Shown here: one piece after another, positions 1-64,000 of the stretch | Layout of the letters: every line of letters starts with the position of its first letter | Position numbering within the stretch: the stretch's first letter is position 1 | Translations under genes and position numbers: made by a program | Notes under the pieces: model-generated | Database searches by the model: none | What the model was told of the DNA's origin: nothing | What the model saw: only the letters and a program-made list of their open reading frames with translations | Origin: Scyliorhinus canicula | Taxonomy: Eukaryota | Length of the DNA stretch: 64,000 nucleotides | Reading direction: 5' to 3' | NCBI RefSeq assembly: GCF_902713615.1 | Contig: NC_052154.1 | Coordinates: 159,380,754-159,444,753, forward strand

Positions 1-2680
1 ATGGTAGGTCTGTCCCACCCAGCCCTTTCTTACCCGCAGTCGGTCCTGCTCTCTCAGGTGCGTCTCTTGAAGGAAGATTATGTCTGCCTTCATGTTTCTT
101 AGGTGGTTGAGGTCACTGGGTCGTTGAGTCCCCTTACATTCCAGGTGATTATCCTGGTGGGGGGCTTCTGTCTCCTCGCTCCTGTGGGATTAACTATATT
201 CACCTGGTGGACGCGCCCCTGCCCTCCGGGGTTCCCCCTTGTTCGGGGGCTGTCCAGGATGGTCGCTGTCACTGCTCTGTCCATGCGGTTGGGCCCCTGC
301 GCTCCGGAGCTTCCCTCCGTCCAGGAGGCCCCCAACATGGTCGCCCGCTGTGCAGCCGCCACGCGGGTAGCCCCCTTCACTTTGGGGTTTCCCTTTGCCC
401 AGAGGCTGTACTGGGTGGATGCTGGCAGCGATTCCTTGTTCCGAGCCCTTGGTTGCAGCACTCTGTAGCCCTATTGCTGTTCCTTTTCTAGCCTTTTTTG
501 TCCCTCCGTCCCTGTGTTCCGCCACCCCCCCCAATCCCTCCCTTTCCTCCCCTTTCTCCCCCTCTCCCGTATATCCCTCCTTTGTCCCTCTTTCCCCTGC
601 TCCTGTCCCCGTTTGCCCTCCCACCTCTGTTGAGTGGTTCCTCCCTCCTCTGCCTGGTGCCGTCTCCTCTGTTGGGGGCACGCTGCGGCCCTGCTTTTTT
701 GCATGTCCCCGGTGCTAGCTTTCTTGCTAGTGCGGCGACCCCCCTCTGGGGAGTTACTGTCTCGCTTCTCCCCTGCCCAGCCTCTGTGTTTTTTCGCCCA
801 CTCTTCCCCTGCCCTACCCTGTTTGCTCACCCTTTTCCGCTACTCTCATACCCTTCTGCTGGAGCCTGATTTCCCACCTATGTCGGTTCGTTGGGTAGCG
901 GTTTGCTTTTTGTTCAGGGTGCGCTTTCCATGTTGGGGATGGCGTTGGGGGCGGGGGGGGGGGGGGGGGGGCTGCGTTACCTGGGGCCCCGTGTTTCTAC
1001 CCTCGCTGTTCACCAGCCCATGTTCTTCGATAAATTTGTTTGCGCCGCCGGCGGCTGTGAAGAAATACTCTCTTTCTTGGTATGTGACCCAGAGTTTCAT
1101 TGGGTACAGCATACCAATTCGCACATTGTTCCTGTGAAGGGCTGCTTTTGCTCTATTGAATTCGGCCCGTCTCCTGGCGAGGTCTGCCCCAATGTCTTTG
1201 TACACTCTAATGAGGTGTCCTTCCATCTGCAGGTTCTGCTTTGCCTGGCCCAGCGCAGGATTGTTTCCCTGTCTTTGTACCGGTGCAGTTTGGCTATAAC
1301 TGCTCTCGAGTGTTCCCCTGCCCTGGGTTTCGGGCGCAGCGACCGGTGTGCTCTGTCCATTTCTGGTGGGTTGGGGAAAATTTCCCTCCCCAGTAAGTTG
1401 CCCAGCATCTCCGGTTGCTCATGTCAGTCGCAGCCCTCTCCAGCTCCTTAATGGTCACCTTTTGGGTTTCCAGTTTCTCCTCATGGGCTTCCAGTTTCTA
1501 CTCTGCTCTGCCCAGGGCAAGCTGCACCTCCGCCAGTGCCTTGGCCATTGCTACAGGCACTGCGGCCTCTATGTCTGCTTTGGCCCCTGCCTTGCTTTCC
1601 TGCTGGTATTCCCTCAGTGCCTCGGCAAAGGCTGCCTTCTAGTACCCCTCTGGCCTAAGGGGTAGAAGCTCCTGTCTGCCCAGTTCTTTTAGTTGCGGTG
1701 AAGCTTCCATTCCGCCGCTTTGTGTGCCAATTAGCTCGTCTGAGTGGGCTTGTGTATTGCTCCGTTTGCTCTTGGTACCCTTTCTCCCTCTGCTTTGGCT
1801 CCCTTCTGGCATTTCCCACCCCCCTTTTTTTTCCCCTTTTCCCCCTCCTTTTTTTCCCTCTTCCACCCCCACCCCCTTTCCCCTCTTTTTCTCTCCTCCC
1901 TCCCTTCTGAAGACTCTTTTCAGGTAAGTTTGGTTTTCTTTTTTGAGAAGTGTGGAAGGGGAGAGGGAGTGTTCTGTCCCTTCAACAGTTTTATTTTTCT
2001 AAGTCTTTCTTTTCTTTTGTTTTTTTTTGCCCCCCCCCCCCCCCCACCCCCCCCCCCCCCCCCCCCACAAGGAGGGAGTTCTCGCTTTCTGTTTTCTCCT
2101 CCTCACTCACCCTTGAACCAGAGAGAGGGGAGTCCCCCTTTGTTCCGCCGCTGCCAGCCTCGTGGTGGTTGCTGCCGGGGGCGGGGGGGGGGAAGAGGGC
2201 CTCGTTGCTGGCTCGGACCTCGTTTTGGCTCACGCTGCCCCTCCTCCTGCCACGCTTTTCGCTGCCCCGCCTTGTTGTCCCGTGCCCCGCTGCCGCCTCT
2301 GCGTTCTGCTGTGCGAGGGGTGGGGGTGGCTTGGTTGGTTGGCTGTGCTGTCTCCATTCAGCGAGGGGGGGGGGGGGGGGGGTGCAACTCTCTCCAGTCG
2401 CTTCCTGGTCTCCGGCCCCCGGCTCCTCCCGCATACCCTTCCTACCCCCGGGCCGCAGCTTACCGCTCCAGTCCCTTGCGGCCTCCTCTCCTTCTCCCCG
2501 GGGAGGGGGGGGGGGGGGACTCTCCCCTCATGCTTTTCCTGCCCTTCGCTTCATTCCCGATCGGTCAAGCTCGCGCACCCGGGCGCACATTCTTTGTGGG
2601 GGAACGGGACTATGTTCCCCTCCTCCGGAGCTCCTCTACGCGCGACCGCTCCCCTCTGCCGCTGGAACTGGAATGCAGAA
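1..2680 (-). mobile_element. Degenerate L1-clade LINE, 5' part (GC-rich 5'UTR, ORF1, spacer, start of ORF2 endonuclease); runs off the left edge
   Basis: ORF1 fragments 846-1408 (DRAHRSLRPKP...VIAKLHRYKDRETIL; LYP-KLWVTY). ORF2 start IITWNVRGLN, then after a frameshift KADIIFLQETH. Stops and frameshifts present. Confidence 0.85.
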
Positions 2681-3679
2681 GACATCAATTTAAAGCTATT
2701 CTTATGTTGTGCAGCTCAACTGGCTAATGGAACACTAGGATCCCAAATTTTGGCAAAGAGTAGACAGGCAGCGCCTGCATTGTTTAGTTATGACAAAGGA
2801 AGCATTAAGCTACTAGTTGCGTTATTTAGTCAGGTATACTGATTTACGCAAGTATGAGGCTGGCAACATTGGTAGGTGTGTTGGGGGGGGGGGGGGGTGG
2901 TGGGGGGAGTGGATTATCTAACTGGATATTTGGTGTGAGTTTAAGTTACAGGAGTTGCTGCTAAGTGAGGGATGGTGCATTGCTTGGCACAAGACGTTGG
3001 TGATGCGGCCAGTGGATGTCATGTGAAAATGCATTCACTGATGTTGATTGTCTGTGTTGTGAGGTCATTGAGCCTTATAGTGCTGCTACCAGGTCCATGG
3101 GTACAAATTCCACTCTTGCCTCCAGCACCACATCCATCACTATGAACTCTTGGCATGTACTTAGCAACAATGTATTTTGCAGCAGTCCTTTCATGCCGAT
3201 TCTCTTCAAGGTAGTTTCTCTTTAAGAGCAAGCTAGCTGTGTCATGTTGTGCTCAATGCTGCTAGGGCCTGCTGCTGCGCACAGAGCTGGCCAGCAGTGC
3301 TCAAGAGCAGAGAGCAGAGTTGAAGGTGCTCCAGCTCGTGCTGTGAGTCGGGATTTTTTTATGATGCCCACCTCCATCAGAATGGGTACAGACAGGTCAT
3401 GACTCAGCGTCACCCATGCCCAAAACCCAGCTCATCCAGCTTCTAGCTCAATGTCTTCCAACCTCACCTAAAGCAATAACACAAGATCATCTGGTAGTTT
3501 GAAGTATTAGGAGCAATTTATACATTTTTAAGCAAATACAAAATAGATGTCCCTTTAAGGATGTAGAAATAAACAAAGATTTGCAGCACAGTAGGAAGCT
3601 ATTTGATGGATTGTACCCATGCCGGCCAAATTATACAACTTCGTGATTTGACAAATTTGTACTGCAAATGTCGCATAAT

Positions 3680-4430
3680 AAGAATATAAGAACTAGGAAC
3701 AGGAGTAGGCCACCTGGCCCCTCAAGCATGCTCTGCCATTCAATAAGATCATGGCTGATCTTTTTGTGGACTCAGCTCCACCAACCCGCCCGCTCACCTC
3801 AACCCAGAATTCCTTTACTGTTCAAAAATCTATCTAGCATTGCCTTAAAAACATTCAATGAGGTTGCCTCAACTGTTTCACTGGACAGGGAGTTCCACAG
3901 ATTCACAACCCTTTAGGTGAAGAAGGTCCTCCTCAACTCAGTCCTAAATCTTGTCTCTCTTATTTTGAGGCTATGCCCCCTAGTTCCAGTTTCACTTGCC
4001 AGTGGAAACAAACTCCCTGCTTCTATCTTATCTATTCACTTCATAATTTTTTTTTAACGGGCAATTCAGAGTGGCCAATCTACCTATCCTGCACATCTTT
4101 GGGTTGTGGAGGTGAAACCCACGCAAAAACGGGGAGAATGTGCAAACTCCCCATGGACAGTGACCCAGAGCCGGGATCGAACGTGGGACCTCAGCGCCGT
4201 GAAGCAGCAGTGCTAACCACTGCGCCACCGTGCTGCCCTCCCTTCATAATTTTGTATGTTTCTATAAGATCCCCCTCATTCTTATAATTTCCAAAGAGTA
4301 TAGTTCCAGTATACTCAGTCTCTCCTCATAAGTCAATTCTCTCAACTCCGGAATCAACCTAGTGAATCTCCTTTGTATCCTCTCCAGTGCCAGTACATCC
4401 TTTCTCAAGTAAGGAGACCAAAACAGTACA
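3680..4430 (-). mobile_element. Old CR1 LINE 3' fragment interrupted by a SINE (~4040-4240)
   Basis: Reverse complement of the CR1 3' tail (AAGAACTAGGAACAGGAGTAGGCC...), homologous to the 3' end of the CR1 at 47675-51295. Confidence 0.7.
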
Positions 4431-4699
4431 CAGTGCACTTCTGTCTAATTAAATATCAACTTGCTGCTAAAAATAAACCTGTTAAAGTTGCATTTCTATT
4501 TTTCCGATTGTACTTTTCCACCAGGTAAAGCCCATTTTGAAGAATATCAAAACATTTGAAAAAACACATGTAGTCAATTGCTACAACAGTATAACTCCAT
4601 TTGCTGGTCAAATGTAGATACTAAAAGTGATATACAAATTTATAAAAATGTGACATTGAAGTGAAACACGACGTACATTCTAGGCAGTTAAATCTCTCA

Positions 4700-5000
4700 A
4701 TTGTATTTATTAAAAATTCAAATTATATTGTTTAAAATCTATTACAATAAGATAATCTCAATTAAACATTGTTTGAAGGTCTGTTTATCAATTTATTATC
4801 AGCTTTACAAGTGCAATTTTGGAGTTTGCAAACAGAAACTAAGAAATGCTGCCACAGATTTAAAAATGAAGGAAGCATCAAGAAGCATTCTGAAACATGG
4901 ATTTACATAGTATATACAGCATAGTATTATGATCCCAGATCAGACCCCAAAAGTGGCTAGGATACTGGACCAAAACTAAATATTTTAATTTATTTGTAAG
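4700..5000 (-). terminator. Candidate polyadenylation region of the gene
   Basis: Three minus-strand AATAAA hexamers (plus-strand TTTATT at 4706, 4792, 4989) in AT-rich sequence about 3 kb past the stop. Another lies at 6482, so the true 3' end is unresolved. Confidence 0.25.
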
Positions 5001-5775
5001 ACTGCGCGGAAGGAATGATTCGCTCCAGGAGTGATTGAGTTAAGAAATAGGGATTTGCTATGTTGTTATGAATACAATCTTAAAGTCTTTACCTTCGAAA
5101 CCGAAAAGAACAGCTTACAATGCTACTCAATTTTCCATTAAACAACAAGAAACATACAGCTCTCATGTAACTTAAAATTAGCATGGCATAAAGTAATACT
5201 TGCGTTATGAAACAGATTTGGTTCGTGATAGAACCCCTTCAGACTCTGGCTGAATATTTTCAAAAAGCTGGTTCATCTGGCATGTTTCAGCTTCTTCCTT
5301 GTCCCCATACAAGACTGTCCTCCTTTAAATATTATTCTTTTATAACTATCCTACTGTGAGAATTGTGGACTCAGTGTTGGACAGATCATACTTCACCCCT
5401 TCTCTCGCCAAAGCCTTCTCCAAAATTGACTCTCTGCATTCCATGGCTCCACCCAGCAATGACATCATCTCTCCCAAACTGAAAAATGAATTAACTCTAC
5501 AGACTGTAAGTACCTCAACTCCCCAGGGGCGTTCCCCAGTCAAACCACAGTGCATTATCCCAGACTGAAAACCACATTCCTTTGGTCAATTTCTGGCTCC
5601 TAGAGACTCACAGGCCTTTACAAAACAAAATCCTTTTTTAAATTCATGACCACTGCAAACACTATAACCCCAGGCTTTGAACCCTCAAATTGTCCCAATA
5701 TTTAGAAGCCACTATTTCTAAAATCCTCCATTCATCACTGCTCAAAGTGCATAACGCTACTTCCAAATTCTCATT

Positions 5776-6133
5776 GGGCAGCACGGTAGCATTGTGGATA
5801 GCACAAATGCTTCACAGCTCCAGGGTCCCAGGTTCGATTCCAGCTTGGGTCACTGTCTGTGCAGAGTCTGCACATCCTCCCCGTGTGTGCGTGGGTTTCC
5901 TCCGGGTGCTCCGGTTTCTTCCCACAGTCCAAAGATGTGCAGGGTAGGTGGATTGGCCATGATAAATTTCCCATAGTGTCCAAAATTACCCTTAGTGTTG
6001 GGTGGGGTTACTGGGTTATGGGGATAGGGTGGAGGTGTTGACCTTGGGTAAGGTGCTCTTTCCAAGAGCCGGTGCAAACTCGATGGGCCGAATGGCCTCC
6101 TTCTGCACTGTAAATTCTATGAAATATCTATGA
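5776..6133 (+). mobile_element. tRNA-derived V-SINE (HE1-like), full length
   Basis: GGCAGCACGGTAGC head, B-box GGTTCGATTCC, core GGGTTTCCTCCGGGTGCTCCGGTTTC, CR1-like 3' tail ending TTCTATGA. Confidence 0.9.
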
Positions 6134-7420
6134 AAGAGCCTGCGGTAAGAAATATGTCCATGAGCATACCATATGGCTCCTCAAGGCTGCTCTGCCATTC
6201 AACATGATTGAGGCCTATCTTCTGCCTCAACTCCACTTTCTGCAAGCTCCCTATATCCTCATACTCCCCGAGGGACAAAATAACTATCTATATTTATCTA
6301 GCCTGGTCTTGAATAGACTCAATGATGTAACATCCACAACCATTTGAGGTAGAGAATTTCAAAGGTGCACAACAAGTGAAGACATTCCCTCTCTTTCCAG
6401 TCCAAAATGATTGCTCTCATTATCATAAGACTGAGTCCCCATATTCTAGATTCCGCACCCAAGGGAAACAACCTCTTGGTGTTTATTTTACCAAATTCCC
6501 TTCAGAATCATGTCTGTTTCAATGAGGCCACTTCGCATTCTTCTAAACTCCAGAGAATAGAAGCCCAATTTACTCAACCTCCCCTCATTGGACCCTCCTT
6601 TCATTTCAGGAACCATTCTGTTAACGCTAGATAAAGACTTGGGGGAAGGAGGGGGGGAAAAAGGAAGGAAAACAAAAAGGAAGGAATGTTTCAGTGATTT
6701 TAGTTGAAGGGAAAAATATGGGCTAGTGGTACTTCCCTGCTCTTCTTTGAACAGAGTCATGAAATCTTTTATGTCCAACCAAGAGAGCAGGTTTAAGATG
6801 TCAAAGATATGAAGGCAGCTTGGGCATTGCAGGACCTCCCCTGGCATTGTGCTGACCTGTCTCCATCTGCGTAAGGAGAGTGAGGGCCAATACTGGACCA
6901 ATGCAGAAAAGGGTTTCTGAAATATCTTCCCAACCAATAGTGTACTGCTGCAGAGAGAGAGTAGAAATACCTATCTCTGCACTCAATTAAAAAAAAAATC
7001 TTGTAGTGAACAGAATATTTTGACAAATTACAAAAGTTGGCAAAGATACTTACCAACAGAGAAACCAACATTAATAATCTTCTACTTCATAAAGAAGATG
7101 GTGACTATAGACACCAAATACCACGTGCATACCTTTTCCCCATGCAAAGCGAACATTTGGAACATTACAGGCCAGTTAAGACCATGAAGAGTGACAACAA
7201 ACACCTTAAGCTTGCTTTCTTGCCCAACACACTGTACTAAAACAGGGATAATTATGGCAACCAATGCCCCTCTTCTTTTCCTTCACAGTATAATATAAAC
7301 CTTGTCCCTCACTTATTCCGTTTTCACAAACACTGGTTTTGTAGGCAGTCCTCAATGCTCATTCTTTCAGTTTCTATGTAAATAGTTAATTAGAAACACG
7401 GGGAAAAGCCATTAATTATT

Positions 7421-7745
7421 GGGGCCTCACGGTAGCATGGTGGTTAGCATCAATGCTTCACAGCTCCAGGGTCCCAGGTTCGATTCCCGGCTGGGTCACT
7501 GTCTGTGTGGAGTCTGCACGTCCTCCCTGTGTGTGTGTGGGTTTCCTCCGGGTGCTCCGGTTTCCTCCCACAGTCCAAAGATGTGCGGGTTAGGTGGATT
7601 GGCCATTCTAAATTGCCCGTAGTGTAAGGTTAATGGGGGGATTGTTGGGATACGGGTTACGTGGGTTTAAGTAGGGTGATCATTGCTCGGCACAACATCG
7701 AGGGCCGAAGGGCCTGTTCTGTGCTGTACTGTTCTATTCTATCTA
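7421..7745 (+). mobile_element. V-SINE in the probable 3'UTR; tail nearly identical to the CR1 3' end
   Basis: Tail CATCGAGGGCCGAAGGGCCTGT...GTTCTAT matches the 3' end of the CR1 at 14915 (LINE/SINE shared-tail partnership). Confidence 0.88.
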
Positions 7746-7996
7746 TATTCGGCTGACAGATGTATAAATACCTGTATTGTTAATATAGCTTAGGCACAGA
7801 TATCTTACAAAAGCTCAGGATAAATGTACGAGTGGTTCGGAAAACCAAGACCAAAAATTATGACATTTCATTCACCAATGGAAAACATAGCGATTGTCGT
7901 ATACATGATGCAAGGTCAAAACAAGGTGGTTGTTTCCATCTCTAAAATCAAAATCACAGCGCACTGCTTCCTGATCCAGAAAATTGCCACATCAAC

Positions 7997-8295
7997 TCAA
8001 CTTAATTTCAGTCTGAAGTATCTGCAAATTGGATCCATCTCAGTGATAACATCAACTTGGAACTGACAATTGTGATCTTCTTGCTTTGGTGTATAAGTTA
8101 ATGCTGTGGTGAAACCCACACCAGTTTTAAACGGTGTGTTTGCAATGCAGCTCATATCTTCAAAAGGGTAAACGTCTCTGTACCAAGTGATGTGGGCATC
8201 ATCCACGGTGGTTCCTTTAACAGTGCAGGAAATTGTCACGGGCTGCCCGGCTCGAGGACATTTTGTTTGGCAAGTTATCTGTGACACCTCTTCAT
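7997..8295 (-). CDS. Exon 12, terminal post-TM Ig C1-like domain 7 ending in TGA
   Basis: Acceptor ttttattccaacag|; VTISCTVKG...ITWY...[10 protein letters not shown]...QFQVDV...LKLS-stop; F-strand Cys replaced; no TM. Confidence 0.85.
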
Positions 8296-11200
8296 CTGTT
8301 GGAATAAAATTTAGAATAAAACTCTTAAAAAACATGACAGAAATATAGATTTAATTGTACGAAGAAAAAACACAAGGAAAGTTGGATTCTTCTAGCAGTA
8401 GAACTCCTACACTAGGGGCCTTTTCATTTTAATCTCAACTGCTTCTGACTTCCGAAAAGAAATGAGCCATTTTACCAAGAGTCACCATAGGTCCTGCATA
8501 AATTTCAAGCCTTGATGTCCGGGAATAAAAGCAAAACAACAGGCGGAGAACATCCTTCTGTCTCATTAAGAGACATTTTTTGATTTAGTCACGTGCAGAA
8601 TTAGAATGATAGAATTTACAGTGCAGAAGGAGGCCATTCGGCCCATCGAGTCTGCACCGGCTCTTGGAAAGAGCACCCTACCCAAGGTTCACACCTCCAC
8701 CCTATCCCCATAACCCAGTCACCCCACCCAACACTAAGGGTAATTTTGGACACTAAGGGCAATTTATCATGGCCAATCCACCTAACCTGCACATCTTTGT
8801 GACTGTGGGAGGAAACCGGAGCACCCGGAGGAAACCCACGCACACACGGGGAGGATGTGCAGACTCCGCACAGACAGTGACCCAAGCCGGAATCGAACCT
8901 GGGACCCTGGAGCTGTGAAGCGATTATGCTATCCACAATGCTACCGTGCTGAGGTACAGTGAAAAGTATTGTTCTACGTACAGTTCATACAGATCATTCC
9001 ATTCATGAAAAAAACATAGGACATAGATAAATACGTAGACACAGGCAGCAGGTGAAGCAGACGGAGTGTAGTACTACTCCGTAGAGAAGATGTGTGAAGA
9101 GATCAGTTCAGTTCAGAAGAGGGTCATTCAGGCGTCTGGTAAAAGCGGGGAAGAAGCTGCTTTTGAATCTGTTAGTGCGTGTTCTCAGACTTTTATATCT
9201 CCTGGCCGATGGAAGAAGTTGGAAGAGTGAATAACCCGGTTGGGAGGGGTCTTTGATTGTGCTGCCCGCTTCCCCAAAGCAGCAGGAGGTGTAGACAGAG
9301 TCAATGAATGGGAGGTAGTTCTGCGTGATGGACTGGGCTATGTTCATGACTCTGTAGTTTCCTACGGCCTTGGACCGAGCAGTTGCCTTACCAGGCTGTG
9401 ATGCTTTCTATGGTGCATTTGTAAGAGTCAATGTGGACATGCTGAAATTCCTTAGTTTTCTGAGAAAGTATAGGCACTGTTGTACTTTCTTGGTCGTAGC
9501 GATGGCGTGGGTCAACCAGGATAGATTGTTGGTGATAATTATACCCAGGAATTTGAAGCTGTCAACCTTCTCCACCTTCGCACCATTGATGCAGACAGCG
9601 AAGTATGATACTTCGCTTCCTGAAGTCAATGACCAGCTCCTTAGTTATGCTGACATTGAGGGAGAGATTGTTGTTGTTACACCACGCCACTAGGCTCTTT
9701 ATCTCCCTCTCGTACTCTGACTTATCGTTGTTCGAGATCCAACCCACTACAGTCATGTCATTAGCAAACGTGTAGATGGAGTTGGATCCACATTTTGCCA
9801 CACAGTCGTGTGTGTATAAGTATAGGGGCTAAGAACGCAGCTTTGCGGATCATTGGTATTAAAGACTATCGTGGAGGAGGTGTTAGATAGAGAAAAATAC
9901 AGCACAGAACAGGCCCTTCGGCCCACGATGTTGTGCCAAACTTTTGTCCGAGGTTAATCATAGAATTTTGGACAATTTTTCATGGCCAATCCACCCAACC
10001 TGCACATCTTTGGACTGTGGGAGGAAACCGGAGTACCCGGAGGAAACCCACGCAGTCACGGGGAGGATGTGCAGACTCCACACAGACAGTGACCCAAGTC
10101 GAAATCGAACTTGGGACCCTGGAGCTGTGAAGCAATTGTGCTATCCACAATGCTACCGTGCTGCCCTTAAGAAGTTAACCGACACTCCGTTATTCTACCC
10201 TAATCCATGTACCTATCCAATAGCCGCTTCAAGGTGCCTAACGTTTCCGACTCAACTACTTCCACAGGCAGTGCATTCCATGCCCCCACTACTCTCTGGG
10301 TAAAGAACCCACCTTTGACATCCCCTCTATATCTTCCACCATTTATCTTAAATTTATGTCCCCTTGTAATGGTGTGTTCCACCCGGGGAAAAAGTCTCTG
10401 ACTGTCTATTCTATCTGTTCCCCATATCATCTTATAAACCTCTATCAAGTCGCCCCTCATCCTTCTCCGTTCTAATGAGAAAAGGCCTAGCACCCTCAAC
10501 CTTTCCTCGTATGACCTACTCTCCATTCCAGGCAACATCCTGGTAAATCTCCTTTGCACCTTTTCCAAAGCTTCCACATCCTTCCTAAAATGAGGCGACC
10601 AGAACTGCACACAGTACTCCAAATGTGGCCTGACCAAGGTTTTGTACAGCTGCATCATCACCTCACGGCTCTTAAATTCAATCCCTCTGCTAATGAACGC
10701 TAGCACACCATAGGCCTTCTTCACAGCTCTATCCACTTGAGTGGCAACTTTCAAAGATCTATGAACATAGACCCCAAGATCTCTCTGCTCCTCCACATTG
10801 TCAAGAACCCTACCGTTAACCCTGTATTCTGCATTCCTATTTGTCCTTCCAAAATGGACAACCTCACACTTGTCAGGGTTAAACTCCATCTGCCACTTCT
10901 CAGCCCAGCTCTGCATTCTATCTATGTCTCTTTGAAGCCGACAACAGCCCTCCTCACTATCCACTACTCCACCAATCTTCGTATCATCTGCAAATTTACT
11001 GACCCACCCTTCAACTCCCTCATCCAAGTCGTTAATGAAAATCACAAACAGCAGAGGACCCAGAACTGATCCCTGCGGTACGCCACTGATAACTGGGCTC
11101 CAGGCTGAATATTTGCCATCCACCACCACTCTCTGTCTTCTATCGGTTAGCCAGTTTGTTATCCAACTGGCCAAATTTCCGACTATCTCATGGCTCCTTA

Positions 11201-14200
11201 CTTTCTGCACAAGCCTACAATGGGGAACCTTATCAAATGCCTTACTAAAATTCATGTACACTACATCCACTGCTTTACCTTCATCCACATGCTTGGTCAC
11301 CTCCTCAAAGAAGTCAATAAGACTTGTAAGGCAAGACCTACCCCTCACAAATCCTTGCTGACTATCCCTAATCAAGCAGTACCTTTCCAGATGCTCAGAA
11401 ATCCTATCCCTCAGTACCCTTTCCATTACTTTGCCTACCACCGAAGTAAGACTAACTGGCCTGTAATTCCCAGGGTTATCCCTATTCCCTTTTTTGAACA
11501 GGGGCACGACATTCGCCACTCTCCAACCCTCTGGTACCACCCCTGTTGACAGCGAGGACGAAAAGATCATTGCCAACGGCTCTGCAATTTCATTTCTTGC
11601 TTCCCATAGAATCCTTGGATTTATCCCGTCAGGCCCGGGGGACTTGTCTATCCTCAAGTTTTTCAAAACGCGCAACACATCTTCCTTCCTGACAAGTATC
11701 TCCTCCAGCTTATCAGTCTGTTTCACACTGTCCTCTCCATCAATATGGCCCCTCTCGCTTGTAAATACTGAAGAAAAATACTTGTTCAAGACTTCTCCTA
11801 TCTCTTCAGACACAATACACAATGTCCCGCTACTGTCCTTGATCAGACCTACCCTCGCTCTAGTCATTCTCATATTTCTCACATATGTGTAAAAGGCCTT
11901 GGGGTTTTCCTTGATCCTACCTGCCAAAGATTTTTCATGCCCTCTCTTAGCTCTCCTAATCCCTTTCTTCAGTTCCCTCCTGGCTATCTTGTATCCCTCC
12001 AGCGCCTTGTCTGAACCTTGTTTCTTCAGCCTTATATAAGTCTCCTTCTTCCTCTTAACAAGACATTCAACCTCTCTTGTCAACCATGGTTCCCTCACTC
12101 GACCATCTCTTCCCTGCCTGACAGGGACATACATATCAAAGACACGCAGTACCTGTTCCTTGAACAAGTTCCACATTTCACTTGTGTCCTTCCCTGACAG
12201 CCTATGTTCCCAACTTCTGCACTTCAATTCTTGTCTGACAGCATTGTATTTACCCTTCCCCCAATTATAAACCTTGCCCTGTTGCACGCACCTATCCCTC
12301 TCCATAACTAAAGTGAAAGTCACAGAATTGTGGTCACTACCTCCAAAATGCTCCCCCACTAACAAATCTATCACCTGCCCTGGTTCATTACCAAGTACTA
12401 AATCCAATATGGCCTCCCCTCTGGTCGGACATACTGTGTTAGAAAAGCTTCCTGGACACACTGCACAAACACTACCCCATCCAAACTATTTGATCTAAAG
12501 AGTTTCCACTCAATGTTTGGGAAGTTGAAGTCACCCATGACTACTACCCTGTGACTTCTGCACCTTTCCAAAATCTGTTTCCCAATCTGTTCCTCCACAT
12601 CTCTGCTGCTATTGGGGGACCTATAGAAAACTCCCAGCAATGTGACTGCTCCTTTCCTATTTCTGACTTCAACCCATATTACCTCAGTAGGCAGGTCCTC
12701 CTCGAACTGCCTTTCTGCAGCTGTTATACTATCTCTAATTAACAATGCCACCCCTCCCCCCCACCCCCCACCTCTTTTACCATCATCCCTAATCTTGTTG
12801 AAACATCTATAACCAGGGACCTCCAACAACCATTTCTGCCCCTCTTCTATCCAAGTTTCCGTGATGGCCACCACATCGTAGTCCCAAGTACCGATCCATG
12901 CCTTAAGTTCACCCACCTTATTCCTGATGCTTCTTGCATTAAAGTATACACACTTCAACCCATCTCCTTGCCTACAAGTACTCTCCTTTGTCAGTGTTAC
13001 TTCCCCACTGCATCACTACGTGCTTTGGCGTCCTGAATATCGGCTTCCTTAGTTGCCGGACTACAGATCCAGTTCCCATTCCCCTGCCAAATTAGTTTAA
13101 ACCCTCCCGAAGAGTACTCGAAAACCTCCCTCCCAGGATATTGGTGCCCCTCTGGTTCAGATGCAACCCGTCCTGCTTGTACAGGTCCCACCTTCCCCAG
13201 AATGCGCTCCAATTATCCAAATACCTGAAGCCCTCCCTCCTACACCATTCCTGCAGCCACGTGTTCAACTGCACTCTCTCCCTATTCCTAGCCTCGCTAT
13301 CACGTGGCACCGGCAACAAACCAGAGATGACAACTCTGTCTGTCCTGGCCTTTAACTTCCAGCCTACCTCCTTAAACTTGTTTATTACCTCCACACCCCT
13401 TTTCCTACCTATGTCGTTGGTACCAATGTGCACCACGACTTCTGGCTGCTCAACCTCCCCCTTCAGGAAACTGAAGACACGATCCAAGACATCCCTGGCC
13501 CTGGCACCCGGGAGGCAACATACCTTTCGGGAGTCTCGCTCGCGACCACAGAATCTCCTATCTATTCCCCTAACCATTGAATCTCCTATTACTATTGTTG
13601 TTGCTTATCCTTACAGATTGTGGTCTATGGATCAGGAAGTCGAGGATTCAGTTGCAGAGGGAGGAGCAAAGTCCAAGGTTTTGGAGTTTTGTTAAGACGT
13701 TGGCTGGCATTATGGTGTTGAAGGCAGAACTATCATCACTGAATATGAAGTTGACAGATCAATGGAGATGGTCAGAGAAGATAAGTAGAAAGAAGAATAT
13801 TCAAGAGTGAGGTACAAGAAGGAGTTCTGTTCTTCAAACTGGGAACATTGATTACGAGATTGAAGTGCTATACCCAAATACTGGATACATAGAAAAGCCA
13901 AACTTACAATTTATTAATTTCTGGGCAAAAATTATGGGCTACATTAAAATGGGCATGCTTCCAAATCAGAGATATTGACTAAATTTGAAACAATTGTGGG
14001 TATTGCATATTCTGGGAACCAACAAAGGGAAAGCCACAGGAGATAGGTGGGGCAATTAGCATAAAACCAACTGTTAAGCAGTTACCCCAGGCTACTAAAC
14101 ACTTAAAAATTTCAGCAGGTCAGGTAAGATACAAGAAGCCAGTCAGTAATGCACTGTCTACTACCAGGCTTGATCAAATGAAGGCCGCGAGCTGCAGGCC

Positions 14201-17200
14201 CTTTTTTGCGGACCCGAAAGCCACTGTTCAAAAACTGCTAGCCAAAAACCGCTAGGCCAGGCCGCTACGATCCAATGCTTATAAGTGAAATTCATGATTA
14301 TGCAAGGGGTGACTCCTCCAATCATGTCCCATTCCTGTGTTTGCTGCTGATAAATGAACCTATCAGCAGCAAATGAGGAAGAGCAATAGTGGGGGAGCAA
14401 CAAACACCAGCAGTGGCGAGTATGCGGAGGACTGCCAGGCACAGGGAAACTAAAAGTGCAGGAGTAGATGGACCTGGGTGTACGTGTACATAGATCATTG
14501 AAGTTGGCAGTACGGGTGAATAGAGAAGTTAAAACGCATATAATAGTGGGCTTTATTAATAGGGGCATAGAGTACCAGAGCAAGGAGGCTATGATCAATG
14601 TATACAGGACACGGGTTAGACTTCAACTGAAACATTGGGCACGATTTAACCACTGCATTGTGCCTGCTGTGGATCTGGGCGCCCCGATTAAAAAGCGGGA
14701 AAGGCCAAAATCGAGATTTGCGTGCTATCTAATCAGCCCGCTCCCGATGGCAAATTCCGGATCACATCAAAATATGGTGAGCATATCATTAACCATAATT
14801 TGCATTCATTTCCATCTCATTCGCGAGACTACAGTTGAATGCAACGGCCTCCTGGGAATTAGCTGGCTCCTCAGCAAGAAATCATGTGGGCATTGTTCAG
14901 TACTCCTTTTTAAAAACATAGAACATAGAACGATACAGCGCAGTACAGGCCCTTCGGCCCTCGATGTTGCACCGACATGGAAAAAAACTAAAGGCCATCT
15001 AACCTACACTATGCCCTTATCATCCATATGCTTATCCAATAAATTTTTAAATGCCCTCAATGTTGGCGAGTTCACTACTGTTGCAGGTAGGGCATTCCAC
15101 GGCCTCACCACTCTTTGCGTAAAAAACCCACCTCTGACCTCTGTCCTATATCTATTACCCCTCAATTTAAGGCTATGTCCCCTCGTGCTAGCCACCTCCA
15201 TCCGCGGGAGAAGGCTCTCGCTGTCCACCCTATCTAACCCTCTGATCATTTTGTATGCCTCTATTAAGTCACCTCTTAACCTTCCTCTCTCTAACGAAAA
15301 CAACCTCAAGTCCATCAGCCTTTCCTCATAAGATTTTCCCTCCATACCAGGCAACATCCTGGTAAATCTCCTCTGCACCCGTTCCAAAGCTTCCACGTCC
15401 TTCCTATAATGAGGCGACCAGAACTGTACGCAATACTCCAAATGCAGCCGTACTAGAGTTTTGTACAACTTGAACATGACCTCATGGCTCCGGAACTCAA
15501 TCCCTCTACCAATAAAGGCCAACACACCATAGGCCTTCTTCACAACCCTATCAACCTGGGTGGCAACTTTCAGGGATCTATGTACATGGACACCGAGATC
15601 CCTCTGCTCATCCACACTACCAAGAATTTTACCATTAGCCAAATATTCCGCATTCCTGTTATTCTTTCCAAAGTGAATCACCTCACACTTCTCCACATTA
15701 AACTCCATTTGCCACCTCTCAGCCCAGCTCTGCAGCTTATCTATGTCCCTCTGTAACCTGCAACATCCTTCCGCACTGTCTACAACTCCACCGACTTTAG
15801 TGTCGTCTGCAAATTTACTCACCCATCCTTCTGCGCCCTCCTCTAGGTCATTTATAAAAATGACAAACAGCAACGGCCCCAGAACAGATCCTTGTGGTAC
15901 GCCACTCGTAATTGAACTCCATTCTGAACATTTCCCATCAACTACCACTCTCTGTCTTCTTTCAACTAGCCAATTTCTGATCCACATCTCTAAATCACCC
16001 TCAATCCCCAGCCTCCGTATTTTCTGCAATAGCCGACCGTGGGGAACCTTATCAAACGCTTTACTGAAATCCATATACACCACATCAACTGCTCTACCCT
16101 CGTCTACCTGTTCAGTCACCTTCTCAAAGAACTCGATAAGGTTTGTGAGGCATGACCTACCCTTCACAAAACCATGCTGACTATCCCTAATCATATTATT
16201 CCTATCTAGATGATTATAAATCGTATCTTTTATAATCCTCTCCAAGACCTTACCCACCACAGACGTTAGGCTCACCGGCCTATAGTTACCGGGGTTATCT
16301 CTACTCCCCTTCTTGAACAAAGGGACCACATTTGCTATCCTCCAGTCCTCTGGCACTATTCCTGTAGCCAATGATGACCTAAAAATCAAAGCCAAAGGCT
16401 CAGCAATCTCTTCCCTGGCTTCCCAGAGAATCCTAGGATAAATCCCATCCGGCCCCGGGGACTTATCTATTTTCACCTTGTCCAGAATTGCCAACACTTC
16501 TTCCCTACGCACTTCAATGCCATCTATTCTAATAGCCTGTGTCTCAGCATTCTCCTCCACAATATTATCTTTTTCTTGAGTGAATACTGACGAAAAGTAT
16601 TCATTTAGTATCTCGCTTATCTCCTCAGCCTCCACACACAACTTCCCACCACTGTCCTTGACTGGCCCTACTCTTACCCTAGTCATTCTTTTATTCCTGA
16701 CACACCTATAGAAAGCTTTTGGGTTTTCCTTGATCCTACCTGCCAAAGACTTCTCATGTCCCCTCCTTACTCGTCTCAGCTCTCTCTTTAGATCCTTCCT
16801 CGCTTCCTTGTAACTATTAAGCGCCCCAACTGAAACTTCATGCCTCATCTTCACATAGGCCTCCTTCTTCCTCTTAACAAGAGATTCCACTTCTTTGGTA
16901 AACCACGGTTCCCTCGCTCAACCCCTTCCTCCCTGCCTGACTGGTACGTACTTATCAAGAACATGCAATAGCTGTTCCTTGAACAAGCTCCACATATCCA
17001 GTGTGCCCAACCCTTGCAGCCTACTTCTCCAACCAACACATCCTAAGTCATGTCTAATGGCATCATAATTGCCCTTCCCACAGCTATAACTCTTGCCCTG
17101 CGGGGTATACTTATCCCTTTCCATCACTAACGTAAAGGTCACCGAATTGTGGTCACTGTTTCCAAAGTGCTCACCTACCTCCAGATCTAACACCTGGCCT

Positions 17201-20200
17201 GGTTCATTACCCAAAACCAAATCCAATGTGGCCTCGCCTCTTGTTGGCCTGTCAACATATTGTGTCAGAAAACCCTCCTGCACACATTGTACAAAGAACG
17301 ACCCATCTAATGTACTCAAACTATATATTTTCCAGTCAATATTTGGAAAGTTAAAGTCTCCCATAACAACTACCCTGTTACTTTCGCTCTTTTCCAGAAT
17401 CATCTTCGCCATCCTTTCCTCTACATCCCTAGAACTATTAGGTGGCCTATAGAAAACTCCCAACAGGGTGACCTCTCCTTTCCTGTTTCTAACCTCAGCC
17501 CATACTACCTCAGAAGAAGAGTCCCCATCTAGCATCCTTTCCGCCACCATAATACTGTCCTTGACTAGCAGCGCCACACCTCCCCCTCTTTTGCCCCCTT
17601 CTCTGAGCTTACTAAAACACCTAAACCCCGGAACCTGCAACAACCATTCCTGTCCCTGCTCTATCCATGTCTCTGAAATGGCCACAACGTCGAAGTCCCA
17701 GGTACCAACCCATGCTGCCAGTTCCCCTACCTTATTTCGTATACTCCTGGCATTGAAGTAGACACACTTCAAACCACCTACCTGAACACTGGCACCCTCC
17801 TGCGAAGTCAAATCTGTGCTCCTGACCTCTATACTCTCAATCTCCCGTACCCCAAAACTACAATCCAGGTTCCCATGCCCCTGCTGAATTAGTTTAAACC
17901 CCCCCAAAGAGCACTAACAAATCTCCCCCCCCCAGGATATTGGTGCCCCTCAGGTTCAGATGTAGACCATCCTGAAGCTGCTGCATGGGCTGCTGAGGGT
18001 AATGAAGGAGGTGAGTAGCCATTTCTATTTTCCGGCATGCATCTAAAGACCCTGGAGCTGTACCTGTGCCAGTGGGGGGGAGGGGGGGGGCTTTTCATCT
18101 GTTAGGCCTTTAAATATTGTGAAGACCCATAACAGGGGAAACACCAGGTGCTGCCTATCTGTCAAACTAAACATCTTTAAACTCCGTGTCAATAAGGCGG
18201 TAATGTCGGAAAATGGGATGCTGCTGTGATCACTTCATTCCTTCTTTATTTTAGGAGGATCAGAGTGGTATCTCTACCAAACATGAAAGCAGACCTAAAA
18301 AAAATGTCCAGGACATTCTGTATAATAACCTGAAATGTCATACTGATGCCACTATGGATTACAACATGCACAAAACAAGAACTTCTCAAAATGAGCACTT
18401 TACCTTCATCAGGTGCTTTGTTTTCATTAGTTCCATCTTTATCGTTACCATCTGAACAGAGAAACAACTTAATTAAATACATTGGAAGCGTTTATTTAAT
18501 TTGACCAAAGTTAGTGTATTAAGTAACTCAGCCAATTGTATTGAAACAAACTGAAGTCACCAAAAATAAACTATTTCTAGCAGTAAAATAAAGTTCCAAT
18601 GCCGGATCATGTGATGCGGGTGAGGGAATAGCAGCTTTTCCGCGGGCTCTAGTGCCACTCGCTTTATAATGTCATTTATCTTGATTGCCCGGCACAAATT
18701 TGCCTAATCTGTGAATTAATAGTTGATGTTATGACCCTCATAGACCTCTGGATTAGTATTGGTGAGAATATGCCGACAAACATGACAAAATCCGGCAGTA
18801 AAAGAGAGCATTCAGATTTAACGGGACTTTGCAGAACTGGCCTCGGCTAATTCATTTGTGGCCAGTGACTTCAAGTGTCATCTTAACGCATGATAAAAAT
18901 CTCCCTGTCACCTCCCATTCCACCCTCTACCCGAGCACTAGCTTTGGATGTGTGGAGGACATCCATGGGATAGTGATTTTCCTTTTACTCAGCTCATTAG
19001 TTTCACACTAGAGTTGACCATCTTTTAGTGCCTTGGGCGATCCTATATTCGGTCTCTTGTTCTATAGGCAGTATTGTCATCACCAACCATGCTCCCATTT
19101 TCCTGGAATTTTGCGATTGGAGATCTGTTTCACGGGGGAAAAGGGCCACAAACAAGCAATTTGTGAAGGAAGTTAACGCAGCACGGTTGGCTGTCTCCTT
19201 AATGACACATCAGGCTGAGAGAAGCTTAACATTTGCAACTCAGAAACTGTAAGAGTCTGGGAATAAACCGAGAAAATACTTGGCCTACTTGACTAAGAAG
19301 TAGGCAGACTCCAGGGCTATCCTCTCTGTATGTTGTTGGGGGGGGGGGGGGAGGGGGTGAAGTTAATGAAAATGAAGGTGATCAAAGCGATTTTGGGGGA
19401 TTTCAATGCTGAATTATATAAATCTGATCAGTCTGGTGATGTGATGGCAGATATGGTATGTTTTGTCTCTTCCCTTGCTCTCCTTGCGGCTTCGGAGGAT
19501 CAGCGCTTGGCCCTTAATGCTCTCATTTTTAAAGACGAGATGGCTGCAGCTATTAAGGAACTTTAACCAGGCAAAGCCCCGGGGCCAGATGGTTTTGGGT
19601 GTGAGTTTACAGGGAGTTTAAGGATCTTTTGATGAAACCATTGGTGGCTCTGTAATTGTCTGTATTGTCTCTGTAATTTTGAAGATAGGTAAAGACCCGG
19701 AGGAATGTGCCTCTTACAGGCCAATCTCTCTGTTGAATGTTGATTTGAAATTGTTATCTAATGCACTGGTGAGAAAGTTGGAGAGTATCCGTCCGACAAT
19801 TATTCAGGAGGACCAGAGTGGGTTTATTAAGGGCAGGTTCTCCAGTAACCATGTAATGAGATTGCCGGACATGATTCAGGCTTTCCAGAAGTGGGCTCTG
19901 GATGCACTGGTGATCTCCTTGGATGGGAAGAAAGTCTTTAATCGGGTTGAGTAATTACATACAATGCGTATGGGCCTATGTTAAGATTCAATCCTATTGA
20001 TCTGGTGTAGTCAGAGAGTTGAAGAAAATCTTTGACAAAACCTTGGAGTTTAACCTTTTGTTCCTAGTTTTGGGTCTTTCAGATGGGAGAATTACTGATG
20101 TTAACTACTGACGTGACTGAATAAAGGCTGTACAATATATCGTGACTTTTGCAGCTTGTAAGATTATCCGATGCTCCTGGAGTAGTGACAAATATCGTTC

Positions 20201-23200
20201 AATTGAAAATGGGGATAAATTAGTTATGGATTGTATTTCTATGGAACCTCTGACATCTGTGATCTGTTCAATATCTCATGCATTCCATAGAGTATTGGGG
20301 GATTTGTTTTTTGTCACATGTACCGAGGTACAGTGAAAAGTATTTTTCTGCGAGCAACTCAACAGATCATTAAGTACATGGGAAGAAAAGGGAATAAAAG
20401 AAAATACATAATAGAGCAACACAAGGTATACAATGTAACTACATAAGCACCGGCATCGGATGAAGCATACAGGGTGCAGTGTTAATAAGGTCAGTCCATA
20501 AGAGGGTCATTTAGGAGTCTGGTGACACTGGGGAAGAAGCTGTTTTTGAGTCTGTTCGTGCGTGTTCTCAGACTTCTGTATCTCCTGCCCGATGGAAGAA
20601 GTTGAAAGAGTGAGTAAGTCGGGTGGGAGAGATCTTTGATTATGCTGCCCACTTTCCCCAGGCAGCGGGAGGTGTAGAGGAGTCAATGGATGGGAGGCAG
20701 GTTCATGTGATGGACTGGGCAGTGTTCACGACTCTCTGAAGTTTCTTGCGGTCCTGGGTCGAGCAGTTGCCATACCAGGCTGTGATGCAGCCCGATAGGA
20801 TGCTTTCTATGGTGCATCTGTAAAAGTTGGTAAGGGTTAATATGGACATGCTGAAATTCCTTAGTTTCCTGAGGAAATATAGGTGCTTTTGTGCTTTCTT
20901 GGTGGTAACGTCGACGTGGGTGGACCAGGACAGATTTTTGGAGATGTGCATCCCTAAGAATTTGAAACTGCTAACCATCTCCACCTTGGCCCCGTTGATG
21001 CTGACAGGTGTGTGTACAGTACTTTGCTTCTTGAAGTCAATGACCAGCGCTTTAGTTTTGCTGGCATTGTGGGAGAGATTGTTGTCATTACACCACTCCA
21101 CTAGGTTCTCTATCTCCTTCCTGTATTCTGACTCGTCGTTATTCGAGATCCGGCCCATTATGGTTGTATCATCAGCAAACGTGTAGATGGAGTTGGAACC
21201 AAATTTTGCCATGCAGTCGTGTGTTTACAGGGAGTAGAGTAGGGGGCTAAGTACGCAGCCTTGCGGGGCCCCGGTATTGAGGACTATTGTGGAGGAGGTG
21301 TTGTTGTTCATTCTTACTGATTGTGGCCTGTTGGTCAGAAAATCGAGGATCCAGTTGCAGAGTGGGGAGCCAAGTCCCAGGTTTTTGGAGCTTTGATATG
21401 AGCTTGGCTGGGATTATGGTGTTGAAGGCGGAGCTGTAGTCAATAAATAGGAGTCGGATGTAGGAGTCCTTGTTTTCGAGATGCTCCAGGGATGAGTGTA
21501 GGGCCAGGGAAATGGCGTCTGATGTGGACCGGTTGCAACGGTATGCGAATTGCAGTGGATCAAGGCGTTCTGGGAGTATGGAGGTGATGCGCTTCATGAT
21601 CAATCTCTCAAAGCACTTCATTACGATTGAAGTCAGGGCCACCGTACGGTAGTCATTGAGGCACATTGCCTGGTTCTTCTTTGGCACCGGTATGATGGTG
21701 GTCTTCTTGAAACAGGTGGGGACCTCAGAGTGGAGTAGGGACAGGTTAAAGATGTCCGTGAACACCTCTGGCAGCTGGTCCGCGCAGGCTCTGAGTGCAC
21801 GACCAGGGGTCCCGTCCGGTTCCGTCGCCTTCTGAGGGTTCACTTTCAGGAAGGCCGATCTGACTGGAAGCGGTGATGGTGGGTATGGATGAATTATGAG
21901 CTGCTGGGGCACTCGACAGCAGATTGTTGGTTACCTTCTCGAACCAAGTATAGAATGCATTGAGTTCATCGGGGAGGGGTGCGCTGCTGCCAGAGATACC
22001 GCTCGGGCTTTGCTTTGTAGCCCGTTATGCTGTTTAGTCCTTGCCACAACTGCCGCGAGTCTGTCTGTGACTCTAGCTTGGTTTGATATTCTCTCTTGGC
22101 ATCTCGGATGGATTTGCGGAGGTCGTACCTGGATTTCTTGTCTAGGTCAGGGTCGTCTGCCTCGAACGCCTCAGACCTGTCCTTCAGTAGGGAGTCAATC
22201 TCGCAATTGAGCCATGGTTTCCGGTTGGGGAATGTACGTACTGCTTTCTTTGGCACGCAGTCGTCCACACAGGGACCCCATAGACTCCACCCTGTCCGAC
22301 TTGCTCCTGTTGGACTTTCCATGAGCCATATTGTAAGTCTTGATCTCGCAATACATGAAGATGTGCAGTTTGAATGGTTGTTATTCTTTGTACTTTTATG
22401 GCCCTAATACTTCTTCCCCCCTTAATCTGTTATTAACCTGCTATTGGATTGATCCGGTATCAAAACTGGAGGCACTAGTTCCTTAAGTATGCTGTTTTAA
22501 ATTTAGCCTATCTTGTTTGTTTCTATATTTGCAATAATTTTAGTTCTGTACTGTACCTGTTTTGCATTGTTAATTACTTTCTTTCTAATCAATGGTGATA
22601 TTTGTGAAAAATCCAATAAAAATATTTTCAGTATCAAATAATCAAATGAAAATGCTTAGAGTTCAACAAAACCATCAATATTACAACTATAACAAATGAA
22701 ATGAAATGCTTTATTCTGAATCTGACTCCAATAAAACAACACACCTTGAAGGAGCAATTTGAGATTTTTCTCTTGAATTTTCTTGGTTGCTGCATGAAGC
22801 ACCTCGCATCTGAATAAACTCCCATGATCATCCTCAGCTGCAATAAATTCTATGCTCGCAATTGATGAAAAGAGACTATCATCAGCAATCACAGGTGAAG
22901 GACGGTTAATTACCCCTAGAAAAGGTTTCTCATTTTTAAACCACTTTACTTGGACGGGAGCAGGAGCATAGCTTGTCAATGAGACACTCAATATTATAGG
23001 CTGGGAAACATCAGGGAACGCTGGACCAACTTTAATAGCAGACAAGGTAGGAGAAAGAGCTGAAAAACAAATAAAAGGTTTATGATTAATCTTTAACTTA
23101 CAAATAAGGGGCTTTTCAAAGTAACTTCATTGAAGCCTACTTGTGACAATAAGCAATTTTCATTTCAAAAAGAACAAGTGTTTTTCCAATTTGGATTACT

Positions 23201-24633
23201 ATTTTTTTAAATTTTAGAGTACCAATTCTTTTTTTTTCTAATTAAGGGGCAATTTAGCATGGCATTCCCAGAATCTGGCACATCATAATTGAAGTTTCTT
23301 TTGTTTTTCTGCCTCCGTAGATAGTTCAGGCAGTGTCCTATTGGGCCCCCCCTCCACCTACTCTCTGCCTCCCCACCACCCGCCTTTCGCCTCTCTCCCC
23401 ACCACCCCCTTTCCTTTCCCTTCTGTAGGTACAGAGGTGAGGGTATCTGATCTTTCCAGCACAAAGTTTAGTGTTTGTACCATTTGTTTATTTTGTAGAA
23501 ATGTGTTTTGAACTGTTCCCTGTACATTGGTACTGAGGGGAGGGGTACCCTGTTTCTCCAACACAAAATTAGTGTTTGTACCTTTTGGCCCTGTATACAT
23601 TTTTTATTGTTTTAATAAAAAGATATGGCCAATTCACCAACCCTGCACATCTTTTTGGGTTGTGGGGGTGAGACCCACAGAGACACGGGGAGAATGTACA
23701 AACTCCACATGGGCAGTGACCCGGGGCCAGGGTCGAACCCAGGTCCTCAGCGCCGTGAGGCAGCAGTGCCACCGTGCTGTCCCAATTTATAATTATTTTT
23801 AATTAAAAAATAATAATAATACCACAAGTAGGCTTATGTTACACTACAATGAAGTTACTGTGAAAATCCCCAATACTCTGGCGCTTGTTCCGGTCCACTG
23901 AAGGAGAATTCAGAATTTCCAATTCCCCTAACAAGCACGTCTTTTGGGACTTGTGGGATGAAACCGGAGCATCCGGACGAAACCCACGCACACACGGGGA
24001 GAACATGCAAACTCCGCACAGACAGTGACCCAAGCCGGGAATCGAACCTGGGACCCTGATGCTGTGAAGCCACAGTGCAAACCATTGTGCTACCATGACG
24101 CCGTACACAATATACACAAATTCATCCAAGTTAATATCTCAATTTATGGAAGTTAAGATCTCATGAACTTTCTGAAAGGTTACCATCAGAATTATTCTAA
24201 TACTTTCTGCAGATGCACAGCTTACATAGTTATATAAAATATTCTGAAAACAGCATTAATCTTGTGAAGATGGTGGTGGGGTTTTGGTGTACCACTTTAC
24301 AGCAGCATGTCATAATAGACATCCACCGGTGTCCCAAACAACAAAGGTCACTGAATTAACGCTCCTCAGGCAGGAAGTAGTACTGCACAAAAGAAAAAAA
24401 AATCTATCCAACTCCTACTTGAAATATCCGTACTAAAAGTTTAGTATTTTTAAAAACCTGAAGAACTGATGACTTCAGGTAAGAAAAGGTTCCGGACGTT
24501 TCTGAGATTTAGCTTCTATAAACGGAATTACTTTTATAATTTTATAGAGTGAATATAACTACCTTAATTCAAATATCCTTCCTTTAAGTAGCTTCAATTG
24601 AAGATTTCCTTCTCCGACTTATCAAATTCTTAG

Positions 24634-24665
<32 letters not shown>

Positions 24666-25803
24666 ACCACCACACACCCACACAATCTCTAGTATCTAGT
24701 TGGATTCTGTTAGATTATTTGTGTGCGACTTCGTAAATGCATTCACTTGATCATAAACATTTAAGTGTGAAGAGGAACTTTTCAAATTGGAGGAGAAAAG
24801 GATCAGGATAAAACCTACCTGGACATGTTAAAAATGTAGTTTTTGTAATTGGCACTTTTAATTGAATGTGATTCACGTGGAAGGAAAATTCTTCATCAAA
24901 ATTTTCTGCAGTTGTTTTTATTTGCAAATGGGAAGTCAACCGAAAACATCCATTTTCCTCCCTCACGGGTCCTTTAACTGTCATGCCACTGACTACCTGC
25001 TTTCCATTCTTTCGCCAAAATGTTTCAATAGCTTGTGGGTAAAAGTTAGAGACGTTGCAGATCAAAGTAAGATCTGTACCATACATTGAGTCTGGTGGGT
25101 CAAATTTGATATCTTCAACAGATGGAATTCCTGTAAAGATTGCACAAAACCAGAGTTGATTACTGTATAAAATAGCCATTATGTTGGAGTATCAAAAGGA
25201 AATTCAAAACATGTCTTTTCCCCCCAAATGTTGATGTTTATACAAGGACAGTCACCATTTTTCCCCCAAATGTGGATGTTTATACAAGGACAGTCACCAA
25301 ATTTACCATTCTGCAACTTAGGCCTTTTTCAAAGATTATGACAACATCAAGAAAACCTTCTTACTTCACAGAAGATTTCTGCTGCTGATTTGATAATCAC
25401 AGCTATGTTGGAATAGCGCAATTTAGGGCCAATGCTGCCAACAAAAGGAGGTCATATGCACAGAAGGAATGTAAGCAATATAGCACTATTTCTCAGGGCA
25501 CTCCAAATGTTGTCATAACCAAAAAAGCAATGAAATGAAAAGCGCTTATTGTCACAAGTAGGCTTCAAATGAAGTTACTGTGAAAAGCCCCTGGTCGCCA
25601 CATTCCGGCACCTGTTCAGGGAGGCTGGTACGGGAATTGAACCGAGCTCCTGGCCTGCCTTGGTCTGCTTTAAAAGCCAGCGATTTAGCCCAGTGTGCTA
25701 AACCAGCCCCTAATGCCAGCATTGTGTTGGAGGCAGCTGTACTCAGCACCGGTCATCCTGAGAATCAGGGGAGAACAAGTAAGGTTAAAAGTAAGGTTAA
25801 GGT

Positions 25804-25835
<32 letters not shown>

Positions 25836-28800
25836 TGTTGGGTTACGGGTATAGGGTGGATACGTGGGTTTGAGTAGGGTGATCATTGCTCGGCACAACA
25901 TCGAGGGCCGAAGGGCCTGTTCTGTGCTGTACTGTTCTATGTTCTATGTCTAACACATCCCAGGGGATGCACCCAGTCTGAAGTCTGTGAGGCTGGGGGG
26001 GAAAGGGCTATTAAGAGACCACTTCAGGACCTTAATAGGGACAGGTGCTGGCTTCCGTCTGCCTACAGTAAAATTGCATGCTAGTTTATGCTCCCCCTCA
26101 TTCCTCAGAATCTGCGGGGGGGGGGGGTAAATTCTGGCCTGTAGATTTGACGGTCTTACAGCTCATGTATAGCTCAGCTTTATTTATTGCAAGTGTTTTG
26201 CACTGCAAAACTGATTGTGAAGGAATGTAGTTATATTAGTGTAACATTTATCAAACCAAGTTTGATCATCAACAATTATTGCTATGCCATCGGTTTAGTC
26301 CAGTGTTGCAAATATATGACTTTTTGATTTTTGGAATGAAAGTCTGAACTGTAGAAAATGGTATAAATCCACCTAAAGCATGCTTGGGAGTTTATTATAC
26401 TAAAGATTTGAGGTTAATAGCTTGAAAGGTAAGATCATAAAACAGGAGGTGCGCTTACTTAGTTAAAGAACTGGAAAAAAGGGTCTAGAGGTCATGGATA
26501 CAGTGTGCGCCATACTTTTCAGGGGACGGAGCATCACGAAAGTGGCACCGCCTCCGATTTTGGCGTCATCGGGGATTCTCCGCCCCGTCGCCGAACACAA
26601 GTTCGGCATCGGGGAACGGAGAATCCAGCCCCTGATGTCTGCAATCCTTGCAGTTAGGAGTAGTTGCAAGAAATGTTTTTGTTTTGGGAATTCAAGCTGA
26701 ATTAGTTTTAAAGCATTGCGTGAACCCCGAAAGGCTGTATAACCCGCTTTGACAAAGGGTTATCTGTACTCGAAACGTTAGTTCTTTTATCTCCCTGCAG
26801 ATGTTGCCAGACCTTCTGAGATTTTCCAGCATTTCCTCTTTGGTTTCAGATTCCAGCATCCGCAGTAATTTGCTTTTATTAAGCTGTATAACCCATTTAC
26901 TTAATCAGATCAAAGAATAAACTGTAAATAAGAGATAGTCAACTAAAGATTGGTTTGGGAAAACCCAGAGCATGCTACATTGTTATCGAGATGGGTGGAA
27001 CTTAGAAGGTTCTCTGATTTACCTGGCTGTTTTCCGCGAGTTAGCGGAGGTTTGGAGCTCACCGAGAGGAAATAGCCAAAATGAAGACAGTAAAATAGTC
27101 CTGCGCTGTAAGCAGCATAAAAAGAAAATTTTCATAATTCATCATGTGAAAGGCAGATGCGGATAAATCTCAGTTTGAATTTTGAGAGGGACAGAAACTG
27201 GAAGATTGTTGATTTTGAAACTAGTGGGAGAATCTACAGTGGTCTCTATAGTCTTTCAGCAAATAAAGCATTCAAGCAGATTAGCTTCGAAGTACAGACT
27301 GGACCATCCACAGTCCAGAGATAAAATAAAAAGTTTCTCTCTGAGAATTGTTGGAGCTGAGGGGAATTCTCCAGCGGACTGTGGCACACTAATGGGTGTC
27401 CCGACAGAAGCAAATAACTATTAAGATTATTGTGTCTTACAGTAGAATTCTTGGGGGAAATAAGTAGTAAACCACAGTGCATAGAATGTGTTGATAATTA
27501 CATGTTCTTTGTTTAATTTGTTCTAGGTACAATAAAAAATTTGTTTTTTAAAATAGATTTAGAGAACCCAATTATTTGTTTCTAATTAAGGGGCAATTTA
27601 GTCTGGCTAATCCACCTACCTTACACATCTTTGGGTTGAGTGTGCGAGACCCACGCAGACACGGGGAGAATGTGCAAACTCCACACGGACAGTGTCCCGG
27701 GGCCCGGATCGAAGCCGGTCGTCGGCACGTGAGGCAGCAGTGCTAACCACTGCACATTGTGCCCCCCTCAATAAAAAAAACTTAAAGTGAAATTTTGTGA
27801 TGGAGTTCTATTGGTTAAAATGTGCTCAGATTTCTCTATCAATGTCCCCAATGTGATTGTAACGCCTGTTATATTAACCTGCCTGACTAACAACCTCTAT
27901 TAAAACATGTCAATTTAAAATATATCTGTCCATTTCCAAATAATCTATTCAACATTCTTGAAGAGGTACTATGAAGTTCTTATTAGAATTTGACTTACCC
28001 ATTATTTTCAGAAAATGACTGGACGAGACAGGTTTGTTTGAAGTTTCAGAGTGAAGGATTTGCATTTTGAACTCTTTTCCATGGTCCAAATAAGTTGGAA
28101 TGAACGTCCTTTTCGACCATCGAGAGTACAAACCAGCACTATTCAACTGAATATCATCAGTTTCAACTCCATCATTAGTTTTCTCAAACCCTTTGAACCA
28201 GAATATTTGACTGTCTTTTGGAAAGAAGTCGAATGCTTTGCAGGAAAGTGTTACAGGTTTTCCCACTTCCGGGTGAGCTGGATCTGCTATAACTTCTGTT
28301 ACCTTTGGTGCTGACACTGCATGGATACAAAATTATCAGCGTTAATGGGATTGCATAACTGAATGAATGCCGCAATTTTTTTTAAAAGCACCTTGATAAA
28401 TTGTCAAACATTGATTTTATGATCAAATATTATTTTCCTGTAGCTCTGGAAATTCTCGTCCAAGATTAATGGACCTTTACATGGTCCATGTCCTGCCCGC
28501 GGCAATCTTGCGGCGGGCATGGCCAAAGAATCCAGCTCAATGAATTAAACATACAATAGAAAGTTGGGTTGCTCTGAACCCGCCACAAATATTAGGGTAT
28601 ATCTGAATTAAGACATGACACCTGTAATGGAGCTATCTTTAGTTTAACGTGGATGAGTCAAAAGCTCAATAATGTATTGATTACTGCCAATTTATACTTC
28701 CAACACACATTAACAGAACAATTATTTTGTCTCTTTTTGTGTTCTTCCTCTGTGACATTAAATTTATATTTCCATCTCATTCATGGCACAGTTAATTTCA

Positions 28801-31800
28801 CCATCTGGTACACCCATCCCAGTCAACGCTGCAAAGCCCTCCTGACTAACATATGGGAACTGGTGCCAAATTGAACAAGCTTTTCCACAGGCTTGCCAAG
28901 CAACAGGCTGGCGAGTCATACTCCAAATTATAGCTGTCAGGGAATGTTCTATACTCTTCTATCGCTATTCCTGGATGTGTCGTGAACCAGCACCAGGAAG
29001 ATAGAAACATCAGAGGTGACACGGATTGACCCTCAGAGACTACTAGTTTGACTCCAGACCCCATTCTATGCTCACATGCAGCAAGGCATGAATAGTATTC
29101 AGACATGGTTTCATGGGTTGATAAATAGCAAGTTACATTCAGAACTCAACCACTGACCATAAATATAACTGGGCTAGCCACAGAAATACTGTGGTTACAA
29201 TAACAGGTTAGAAGTTCAGTACTCTATCTCCCCAAAGTCTTTCCACCATCTACAAGACACACGAATGATGGAATAATCTCCACTTGCGTGGATAAGGGCA
29301 GCTCTAACAAAGCTCAATGAGTTCAACGGCATCCAAAGCAAAACTGTCCACTTGTTTGATACCCTACCTATCACCTTAAATATTCATTCTCTCCACCAGC
29401 ATAATGAAGCACTGTGCACTTTCTGCATTATGCACTACAGCAACTCACCAAGGTTAATTTAATAACAGCTTCTAAACCTAAAGAGAAGAAGGGTAGCAGG
29501 TGCATGGGAATACACCACCCATAATCCCCCTGCAAATTACACTCCATCCTGACTTAGAAATGTCATAGAATCATAGAATTTACAGTACAGAAGGAAGCAA
29601 TTGGGCCTCTCAAGTCTGCACCGGCACTTGGAAAGAGCACCCCATTTAAGCCCACACCTTCATCCTATCCCCGTAACCCCACCTAACCTTTTTGGACTCG
29701 AAGAGCAATTTAGCATGCCCAATCCACCTAACTTGCATATCTTTGGACTGTGGGAGGAAATCAAAGCAGCTGGTGGAAACCCACGCAGACACGGGGAGAA
29801 GGTGCAGTTCCACACAGTGACCCATGCCGGGAATCGAACCTCAGACCCTGGAGCTGTGAAGCAATAGTGTTAGTGCAAATATCTCGTCAATCCATTCATA
29901 ATTGGAGTTAAAAATCAGAAATTCCCTGCCCAACGGCACTGTGGGAATACCTACAAAGGACAACTGTAGCAGTTTTTAAAAAGTGACTCGCCACCTTCTG
30001 CAGAGTAATTGGGGATGGGACTTTGTTGAACTTGCTCATCGACACCCACGTCTTGCGAACAAGTCAAAAATCTTCAATCTTAAAAACTAAGGGGTGCAAT
30101 TTTCCCAAATTTGCAGAGTGTGGATGAAGTAAGAAAAGCTGTGTGAAACTCGCTGGTTTCACAGACGCCTTTTCTTGCCTGATGTAACTTTTAAAGTGCT
30201 GTGAGGTTCACACAGCCAGCTGGAGGGGCAGGGCCTAAATGGAGGGGCAGGGTGAACACACATAGGGCACCGTTTTAAAGGGCGCCCAGAGCTCAAAGTG
30301 AAATTTAAGGTGCTTCCCCCTCTCCCCAAGGGAGATTTGGCACCCCCATCATGCAAGTATTAGTGTCCACCTCGCCGCCCCCCCTTTCCTCCACAGCCAC
30401 AGCCCCTCCATCTTGGTCACTGTTGCCACCTCCCCCTCTCCCGGTCACAACCCTTTTCCCAATCATTAGCACTGCTTCAACCCCTTCACAGGCTTCAATC
30501 CAACTCCTCCCCCTCCCCCCAAACAATCATCGGGCTGAGCCCTCACCCCACCAAAAGGATCGGGGCACTGCCCCATTTCACAGCCCTGAGCCCTATTCAA
30601 TGCAGGCACCATCCCCATCCCCCGACTCCCACGCATTAACCTCTTTCCACTCTACATAAGGGAACCCCCTCCACCCCCATGGAGCTCCCCCAGAGGGCCC
30701 CAACCTGGCACTGCCACCCTGGCACTGACACCCACAGTGCCAGGGCACCCCTTGCCATGACCCACACCACCCGGGGGCTATCTGGTTTTCACTTTTGAGC
30801 GTGCCGTCATGCTGGGTGGATGGGAACATACGGTGTGGATGGAATTGGCGGCATTAGGCCGCAAATCAGATTTAAATGTATTATAAAATATGTGAATCAG
30901 ATTCACACCTTTCATCTATGTGAACCCCAACGCATCATCATTGAGGGGTAGGGAAGATCACACTCGAGAGCAGCACTGTGGTGCAGTGGTCAGATCGGGG
31001 GTGCTGAGATCCCCGGTTCGATCCAGCTTTGGGTCACTGCCCTGTGGAGTTTGCACATTCTCCCCGTGTTTTGGGGGGTTTTGCCCCACAACCCAAAAAG
31101 ATGTGCAGGGTAGGTGGATTGGCCACCCTAAATTGTCCCTTAATTGGAAAAAATGAATTGTGTACTCCTAAATTTAAAAAAAAATCACGCTTGGGATTGT
31201 TGCTAGTGCAAATCCCGTTTTTGGCCACTTATGAGATTTAGTAGCCATTACAGGATTTGCGCCTGTGGCTAGCGCTGCTGCTAAATTGTGGCCAAAGAGA
31301 TACATATCTGCAATCTCTGCACATTCAGGCACAAGATACCTTTTTCCTCTCACTACCTTATCAGCTTGCAGTAACCTGCAATGCAAATAATGTAAAACCC
31401 TGAATGTGCAAGAGTGGGCAGTACGGTAGCTCAGTTGCTTTACAGCTCCAGGATCCCATGTTCGATTCCTTTCTTGGGTCACTGTCTGTGCGGAGTCTGC
31501 ACGCTCTACTCGTGTCTGCGTGGGTTTTCTCCGGATACTCCGGTTTCCTCCCACAGTCCAAAGATGAGCAGGTTAGGTGGATTGGCCATGCTAAATTGCC
31601 CTTAGGTTCGGTGAGCTACTGGTTTACGGGGATAGGGTGGAGGTGTGGGCTTGAGTGGGGTGCTCTTTCCATGACCTGGTGCAGACTCGATGGGCCAAAT
31701 GGTCTCCATCTGCACTGTACATTCTATGATCTCTGAATTCCAACATATGGCTGTCAGATGTTCTGCTATTTTTCAAACGGACCTTTGTTCCAGAAGCAGA

Positions 31801-34800
31801 ACGCAAGGAAAATTTGTAATTTCTTGAAAGATCTGTGGAATCTGTAATTACATAGAATTACATAGAATTTACAGTGCAGAAGGAGGCCATTCGGCCCATC
31901 GAGTGCACCGGCTCCTGGAAAGAGCACCCTACCCAAGGTTAACACCTCCACCCTTTCCCCATAACCCAGTAACCCCACCCAACACTAAGGGCAATTTTGG
32001 ACACTAAGGGCAATTTATCACGGCTCATCCACCTAACCTGCACATCTTTGGACTGTGGGAGGAAACCGGAGCACCCGGAGGAAACCCACGCACACACGGG
32101 GAGGATGTGCAGACTCCGCACAGACAGTGACCCAAGCCAGAATCGAACCTGGGACCCTGGAGCTGTGAAGCGATTGTGCTATCCACAATGCTACTGTGCT
32201 GCCCAAAATTGTTTTCAAGAGCGTGAAGAGTCTGTAACAATTGTAAAAGGATTCACTGTAATTTCTTTGGATAATAATAAATACAGCTCCAAGTGACCTG
32301 GGTGCAGTATAAATAAGGAGGAAGTTAAGCAAGAAGTTGTGTGACTGGCAGTTGGGTATATAAGAGAGCTGCAAGCAGACAAGTTGGCGGGTGAAAGCGA
32401 TTGGCACATGGGTGCAGACATAATGAGAAAGAAGACCTGTACAGGAAGAGAAACACAGTGATTTCTCGTGCAGTGAAGAAGAAAATCACTCTCAGGAAAA
32501 GAACTGTTTTTTCCTGTTTGGCAGAAAAGAAGTCAGGAGCTATTCTGAGGTACTGTTCAAACTGGCTAAAAAAAAAGTCTAAAACCTGGAGAGCTGTGTG
32601 AATAGCTTGGAGATGCTTAAGGACTGGGTATTTTCCCAGAAGTGGTCAAACTGTGAAGTGTTATCATTTGGTCAGTTGAAAGGGAACTCTGGAACGCTAC
32701 ACCATCAGGTCTGTCATGATCCGAGGGGCAGAGCGTCCATAGAAATATGTTCTGGTGATGATAATCATACCCATGGAAACATGAAGGTAAAGACTGTTGT
32801 CAGATAGGACTCCGGACCTATCCCACGTGAATAAAGAACATGTCGTGGAATCGCGTAGCTATGCAGTGCCACTTGTGTGCAGGGAATAAAATGGATGCTT
32901 ATGATTGTGTAAGATCTAAAGTGAAATTTACCTCTTTATTTGATACATCATTTACCTGTTCATTAATGTGTAACTTGTGTTGACTCTGATTCATGTTGGA
33001 GAAAAAGCTACAAAAAGTATAGTCTTGGTAATTTTCCCATTTGGTTTTCATTCAGTGAACTTGGTTATTTTAGTTTGTGGTTTCCCCATGGGGGTTGTAA
33101 GAATGGTTGCTTACCCAGTTGATCGAGCTCCCAGTCAACTTCCAATGTCTGTAATAGGGTTTCGTGTTCAACTTGGCATCTAAATTTCTTCCCAACATCG
33201 GCTCTGGTAGGTATACACTTAACACTACTTGTCAAATAATACAGTCCATCATTTCCCAGAGTTGACTCGCTTTCTTCAGATTCTTCTATCATTTCTTCAT
33301 TATTTTTAAGCCATGTAACTCTGATGTTATTGGGGTAAAAAGAATGTATTCGACAGTATAAAGTCATGGGCTCTCCCGCAACCGGTTTTTCTGCACCATA
33401 TGTTATCTTGTCCAGTTTTGGAGTGGCTGAATAAGAAACAGGAAAAACAAACTTACTATAGATTTTTAACAGAGGAGGGTTAGAAATATTGGAGCCTAGA
33501 TTCTATTCTATGTGCGGCAAATGGCCAGAACATTTAATCCATTATGTTTTGAAAATTCAGAATGGGGAAAAGTACAAGATAAAAAGTTACACAATTACCG
33601 CAATTAGAGAAACATGCTCGGGACATTTCACTCATTGAAAATATTACATACCTGTAATGATCAGAGTTATTGATTTCCTCGCCACACTTCCAGTGCATTC
33701 ATGCTGTACCTCACAGATATACTCTGTGCCCTGATCTTGCAGTATATCTGGCATAATAACTAGTACGCTGGTGATGCCACATGATTTATCTTCATACTCA
33801 GCTTCACTTATGTGATGGTTACACTTCCGCTTCGTCCCATTGTCAGTAGGAACAACTGTTCTGTTGTTCTGATCAAAACCAACGATTTCTTTCAACTCAT
33901 CATTCTTCCCCTTTTGCTGCCATCTGATCTTTAATGGTCTTGGTTTAAATCCATTGATCGAACAAGTCAAGGCCACAAGTTCATTATGCAGAATGAGAAA
34001 CGGCACCACAATGTTTGAAACTTTTGGTGGGACTTTGGGAACAAGAAATAAAACCAAGATATCATCTATTTAAACCAAAACAATTTTCAGCATTAATAAG
34101 AGCGAGAAAATATTATTTTGCAGGCCGAATTCTCCATAATTTAGAGACTACAGATGGCAGAACTACCTTACTATTATTAACCACATGTCACTTCATATAA
34201 ATATGCAAGTTAACAAACTAAATCCAGAATTGATTCAAAGAGCATAAATAATAATTTACCTCCTTTAACATCCAGTTTTACAACTTTCAGAGCAGGCTGT
34301 GCAATAGCTTTATGGTGAACATGAAAAGTTAATTCAGCCTCATTATCTCTGAATAAATCAGGATATATTTTGACATCACACCGTACTCTGAAAGTTCCAT
34401 CTTTGTTAGTACAAATTTCTGGTATCAAAGGCCGAAAGGATGGGTCTTCTTGACAGCCATTTACAAGAAGGCATACTTCATGTGTGTTTGATTTGGACAC
34501 CAAACGTGTTTTGTTCTCCGGGCTACACCATTCAAAAATTGTTCTTTCGATTTGATCTCTCCTCTTCAAGATTAGATCAATTTTAATTTCCCACGGTCTA
34601 AATCTATTAACTTTGTAACTGATGGTGGTTTCTTCTAAATGGCGAAAGATGTTAGGCATGTTGCATTCGATAATTTCCGGAGCAACTAATAAAACAAAAT
34701 AACACATGTCAATTTAAACACTCATTTGCTTACTCTTTTTATTATCTTGCTGAGCTACAGGCTCACATGATACTTTGTATCTACACTGGACAGGGGTTTC

Positions 34801-37800
34801 AGTAAGGTTGTGCAGATTTTATTACCCCCCCCCCCCCCCCCCAAATCAGCCAAAGCAGTGATAATTGCAATCCGTGGAAGCTGAATTTCTGTGACCTTTT
34901 CTGCTGGTTTAGAAATTGTGCTGGAAGCGACCCACCCACACAACTAGCCATGGTCCATAACCATAGCATATAGGAACAGAATTAGGCCATTTGGCCCATC
35001 GTGTCTGTTCCGTCATTCAATCATGGCTGATATGCTGATATGTTTCTCATCTCCAGTCTTTTTTGGCACAAGCACACAAATAGTCACTTATTAAAAGTTT
35101 TAAATACTATTTTTCTTTTAATTTAGAAGAAACTGATTACCGTACACCAATAAAACTAGCAAACAATTCTGTATATTTTAAAAGTAACTTTCAATTATTT
35201 AAAATTGTGTCACTTATAGGACGTAATAAAAAATGCATATTTTTGAAATGCACAGCAGACAGCTATATTACGCAAACTGCACCGAATTTCGTAGTTCTGT
35301 CCTGAAATACGAGAGTGCTGCTCGAGAACTGGAGAATTTCAAATGCTATGTTCTTGTTCAATAAAAGGTGGAAGGATGAATCCAACAATTGCAGGCTAAT
35401 ATGTTTAACTCCAGTGATGGGGAAGCTTTTAGATATAATGTTCCAAATCAAAATCGGACTGGACAAATGTAGATTAATGTAGGCATGGACAAGTGTAGGC
35501 ATGGAATTGTTAAAGGCAAATTATGTTTAACTTTTTTTGAGAAGGTAACTGAGAGGGTTGATAAAGGTAATGGGGCTGTTGCAGGGTATATAAACTTCCT
35601 GAAGATGTTTCTAAATCACTAGCACAATGCCTGGTCCCAGGTTCAATTCCCGGCTTGGGTCACTGTCTGCGGAGCCTGCGCGTTCTCCGTGTGTCTGCGT
35701 GGGTTTCCTCCGGGTGCTCCGGTTTCCTCCCACAAGTCCCAAAAGACGTACTATTAGGTGATTTGGACATTCTGAATTCTCCCTCTGTGTACCCGAATAG
35801 GCGCTGGAAAGTGGCGACGAGGTGCTTTTCACAGTAACTTCATTACAGTGTTAAAGTAAGCCTACTTGTTACAATAAAGATTATTATAATAATCAACTTA
35901 TGAGTGGCCTTGAAACCTATGGAATAAATGGGACAGTGGGAGTATGGATATAAAAGTGGCTAAGGGATAGGGATCAGAGATTTGTGGTAAACGGGCATTT
36001 CTTGGACTAGAGGAAACTCCCCAGGGATCAGGCAGGAAAATGGCAGCACGGTAGCATTGTGGATAGCACAATCGCTTCACAGCTCCAGGGTCCCAGGTTC
36101 GATTCCGGCTTGGGTCACTGTCTGTGCGGAGTCTGCACATCCTCCCCGTGTGTGCGTGGGTTTCCTCCGGGTGCTCCGGTTTCCTCCCACAGTCAAAAGA
36201 TGTGCAAGTTAGGTGGATTGGAGATGATAAATTGCCCTTAGTGTCCAAAATTGCCCTTAGTGTTGGGTGGGGTTACTGGGTTATGGGGATAGGGTGGAGG
36301 TGTTAACCTTGGGTAGGGTGCTCTTTACAGGAGCCGGTGCAGACTCGATGGGCCGAATGGCCTCCTTCTGCACTGTAAATTCTATGATCTATGAAAATAG
36401 AGTTAAAGCCACAATCAGGCCAGATATGATCTTTCTAAACTGGGTTTGAGGGGAAAAAGCAGGAAGTGGAACTAACTAGATTTCTCTGAAGAGTGCCAGA
36501 ATGGACTTAATGAGCCAAATGGACTTCTATATTGTAACCATTTCATGATTCTAAGTTACTCATTTGGTAGAGATAGTCTTGTCAAAGTTTTTGATCTTGT
36601 ATTCATCAGGATTATTCATCAGGATAACTCTATGAGGGTGCTGATTTGTTTGCAAGTAATTTCTGAGTGATGGAGGCATTACCAGGGAGAATGCACCAGC
36701 GTGACTGACAAGCACTGCTTGAAATTTAAATTAGGCAACATGACTCTGATTGGTCAAGAAATTACCTGGAGGGATGACAGGTTAATGGTTGTCAAATATT
36801 TTGTTTAGCTGAAACAGATGCAATGTGTGTACCTGTTTGATCTGCTTGCAAAGGACAGGGTCCTGTGCATTAATATGTCACCTCCAGTACATGCAAATGC
36901 GTGACACTGAGCCTGACTGACAATCTCAAATAGGTTGTCAGCATAATTCTTAACACACTGAGGATTATTTAGCAAATGTCCAATCGTGGAATCACATTTA
37001 ATGTTAGACACTGTTTTGAATTTTGCAAGCACAGGGCAGTTCGATAAAGTCTGCACCTTGCCTGTTGTGAACAGTGGAAGAGAACAGCTGCTTGATAAAA
37101 TCCGCCAGTCTGTGTGTATGGCCTACAGTCCTAGCATTGCACCGGCACAGAAATTCATGCACCACATTATTAATTTATGTGATGGGCAAAATGTCTTTTT
37201 CATAGATCATAGAAGATCACAGATTTTACAGTGCAGAAGGAGGCCATTCGGCCCATCGAGTCTGCACCGGCTCTTTGCAAGAGCACCCTACCCAAGCCCA
37301 CACCTCCACCCTATCCCCACAACCCAGTAACCCAACCCAACACTAAGGCAAATTTTGGTCACCTAAGGGCAATATAACATGACCAATCCACCTAACCTGC
37401 ACATCTTTGAACTGTGGGAGGAAACCCACGCACACACGGGGAGAATGTGCAAACACCGCACAGAGAGTGAACCAAGCCGGGAATCGAACCTGGGACCCTG
37501 GAGCTGTGAAGCAATTGTGCTTACCACCATCCATGCTACTGTGCTGCCCAAAGTTTTTGACTTGATGGTAGCATCCTATTAGGTGTAATTTAAGTTACTA
37601 TGCTGAGGTACAAGAAGAAATATTTCTTAAAGCATTTGACTTGATAGCAGCATCCTGTTAGTGGTGATTTTAAGTTACTATGCTGAAGTATATGAAAAAA
37701 TATTTCTTAAAGCAAAATTGCATGGAGCGTTACAAATTAGTTTGAGTAGCAACACCACGGTGCAATTTGCAGTCAGATTTCCCATTGCAGCTGAATATAA

Positions 37801-40800
37801 AGTCCAGGTTCCTTTCTCTAACTCCCTGGTGGGTGCACAAACACACGAGAACTATTATGGGGAAAACATGCAATAAGCAGCCAAATAAAACAAGGTCCGC
37901 ACAAATACACGTAGTCACCGCAAAATTGAAACATTTCACCAGTATATACATTACCTCCTTTAATTTTGTACCAATAGCATAGTCCAAAAATAAACAATAT
38001 TACACATGCCAGCAATGTAGCAATTACGCTTGCAGCAACTGCTCCATGTGTTGAGGGTTTCTCAAGCTCTGAAAGTTGAAACATAAATACAGAAGCATTT
38101 AGACTAAAATTGTAATAATAAACAGTGACTTGCACCAAATGTGTTCAGGGATTTCTCGGTTATATTTTTTAAAATTATAATTTACTTAAGTCTTTAAGTA
38201 AGTCTTTAAGGAATTTGAAATTACAAACCTGTGCAGTTAATGATCTTTCTAAACAATAGCTTAAAAACTGGATGTGATGAATTTCGGCTCTGTTATTCAT
38301 GTTTGGGCAAAGGCTGTAATGCAAGCAGGAGCTGAATGCCCCTGTAGAACCCAAGTTGAGTGTCAGTGAGCAGATTCTAGAAACAGAATCATAGAAAATA
38401 GGTGCAGGAGTGGGCCTTTCGCCCTTTTGAGCCTGCACCACCATTCAATATGATCATGGCTAATCATGCAAATTCAATATCCTACTCCCACTTTCTCTCC
38501 ATACCCCTTGATCCCTTTAGCTGCAAGGGCTACGTCCAGTTCCCTCTTGAATATATCCAACAAACTGGCCCCAAAAGCTTTCTGTGGTACAGAATTCCAC
38601 AAGTTCACAACTCTCCTGAGAAAAGAAGTTCTTCCTCGTCTTAGGCTGTGACTCGTAGTACTGGACGTCCCCAACACCGGGAATATTCTTCTCACATCTA
38701 GCCTGTCCAGTCCCATCAGGATTTTACATGCTTCTACAAGATCCCCTCTCATTCTTCCAAACACAGCGAGTACAAGCCAGGTCGATCCAGTCTTTCTTCA
38801 TTTGTCAGTCCTGCCATCCCGCAAATTATTCTGGTGAACGTTCGCTGGACACCTTCAATAGCAAGAATATACTTCCTCAAACTAGGAGACCAAAACTGCA
38901 CACAATACTGAAGATGTGGCCTCACCAATGCCCTGTATAACTGTAGCAAGTCATCCCTACTCCTAAACTCAAATCCTCTCGCTCTGAAGGCCAGCATGCC
39001 ATTAGCTTTCCTCACCGCCTGCTGTACCTGCATGCCAACCTTCAGCGACTGGTCCACCGTGACACCCAGGTCTTGCTGCACTTCCCCAGGGGGCTGGTTT
39101 AGAACTGGGCTAAATCGCTGGCTTTTAAAGCAGACTAAGGCAGGCCAGCAGCACGGTTCAATTCCCGTACCAGCCTCCCCGAACAGGCGGCAGAATGTGG
39201 CGGCTAGGGGCTTTTCACAGTAACTTCATTTGTAGCCTACTTGTGACAATAAGCGATTTTCATTCATTTCATTTCCTAAACTGCCAGCATTCAGGAAATA
39301 ATCTCCATTCTTGTTTTTGCCACCAAAGTGGATAACCTCACATTTACCCACATTATATTGCATTTGCCAAGTATTTGCCCACTCAGCCAGCCTGTCCAAG
39401 TCACCCTGCAGCCATTTTGCATCCTCCTCACAGCACACACTGCCACCCAGTTTAGTGTTGTGCAAATTTGGAAATATTGCATGCAATTCCTTCATCTGAT
39501 TCATTGATGTATATTGTGAACAGCTGGGGTCCCACTACTCTGCAGGACCCCACTAGTTACTGCCTGCCATTCTGAAAAAGACCTGTTTATTCCCACCCTC
39601 TGCTTCCTGTCTGCTAACCAGTTCTCTATCCCAGTCAATACATTTTCCCCATTACCATGAGCTTTAATTTTGCTCACTAATCTCTTGTGTGGGACCTTGT
39701 CAAAAGCCTTTTAAAAGTCCGGATACACAACATCCACTGGTTCACTTTTGTTCACTGTTGTTGAAAATACAGAAAAATGTGTCATTTGAAACATGGACGT
39801 CTGGCAATATCTGGTCTGAGAGAAACATGAGAGGATACAGGGAAAAATCCCATGAAGGTTTAATAGCAGCTGCAAAGGGCAGGATTATAAAATGCAGATT
39901 CTTTCTCTCAAGCAGGCTTAGCAAACACACAGGATTCATGTATTAAGCTAAAACAATGGCTCACACCTTCATTGAATGTAACTATCTTAGAAAGCAGACC
40001 ACACAGCATCAACCCAGGCACTGGAAACGACAATAGTATCCTCAGCCCTGTCAACCCTGAAAAATTCTTCTTACTAACATTTGTGGGCTTGTCCCAAAAG
40101 GAGGAAATCCAGCTCATAGACTAGTCAAGCAACTGCCTGCCTCAACTAAGCCTCTGGGATTGCAGAAATAAGGGAACAATAGTCAAAGAGCAACTTTGAC
40201 AGACCGTTTGGTGGGGTTACGGGGATAGGGTGGAGGCGTGGGGTGCGCTTTCCAAGGGTGGGTGCAAAGTCGATGGGCCGAATGGCCTCCTTCTGCACTT
40301 AAATTCTATGATTCTATGAACTAGACTGTCATAATCAACTGATAACAGTCAAGGACCCACAGATGGGTGTCTGTATTATTTAATGATTGGATAGCTTAGA
40401 ATAACCTAATTTTGTATAGTGATTGGCTATTATAACCGCGTAAACATGGAGAGTTTGTAATTAGTTTAAGAATACTCACGTGATATTAATCAAGTAATCA
40501 GAATTATAGCTGTAATTGGATATTGATTACCTTAGAACAAATGTTTACTTTTTATTGTTATATACAAATTATTTGCAAGTGTGGAGGCTGCTATAGATCT
40601 TGAACTAGAACTCAGCATTGTCTGGTCAGTCAGAGGAGTGAAATACACTGTAGTTGAATAGCTGTGAAACTCCTCTAACATTTCCCTAAGAGGGGAATTA
40701 TTGAATCAGATGGGTTTTTACAACAATCAACAATGCCAACCCAGCTAACATTTACTTTTAATGTTGTTTTTGTCATCATTAAGTTGTTGGGGGACATTTT

Positions 40801-43800
40801 CTGATACTGGATAATGGTATAAATTCTAGTTGGCTCTGTACTACATTTTTGCTCCATTATTACTTTTGAATAGTTCTGCTGAAACAAAAGGTACTCATTG
40901 GCTTAGATGCGTGTAGAAGAGGCAATTTATAAGAATAGATAGTGTAGACACAATGGCCGCGATTCTCCGCAAATGCGGTGAGTCGTAAAGACTGCCGTGA
41001 AACTGGCCGTGTTTCACGGCAGCCTCCGCGCCCCCTCCCGGGACCCGATTCTCTCCCCCGGGCGGGGCTAGCAGCGGGGCCCCGTGAAGCACGGCATCGC
41101 GGGCTTAGCGACCGTCGCTAAGTCCGCGCGCCAAGCGTCACGCCGGCTGACGCGTACGATGACGTCAGCCGCGCATGCACGGATTGGATGGCTCCAACCC
41201 GTGCATGCGCGGGGCCGTCATCTCCCTCGGCCGCCCCGCGGACTGATCCTGCGGGGCGGCGGAGGGAGAAAGAGTGCGTCCGTTACGGACGCACTGCCCG
41301 CGATCGGTGGGCACCGATCGCGGGCCCATGCCCCCCTTGGCACGGCCGTGGTACTGCCGTGCCAATCGGGGCCCTGGATGCCCAGAACGGGCATGTTGCG
41401 GCCGTTTTTACGACGGCAGCAAGCAGGTGTGTTTGCGGCCGTAAAGGCCTGGGAACTCGGCCCATCGGCCTGGGGAGAATCGCTATTCGCCATAAAAAAC
41501 GCGAGCAGCGATTCGTGTCGTGGGGCGGCCGTGTTGGGGGGGGGGGGGAGAATAGCGGGAGGGCGTGAAAAATGTCGGGGACGCCCTCCCGCTATTCTCC
41601 GACCCGTCGTGGGCAGCGGAGAATCGCGCCCAATGCTTGTTAATATTAGAAAGGACACAAAATGGTTGTTAGCTAAGATAGCAATACTAAAAACACAAAT
41701 TGGCTGAACTAGCCAGATTCCTGAACAATAAGTTAAAAACTGTGTAAACGACCTCATGAGAATCAGGCATGGTTATGTGTAGGGAGTATTTCAACAACCA
41801 CTGATAATAGCTTCACAGAACAAGGAGCACAATGTATCCTTAATAGCTCAAGGTCCCCAGCTGCAGACAGGACATATCCTTATGTTAGTCTTGAGTGACT
41901 TTTGCATGAGGTTAGGAGCTGGTGAGGCAACACTCACTTTAACCATATATGCTTTTAACTGGGATGCTAAGAAAATTGATTGACTGCATGTAATGAATTG
42001 TGACGCGAATATAGTTGATTGATTGTATGTAAATGAGAATACAACTAATTCCGCCCCTTGAACCTGTATATTAACCCAATGCGAACCTCAGCTCAAGTGA
42101 GAAAGAGTATTGCAAGGTTGCAGAGCATCCAAATCTTTCTCCCAGATCTGATATAATAAACTGCTTCTTTACTCACTCAAAAAGTGAGAGGCCAAGGCTG
42201 CAGGGAGGCCAGAGATGCAGGAGTGGGAACACAGGTCAGGGAGTCTGTGATGGAGACTCAGCCAAGACAGTGTGCGCCACTCAGAGCCTTGGACTGCAGT
42301 TAGTCAGAACACTGCTCCGGATTGGGGATGTGATGAAGATTAGACAGAATGGGAATAGAGGCAGGGACTGGGAAAGGAGAGAGTGAGAGAGAGAAAACCA
42401 GAATGGGAAAGGAGGGGGATAGAGACAGTGTGCAAAAGGAAAGCAAGAAGTTGAGTTAAGTTTCTGTGGGTGAGACACAAAAGTGGTGTTGCTCAGGGTT
42501 TATTTGGGTGATCTAGTGTTATCTAATTTGAATTTATACTCAGCTGTTTTATTTTATTTTTGAAGTTATTCCAGCTAGGATTGCACAATGCTGCACACGT
42601 GTGGTACAGATTTTACAATATTTCCTCCGAACATTTCTTGCCCAGAAAAATCAAACTCCAGCTTTGACATCGTAAGAATCATGAATCGAGGTGGTTTCAC
42701 TTAAAGCCACAATTTTCAGGAATACAACCATAACTTTAAGAAATGTTTTAATGTGCATTTATTGTTCTCTTAATTTTCAGTATTCTCAAATTGATTCAGT
42801 CGCTATACCTGGGTACAAGCAGACTATTTTAAGATAACCCAATTTAAATACTGTTGACAGCAGTTTAATAAAAATCTTAAAACTACCTCTAAAAGCAGAG
42901 CACAAACATGCGGTACTATTAAACAGCTTTAAAACACATTTATCATTGTCTCCCATTTTGAAATTTTTAAATGTTGGACGCAATTCTCCCAAAGAAGTTG
43001 TAAGTGTGGTTGGTCCCCAGCGGGAAATGCAGTGTGATTCCCACCTGGTGAGTTGGTTCCACCGGCATTGAAAGGGACAGGGCCAAAACAAGCCGGCAAG
43101 CCTGGCTTCACAGAGATGGGGGCGGACCCCAAACACATCCCGACCACCCAGGAGCTACAATGGCCTCAGAGCCCACCGGAGTAAGTTCCACTCTGGGCTG
43201 GGAGCATCGGGAACTGATAGGCAGCCAGCTTGAATCCCGTTTCAGGCCTCTCCCGGAATTTTCCTGACATAGTGGGACTTGCACTGACACATGGCGGCCA
43301 GAGAATCACCCCCATTATGTCAATTAAGTTAATTTGAAAAATTATTGGATACAATAGTCATTTAATAGTGGAACAATAAAGGATCAATTCTTCATTTAAA
43401 TCGGGTGCAAATCAAACTGGAAACTCAATGGTAAAAAATGTTTGTAAGCTTTAACAAAAACACTGAAAAATATTTTTCAAAGAAGGGAACTTGCCTGTCA
43501 CTATGAGTTTACTTTCCTGAGAAAGGCCATCAGGAAGAACTGACCGATGTGTCACAACACATCTGTACACATCTCCATCATCATCCAATGTTGGTTTAAT
43601 TGTTACTCTGCTGGAAATACTAAAGGTTCTATCTGTATTGGTAATGAAGGCACCAGTGCAGATATCATGTTTTAATTCCTGAGGTTCCTTAGGTCCCTTG
43701 TTTGGAATTTTTTGCCAGCTGAGTTGAAGGTCCTGAGGATAAAATTCTGTAACGTTACAACTCACAGACCCCTCAGATCCAATCAAAATGTCGATTTCAC

Positions 43801-46800
43801 TTGGGGACAAACGGACCGTTGGTCGAGCTGCAAGAAAGATAAATGTAACAATAGGTCAGAGAGGCAAAAGACATTACCAAATAAAGATCTAAAAGGCAGG
43901 TCTAAATTAATCCACACAAACATGTACCAAAAACAACACTTTCCTTCCTTCAGCAATTTCATTCATTTAATCATTTACTAATTTTATAAGATGGTGCACA
44001 ATAGGGGCAGCACAATGGTTTAGTAATTAGCACTGCTGCATCACAGCACCATGGGACCCGGGTTCAATTCCGGCCTTGGGTCACTGTCTGTCTGGAGTTT
44101 GCACGTTCTCCCAGTGTCTGCGTGGGTTTCCTCCGGATACTCCGGTTTCCTCCCACAATCCAAAGATGTGCGGGTTAGGTGGATTGGCCATGCTAAATTG
44201 CCCCTTAGTGCAGGTTAGGTTATGGGGTTACGAGAATAGGTGGGAGTGGGCTTGGATAGAGTGCTCTTTCAAAGGGTTGGTGTAGGCTTGATGGGCCGAA
44301 TGACCTTCTTCTGCACAATCAGGATTCTATTATGTTCTTCTATGAATTATATCTAGAGTAAATTAAGAAAACTACTGTAATACCTCAAATTCAGACGGAA
44401 ACAATTCAGATTCCTAGAACAAGGATAGGGGGAATGGAAGAAGAGATACGTATAAAGCAGAGGAGGAAGGAGGAAGAGGAGGGAGAGGAGGACAACCTCT
44501 TTACCGAACCCCCAAAGGCTGAAAAGGAAGTGGAAAAGAAACATACATTTATCTGTACATCACATTTATCTGTAGATCATCTTTAACAACCAAAGCACAT
44601 CCCCAAAGCTTTTTACAACCAATGAAGTACGTTTGAAGTGTAACTGTTGTAAAGATAGGAATCACAGGACAGCCAATTTGCACACTGCAAACTCCCACAA
44701 ACAATGTGATAATAACCAGAAGATCTGTTTTTGTGATGTTGACTGAAGTATAAATATTGGCCAGGACACCAAAAGTAGCTTTCCTAATCTACTATCCAGT
44801 CTTTTACATCCACCCGAGAGATAGACAGGGCCTTGGACAGATAGACAGGGCCTTTGTTTAATGACTCATTGAGGGACCACACTCTAACATGCAGAATTCC
44901 TTGGTGATGCACAGCACAGTATCAGCTTTTAATTGTTTGATTCAAGTTCTGGAGCAGGACTTGACACCACAAGCTTCTGACAGAAAGACAGAAGTGCTAC
45001 CAAATAAGTCAGAGCTAACAAAGAAGTTGCTTTGGATGAAAACACCAAAATAAAGGACTTGGGTTACTGAAAGAATGGTGAAACAGGGAAGCCACAGTCA
45101 GAAGAATGGTGTATTCTGGATCACATCCTTCTCGGGTAGAAAGTTCCAAAAATCCTCAATCTTTTTAATGAAGAAATCTCTCCTCATCTGAGTCCTAAAT
45201 GATTGCCCCAGTTTCCTGAGACTGTGTCTCCCCCCCCCATGCTCAAGATTCCACATGCCCCTCACACCCTGTCAAACCCCTTCATGAAATCTTGAATGCT
45301 TCAATATGATCACCTCTTTGAGTTCTTGTATTTCCAGAGGATACAGACCTAATTTTTTTCAGCATCTCATCATAGGCAACCCTCTCATGACAGGGAACAA
45401 TCTAGTGAATCCCTGCTCTTCCACCTCCAACGCAATTATATCCTTCCTCAAGTACGGAGACCAAAACTGTTCACAGTATTCCACAGTACAACTCTGAGAA
45501 GACTTCTTAACTCTTCTACTTTAATCCCCATGCAATAAAAGGCCAACGTGCCATTTGCTTTCCTAATGGTTTACAGTTTTGTATTACTTGTACAAGTACA
45601 CTCTCTGAACATCAACATTTACAAGTTTCATGCCTTCTAAAAAGCATGCATTCCAACTTAGCTCTATAAAATCCAGCAAACATTAGTCACAACTTCTTTG
45701 TCTAAGCCATTAAGATTTTAAATAGCTATGGCCCCAACACTGATCCTTGCTGTTTCGAAGTTGAAGTTTTCTACATTCTGGACAAACAGAAGTAGACAAC
45801 ATTGTTGCAGAAATCAGCCTATGGACACAGATTTTTCAGGGCTATGGAAACAATACACAGAATGAGTAAGTGATGGCAAAGAAAGCCCTCAGATTTGTAC
45901 CAGTGTATCTACCATATTAATATCAATTCTTTGTGCTACGTTTAAAAAAAAAATTATGTATACACACACACACTCTCTCTCCTAGGATAAGGAGCAGAAT
46001 GATTCTAACAGTACAAGATGCATTAATATCCAGGTCTCAAAGGTGAAAAGGCTGTGTAACAACCCAAGGACCCATTGATTCCAATTGAAATCTGCTTATT
46101 TTACAGCTCTAGCTTAACATTTCCCCAACACAACAACTGGTAGCATTTTACTGAGTCTTACCTGACACTTGCAAAATTGAACTCTTTTCTACCTTTTCAG
46201 GTGTGACAAATACAATACAAGTGTATTTCCCTTCTTCGTCCAACTGTATATTCGTAAGGTGAAGTGAAGCATCTCCTTCCTGTAATTTATTTTGAGACAT
46301 TTTTGCTCCTTGCCTTTTTGGAGTAAATATTCCTCCATTAAAGATAAAGATCTCTTGATTTTGGGGCCCAGTCCACTGAACACCTACGTTTGAAAGGTCG
46401 AGGGTTTGTGAGCCCGTAATTTTACATTCCAGGAAAACATCATCCTCCACCAAGACTTTCTTTGGGCTTGCAAATATTGTCACGTCCAAAGTTTCTAAAT
46501 AGACAGAACATTAAACGTTATAGTTATTCAATTGTCAAAACTAGAAATAAAAGAAATTCAAAATATACACTTTAAAGTGGCACAGTAGCACTTCAGATAC
46601 TCCTCTCCAAAGCACTGCCATGGAACGACTACTTGCAAGTTGTATAGAAACATAGAAAATAGGAGCAGGAGGCAGCCATTCTGCCCTGTGGGCCTGCTCC
46701 ACCATTCATTATGATCATGACTGAACATCCAACTCAGTAACCTGTTCCCACTTTCCCCCCATATCCTTCAATTCCTTTAGCCCCAAGAGTTATATCTAAC

Positions 46801-49800
46801 TCCTCTTGAAAACACACACATTCACAGGAAAAATTTCAAAGTCTGGTATTGGGCACCTTTGGCAGGGTGTTTCGCGATGGCTACAATGCCGAGATTGAGA
46901 CCGCTAATCAAAGGCACTTTATCGGGCCTCGGGGAGTTTCTTCCCATTGGGGACACATTTTGAAATTTAGACGGCACTCAGCTCACCAGCAGGACCGGCT
47001 CCTCATAGATCGGGTACCATTTTGAAAGATTGCCCTGGTCTTTACACCCACCTCCCACTTTCAGGAACCCCCACTGCCAGGGTGCCCGGATACGACCCTG
47101 CCATACACAGGCTCTAATGGCCTCTGGCCCGCCGCCCCACCCCCCTCCCCGAGGTTCCATCATGCCTCGTCCACGCTTGTGGAAACTAGTGCTAACTGGA
47201 ACCCGGTTGAGGTCTCGCAGGTATGGCAGTTGACTCTTGGGCACCGGTGGATGCAGCATCAGGATATTTAAATGAGCCCAATGAATCATTTAAATATTAT
47301 CTGGATCATGCCCCCAATGAGGGTGTGATCCAAATCGTGCTGGGCATAGCGGGTTCGTTGACTCGCAATTGGACCGACACCCAACAATAAGCCCAATTTG
47401 GGGTTCTCCCAGGCTCGTCAGGCTCTACGTCAGGCACAACACGGTGGCTGAATCGCATCCACAATGTTTAGCCTCAACTCCTTTCTGTGGTAGAGGATTC
47501 CACAGGTTCACCACTCTCTGGGTTAAGAAATTTCTCGTCATCTGAGTTCTAAATGATTTACCCCCATCCTCAGACTATGACCTGATTCTGGACTCCTCAA
47601 CCATTGAGCATATCCTACTTGCATCTATCCTGTCTAGTCCTCATAGAAGTTTATCGGATTCTATGAGATCAAGGTAGCACTTTTCCAGGAGATACATCCG
47701 GAGTGAGACTCATCCAGAGTGGGGATTGAAACTTGGTAATTTGGTGCAGTGAGGTAATTCGGTGCAGAGTGTGAGGAGGTGCTTTTTAACCCTGGTAAGT
47801 GACTGGTAAGTAGTCTCTCTTTTTCTTGTTGCACATAGGCACCAACGATATAGGTAAAAAACGGGATGAGGTCCTACAAGCGGAATTCAGGGAGTTAGGA
47901 GTTAAACTAAAAAGTAGGACCTCAAAGGTAGTAATCTCAGGATTGCTACCAGTGCCACGAGCTAGTCAGAGTAGGAATGTCAGGATAGATAGGATGAATG
48001 CGTGGCTCGAGAGATGGTGCAAGAGGGAGGGATTCAAATTCCTGGGGCATTGGGACCGGTTCTGGGGGAGGTGGGACCAGTACAAACTGGACGGTCTGCA
48101 CCTCTGCAGGACTGGAACCGATGTCCTAAGGGGGGTGTTTTCTAGAGCTGTTGGGGAGGGTTTAAACTAATGTGGCAGGGGGATGGGAACCGATGCAGGA
48201 AGTTGGAAGGTAGTAAAACAGGGACAGAAGCAAAAGGAAGTAAGGGGAAAAGTGCAAGGCAGAGAAGACATAGTCAAAAATCTAAAAGGGCGACAGTACA
48301 AGGTACCGTGACTGAGGGGAGCTCAGTGAATAGGCCCAGTAATAACAAAAGGAATAAAACTGGAGATGTTAAGATTCAAAACAGAGGTAAAAAAACCAAC
48401 ATAAATGTACTTTACCTGAATGCTCGTAGTATTCGGAATAAAGTAAATGAGTTGATGGCACAAATCATCGTAAATGACTATGATTTAGTGGCCATTACTG
48501 AAACATGGTTAAAGGATGGTCACGACTGGGAGTTAAATATCCGAGGGTATCAAACCATTCGGAAGGACCGAGTGGATGGTAAGGGAGGTGATGTTGCTCT
48601 GTTATTTAAGGATGACATCCGGGCAATAGTAAGGGATGACATCGGTGCTATGGAGGATAAGGTTGAATCCATTTGGGTGGAAATCAGGAACAGTAAGGCG
48701 AAAAAGTCACTGATAGGAGTAGTCTATCGGCCACCAACTAGTAACGATATGGTGGGGCAGGCAATAAACAAAGAAATAACTGATGCATGTAGAAATGGTA
48801 CAGCAGTTATCATGGGGGATTTTAATCTACATGTCGATTGGTTTAACCAGGTCGGTCAAGGCAACCTTGAGGAGGAGTTTATAGAATGTATCCGCGATAG
48901 TTTCCTAGAACAGTATGTAATGGAACCTACGAGGGAACAAGCGGTCCTAGATCTTGGCCTGTGTAATGAGACAGGATTGATTCATGATCTCATAGTTAGG
49001 GATCCTCTCGGAAGGAGCGATCACAATATGGTGGAATTTAAAATACAGATGGAGGGTGAGAAAGTAAAATCAAATACTAGTGTTTTGTGTTTAAACAAAG
49101 GAGATTACAAGGGGATGAGAGAAGAACTAGCTAAGGTAGACTGGGAGCTAAGACTTTATGGTGGAACAGTTGAGGAACAGTGGAGAACCTTCCAAGCGAT
49201 TTTTTACAGTGCTCAGCAAAGGTTTATACCAACAAAAAGGAAGGACGGAAGAAAGAGGGAAAATCGACCATGGATATCTAAGGAAATAAGGGAGAGTATC
49301 AAATTGAAGGAAAAAGCATATAAAGTGGCAAAGATTGCTGGGAGATTAGAGGACTGGGAAATCTTTAGGGGGCAACAGAAAGCTACTAAAAAAACTATAA
49401 AGAAGAGTAAGATAGAGTATGAGAGTAAACTTGCTCAGAATATAAAAACAGACAGTAAAAGTTTTTACAAATATATAAGACAAAAAAGAGTTGCTAAGGT
49501 AAATATTGGTCCTTTAGAGGATGAGAAGGGAGTTTTAATAATGGGAAATGAGGAAATGGCTGAGGAACTGAACAGGTTTTTTGGGTTGGTCTTCACAGTG
49601 GAAGACACAAATAACATGCCAGCGACTGATAGAAATGAGGCTATGACAGGTGAGGACCTTGAGAGGATTGTTATCACTAAGGGGGGAGTGATGGGCAAGC
49701 TAATGGGGCTAAAGGTAGACAAGTCTCCTGGCCCTGATGGAATGCATCCCAGAGTGCCAAAAGAGATGGCATGGGAAATTGCAGATGCACTAGTGATAAT

Positions 49801-52800
49801 TACCGAAATTCACTAGACTCTGGGGTGGTCCCGGTGGATTGGAAATTAGTAAACGTGACGCCACTGTTTAAAAAAGGAGGTAGGCAGAAAGCAGGAAATT
49901 ATAGGCCAGTGAGCTTAACTTCGGTAGTAAGGAAGATGCTGGAATCTATCATCAAGGAAGAAATTGCGAGGCATCTGGATAGAAATTGTCCCATTGGGCA
50001 GACGCAGCATGGGTTCATAAAGGGCAGGTCATGCCTAACTAATTTAGTGGAATTTTTTGAGGACATTACCAGTGCAGTAGATAACGGGGAGCCGATGGAT
50101 GTGGTATATCTGGATTTCCAGAAAGCCTTTGACAAGGTGCCACACAAAAGGTTGCTGCATAAGATAAAGATGCATGGCATTAAGGGTAAAGTAGTAGCAT
50201 GGATAGAGGATTGGTTAATTAATAGAAAGCAAAGAGTTGGGATTAATGGGTGTTTCTCTGGTTGGCAATCAGTAGCTAGTGGTGTCCCTCAGGGATCCGT
50301 GTTGGGCCCACAATTGTTCACAATTTACATAGATGATTTGGAGTTGGGGACCAAGGGCAATGTGTCCAAGTTTGCAGACGACACTAAGATGAGTGGTAAA
50401 GCAAAAAGTGCAGAGGATACCGCAAGTTTGCAGAGGGATTTGGATAGGTTAAGTGAATGGGCTAGGGTCTGGCAGATGGAATACAATGTTGACAAATGTG
50501 AGGTTATCCATTTTGGTAGGAATAACAGCAAACGGGATTATTATTTAAACGATAAAATATTAAAGCATGCCGCTGTTCAGAGAGACTTGGGTGTGCTAGT
50601 GCATGAGTCACAGAAGGTTGGTTTACAAGTGCAACAGGTGATTAAGAAGGCAAATGGAATTTTGTCCTTCATTGCTAGAGGGATGGAGTTTAAGACTAGC
50701 GAGGTTATGTTGCAATTGTCTAAGGTGTTAGTGCGGCCACACCTGGAGTATTGTGTTCAGTTTTGGTCTCCTTACTTGAGAAAGGACGTACTGGCGCTGG
50801 AGGGTGTGCAGAGGAGATTCACTAGGTTAATCCCAGAGCTGAAGGGGTTGGATTATGAGGAGAGGTTGAGTAGACTGGGACTGTACTCGTTGGAATTTAG
50901 AAGGATGAGGGGGGATCTTATAGAAACATTTAAAATTATGAAGGGAATAGATAGGATAGATGCGGGCAGGTTGTTCCCACTGGCGGGTGACAGCAGAACT
51001 AGGGGACATAGCCTCAAAATAAGGGGAAGTAGATTTAGGACTGAGTTTAGGAGGAACTTCTTCACCCAAAGGGTTGTGAATCTATGGAATTCCTTGCCCA
51101 GTGAAGCAGTTGAGGCTCCTTCATTACATGTTTTTAAGGTAAAGATAGATAGTTTTTTGAAGAATAAAGGGATTAAGGGTTATGGTGTTCGGGCCGGAAA
51201 GTGGAGCTGAGTCCACAAAAGATCAGCCATGATCTAATTGAATGGCGGAGCAGGCTCGAGGGGCCAGATGGCCTACTCCTGCTCCTAGTTCTTATGAATG
51301 CGGGGGAGGAATTAAATATCATCACTAGAGAAGTAATATTAGACAAATTAATGAGGCTAAACACAGTTAAGTCCCCTGGCCCTGAAAGCTTGCATCCTCG
51401 GGTCCTAAAAGAGGTAGCTGCAGAGGTAGTGGATGCATTGGTTGTTATTTTCCAAATATCCTTGGATTCTGGAGAAGTACCGGAGGATTGGAAAACTGTC
51501 AATGTGACATCCCTATTCAAAAAGAGATAGAGGCAAAAAGCGGGTAACTAAAGGTTGATTAACCTAACATCTATTGCTGGAAAAATGTTGGAATCAATTA
51601 TTAATAGTAATAGTAGCACATTTTGAAAATTATATCTAATTAAGCAGTCAGCATGGCTTCATGAAAGGCAAATCATGGTTGACTAATTTATTAGAGTTTT
51701 TCGAGGAAGTCTCAACCAGAGTGGATAGAGGGGAACCGTACATGTGTTATATTTGGACTTCCAGTAGGCATTTGACAAGGTGTCTCCCAAAAGGTTAAGA
51801 GCCCATCATAAGATAAGAGCCCATGGAAACAAAGAAACAAAGGTCAGTACAGCGCAGGAACAGGCCTGTCGGCGCTCCAAGCCTGCGCCAATCATGATGC
51901 CTGTCTAAACCAAAACCCTCTGCACTTCCGGGGTCCATATTCCTCTATTCCCATCCTATTCATGTATTTGTAAAGATGCCTCTTAAATGTTGCTATTGTA
52001 TCTGCTTCCACCACCTCCCCAGCAGCGCATTCCAGGCATTCATCATCCTCTGTGCAAAAATCTAGTCTCCATCATCTCCTCTAAATTTCCCCCCACCCCT
52101 CGCACCTTAAACCTACGTCCCCAACTAGATTGACTTTTCCACCCTGGAAAAAGCGTCTGGCTATCCATTCTGTCTATGCCAGCAACATCCTGGTAAACCT
52201 CTTCTGTGCCCTCTCAAACCAATCTATATTATGCTGTATCCTCTGTCAATACTCATCACTGTCTGCAACTCCACCAACTTTTGTGTCATCCACGAACTTA
52301 CTAATCGGACCAGCTACACTTTCCCCCAAATCATTTATATAATGAACAACAAAGGTCTGAGCAGTGATCCCTGCGTAGCTGGTGGTCGTATATTGGCATG
52401 GATAGAGAATTGGCTAATGGCAGGAAACTGTGAGTGGGGATAAGGGGTTCTTTTTCACTGTAACACGGATCAGTATTGGCACCGCAACACCGCACAATGG
52501 TTAGCACTGCTGTTTCACATCTCCAGGGTCCCAAGTTCAATTCTCGGATTGGGTCACTGTCTGTGTGGAGTCTGCACACTCTCCCTGTGTCTGCGTGAGA
52601 TTCCTCCGGGTGCTCTGGTTTCCTCCCACAAGTCCCGAAAGACGTGCTGTTAGGTAATTTGGACATTCTGAATTCTCCCTGTGTACCCGAACAGGTGCTG
52701 GAATGTGGCGACTAGGGGTTTTTCACAGTAACTTCATTGCAGTGTTAATGAAAGCCTACTTGTGACAATAAAGATTATTGTAAACTGTTTACAATATATA

Positions 52801-55800
52801 TTAATGACTCGGAGAAAGGACACAAACGTACTGTCGCCAGATTTGCGGAAAAAAATTTAGGTCGAAAGGTAAGTTGAGAGGGATACAAACAATTTGCAAA
52901 GTGATATCGATAGGTTCAGTGAGTGGGAAAAAAGTTGGCAAATGCAGTATAATATGGGAAAGTGTGAAGTTGTTCATTTTGGAAGATAGAACAAAAGAGC
53001 AGAATATTATTTAAATGGAGAAAATCTGCAGAAACCTGCAACACAAACGGATTTGAGGGCACTTGTGCACAAAACACAGAAAGTTAGCACTCAGGTGCTG
53101 CAAGTTATCAGGAAGGTTAATAGAATGTTGGTCCTTATTTCACGGGGATTGGGATGTTTTGCTGCAAGTGTATACATCTGGAGTGGTGTAAGCAGTTTTA
53201 GTCCCCAGAAAGATATTATTTCATTGGAGATGGTTCAAACAAGGTTCACCAGGATGATCCCTGGTATGGAGGGATTGTCTGATAAGCAAAGGTTAAACAG
53301 GTTGGGACTCTACTCATTGGAATTTTGAAATGTATAGGATTCTCAAGGGGCTTGATAAGGTAATGGCTGAGAGGATGTTTCCCCTCAAGGGAGAATCTAG
53401 GACCAGAGAGCATAGTCAGAATAAAGCAGTGTCCATTTAAGACTGAGATGAGGAGGAATATCTTCTCTCAGCGGATTTTGAGTCTATGGAACGTGTTGTC
53501 AGAGAGCTGCGAGGGGAGAGTCCTTGTATATATTTAAGGCTGAGATAAATAGATTGATCAGGAAGGGAATCAAGGATTATTAGGTAAGGGCAGGAAGGTG
53601 GACATGAGGAATGTTGAATCAGCCATGATCCTATTGAATGGCGGAATAGGCTCGAGAGGCCGAACGGCCTCCTTCTGTTCCTATTCTTATGGTCTAAGAA
53701 TTCTAAATATTATTTTATCTTAGCAAGAATTAGCGGAAACAAACTTTAATTAGAGGGATTGTCCCATAAGTAGTGACACCTTAATGAGACAATGGTAAAT
53801 GATATCAATTGATGAACATCACCTTTGAGAAATCAATTAGAAACTGATCATGCCCACCTAGACCAATCACAGATTTACCTTGTGTCCCCTAAACCAATTA
53901 AGAATTAGACTTGCCTCATTTAGGCTATTAGAATGCAATAACACCATTGATAACACAGTGGGTTGTGGCTTGGAATGGGTTAATAAGTAGAAACTTTTAC
54001 TGAGCAAGTTGCGCAGCAAGAGGAAACAGATGTTGTGGAGAGAAAAGAGATCAACTCCCAGGGCTGAACTAGAGAGCAAGAGCTGTCGTGCATCATCAAA
54101 TCCCACCCTGTCTTTCGTAGGTAAGGGGCTGGTTAGCTCAGTTGGTTGTACGGTTGGTTTGTGATGCAAAGCGACGCCAACAGCGTGGGTTCAATTCCTG
54201 TACCAGCTGAGATTATTCATCAAGGCCCTGCCTTCTCAACCACATCTGTCACCTGATCACCACCAATCGCTCTCTCTCAAAGGGGACAAGCAGCATATGA
54301 TCTTCTGGGGGCTGTCGCGACTTTTCACATTTACAACTTCACTAAACTGCTACCTAATTGGTTTTCAAAGTGTCAAATGAACACGATTAGAATTTAAGTT
54401 CAAATAATACCTCGAACTTGCAGAATAAAACAAAAAAAATTGTGATCGACTCCTTAAGGGATAACCTTCATTATTTCAACACAAGCAATGAAACTTAAAA
54501 CAGAGACTTGTCAAATTAAAATAGCACTTTGAGAGTGATGATGCTCTCCAACACCCCCGAACCGAACAGTCGCAGAAGGCTTACTGGTGGACATCACGTG
54601 CACCATCTCCAAGGGCTACTGGGCATGCAACCACGGAAGAGAGAACATTCAAATGAAGAGTAAGTCATAGTCATAGAGTCATAGATGTTTACAGCATGGA
54701 AACCAGCCCTTCGGCCCAGCTTGTCCATGCTGTCCAGTTTCTATCACTAAGCCAGTCCCACTTGCCAGAATTTGGCCCATATCCCTCTATACCCACCTTG
54801 CCCATGTAACTGTCCAACTGCTTTCTAAAGGACAAAATTGTACCCGCCTCTACCACTAACTCTAGAAGCCATTCCAGATGCTCACCACCCTCTGTGTGAA
54901 GAAACTTCTCCTCTGGTCTCTTTTGTATCTATCTTCTCTCACCTTAAACCTATGCCCTCTAAGTCATTTGACCAATGAGCCTTCTCCGACATTGAAAAAG
55001 ATCATGGAAGATTGGATAGTAACCTCAAATCTGCATCCCACCTATCCGGATAAACTACCACTCCCTTGTTTACCAAGAATATATCTATCTCTGCCATAAA
55101 AATATTCAAAGACTCTGCTTGCACTACTTTTTCAAGAAGATAATAACAATGACTCACGACCCTCAGAAGAAACTTCATCTCATCTCCATTTTAAATGGGT
55201 GACCCCTTATTTTTAAACAGTGACCCCCTGGTTATAGATTCTCCCACAAAAGGAAACATCCTCTCCACATTTGCCCTGTCAAGGCCCCTCAGGATGTTGT
55301 CTTTCAATCAAATCACCTCCTATCCTTCTGAACGCCAGTGAAAAAAAGCCTAACCTGTCCCCATTCATAAGACAACCTGCCCATTCCAGGTATTAGCCAT
55401 ATAAACCTTCTCTTAACAGCTTCCTTAATATACTTTCTTAAATAAGGTGACCAATACACAGTATTCCAGATGTGGTGATGGAACCATCAATTCACCAGAC
55501 ACGTGTTTCCGATATGAATCTAGGCTTTAATTGACTTACTACAGAGCCAGCCTGTTACCCGTTGATTAACTCTCAGTGAACTGCAGGCTGACTCTGGACA
55601 AGGGTATTTATACAGCAGCACTAGGGGGAGGAGTCGTGGGCGGAGCCAAGGGTGGAGCCCTGTACAAGCTCCTGAGCATTCTCAGAGCTACTCTCCCTAG
55701 TGGTCGGATAACGCTACTGCGCTTACAAAGACATAGTGTGAATTATCATATTACATTCACCACATTCACCCCCTGCAAAAATAATTAAGTCCGGCGGGGG

Positions 55801-58800
55801 TGGTGGTCTACAACGTCAGTCTGTCCGGTGGTCAAATTGTCAGTTGTGATCTGTGGAGCACCGGGGTTGCAGCCTCTTGCGGTGGCTGGATGGGTGTTGT
55901 GTGCTGGTGTACGATGGCGGACTCCAGGGAGGGTTGTATCCGAGCTTCATACTCTCCTGGCTCGACCGGGGGCACTGGGGGCTGGCCGGCGCGGGTGCGC
56001 GGAACTGGTGGAGCGAGCTCGCGGGCTCGGGAGCACGAGATGGCGGCAGCATAGGGTGTAGGGTGAGAGGTCCTTCTGTGGGGGTAGAGGGGGCGCTGGA
56101 TCCGGCGGGTGCCAGATCCCGGAGGGATACCGTGTCCTGACAGCTGTCAGGGAACTCAACGAATGCGTACTGGGGGTTGGAGTGGAGCAGGCGCACCTTT
56201 TCAACAAGGTGGTCGGTTTTGTGTGCCCTGACGTGTTTCCTCAGAAGTACGGGGCCCGGTGTCCTCAGCCATGCCGGAAGTGAGACCCCCGTGGTAGTGC
56301 CCCTGGAAAAAATGAAGAGCCTCTCGTGAGGGTTCTGATTGGTCGCTGTGCACAAAAGGGACCTAATAGCGTTAAGCGCATCTGGGAGGACTTCCTGACA
56401 CTGGGAGACTTGGAGCTTTCTAGACCGGAGGGTCAGTAGGACGGTCTTCCAGACCGTCGCGATCTCCCTCTCCACCTGCCCGTTCCCCCTGGGGTTGTAG
56501 CTGGTAGTCCTGCTCAAGGCAATGCCCTTGTCGAGCAGGTACTGACGCAGCTCGTCGCTCATGAAGGACGAACCCCGATCGCTGTGTACGTAGCTGGGGG
56601 AAACCAAACAGGGTGAAGATGCTATGCAGGGCCCTAATGACTGTGTGGGAGGTCATGTCGGGGCACGAGATAGCGAATGGGAAACGGGAGAACTCGTCTG
56701 CGACGTTTAAAAAGTAAACGTTCTTGTTAGTTGAGGGGAGTGGCCCTTTGAAACCAATCGCGAGGCGTTCAAAGGGCCTAGAAGCCTTGACCAGGTGGGC
56801 CCTGTTTGGTCTATAGAAGTGCGGTTTGCACTCTGCACAGATCGGGCAGTCCCTGGTGACCGCTTTTACCTCCTCGTTGGAGAAAGGCAGGTTTCGGGCC
56901 CTGATGTAGTGGGCGAGCCGGGTGACCCCCAGGTGGCAGAGGTCATTGTGGATGACTTTCAATCGGTCAATCTGCGCGCTGGCACATGTCCCGCGGGATA
57001 GGGCATCCGGAGGCTCGTTGAGCTTCCCGGGTCGATACTTCATGTCGTAATTGTAGGTGGAGAGTCGATCCTCCACCTCAGAATTTTGTCGTTTTTAATT
57101 TTGCCCCTTTGCGAGTTGTCGAATGTGAAGGCAACCGATCTTTGGTCGGTGATGAGGGTGAGCCTCCTACCTGCGAGATAGTGCCTCCAGTAATGGATTG
57201 CCTCCACAATGGCTTGTGCTTCTTTCTCGACTGAGGAGTGTCGGAGTTCTGAAGCGGAGAGGGTACAGGAGAAAAATGCGACTGGTCTCCCTGCCTGATT
57301 TAAAGTGGCTGCAAGAGCTACCTCTGAGGCGTCGTTCTCTACCTGAAATGGAGTGGATTCATCCACCGCCCACATGACCGCTTTGGCGATGTCCTCCTTG
57401 ATGCCGTCGAAGGCCTGGCGTGCCTCGGCTGACAGGGGAAATCGTGTGGCCCTAAAGAGTGGGCGGGCTTTGTCCGCATATTGAGGGACCCACTGGGCGT
57501 AGTAGGAAAAGAAACCCAAGCACCGTTTGAGGGCTTTGGGGGAGGGGGTGTTCTAAGAGGGGGCGCATACGGTCTGGGTCTGGGCCCAGGACTCCGTTTT
57601 CCACGACATAGCCGAGGATGGCCAGTCTGGTTGTGCGGAAAATGCATTTCTCCTTGTTATACGTGAGATTCAGTTTCAGTGCCGTCTGGAGAAAACGGTG
57701 GAGGTTGGCGTCGTGGTCCTGCTGGTCATAGCCGCAGATGGTGACATTGTCCAAGTACGGAAACGTGGCCCGCAGCCCGTACTGGTCCACCATTCGGTCC
57801 ATTGCTCGTTGGAACACCGAGACCCCTTTAGTGACGCCGAAAGGGACCCGGAGGAAATGGAAGAGGCAGCCATCGGCCTCGAATGCCGTATAGGGACGGT
57901 CCTCCGGGCGGATTGGGAGCTGGTGGTATGCAGACTTCAGATCCACCGTGGAAAAGAGCCAGTACTGGGCGATCTGGTTTACCATGTCTGCAATCCTGGG
58001 GAGGGGATACGCGTCGAGGAGCGTAAATCTATTTAAGGTCTGACTATAGTCGACAACCATGCGGAATTTTTCCCCGGTCTTAACGACCACCACCTGAGCT
58101 CTCCAGGGACTATTGCTGGCCTCTATAACCCCCTCACTGAGAAGCCTTCGGACCTCTGCTCTGATAAATACCCTATCCTGCAGGCTATACCGTCTGCTAC
58201 GAGTGGCTACGGGTTTACAGTCCTTTGTGAGATTGGCGAAGAGAGGGGGGGGGGGGATTCGCAGCGTAGCGAGGCTGCAGATAGTGATTGGGGGCAGGGG
58301 CCCGCCGAAGCTGAGGGTGTGGCTCTTGAGGTTACATTGAAAGTCTAGGCCTAATAAGAGTGGCGCGCAGAGTTCGGGCAAAATGTAGAGTTTGAATTTT
58401 GAGGAGCTGGCGCCTCGGATTGTGAGTGTCGCAGCGGTGCGCCCCTGGATCTGGACCGAATGGGAGCCTGAAGCGAGCGAGATAGTTTGCTGCACGGGGA
58501 AAACGGGGAGCGAACAGCGTCTTACCAGGTCTGGATGTCTGAAGCTCTCAGTGCTCCCGGAGTCGAAGAGGCATGGCGTTTTGTACCCGTTGATTTGAAC
58601 CTCTGCCATCGCATTTCGCAGATGCTTCGGGCATGATTGGTCCAGAGTGACTGCACTGAGTTGCGGGTAGTCGGCGGCTCGATCAGCTGTGCTGGAGTGG
58701 CCCCGTGATGACTGCCCTCTGAGTTCATAGTCGTATTCTTCCGATGAGTTGTCCGAGCGCGGAGATGCAGGTCGGGCCCGTGGATTGCACGTGGCGGGCG

Positions 58801-61800
58801 GCGAGGAAGATGGCGTCCAAGATGGCAGGCCCCATGAGTCGCACGTGACCGGCCGCGTGGTGGGGGTTTGCCAAGATGGCGGCCCCCATGGATCGCACGT
58901 GGCTGGAGGGGACGGAGTCGGGGCATAGGCCGCAGCGCTTCGGGCCCCGCAGGCCTGCGGGTGAGGCGAGCGATTACTTTTGCCGCTGGGGAGCTGGAAG
59001 CAGGGGCCCTTTTAGCGAGGCACACTCTTGCGTAATGGCCTTTCCGCCTGCAGCTGCTGCAGGTCGTGTTGCGGGCCGGGCAGTGCTGCCGCGGGTGCTG
59101 GTTCTGGCCGCAGAAATGGCAGTCTGGAGCAGCATAGTGGCTGGCTGGAGCAGCATGGTGGCTGGGCGGCCACGTAGCACAGGCCTGGGGGAGTCGCTGG
59201 TCGGGGGCCCATGATTGGGTCGCGGGGTCCGCAGGGAACGAGTTAAGGCTGCGGAAGGAGACCTCCATCATGGTAGCAGCTTCCACAGTCGTTTCTAAGT
59301 CTTGGGGCCCCTTTTCCAGCAATCGTTGGCGCACATAATTAGACCTGAGGCCCACTACAAAAACATCACGTACAGCAAGTTTTCTGTGTTCAGCCGCGGT
59401 AACCGCTTGATAATTACAGTCATTGGACGAATGATTGAGTTCCCTTAGAAATTCGGCGAGTGATTCTGTAGGCCGCTGGCGGCGAGTCATGAACACATGG
59501 CGTGCGTAAACTTCGTTAATGGGCCTCACATATATCTTATTGAGTACTGCTAGCGCTGCAGTATATGAACCGGCCAAGTTTAGTTGTGGAGAGATTCTGT
59601 GGCTCACCCTCGCATGCAGTAGACTCAACTTCTGTTCCTCTGTCGTTTCGGCTGTGCTCGCTTCTGCCAGGTAGGCCTTGAAGCACCGCAGCCAGTGGGA
59701 GAAGATTTCTTTAGCCTCTGCATCCTGCGGGTCGAGTTCCAGGCGTCCAGGCTTGACGGCTGATTCCATAATCGATCTTGACTGTTCTTAAGTCGATTAA
59801 ATTGATGGAACCATCAATTCACCAGACACGTGTTTCCGATATGAATCTAGGCTTTAATCGACTTACTACAGAGCCAGCCTGTTACCCGTTGATGAACTCT
59901 CAGTGAACTGCAGGCTGACTCTGGACAAGGATACTTATACAGCAGCACTAGGGGGAGGAGTAGTGGGCGGAGCCAAGGGTGGAGCCCTGTACAAGCTCCT
60001 GAGCATTCCCAGAGCTATTCCCCCTAGTGGTCGGATAACGCTACTGCGCTTACAAAGACATAGTGTGAATTATCATATTACATTCACCACATGTGGTCTC
60101 TCTGGTACTCTGCATAACTGAGACATAGCCTCCCTAGTTTTGTATTCAATTCCCCTTGCAATAAATGATAACATTCTATTAGCTTTCCTAATTACTTCTG
60201 TGCCTGCCTGCTACCTTGTGTGATTCATGCACTTGAGACACCCAGATCCTTCTGCATCTCAGAGCATGCAATTTTTCACCATTTGGATAATCTGTTTTTC
60301 TTTTACTCCCCTGCCAAAATGGACAATTTTAGGTGTTCCTATGTTATACTCCATTTGCCAGATCTTTGCGCACTCACTTAACCTATCTGTATCTTTTTGT
60401 AGCCTCCTAATGTCCTCTTCACAACTTACTTTCTTACCAATGTTTGTGTCATCAGCAAATTTGACAATCGTACCATCTATTCTTTCATCCAAGTAATTTA
60501 TATAAATTGTAAATAGTTGAGGTCCCAGCACTGATCCCTGTGGCACACCATTCATTACATCTTGCCAACCAGGCACATCAGTCAGGGTGAACAACGCTCT
60601 CAACTACCTACACCTGCTTATGGCTGCCACGGTCAGTCTCAAGGGCAGACCAATGGGGAGGTCCTCTAATCTGGATGTCAACTCCCCACCTTTCCTGTCT
60701 ACTGGGTGGCCAAGGTCAGCAGCATGGGACTGAAGTGCAACCAAATATTGAAGAGGACTCCCTTGTAGAGAATATAATATATATACACTGCCTCTCAGGA
60801 AGTGATGTGAGAAATTATACATGATGCAGAATTTGTGTCTAAAGTGGGGTATATTTTGTAGCTCTAGAAACCACAGCACACAAGTACCCATTTAAATGTG
60901 AGGAGTGGGTGTCTCAGGTTTGTTTTCGTATTCATTCGGACTGTGGGGCAGCATGATGGCACAGTGGGTGCCACTGCTGCCTCAGCACCAGAGACCTAGG
61001 TTCAATTGCAGCCTTGGGTGATTTTGTGAAGTCTGAATGTTCTCCCTGTCTGCATGGATTAACTCCGGGTGCTCCAGTTTCCTTCCACAAGTCCTGGAAA
61101 AAGTGCTTCTTGGTGTATTGGACATTCTGAATTCTCCCTGTGTACCCGAACCGGCGCACTCTGGCAACGAGGGGCTTTTTACAGGAACTTCATTGCAGCG
61201 TTGCTGTGAGCCTACTTGTGACAATAATAATAAAGATTATTATTTCTTCCGAGTGCTGGGGTTTCCTTCCACAGTCCAAAGATGCTGCGGTTAGGGGAAT
61301 TGTCCATGCTAAATCGTCGAAAGGTTAGATGGGGCAACTGGGTTTAGGGGGATGGGCGTGGGCCTGGGTCGGGTACCCTTTGAGTCGGGTTCAGGCTGGA
61401 TGAACGGAAATGGCTCCTTCTGCAAGGAACATATATGGGCGTCACCAACAAGATCAGCATTTATAACCGACCCCTAACTGCCTTGATTATGTAGGTGACG
61501 GGCCCAAGACCACATTTCCGATCTGGCACTTACGGGTCTTCTCATTACCACGTTCACGGCCGATTTTAAACAAAAAAAAACAATAACCTTAAAACTAAAG
61601 GGAGCCGCCACATGGGCGGGGACCACACGGACAAGATGTAATTTCCTCACTTTTTTTGGACACATGGACTGGGGGTGAGCACAGTAAGAAGTCTTACAAC
61701 ACCAGGTTAAAGTCCAACAGGTTTGTTTCAAACACTAGCTTTCGGAGCACTGCTCCTTCCTCAGGTTTTTCGACACAAACAAGACGTGCTGTCCACGGCC

Positions 61801-62111
61801 CGGGGCCCCCCCTGCAACAGGCAGGCCAGGCAACAAACACCGAGTTGTCAATCGGTTGTGAAAGAGCCAGCGCCGGAGTATTTCTCTGTTATTGTCCGGG
61901 CGCCATTTTGTCAGGAGGGGTTTCTTCACGCGATGTTTTTTTTAAAAGCTCCCCCCCCCCCACCCCACCCCACCCCACACTTATTGCGCAGGACCCGTGC
62001 ACCGCGGGACGTTCGTTTACCTGTCGGAGTGACGAGCCACACTGCCAGCAGAGCCCCACACAGGAATGTCCACCCACCACGGTTCATCGCCACTCCAGTC
62101 GCCGCAGCCAT
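7997..62111 (-). CDS. NCR3LG1: B7-H6/NCR3LG1-like gene, 12 coding exons: SP-IgV-IgC1-TM-(IgC1)x6-linker-IgC1; predicted 1093 aa
   Basis: Twelve exons, all phase 1, with AG acceptors and GT donors (one GC), sum to 3282 nt in one frame. Leader, V and first C1 resemble B7-H6 as I recall it: [18 protein letters not shown]; [26 protein letters not shown]; [12 protein letters not shown]...[11 protein letters not shown]...YRCVVTHRS. The symbol means 'like'; orthology is not tested. Confidence 0.8.
8602..8950 (-). mobile_element. V-SINE
   Basis: Reverse complement of the 5776-6133 family. Confidence 0.9.
8951..13790 (-). mobile_element. Rex1/Babar-like LINE remnant split by a CR1 insertion (arms 8951-9884 and ~13596-13790)
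   Basis: RT motifs [16 protein letters not shown] and KELVIDFRK. The two arms join into sequence colinear with the second copy at 21270-21480. Confidence 0.75.
9885..13595 (-). mobile_element. CR1 LINE (HER1-like): 5'-truncated ORF1 esterase (13092-13577), ORF2 APE-RT with one frameshift near 12440, SINE fragment in the 3'UTR (~9970-10165)
   Basis: VHIGTND and DGLHLN (SGNH); [38 protein letters not shown]. Confidence 0.95.
14915..17975 (-). mobile_element. CR1 LINE, complete ORF2 broken only by an in-frame TGA at 16918-16920; ORF1 stub
   Basis: ORFs 16918-17907 (APE) and 15004-16890 (RT) are in the same frame; (CTATGTT)n 3' tail. Confidence 0.95.
18404..18451 (-). CDS. Exon 11, 48-nt charged linker microexon [16 protein letters not shown]
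   Basis: Strong acceptor ttgtttctctgttcag| and donor GAAG|gtaaag; exactly 16 codons, phase 1-1, no stop; lies in unique sequence between repeats. Confidence 0.65.
18620..22625 (+). mobile_element. Heavily decayed L1-clade LINE interrupted by a Rex1-like element
   Basis: [32 protein letters not shown] and [13 protein letters not shown] at 19570-19955; AATAAA-type 3' end near 22615. The 5' boundary is approximate. Confidence 0.65.
20320..22272 (-). mobile_element. Rex1/Babar-like LINE, 5' truncated, frameshifted RT
   Basis: ORFs 21966-22322, 21247-21912 ([36 protein letters not shown]) and 20703-21212 (FADDTT). Confidence 0.9.
22745..23059 (-). CDS. Exon 10, post-TM Ig C1 domain 6 (105 codons)
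   Basis: Acceptor tatttgtttttcag|, donor CAAG|gtgtgt; [11 protein letters not shown]...KWFKN...FRCEVLH (B-strand Cys replaced by Val). Confidence 0.9.
24819..25130 (-). CDS. Exon 9, post-TM Ig C1 domain 5 (104 codons)
   Basis: Acceptor aatctttacag|, donor CCAG|gtaggt; [10 protein letters not shown]...FWRKNG...EFSFHVNH (F-strand Cys replaced by Phe). Confidence 0.92.
25216..25299. repeat. Local ~42-bp tandem duplication
   Basis: TTTTCCCCC(C)AAATGT(T/G)GATGTTTATACAAGGACAGTCACCA occurs twice. Confidence 0.85.
27999..28316 (-). CDS. Exon 8, post-TM Ig C1 domain 4 (106 codons)
   Basis: Acceptor tatccatgcag|, donor ATGG|gtaagt; [10 protein letters not shown]...FWF...EFKMQILH (F-strand Cys replaced by Met). 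Confidence 0.92.
31851..32204 (-). mobile_element. V-SINE (adjacent inverted copy at 31416-31730, plus strand)
   Basis: Same family as 5776-6133. Confidence 0.9.
33115..33426 (-). CDS. Exon 7, post-TM Ig C1 domain 3 (104 codons)
   Basis: Acceptor tgtttcttattcag|, donor CTGG|gtaagc; [10 protein letters not shown]...VTW...DGLY...FRCQVEH. Confidence 0.93.
33652..34032 (-). CDS. Exon 6, post-TM Ig C1 domain 2 (127 codons)
   Basis: Acceptor ttcttgttcccaaag|, donor ACAG|gtatgt; [10 protein letters not shown]...RW...YICEVQH. Confidence 0.92.
34260..34685 (-). CDS. Exon 5, post-TM divergent Ig C1 domain 1 (142 codons)
   Basis: Acceptor ttttgttttattag|, donor GGAG|gtaaat; open 426 nt; [13 protein letters not shown] and FHVHH motifs; both canonical Cys and the Trp are replaced. 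Confidence 0.85.
35620..35890 (+). mobile_element. Second SINE family with AAGCCTACTTGTGACAATAAAGATTATT-type tail (copies at 23820-24100 -, 25540-25700 -, 39085-39270 +, 52485-52780 +, 60945-61245 +, 62655-62920 -)
   Basis: Recurring GGACATTCTGAATTCTCCCT body and TTTTCACAGTAACTTCATT...AAGCCTACTTGT tail. Confidence 0.8.
36042..36393 (+). mobile_element. V-SINE, full length (further copies at 29570-29865 -, 37205-37548 -, 44004-44330 +, 62946-63255 +, 27560-27770 -, 30970-31175 +)
   Basis: Shared head, V-core and tail; boundaries approximate. Confidence 0.88.
36780..37060 (-). mobile_element. Penelope-like element fragment (C-terminal GIY-YIG endonuclease region)
   Basis: Translation [29 protein letters not shown] resembles the vertebrate PLE C-terminus. 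Confidence 0.6.
37955..38068 (-). CDS. Exon 4, transmembrane helix [38 protein letters not shown]
   Basis: Acceptor tttcaactttcag|, donor GGAG|gtaatg, 114 nt, phase 1-1; about 25 hydrophobic residues followed by KIK (positive-inside). Confidence 0.9.
38380..39760 (-). mobile_element. Old CR1 RT 3' fragment with a short SINE inserted at ~39085-39270
   Basis: [11 protein letters not shown] and [15 protein letters not shown] in broken frames. Confidence 0.85.
40955..41630. mobile_element. GC-rich non-autonomous element with terminal inverted repeats, flanked by a CAAT duplication
   Basis: Left end GGCCGCGATTCTCCGC; right end GCGGAGAATCGCGCC; CAAT at 40951-40954 and 41631-41634. Confidence 0.7.
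43495..43827 (-). CDS. Exon 3, extracellular Ig C1 domain (111 codons)
   Basis: Acceptor ctttcttgcag|; motifs C-x4-FYP-x5-W and Y-x-C-x-V-x-H; NVT sequon; donor is the GC-type ACAG|gcaagt. Confidence 0.93.
46162..46494 (-). CDS. Exon 2, Ig V-set domain (111 codons)
   Basis: Acceptor tctgtctatttag|, donor TCAG|gtaaga. Contains B-strand Cys (FLEC), C-strand Trp (VQW) and D-x-G-x-Y-x-C (DEEGKYTC). Confidence 0.95.
47675..51295 (+). mobile_element. CR1 LINE: 5'UTR-like head, internally deleted ORF1 (47826-48170), ORF2 48170-51210 with one frameshift near 49800
   Basis: HIGTND, DGLHL; [28 protein letters not shown]; 3' tail CCTACTCCTGCTCCTAGTTCTTATG. Confidence 0.95.
51296..53700. mobile_element. 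Cluster of older CR1 fragments in both orientations with a SINE at 52485-52780
   Basis: [15 protein letters not shown] (51201-51530) and further broken RT motifs. Confidence 0.7.
55476..55764 (-). repeat. 3' LTR
   Basis: 289 bp; 8 mismatches to the 5' LTR by manual alignment (about 97% identity). Confidence 0.95.
55840..58609 (-). pseudogene. Gypsy Pol split by frameshifts: protease and RT (57452-58609), RNase H (57040-57519), integrase (56420-57076, 55840-56607)
   Basis: LFDSGS; [19 protein letters not shown]; [13 protein letters not shown]; HxxxxH...Cxx[18 protein letters not shown]. Confidence 0.9.
58522..59769 (-). CDS. Gypsy Gag with two CCHC knuckles (3' part of the ORF probably out of frame)
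   Basis: [14 protein letters not shown] and [14 protein letters not shown]. Confidence 0.85.
   Translation of the reverse strand: MESAVKPGRLELDPQDAEAKEIFSHWLRCFKAYLAEASTAETTEEQKLSLLHARVSHRISPQLNLAGSYTAALAVLNKIYVRPINEVYARHVFMTRRQRPTESLAEFLRELNHSSNDCNYQAVTAAEHRKLAVRDVFVVGLRSNYVRQRLLEKGPQDLETTVEAATMMEVSFRSLNSFPADPATQSWAPDQRLPQACATWPPSHHAAPASHYAAPDCHFCGQNQHPRQHCPARNTTCSSCRRKGHYARVCLAKRAPASSSPAAKVIARLTRRPAGPEALRPMPRLRPLQPRAIHGGRHLGKPPPRGRSRATHGACHLGRHLPRRPPRAIHGPDLHLRARTTHRKNTTMNSEGSHHGATPAQLIEPPTTRNSVQSLWTNHARSICEMRWQRFKSTGTKRHASSTPGALRASDIQTW
59803..60091 (-). repeat. 5' LTR
   Basis: 289 bp; TATA-like TATAAGTA on the minus strand at 59932-59939; ATTAAA hexamer. Confidence 0.95.
61680..61770 (-). 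ncRNA. Penelope-like terminal-repeat fragment containing a minimal type I hammerhead ribozyme motif
   Basis: Minus strand AAAAAC-CTGAGGA-A-GGAGC-AGT-GCTCC-GAA-AGCT-A-GTGTTT. Confidence 0.6.
62021..62111 (-). CDS. Exon 1, signal peptide [30 protein letters not shown]
   Basis: ATG at 62111-62109 in a CpG-rich region; basic residue followed by a hydrophobic core; donor ACAG|gtaaac in phase 1, which joins the V exon as GAA (E). Confidence 0.85.
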
Positions 62112-62250
62112 TTCGTGAAATAAGGCGGAGAAAAAAAAAACAGCCGTTTTACTTTCGATTTCGCACCTTCCTGTTCACGTCATTCACTATTTCACTCATC
62201 ACAAGACGGTGGTCAAGGCCACCCGTGATTTGAACTGGAATTCCATCCAC
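62112..62250 (-). promoter_or_regulatory. Proximal promoter / 5'UTR with ISRE(IRF), ETS, CRE and kB-like motifs
   Basis: Plus-strand ACTTTCGATTTCG at 62151-62163 (reverse complement GAAATCGAAAGT), CTTCCTG at 62167-62173, TTCACGTCA at 62174-62182, TTCACTATTTCACT at 62183-62196, TGGAATTCCA at 62236-62245; CpG-rich surroundings. Confidence 0.6.
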
Positions 62251-64000
62251 CGCCCTGAAAACCATCGTGTTTCTTGAGCCCGCTGCTCATAACCAGGCCC
62301 CACTTTCTTTGTTTTTGTCGTTGCTGCATTTCTTTGGAAATGTTTCTCTGCCGCCGCCGCAAGAACCCGAAATCCTTGAACTCCTGATAAGGGTCAGTGG
62401 TTGAAGGCGGCTGAGGGACAGACTGTGAAAAAGATGTTTCTCACAGATTTTTTTTTAAGGGCAGCTGATAAAAAGAAAAAAAAGAGACCCGAGTGAACGC
62501 AGCGACCAGAGGGTAGTCAGTTTACCCACATAAGCGTTTAGTTAGCAGCAGAGTTGACACTGAAATGGTACCACGTCAAGAACAAGCTGGAGTGGAATAT
62601 AATGCATCAACTGCTTGTAAAAAAAACAAATACAGATTTAGGAGAAATGATCTATGTTAGTATCACAAGTAGGCTTGCATTAACACTGCAATGAAGTTAC
62701 TGTGAAAAGCCCCCAGTCGCCACATTCCCGCGCCTATTTGGGTACACTGGGGGAATTCAAAATGTCCAATTCACCTGGCGAGCACATCTTTTGGGACTTG
62801 TGGGAGGAAATCCACGCAGACACGGGAAGAACGTGCAGACTCCGTACAGACAGTGACCTAAGCCGAGAATCAAACTTGGGTTCCTGGTGGTGTGAAGCAA
62901 CAGTGCCAACCACTACTCCCGTGCCATGCACGTATGTGGGCTTTGGGCAGCACAGTAGCACAAGTGGATAGCACTGTGGCTTCACAGCGCCAAGGTCCCA
63001 GGTTCGATTCTCCGCTGGGTCACTCAGTGTGGATTTTGCATGTTGTCCCTGTGTCTGCGTGGGTTTCCTCCGGGTGTTCTGGTTTCCTCCCACAGTCCAA
63101 AGACGTGCAGGTTAGGTGGATTGGCCATGTTAAATTGCCCTTCATGACCAAAAAGGTTAGGAGGGGTTATTGGGTTACGGGGCTAGGGTGGAAGTGACGG
63201 CTTAAGTGGGTCAGTGCAGGCTCGATGGGCCAAATGGCCTCCTTCTGCACTATGTTCTATGCTAAAGTTATATGATGCCATGTTCATTATTCTCACAATG
63301 ACAATGTCAGAGATTCTAAGCAAGAACAACAATGTATTTATATAGCGCCTTCAGCTGAATAAAATGTCCTAAAACACTTCACAAGGGTATTAGAAAACAA
63401 AGTCTGAGGCTGAGCCACAAAAGAAAGCTTATGTCAGATAATCACAAGCTTGGTCAAATGGTTGTAAGGGGTGGCTTCAAGGAGTGTTTAAATGGTGCAC
63501 GATGATAAGAGGCACAGCATGTCTTGAGGGTGTTTGGCCCGGCTGATGGAAAATGTAAAAGCAATCTACCGCAGCTGCTGAAATCTGAAATATTCAGTCA
63601 TATGCACTCGAAACATTTTGTGTAACAAATTACTGAGTGCTATCAGCATAGATACGATTCCAAAGAAACTTTCCCAAGCTTTCCAATGCAAGTAACTGTT
63701 TGTTGCTTAATGTATCTTTTAGATACAGTGCTGCAGTGAGAGGATGCAGAATAGATTCAACAGGATATTCCTTGGCTGGAGCGTTTCAGCTTTGAAGAGA
63801 GGTTGGCCGTGTTGAGGTTGTTTTCGTCAGAGCAGAGAGGGCTAAGGCGGGCCGGGGGGGGGGGGGGGGGGGGGGGGGATGGACCTGATTGAAGTGTATA
63901 GAATAATGAGGGATGTCAATTGGGTAGATAGGAAATAACTTTTCCACTTTCGTAGAGGGATCAATAACCAGGGGAGGCGCTGATTTGAAATGAAATGAAA

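What the first reader, a model, noticed from the sequence alone, without database searches (positions are those of the whole stretch)
7997..62111. B7-H6-like immune receptor with seven Ig C1 domains on the cytoplasmic side
Seen in sequence: after leader, V, C1 and TM exons, eight more phase-1 exons splice in frame (seven C1-type domains and one linker) to a stop. There is no second TM, internal leader or stop, so about 800 of 1093 aa lie C-terminal to the membrane anchor. KIK after the helix supports type I topology. Established: B7-family proteins, including mammalian B7-H6 (the NKp30 ligand), have Ig domains only outside the cell and tails without Ig domains; C1-set domains are typical of secretory-pathway immune proteins such as Ig, TCR, MHC and tapasin. 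Inference: this is an inside-out extension, an intracellular C1 array acting as a signalling scaffold, pathogen-protein decoy/sensor or cytoskeletal tether coupled to an NK-ligand ectodomain. I cannot confirm novelty; non-mammalian B7-H6 literature and reports of fish proteins with intracellular Ig domains need checking.
Basis: partly seen in the sequence, partly recalled or inferred. Interest (0 to 1): 0.95.

Follow-up and report, generated by a model that had tools for sequence, protein, structure and literature searches.

The report
Catshark B7H6 with post-membrane Ig tail
This is the small-spotted catshark's copy of the NK-cell ligand B7H6 (NCR3LG1), a real, expressed gene in which seven immunoglobulin-like domains follow the membrane anchor; sharks, bony fishes, amphibians and reptiles share this layout, so it is ancestral rather than unique, but what the tail does and which side of the membrane it sits on have never been tested.

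Summary
Twelve minus-strand exons (62111-7997) splice into a 1093-aa ORF identical to RefSeq LOC119971843 of Scyliorhinus canicula. Spliced transcript contigs from five studies join C1 to TM to the next three Ig exons. The ectodomain is B7-H6-like: the best solved relative is human NCR3LG1 (E 5e-32). The nurse-shark orthologue (1092 aa) is deposited as "B7H6". Proteins with the same build are named NCR3LG1 in reptiles and amphibians.

The layout is leader, V, C1, one TM, a divergent Ig domain, five C1-set domains, an acidic linker and a last Ig domain. It is collinear, domain by domain, from chimaera to alligator, so it is the ancestral form of B7H6, not an oddity of this gene.

A cytosolic position for the tail is predicted, not shown. 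In favour:
- there is one signal peptide, one TM and a Lys-rich flank;
- four of the seven tail domains lack the canonical disulfide (in three of them no sampled species has it);
- glycosylation sequons are not enriched in the tail.

Against: TM-exon-skipping isoforms, predicted in three species, would secrete the whole chain.

Function is unknown. I could not read the 2012 B7H6 paper to see whether the tail was already described.

The parts
62021..62111 (-). Exon 1, coding part: ATG at 62111; signal peptide (aa 1-30). The 5'UTR lies upstream and was not mapped.
   Evidence: Translation identical to P0063; hydrophobic h-region; AF2 helix 15-26.
46162..46494 (-). Exon 2: B7-type V domain (aa 31-141).
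   Evidence: Pfam V-set and I-set; best PDB match is human B7-H6; Cys54/Trp71/Cys123 invariant in 21 species.
43495..43827 (-). Exon 3: ectodomain C1-set domain (aa 142-252); GC donor.
   Evidence: Pfam C1-set 44.7 bits; junction to the TM exon seen in 4 runs, skipped stretch CT..GC on +.
37955..38068 (-). Exon 4: stalk, single transmembrane helix and KIK flank (aa 253-290); 114 nt, phase 1-1, so skipping it keeps the frame.
   Evidence: Hydropathy 2.79 over 262-280; AF2 helix 268-288; spliced to exon 3 and to exon 5.
34260..34685 (-). Exon 5 (E5): divergent Ig-like domain with a long insert and no canonical disulfide or Trp (aa 291-432); the family's signature domain.
   Evidence: No Pfam hit; phmmer finds 54 representatives, many carrying it at about aa 280-440; AF2 pLDDT 85.5, Ig fold nearest beta2-microglobulin and MHC-II C1.
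33652..34032 (-). Exon 6 (E6): C1-set domain with an insert (aa 433-559); both Cys kept.
   Evidence: Pfam C1-set 34.3 bits; junctions in RNA contigs.
33115..33426 (-). Exon 7 (E7): C1-set domain (aa 560-663); both Cys kept.
   Evidence: Pfam C1-set 65.8 bits; junction in RNA contigs.
27999..28316 (-). Exon 8 (E8): C1-set domain (aa 664-769); the F-strand Cys is replaced (Met here, never Cys in 21 species).
   Evidence: Pfam 36.9 bits.
24819..25130 (-). Exon 9 (E9): C1-set domain (aa 770-873); the F-strand Cys is replaced by Phe.
   Evidence: Pfam 51.4 bits.
22745..23059 (-). Exon 10 (E10): C1-set domain (aa 874-978); the B-strand Cys is replaced (never Cys in 21 species).
   Evidence: Pfam 32.5 bits.
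18404..18451 (-). Exon 11: 16-residue acidic linker [16 protein letters not shown] (aa 979-994).
   Evidence: Located by peptide search; needed to reproduce P0063; pLDDT <50.
7997..8295 (-). Exon 12, coding part (E12): last Ig-like domain and stop (aa 995-1093); C-terminus ...YFRLKLS.
   Evidence: Pfam sub-threshold; AF2 pLDDT 84-92; held in full by RNA-type runs.

Best explanation
The locus is the catshark orthologue of B7H6/NCR3LG1 (RefSeq LOC119971843), the B7-family ligand of the NK receptor NKp30 in mammals.

Shown:
- A 12-exon, 54-kb gene whose main assembled mRNA encodes signal peptide, V, C1, one TM helix, E5 (a divergent Ig domain), five C1-set domains, an acidic linker and a last Ig domain.
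- The same domain order, domain by domain, from chimaera to alligator.
- Tail domains that are about as conserved as the ectodomain, several of them more so among cartilaginous fishes.

Inferred: a cleaved signal peptide plus a single stop-transfer helix followed by Lys/Arg makes the protein type I. V-C1 is then displayed outside the cell and the 803-residue tail lies in the cytosol. The tail would be a beads-on-a-string rod of Ig domains that fold without needing disulfides.

Speculative: the rod is a scaffold. It could tie display of the NK ligand to cytosolic partners or to the cell cortex, or space and cluster the ligand. Skipping the frame-neutral 114-nt TM exon could release the whole nine-domain chain as a soluble form.
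For: - Gene model equals P0063 exactly.
- Spliced contigs carry C1->TM->E5->E6->E7 in runs from five studies.
- The ectodomain's best solved relative is human B7-H6, E 5e-32, against 4.5e-14 for the next family.
- The nurse-shark orthologue is named B7H6, and reptile and amphibian orthologues are named NCR3LG1.
- There is a single strong TM at about aa 230-350 in nearly all TM-bearing family models scanned, and no convincing second TM; models truncated at the N-terminus put it nearer their start.
- Residues after the TM are Lys/Arg-rich in the sequences listed.
- Every catshark domain's best match in chimaera, coelacanth, bichir, frog and alligator is the domain at the same position. The one exception is E6, which the alligator model lacks.
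- Identity of tail domains is equal to or above that of the ectodomain C1.
- The canonical Cys pair is invariant in V, C1 and E7 and near-invariant in E6. No species has it in E5, E8 or E10, only 4 of 21 have the second Cys in E9, and it is variably kept in E12.
- Sequons observed/expected: ectodomain 50/37, tail 104/106. In cyprinid relatives with post-TM Ig domains the figures are 58/16 and 13/9.8.
- AF2 of the full length gives nine confident Ig sandwiches, one helix at 268-288, and pTM 0.40.
Against: - No experiment on topology exists for any member, as far as I could find.
- C1-set domains are otherwise known only from the secretory pathway (established knowledge).
- E6 and E7 keep both cysteines in 19-21 of 21 species, as a disulfide-bonded luminal domain would.
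- Isoforms that skip the TM exon are predicted by RefSeq in Heterodontus (a paralogue), Bombina and Varanus, so the array may also, or mainly, act outside the cell.
- The sequon contrast within the B7H6 family proper is weak.
- The RNA evidence is assembled contigs. These cannot quantify isoforms, and a minor TM-less form in catshark would have been missed.
Confidence: 0.6

Rival explanations
1. The Ig array does its work outside the cell. Skipping the frame-neutral TM exon yields a secreted chain of nine Ig domains (a soluble B7H6 with a long C1 stalk). In the membrane form the tail has no function of its own.
For: RefSeq isoforms that lack exactly the TM exon exist in Heterodontus (P0103), Bombina NCR3LG1 X2 (P0038) and Varanus NCR3LG1 X2 (P0136). 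Exon 4 is 114 nt and phase 1-1. All other C1-set domains are secretory-pathway domains. The Cys pairs of E6 and E7 are conserved.
Against: In catshark the TM exon is present in the contigs of all five runs laid, and RefSeq lists one model only. The TM is kept in the main model of about 60 family members. If only the soluble form mattered, a dominant TM-containing mRNA would waste 800 residues. Three tail domains have no canonical disulfide in any sampled species and a fourth lacks it in 17 of 21. Sequons are not enriched in the tail.
Confidence: 0.2
2. The hydrophobic exon does not leave the tail as a stable cytosolic array. Either the protein is cleaved near the membrane and the tail is released or degraded, or the segment is not a conventional stop-transfer anchor.
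For: Only the lack of any direct data on topology or processing, plus a low-confidence juxtamembrane stretch, 254-270.
Against: The hydropathy score is 2.79 over 19 residues, with a basic flank conserved across the family. The tail has been under purifying selection since before cartilaginous and bony vertebrates split, which argues for a folded, functional product.
Confidence: 0.08
3. Artefact: two neighbouring IgSF genes whose phase-1 exons merely can be joined in frame, or a chimeric gene model or contig.
For: All IgSF exons are phase 1, so in-frame joining alone proves nothing. A paralogue (LOC119971842) lies next door in the genome.
Against: The junctions on both sides of the TM exon are read directly in spliced contigs from several studies. 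The paralogue is not in this window. The same collinear protein is modelled or cloned in more than 40 species, including a nurse-shark sequence deposited under the curated name B7H6 rather than as an automatic model.
Confidence: 0.02

Closest known systems
Nurse shark B7H6 (Ginglymostoma cirratum, 1092 aa, deposited as 'Natural killer cell cytotoxicity receptor 3 ligand (B7H6)'; P0068)
   Same: Orthologue with identical domain order and almost the same length. Identity per domain is 42-73%, lower (30%) in the short TM exon.
   Different: A different species; the catshark protein is labelled only 'uncharacterized'. The paper that goes with the deposit is presumably Flajnik et al. 2012, Immunogenetics 64:571. 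It is not in the library, so I could not see whether the post-TM Ig domains were discussed there.
Mammalian B7-H6 / NCR3LG1 (NKp30 ligand; PDB 3PV6, 4ZSO, 6YJP)
   Same: A V-C1 ectodomain, clearly the closest solved relative (E 5e-32); single-pass type I layout.
   Different: The human protein has a short cytoplasmic tail without Ig domains (established knowledge). The catshark protein and all non-mammalian orthologues found carry 6-8 Ig-like domains after the TM. NKp30 binding by the shark protein is untested.
Reptile and amphibian 'natural cytotoxicity triggering receptor 3 ligand 1' RefSeq models (Alligator, Gavialis, turtles, geckos, Varanus, Ambystoma, Bombina and others)
   Same: The same V-C1-TM-E5-C1-array build with positional orthology, and for crocodilians, turtles and most amphibians the same ...L-K-L-x C-terminus (geckos, Varanus and Podarcis end differently).
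   Different: One domain fewer (Alligator lacks E6) or more (coelacanth, lungfish and bichir have an extra domain before E12). These are automatic annotations with no functional study.
UrIg / UrIg2 (non-rearranging elasmobranch antigen-receptor-like genes with many C1 domains; PMC12227049)
   Same: One V domain followed by a long run of C1-set domains in elasmobranchs. The UrIg2 chain 9DMX is among the tail's PDB matches.
   Different: UrIg2 has a VJ-type V domain, all its C1 domains lie outside the cell with canonical disulfides, and its TM is at the C-terminus. Here the V domain is B7-type and the TM sits between the first C1 and the rest.
Cytosolic Ig or FN3 modules of other proteins (titin, obscurin and filamin I-set domains; the FN3 repeats in the integrin beta4 tail)
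   Same: Beta-sandwich modules that fold without disulfides in the cytosol and act as rods or scaffolds (established knowledge). This is a functional analogy for the tail.
   Different: Those are I-set or FN3 domains, not C1-set, and only integrin beta4 combines them with a type I membrane anchor. No homology is implied.

Membership tests
B7-H6 / NCR3LG1 | V + C1 ectodomain closer to B7-H6 than to other B7 or IgSF families | tested here: met
   phmmer against PDB: human NCR3LG1 chains E 5e-32 to 1e-31 (113-114 bits); next is CD276 at 4.5e-14.
B7-H6 / NCR3LG1 | Orthology with genes named B7H6/NCR3LG1 in other species | tested here: met
   Collinear with nurse shark 'B7H6' and with NCBI 'NCR3LG1' of Alligator, Bombina, turtles, geckos and axolotl. 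The names are the annotators'; I did not check synteny.
B7-H6 / NCR3LG1 | Binds NKp30 (NCR3) | not testable with these tools
   Needs a binding assay with shark NKp30.
B7-H6 / NCR3LG1 | Short cytoplasmic tail without Ig domains (mammalian form) | tested here: not met
   803 residues with seven Ig-like domains follow the TM. This is the family's non-mammalian form.
C1-set Ig domain (Pfam PF07654) | Profile match above the gathering score | tested here: met
   The ectodomain C1 and E6-E10 score 32-66 bits against a cut-off of 21. E12 scores 16.8 (below). E5 has no match.
C1-set Ig domain (Pfam PF07654) | Canonical B-F disulfide cysteines and C-strand Trp | tested here: not met
   For E5, E8, E9 and E10 one or both Cys are missing (absent in all 21 species for E5, E8 and E10). 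Trp is kept in E6-E12 and absent in E5. V, C1, E6 and E7 keep the pair.
C1-set Ig domain (Pfam PF07654) | Ig beta-sandwich fold | tested here: met
   The AF2 model of E5 (pLDDT 85.5) matches beta2-microglobulin and MHC-II C1. The full-length model folds all nine domains at pLDDT of about 80-93. These are predictions.
Type I single-pass membrane protein with a cytosolic C-terminus | N-terminal signal peptide, one stop-transfer helix, positive-inside flank | tested here: met
   Hydropathy scan and AF2 helix 268-288; KIK after the helix; no convincing second TM in this protein or its relatives. No dedicated signal-peptide or TM predictor was available.
Type I single-pass membrane protein with a cytosolic C-terminus | Experimentally determined orientation of the C-terminal part | not testable with these tools
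   Needs tag accessibility, protease protection or glycosylation mapping.
UrIg / UrIg2 | VJ-type V domain, extracellular C1 array, TM at the C-terminus | tested here: not met
   The V domain is B7-type, the TM lies after the first C1, and no hydrophobic segment follows the last Ig domain. Compared with the description in PMC12227049.

The most novel reading that the evidence does not exclude
The major product really is a type I protein whose C1-set Ig domains work in the cytosol, and this has not been described. If so, B7H6 would carry the first known cytosolic C1-set module. It would be an ancestral jawed-vertebrate tail that couples an NK-cell ligand to intracellular partners, lost in mammals and absent from every bird and mammal hit I obtained. 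A related design may exist in a cyprinid IgSF family.
Probability: 0.3. Interest if true: 0.8.

Novelty: new member of a known kind. Interest (0 to 1): 0.55.

Why it matters
C1-set domains are treated as the hallmark extracellular or luminal building block of adaptive immunity (Ig, TCR, MHC, beta2-microglobulin, tapasin). Here five to seven of them sit downstream of the only membrane anchor of an NK-cell ligand. This arrangement has been held in place, domain by domain, from chimaeras to crocodilians.

Two outcomes are possible, and both are cheap to test:
- If the tail is cytosolic, it is a new working environment for this domain type and an unexplored intracellular arm of the NKp30-B7H6 axis. 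It would also reframe the mammalian tail as a replacement.
- If the tail acts through a TM-skipped secreted form, B7H6 outside mammals is also a large soluble multi-Ig protein.

For this scan, the point is that the catshark gene is an ordinary orthologue. The oddity belongs to the whole family and is already visible in public protein models.

Tried and rejected
- **Two adjacent genes, or a false TM exon.** Rejected by the spliced contigs on both sides of exon 4 and by conservation.
- **A second TM or internal leader.** The only other hit of the hydropathy scan is 440-458, at the threshold. It lies inside Ig domain E6 and is modelled as strand.
- **An Ig heavy-chain constant region (IgW/IgNAR) or UrIg-like gene.** Rejected: the V domain is B7-type, the best PDB relative is B7-H6, and the TM is in a different position.
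- **The neighbouring paralogue LOC119971842 contributing exons.** It is not in the window.
- **N-glycosylation sequons as a topology probe.** Only a weak contrast in the B7H6 family and no positionally conserved sequon on either side. The contrast is clear only in the closely related cyprinid proteins, which are not independent of each other.
- **Literature.** Eight full-text searches found no paper that discusses Ig domains in the B7H6 tail. Flajnik et al. 2012, Ohta & Flajnik 2015 and the 2023 UrIg paper are not held, so prior description cannot be excluded.
- **Not done.** Both read-laying runs went on exons 3-7, so exons 7-12 junctions and any C1->E5 (TM-skipped) junction in catshark were not examined. 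I did not run complex prediction, because I make no binding claim, and generic C1-C1 pairing would not be excluded by its controls. A Tyr-x-Asn motif in the acidic linker of several sharks is absent from catshark, so I dropped it as a family feature.


Full report
**What is there.** The window has no gaps. A stop-to-stop scan and a BLAST of the Ig-like frames against each other picked out nine Ig-like exons, plus a hydrophobic exon and a leader. With phase-1 splice sites and a 48-nt linker exon at 18451-18404, twelve exons (62111-62021, 46494-46162, 43827-43495, 38068-37955, 34685-34260, 34032-33652, 33426-33115, 28316-27999, 25130-24819, 23059-22745, 18451-18404, 8295-7997) give a 3282-nt ORF. 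All introns are GT-AG except intron 3, which is GC-AG. The translation is identical to P0063, the 1093-aa RefSeq protein 'uncharacterized protein LOC119971843 [Scyliorhinus canicula]'. Its gene spans 54,115 bp in assembly GCA_902713615.2.

**Is it one transcript?** All IgSF exons are phase 1, so in-frame joining proves nothing, and I checked RNA. Eighteen runs hold exons 5-7. Fourteen of them hold about 0.63-0.65 of the sampled words, which is roughly the exonic share of the stretch I queried. Laying the contigs of four runs from four studies on 33000-38999 showed the joints 37955->34685, 34260->34032 and 33652->33426 within single contigs in all four. Those contigs run on by up to 755 nt upstream and 1539 nt downstream. 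On 37940-43939, four runs show the joint 43495->38068, with the skipped stretch ending in the GC donor. One contig of 4956 nt is long enough for the whole mRNA. The last exon is held in full by several of the same runs and by further runs of the same studies. The TM exon is therefore internal to a mature mRNA, flanked by the ectodomain C1 exon and the first tail exon. The limits are these: contigs cannot rank isoforms, and I had no call left to look at exons 7-12 or at a direct C1->E5 joint.

**What the domains are.** Pfam calls exon 2 V/I-set. It calls exon 3 and exons 6-10 C1-set, above the gathering score. Exon 12 is below threshold and exon 5 matches nothing. With a 21-species alignment, AlphaFold2 folds exon 5 (E5) at pLDDT 85.5 into a beta-sandwich. 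Its best PDB matches are beta2-microglobulin and MHC class II C1 domains, with V domains close behind. The full-length model (pLDDT 81.9, pTM 0.40) has nine confident Ig sandwiches and one helix at 268-288. The disordered parts are the signal peptide, the juxtamembrane stretch, the E5 insert and the acidic linker. The tail as a whole matches Ig heavy-chain constant domains, beta2-microglobulin/MHC-I alpha3, SIRP and UrIg2 in the PDB. So "seven C1 domains" should read: five C1-set domains plus two divergent Ig-like ones.

**What gene it is.** The ectodomain's best solved relatives are the three human NCR3LG1/B7-H6 entries (E 5e-32). The next family, CD276, is at 4.5e-14. A phmmer search with E5 against 1.84 billion representatives gave 54 hits. 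Many are 950-1200 aa long and carry the E5-like domain at about residue 280-440. Database names and taxa show the following:
- a nurse-shark sequence of 1092 aa deposited as 'Natural killer cell cytotoxicity receptor 3 ligand (B7H6)';
- 'NCR3LG1' models of 860-1120 aa in Alligator, Gavialis, turtles, geckos, Varanus, axolotl, Bombina and other frogs;
- 'NR3L1' in Polypterus;
- uncharacterised orthologues in Callorhinchus, many sharks and rays, reedfish, sturgeon, coelacanth, lungfish, salamanders, a caecilian and Xenopus (many copies).

No bird or mammal appeared among the tail hits, within the reach of the word-indexed search.

**How old the layout is.** In a 21-species alignment, every catshark domain scores best against the domain at the same position in chimaera, coelacanth, bichir, frog and alligator. 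The one exception is E6, which the alligator model lacks. The order V-C1-TM-E5-E6-E7-E8-E9-E10-E12 was therefore fixed before cartilaginous and bony vertebrates split. Among cartilaginous fishes the tail domains are as conserved as the ectodomain or more so, for example E8 at 52-85% against C1 at 39-72%. Nearly all TM-bearing models scanned have one strong hydrophobic segment in the same region, followed by Lys/Arg and then a '(V/I)PP' start to E5, and none has a convincing second TM. Many members end in ...L-K-L-x.

**Which side of the membrane?** Nothing here is experimental. By the standard rules, a signal peptide plus one stop-transfer helix with a basic C-terminal flank puts the 803-residue tail in the cytosol. 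Three observations fit this:
- The canonical B-F cysteine pair is invariant in V, C1 and E7 and nearly so in E6. No species has it in E5, E8 or E10, and only 4 of 21 have the second Cys in E9. The remaining half-cystines are themselves 95-100% conserved. Conservation of Cys here therefore does not imply a disulfide, and at least three of the seven tail domains fold without one in every lineage. That is very unusual for C1-set domains.
- Sequons are at the random expectation in the tail (104 observed, 106 expected) and mildly enriched in the ectodomain (50 against 37).
- A cyprinid IgSF family (si:ch211-180a12.2 / 'SIRP-like') also has Ig-like domains after its TM. There the contrast is strong, 58/16 outside against 13/9.8 in the tail, but those proteins are close relatives of one another.

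On the other side, exon 4 is 114 nt and phase 1-1. RefSeq predicts isoforms that lack exactly this exon in a Heterodontus paralogue, in Bombina NCR3LG1 and in Varanus NCR3LG1. Such a form would secrete the whole nine-domain chain. For catshark only the TM-containing form is modelled, and only that form was seen.

**Most likely mechanism.** Probabilities:
- About 0.6 that the main product is a type I membrane protein displaying a B7-H6 ectodomain, with a cytosolic rod of Ig domains that do not depend on disulfides.
- About 0.2 that the array matters mainly in a secreted, TM-skipped form.
- About 0.08 for processing or unconventional insertion.
- About 0.02 for an artefact.

What the rod binds is unknown. 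Scaffold, tether and clustering are inferences by analogy with cytosolic Ig/FN3 rods (titin, filamin, the integrin beta4 tail), not findings.

**Novelty.** The catshark gene is an ordinary orthologue, a new member of a known kind. The unusual layout belongs to the whole non-mammalian B7H6 family, is visible in dozens of public models, and was deposited for nurse shark more than a decade ago. I found no accessible paper that discusses Ig domains in the tail. However, the key papers are not in the library. From memory I cannot say whether Flajnik et al. 2012 commented on it, and I put that at roughly even odds.

**Also seen.** The introns hold LINE copies (endonuclease plus reverse transcriptase) and a frame-broken LTR retroelement. 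They also hold short repeats with very high contig depth in the RNA runs. Some paralogues have tails made only of tandem E5-like repeats: seven in Heterodontus, three in Callorhinchus. Transcript contigs carry two conservative coding variants, I279L in the TM and V483I.

Noticed in passing
window 43493-43494 (minus strand), intron 3 donor: Intron 3 (C1 exon to TM exon) uses a GC-AG splice pair (G|GCAAGT). The joint is confirmed in the contigs of four runs.
   Followed up: yes
window 55843-59787 (minus strand), inside intron 1: Remains of an LTR-type retroelement: gag-like ORF, aspartyl protease, reverse transcriptase and integrase, split over several frames. GC content is high here (0.57).
   Followed up: partly
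window 10203-13012 (-), 15007-17913 (-), 47814-51207 (+): Three LINE copies with apurinic-endonuclease and reverse-transcriptase ORFs in introns 10, 11 and 1. Two lie in the same orientation as the gene.
   Followed up: partly
window about 35600-36400, 37200-37600, 38940-39340, 40140-40340: Short interspersed repeats in introns 3 and 4 whose summed contig depth in the RNA-type runs is 10^4-10^5, against about 10 for the gene's exons. Presumably these are high-copy SINE-like elements transcribed elsewhere.
   Followed up: no
P0074-P0081 (cyprinid 'si:ch211-180a12.2' / SIRP-like proteins): A teleost IgSF family also has a TM in mid-protein (about aa 293-350, depending on the model) followed by several Ig/C1-like domains with replaced cysteines. 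The ectodomain is rich in sequons (58 observed, 16 expected) and the tail is not (13 against 9.8). No E5-like domain was detected.
   Followed up: partly
P0001/P0101 (Heterodontus francisci), P0003 (Callorhinchus), P0013 (S. torazame): Paralogues in which V-C1-TM is followed only by tandem copies of the E5-like domain, separated by acidic linkers: seven in Heterodontus, three in Callorhinchus, and two complete copies plus a partial third in S. torazame. This suggests that E5 is a functional unit in its own right.
   Followed up: partly
alignment, linker between E10 and E12: Several sharks (nurse, whale, white, Heptranchias, Pristiophorus) have a Tyr-x-Asn-(Ile/Leu) motif within the acidic linker. 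It resembles a phosphotyrosine docking site. Catshark, rays and chimaera lack it.
   Followed up: no
window 37991 and 33883: Transcript contigs of some runs carry T>G at 37991 (Ile279Leu in the TM helix; runs X1 and X5) and C>T at 33883 (Val483Ile in E6; run X1). Both are conservative and are probably alleles.
   Followed up: partly
window 6482-6487 (minus strand AATAAA): The only AATAAA-type signal in 6300-7000 lies about 1.5 kb past the stop codon. That fits the roughly 1.4-kb 3'UTR implied by the 4956-nt contig.
   Followed up: no
window 1-3000: GC-rich (0.55), strongly AT-skewed low-complexity sequence with long proline- and glycine-rich open frames on both strands, downstream of the gene. 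I did not examine it.
   Followed up: no

Follow-up and report, generated by a model that had tools for sequence, protein, structure and literature searches.

A minus-strand gene of the catshark Scyliorhinus canicula probably encodes a type I membrane protein of the B7-H6 lineage, with a V and a C1 domain outside the cell, one transmembrane (TM) helix and a cytosolic tail of about 800 residues that carries seven C1-derived immunoglobulin (Ig) domains. The canonical Cys pair of strands B and F is missing from most of these post-TM domains in the catshark, and most of 27 related proteins show the gaps at corresponding positions. These relatives come from chimaera, sharks, rays, sturgeon, bichir, coelacanth, lungfish, amphibians, turtles and lizards; the set includes some paralogues, and its species are non-independent samples. 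In four of the domains the losses go back beyond the last common jawed-vertebrate ancestor, to more than 400 million years ago.

The gene was identified in a window of 64,000 nucleotides (the whole stretch of DNA analysed) and comprises 12 coding exons, all of phase 1-1, for a product of 1093 amino acids; the encoded order is leader, V, C1, TM, six Ig exons, an acidic linker and a final Ig exon. As the original prediction held, frames and splice sites are intact, the exons being flanked by AG and GT throughout with the sole exception of a GC donor 3' of the C1 exon. All coordinates given here refer to the minus strand. The leader (exon 1, 62021..62111) is predicted from a hydrophobic open reading frame, a phase-1 donor (CAG/GTAAAC) and an in-frame join; it begins with MAAA, as in the Cetorhinus orthologue. 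Exon 2 (46162..46494; Pfam V-set/I-set) encodes the V-type ectodomain and exon 3 (43495..43827; Pfam C1-set, E 1.8e-11) the C1-set ectodomain, and exon 4 (37955..38068) encodes the TM helix with a KIK stop-transfer motif. The interval 7997-34685 runs exactly from the start of exon 5 to the stop codon. It holds a divergent C1-like domain with a long disordered loop (exon 5, 34260..34685), five C1-set domains (exon 6, 33652..34032; exon 7, 33115..33426, C1-set E 4.5e-18; exon 8, 27999..28316; exon 9, 24819..25130, C1-set E 1.3e-13; exon 10, 22745..23059) and the last Ig domain with the stop codon (exon 12, 7997..8295). Exon 11 (18404..18451), a 16-residue acidic linker, was located by tblastn with the S. 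torazame protein and has AG/GT flanks and phase 1-1; AlphaFold models the corresponding part of the orthologue as disordered.

The joints 37955 to 34685, 34260 to 34032 and 33652 to 33426 are seen in RNA contigs from three runs of three studies (1679, 2822 and 3916 nt long). The TM exon is spliced straight to exons 5, 6 and 7 in these contigs, which therefore represent one mRNA. Their length 3' of exon 7 (1519-1571 nt) fits exons 8-12 plus a UTR of ~250 nt, and these RNA-like runs also represent exon 12 with its flank (window positions 7700-8300), at 0.88-0.96.

Structure prediction indicates with confidence that the post-TM domains are C1-type seven-stranded beta-sandwiches. In the AlphaFold model of the basking-shark orthologue every one of them is strand-rich, with pLDDT values of 85-92, and a model of the catshark exon-5 domain (pLDDT 84.5) is matched by Foldseek to the C1 domains of MHC class II alpha-2 and beta-2 and of beta-2-microglobulin. 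The C1 exon and exons 6-10 score 32.5-65.8 bits against the Pfam C1-set profile (PF07654, cut-off 21), exon 12 falls under the cut-off at 16.8 bits and exon 5 has no Pfam match. I-set scores are far under those of the C1-set in every post-TM exon, and the Pfam search found no B30.2/SPRY domain in any of them. The solved relatives of the array are Ig, MHC, beta-2-microglobulin, SIRP and UrIg2 only.

Each of the Cys substitutions named in the original prediction is present in the sequence, residue for residue. In exon 5 the B-strand Cys is replaced by Tyr (TTISYKV) and the F-strand Cys by Phe (AELTFHVHH), and the strand-C Trp is Leu; the F-strand Cys is replaced by Met in exon 8 (KEFKMQILH), by Phe in exon 9 (EEFSFHVNH) and by Val in exon 12 (CQFQVDV), and the B-strand Cys by Val in exon 10 (IILSVSL). 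The canonical pair is thus incomplete in five of the seven post-TM domains, while Cys-Trp-Cys is intact in V, C1 and exons 6 and 7. These residues occupy the expected places: the exon-8 Met aligns in HMMER with the F-strand Cys of solved CL, CH1 and CH3 domains, the modelled exon-5 domain has Y23 inside strand 19-28 and F120 inside strand 117-124, and in the multi-species alignment the columns of the catshark losses carry Cys in other species. In this gene alone, 5/7 against 0/2 falls short of significance (Fisher p ~0.17), and it is only because of the cross-species Cys counts that the contrast goes beyond chance.

Across the 27 relatives, V and C1, the clearly extracellular domains of these proteins, retain Cys-Trp-Cys without a single loss. 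The F-strand Cys of exon 8 is found in none of the 27 proteins and its B-strand partner in 26, whereas exon 10 shows the reverse, with the B-strand Cys in 2/26 and the F-strand Cys in 26/27. The F-strand Cys of exon 5 occurs in 2/27, its B-strand Cys varies among lineages, and the strand-C Trp position is Leu, Phe or Val; in V, C1 and exons 6-12 this Trp is kept in essentially all sequences. Exon 9 has the F-strand Cys in 6/25 (five frogs and one newt). Both Cys are present in exon 12 of 12/23 sequences, and its loss is lineage-specific; exons 6 and 7 keep both in 22/23 and 25/27, respectively. Residues replacing the lost Cys are hydrophobic in almost all cases, and the orphan partner Cys persists in 23-26 sequences. 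Four of the five losses (exons 5, 8, 9 and 10) are found again at matching positions across the 27-protein set; they are ancestral events shared by descent and did not arise independently in this shark.

The placement of the tail in the cytosol seems likely to us from features of the protein sequences: a signal peptide and single TM with a positive-inside signal, scattered free Cys and the lack of widely conserved glycosylation sites. A search with exon 5 gave 54 matches, and in almost all of them a single TM, at about residue 230-330, immediately precedes the exon-5-like domain. The 12 residues preceding the TM have a net charge of -0.67 and the 12 following it one of +2.0, the positive-inside signal is found in 27/27 proteins, and the motif K-x-F-K-K-V-P-P-K is conserved. 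In well-aligned columns, non-conserved Cys occur at 0.18 per 100 residues in the ectodomain versus 1.49 post-TM, an approximately 8-fold difference, and the columns that contain them make up 2.7% and 19.8%, respectively. The excess extends to each post-TM domain (0.97-1.76 per 100 residues, exons 6 and 7 included) and has the same direction in 18/18 proteins in an 18-sequence version of the set. The contrast in N-glycosylation sequons is weak: 45 were observed versus 33.8 in shuffled sequences for the ectodomain, with one site in 10/18, and 85 versus 85.4 for the post-TM part, where no sequon is widely conserved (at most five species per site among the 18 sequences). Disulfides generally do not form in the reducing cytosol, and the original prediction took the Cys losses as a sign of cytosolic location. 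The splicing of the TM exon to exon 5, the charge asymmetry and the scattered Cys support this reading, in which the location itself is one that we infer. The cytosolic tail is well supported but unproven, because isoforms skipping the TM exon are annotated in relatives.

The annotations of Hemitrygon (X6), Bombina (X2) and a Heterodontus paralogue (X3) include isoforms of this kind, in which precisely the TM exon is missing, and the S. torazame gene model lacks this exon, too. As all exons are of phase 1-1, skipping keeps the frame, and there may therefore be a secreted V-C1-(Ig)7 product whose array enters the oxidizing pathway. The array might then work outside the cytosol, the loss of disulfides being tolerated there as it is in a few extracellular Ig domains. 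The pairs retained in exons 6 and 7 of nearly all species, although not required in a purely reducing setting, are in line with this, as is the extracellular nature of all solved relatives of the array domains. We nevertheless consider it unlikely, since the TM exon is included in every transcript assembled from the three catshark runs and in most annotated isoforms of every species, among them the elephant-shark entry V9K7L7, and the TM with its basic flank is conserved in all 27 proteins. Moreover, each tail has about 12-20 scattered, non-conserved Cys, which would be disadvantageous in the secretory pathway, and hardly any occur in the ectodomain; the absence of a widely conserved post-TM sequon points the same way.

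It is considerably less probable that the Cys losses say nothing about the compartment and reflect inherited history, with stability provided by tighter hydrophobic packing or domain-domain contacts. The single ancestral origin of four of the five losses and the insufficiency of the one-gene contrast speak for such a view, but it leaves unexplained the excess of scattered Cys in every post-TM domain, exons 6 and 7 included, as well as the constancy of the V and C1 Cys in 27 sequences against the repeated losses in exons 5 and 12, with residues that differ among lineages. That the post-TM exons are decaying remnants, or a second gene joined by read-through, and yield no maintained protein is hardly credible. 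The missing Pfam match of exon 5 and the weak one of exon 12 could be cited in its favour, as could three polymorphisms in the RNA contigs that are all non-synonymous; these are, however, conservative (V/I, I/M, I/L), and the transcripts are spliced in three studies. The orthologous exons correspond one-to-one, more than 400 million years of evolution have left the frames undisrupted in the 27 proteins, which span chimaera to lizards, and identity to Callorhinchus (elephant shark) is 36-54% for exons 5-12, equal to that of the ectodomain (V 47%, C1 39%). Together with the confident fold predictions and intact exons, this conservation settles the earlier claim that the domains are folded and maintained rather than decaying.

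We therefore favour the type I protein with a cytosolic array. Its signal peptide would direct the V and C1 ectodomain outward, up to a single TM helix, and the seven tail domains, descended from C1-set domains, would lie in the cytosol. Four of them would have dropped one or both canonical Cys before the jawed-vertebrate ancestor lived, a hydrophobic residue filling the gap and the partner Cys surviving as a core residue; since no disulfide forms under reducing conditions, the fold would no longer depend on one. As to function, our best guess, by analogy, is that the ectodomain may be the ligand of an NKp30-type receptor. By comparison with the butyrophilin B30.2 domain, the Ig rod may serve in the cytosol as a scaffold for interactions or as a sensor, linking ligand display or clustering to the cell's state. 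A wider reading is tentative and, taken as a whole, rather doubtful: C1-set domains would have been active in the cytosol ever since jawed vertebrates arose, forming the original tail of B7-H6, an intracellular binding or sensing array that controlled NK-cell-ligand display and was lost in mammals, with possible absence from birds and teleosts as well.

Human B7-H6 (NCR3LG1), the ligand of NKp30 on NK cells, shares a V and C1 ectodomain followed by one TM; its cytoplasmic tail is short and has signalling motifs and no known Ig domains, in contrast to the catshark tail of about 800 residues with seven. The putative assignment to the B7-H6/NCR3LG1 lineage comes from best-match similarity and automatic names: human B7-H6 is the top solved match of exon 2 (E 8e-12), exon 3 (E 1.7e-13) and the elephant-shark orthologue ectodomain (2e-25), and NCBI automatically names Bombina, Rhinophrynus, Zootoca and Lacerta members NCR3LG1. 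Butyrophilins such as BTN3A1 share the plan proposed here, in which a V-C ectodomain of B7 type and one TM are followed by a large folded module in the cytosol; their B30.2 domain senses an intracellular ligand and signals inside-out. The analogy is functional only, as the catshark module is a string of C1-set-derived Ig domains with no B30.2/SPRY.

Titin, obscurin and myosin-binding protein C likewise have Ig beta-sandwiches in the reducing cytosol, and intracellular Ig domains of muscle, e.g. in titin, often do without the canonical pair. These proteins are I-set, soluble and cytoskeletal, whereas the catshark protein matches the C1-set best, has a signal peptide and is membrane-anchored. 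Integrin beta-4 is likewise a type I protein whose long cytoplasmic tail contains beta-sandwiches of a usually extracellular type; its cytoplasmic FN3 domains are a cytoskeletal scaffold and have no sequence relationship to the catshark C1 domains. Ig heavy chains and shark UrIg2 have tandem C1-set domains on phase-1 exons, as here, and the solved structures that match the array best include UrIg2 and IgA/IgG heavy chains. Their C1 domains keep the intradomain disulfide. They also lie before the TM or are secreted, unlike the catshark domains, which follow the TM and mostly lack the disulfide. In UrIg2, the TM is preceded by nine C1 domains (PMC12227049). The family to which the catshark gene belongs is large, extends from chimaeras to lizards and is unnamed in public annotation, and our literature search found no paper describing it.

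To our knowledge, C1-set domains, as in antibodies, T-cell receptors and MHC, are not otherwise known from the cytosol. If the tail is cytosolic, this would be the first known case of such domains in a reducing compartment, and the architecture would be the ancestral state of a ligand important in human NK-cell biology. The family also supplies natural examples of C1 domains that are independent of the disulfide, which is relevant to intrabody design. Given the Cys pattern, the surplus of scattered Cys and the asymmetry of charge, the topology is open to direct testing by standard assays. Our findings suggest that early B7-H6 may have linked an intracellular module to an NK-cell ligand, as butyrophilins do for gamma-delta T cells.

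The catshark gene, on the minus strand of the window, was modelled as 12 exons that join into an open reading frame of 1093 amino acids encoding a leader, V, C1 and transmembrane (TM) exons, six Ig exons (5–10), an acidic linker and a last Ig exon. This model agrees with the exon numbering of the original prediction, and the interval 34685–7997 runs from the start of exon 5 to the stop codon. A predicted leader exon (exon 1, 62111–62021, minus strand) was added, and the 48-nt linker exon (exon 11, 18451–18404, minus strand) was located by means of the Scyliorhinus torazame protein; its Tyr motif is not conserved, as the YENI of S. torazame corresponds to NENK in the catshark exon. Judging from open frames and splice signals, the ten Ig or TM exons are all of phase 1-1. 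Exons are flanked by AG and GT; the one exception is the donor after the C1 exon, where a GC-AG intron is predicted from the genome sequence (ACAG/GCAAGT at 43493–43494, minus strand). Neither AATAAA nor ATTAAA is present in the 500 nt downstream of the stop codon.

Three copies of a CR1-type LINE, each with a long endonuclease/reverse-transcriptase ORF (10200–13577 and 15004–17907 on the minus strand, 47826–51210 on the plus strand), sit within introns 11 and 1. Intron 1 also contains an LTR-retrotransposon-like set of gag, protease-RT and integrase ORFs (55840–59769, minus strand), flanked by near-identical short ORFs (55576–55788 and 59903–60121) that resemble LTR ends. At the intronic positions 35610–36480 and 37176–37523 the summed depth of RNA contigs reaches tens to hundreds of thousands, with numerous chimeric joints; such abundantly transcribed repeats are of the SINE/LINE type and do not belong to the mRNA of the gene. 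Downstream of the 3′ end of the gene, positions 1–3000 are GC-rich (52–57%), strongly AT-skewed and of low complexity, and both strands have long Pro/Gly-rich ORFs.

Transcription was followed with contigs from three RNA-like runs, each of a different study, placed on positions 33000–38200 only. One long contig per run (1679, 2822 and 3916 nt) carries the joints 37955–34685, 34260–34032 and 33652–33426, the first of which links the TM exon (37955–38068) to exon 5. The 3916-nt contig continues for 1109 nt ahead of the TM exon, which fits the leader, V and C1 exons with a 5′ UTR, and for 1571 nt beyond exon 7, which fits exons 8–12 (1292 nt) with a 3′ UTR. Exon 12 and its flank (7700–8300) are covered at 0.88–0.96 in the same small RNA-like runs and the intron-rich 33000–38200 at only about 0.3; a raw-read run gave thin coverage of the latter region. 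Thus, a single mRNA carries both the TM exon and the Ig array. Two adjacent genes, initially given a modest chance, are ruled out by the RNA joints together with the conserved architecture of the family, and the same evidence makes inclusion of the TM exon the main form, although its alternative use had at the outset seemed only slightly short of an even bet. The RNA contigs differ from the assembly at three exonic positions (V483I at 33883, I336M at 34549 and I279L at 37991); all three changes are conservative and non-synonymous, and they are too few to serve as a measure of selection.

The canonical Cys of strands B and F (B-Cys and F-Cys) had been predicted to be lost in five post-TM domains, and every one of these substitutions was recovered: B-Cys to Tyr and F-Cys to Phe in exon 5 (TTISYKV, AELTFHVHH), F-Cys to Met in exon 8 (KEFKMQILH), F-Cys to Phe in exon 9 (EEFSFHVNH), B-Cys to Val in exon 10 (IILSVSL) and F-Cys to Val in exon 12 (CQFQVDV). 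The V and C1 exons and exons 6 and 7 retain the pair, as expected, and all four have Cys-Trp-Cys, the Trp being that of strand C. Pfam assigns the C1 exon and exons 6–10 to the C1-set, gives weak matches only for exon 12 and has no match for exon 5. The Met of exon 8 aligns with the F-strand Cys of solved CL, CH1 and CH3 domains (HMMER), and the Tyr and Phe of exon 5 fall in the B and F strands of an AlphaFold model. On this gene alone, five losses in seven post-TM domains against none in two ectodomain domains are not statistically significant.

The pattern was therefore followed in alignments of the catshark protein with 17 and then 26 relatives (27 sequences), in which both V and C1 have Cys-Trp-Cys in 27/27 sequences; the rows include paralogues (e.g. 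of Pristiophorus and Mustelus) and are non-independent samples. F-Cys is present in exon 5 of 2/27 sequences, in exon 8 of none of 27 and in exon 9 of 6/25 (five frogs and one newt), and B-Cys is present in exon 10 of 2/26. These counts place four of the five losses before the split between cartilaginous and bony vertebrates. Both Cys are retained in exon 6 (22/23) and exon 7 (25/27), and in 12 of 23 sequences for exon 12, where Val or Ile is common to elasmobranchs. As had been noted for the catshark, hydrophobic residues nearly always take the place of the lost Cys. The orphaned partner Cys is conserved (exon 8 B-Cys and exon 10 F-Cys, each 26/27), and the strand-C Trp is retained in exons 6–12. 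The first strand of exon 12 has an extra Cys (ITCQTK, window position about 8270, catshark residue 1003) that is present without exception (15/15 sequences), whereas this exon's canonical F-Cys is there in some sequences and missing in others.

Each catshark exon has its best match in its positional counterpart. V and C1 share 47% and 39% of their residues with the elephant shark, and exons 5–12 share 36–54%; the tail is conserved like the ectodomain in all other species compared too. The AlphaFold model of the basking-shark orthologue (27 aligned sequences) has a mean pLDDT of 81, with a beta-sandwich for every post-TM domain (pLDDT 85–92), a helix at the TM and disorder confined to the exon 5 loop and the linker. 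For exon 5 of the window the model reaches a pLDDT of 84.5, and its top-ranking Foldseek matches are MHC class II alpha-2/beta-2 and beta-2-microglobulin. The positional matches, the elephant shark identities and the confident predicted folds bear out the view that the post-TM domains are folded and maintained; their decay is excluded. Compared with the S. torazame model, identity is 67% for the V exon (46162–46494), 84% for C1 and 82–97% for the post-TM exons; the low V value could reflect either faster ectodomain evolution, as in a receptor–ligand arms race, or a paralogous model.

The further claim that the array is cytosolic is well supported as the probable reading. Net charge is −0.67 in the 12 residues before the helix and +2.0 in the 12 after it, and a conserved K-x-F-K-K-V-P-P-K motif runs straight into the first post-TM Ig domain. 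Since unpaired Cys are purged from extracellular domains and tolerated in cytosolic proteins, scattered Cys (those at non-conserved positions) offer a test that does not depend on the B/F pair. Counted over well-aligned columns, they amount to 0.18 per 100 residues in V and C1 versus 1.49 in the post-TM region (0.97–1.76 in every domain), and 2.7% of ectodomain columns versus 19.8% of post-TM columns contain them; in the smaller set of 18 sequences, 16 species lack them in the ectodomain and have 5–20 in the tail. In the ectodomain, N-glycosylation sequons exceed the shuffled expectation 1.3-fold, and one site occurs in 10 of 18 species; in the post-TM region they are at expectation (1.0 versus shuffles), and each site is confined to at most five species. 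This contrast is weakly supportive of a cytosolic tail, not decisive. However, a secreted form carrying the array is possible, because annotated isoforms or models of relatives lack exactly the TM exon (34–38 aa): P0076 (stingray, Hemitrygon X6), P0038 (toad, Bombina X2), P0057 (horn-shark paralogue, Heterodontus X3) and P0002 (S. torazame). These predict a secreted V-C1-(Ig)n protein, and the Cys pairs retained in exons 6 and 7 also count against a cytosolic array.

A phmmer search of 1.84 billion representatives gave 54 matches to exon 5, nearly all with a single hydrophobic helix at about residue 230–330, immediately ahead of the exon-5-like domain. Look-ups and a second search place the family in chimaera, many sharks and rays, sturgeon, bichirs, coelacanth, lungfish, caecilians, salamanders, frogs including Xenopus, turtles and lizards. 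Almost all members are annotated as ‘uncharacterized protein’, and a few from frogs and lizards as NCR3LG1 by NCBI. Among solved structures, human B7-H6 gives the best match to the V exon, to the C1 exon and to the ectodomain of the orthologue; those matched by the post-TM array are Ig constant domains, MHC class I alpha-3, beta-2-microglobulin, SIRP and UrIg2. In a Heterodontus francisci paralogue (P0001/P0055, 1515–1541 aa) the tail consists of eight near-identical tandem exon-5-like domains, each preceded by the acidic spacer KEIEDDSDRSLLENVPDSER. A full-text literature search, with incomplete coverage of work on B7-H6 evolution, gave no account of cytoplasmic Ig domains in B7-H6 and no mention of the LOC numbers of the orthologues; an earlier description is possible.

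The protein would be a surface ligand of the B7-H6 type whose cytosolic part is a rod of seven Ig domains that do not depend on disulfides. Its identity as an I-set muscle protein was rejected from the Pfam assignments. Butyrophilins join a B7-type ectodomain to a cytosolic B30.2 sensor; Pfam detects no B30.2 domain in the catshark protein, which is consequently not a butyrophilin. By analogy with butyrophilins, the rod may act as an intracellular scaffold or sensor; a structural role is just as conceivable if the analogy is drawn instead with integrin beta-4 and the FN3 domains of its tail.
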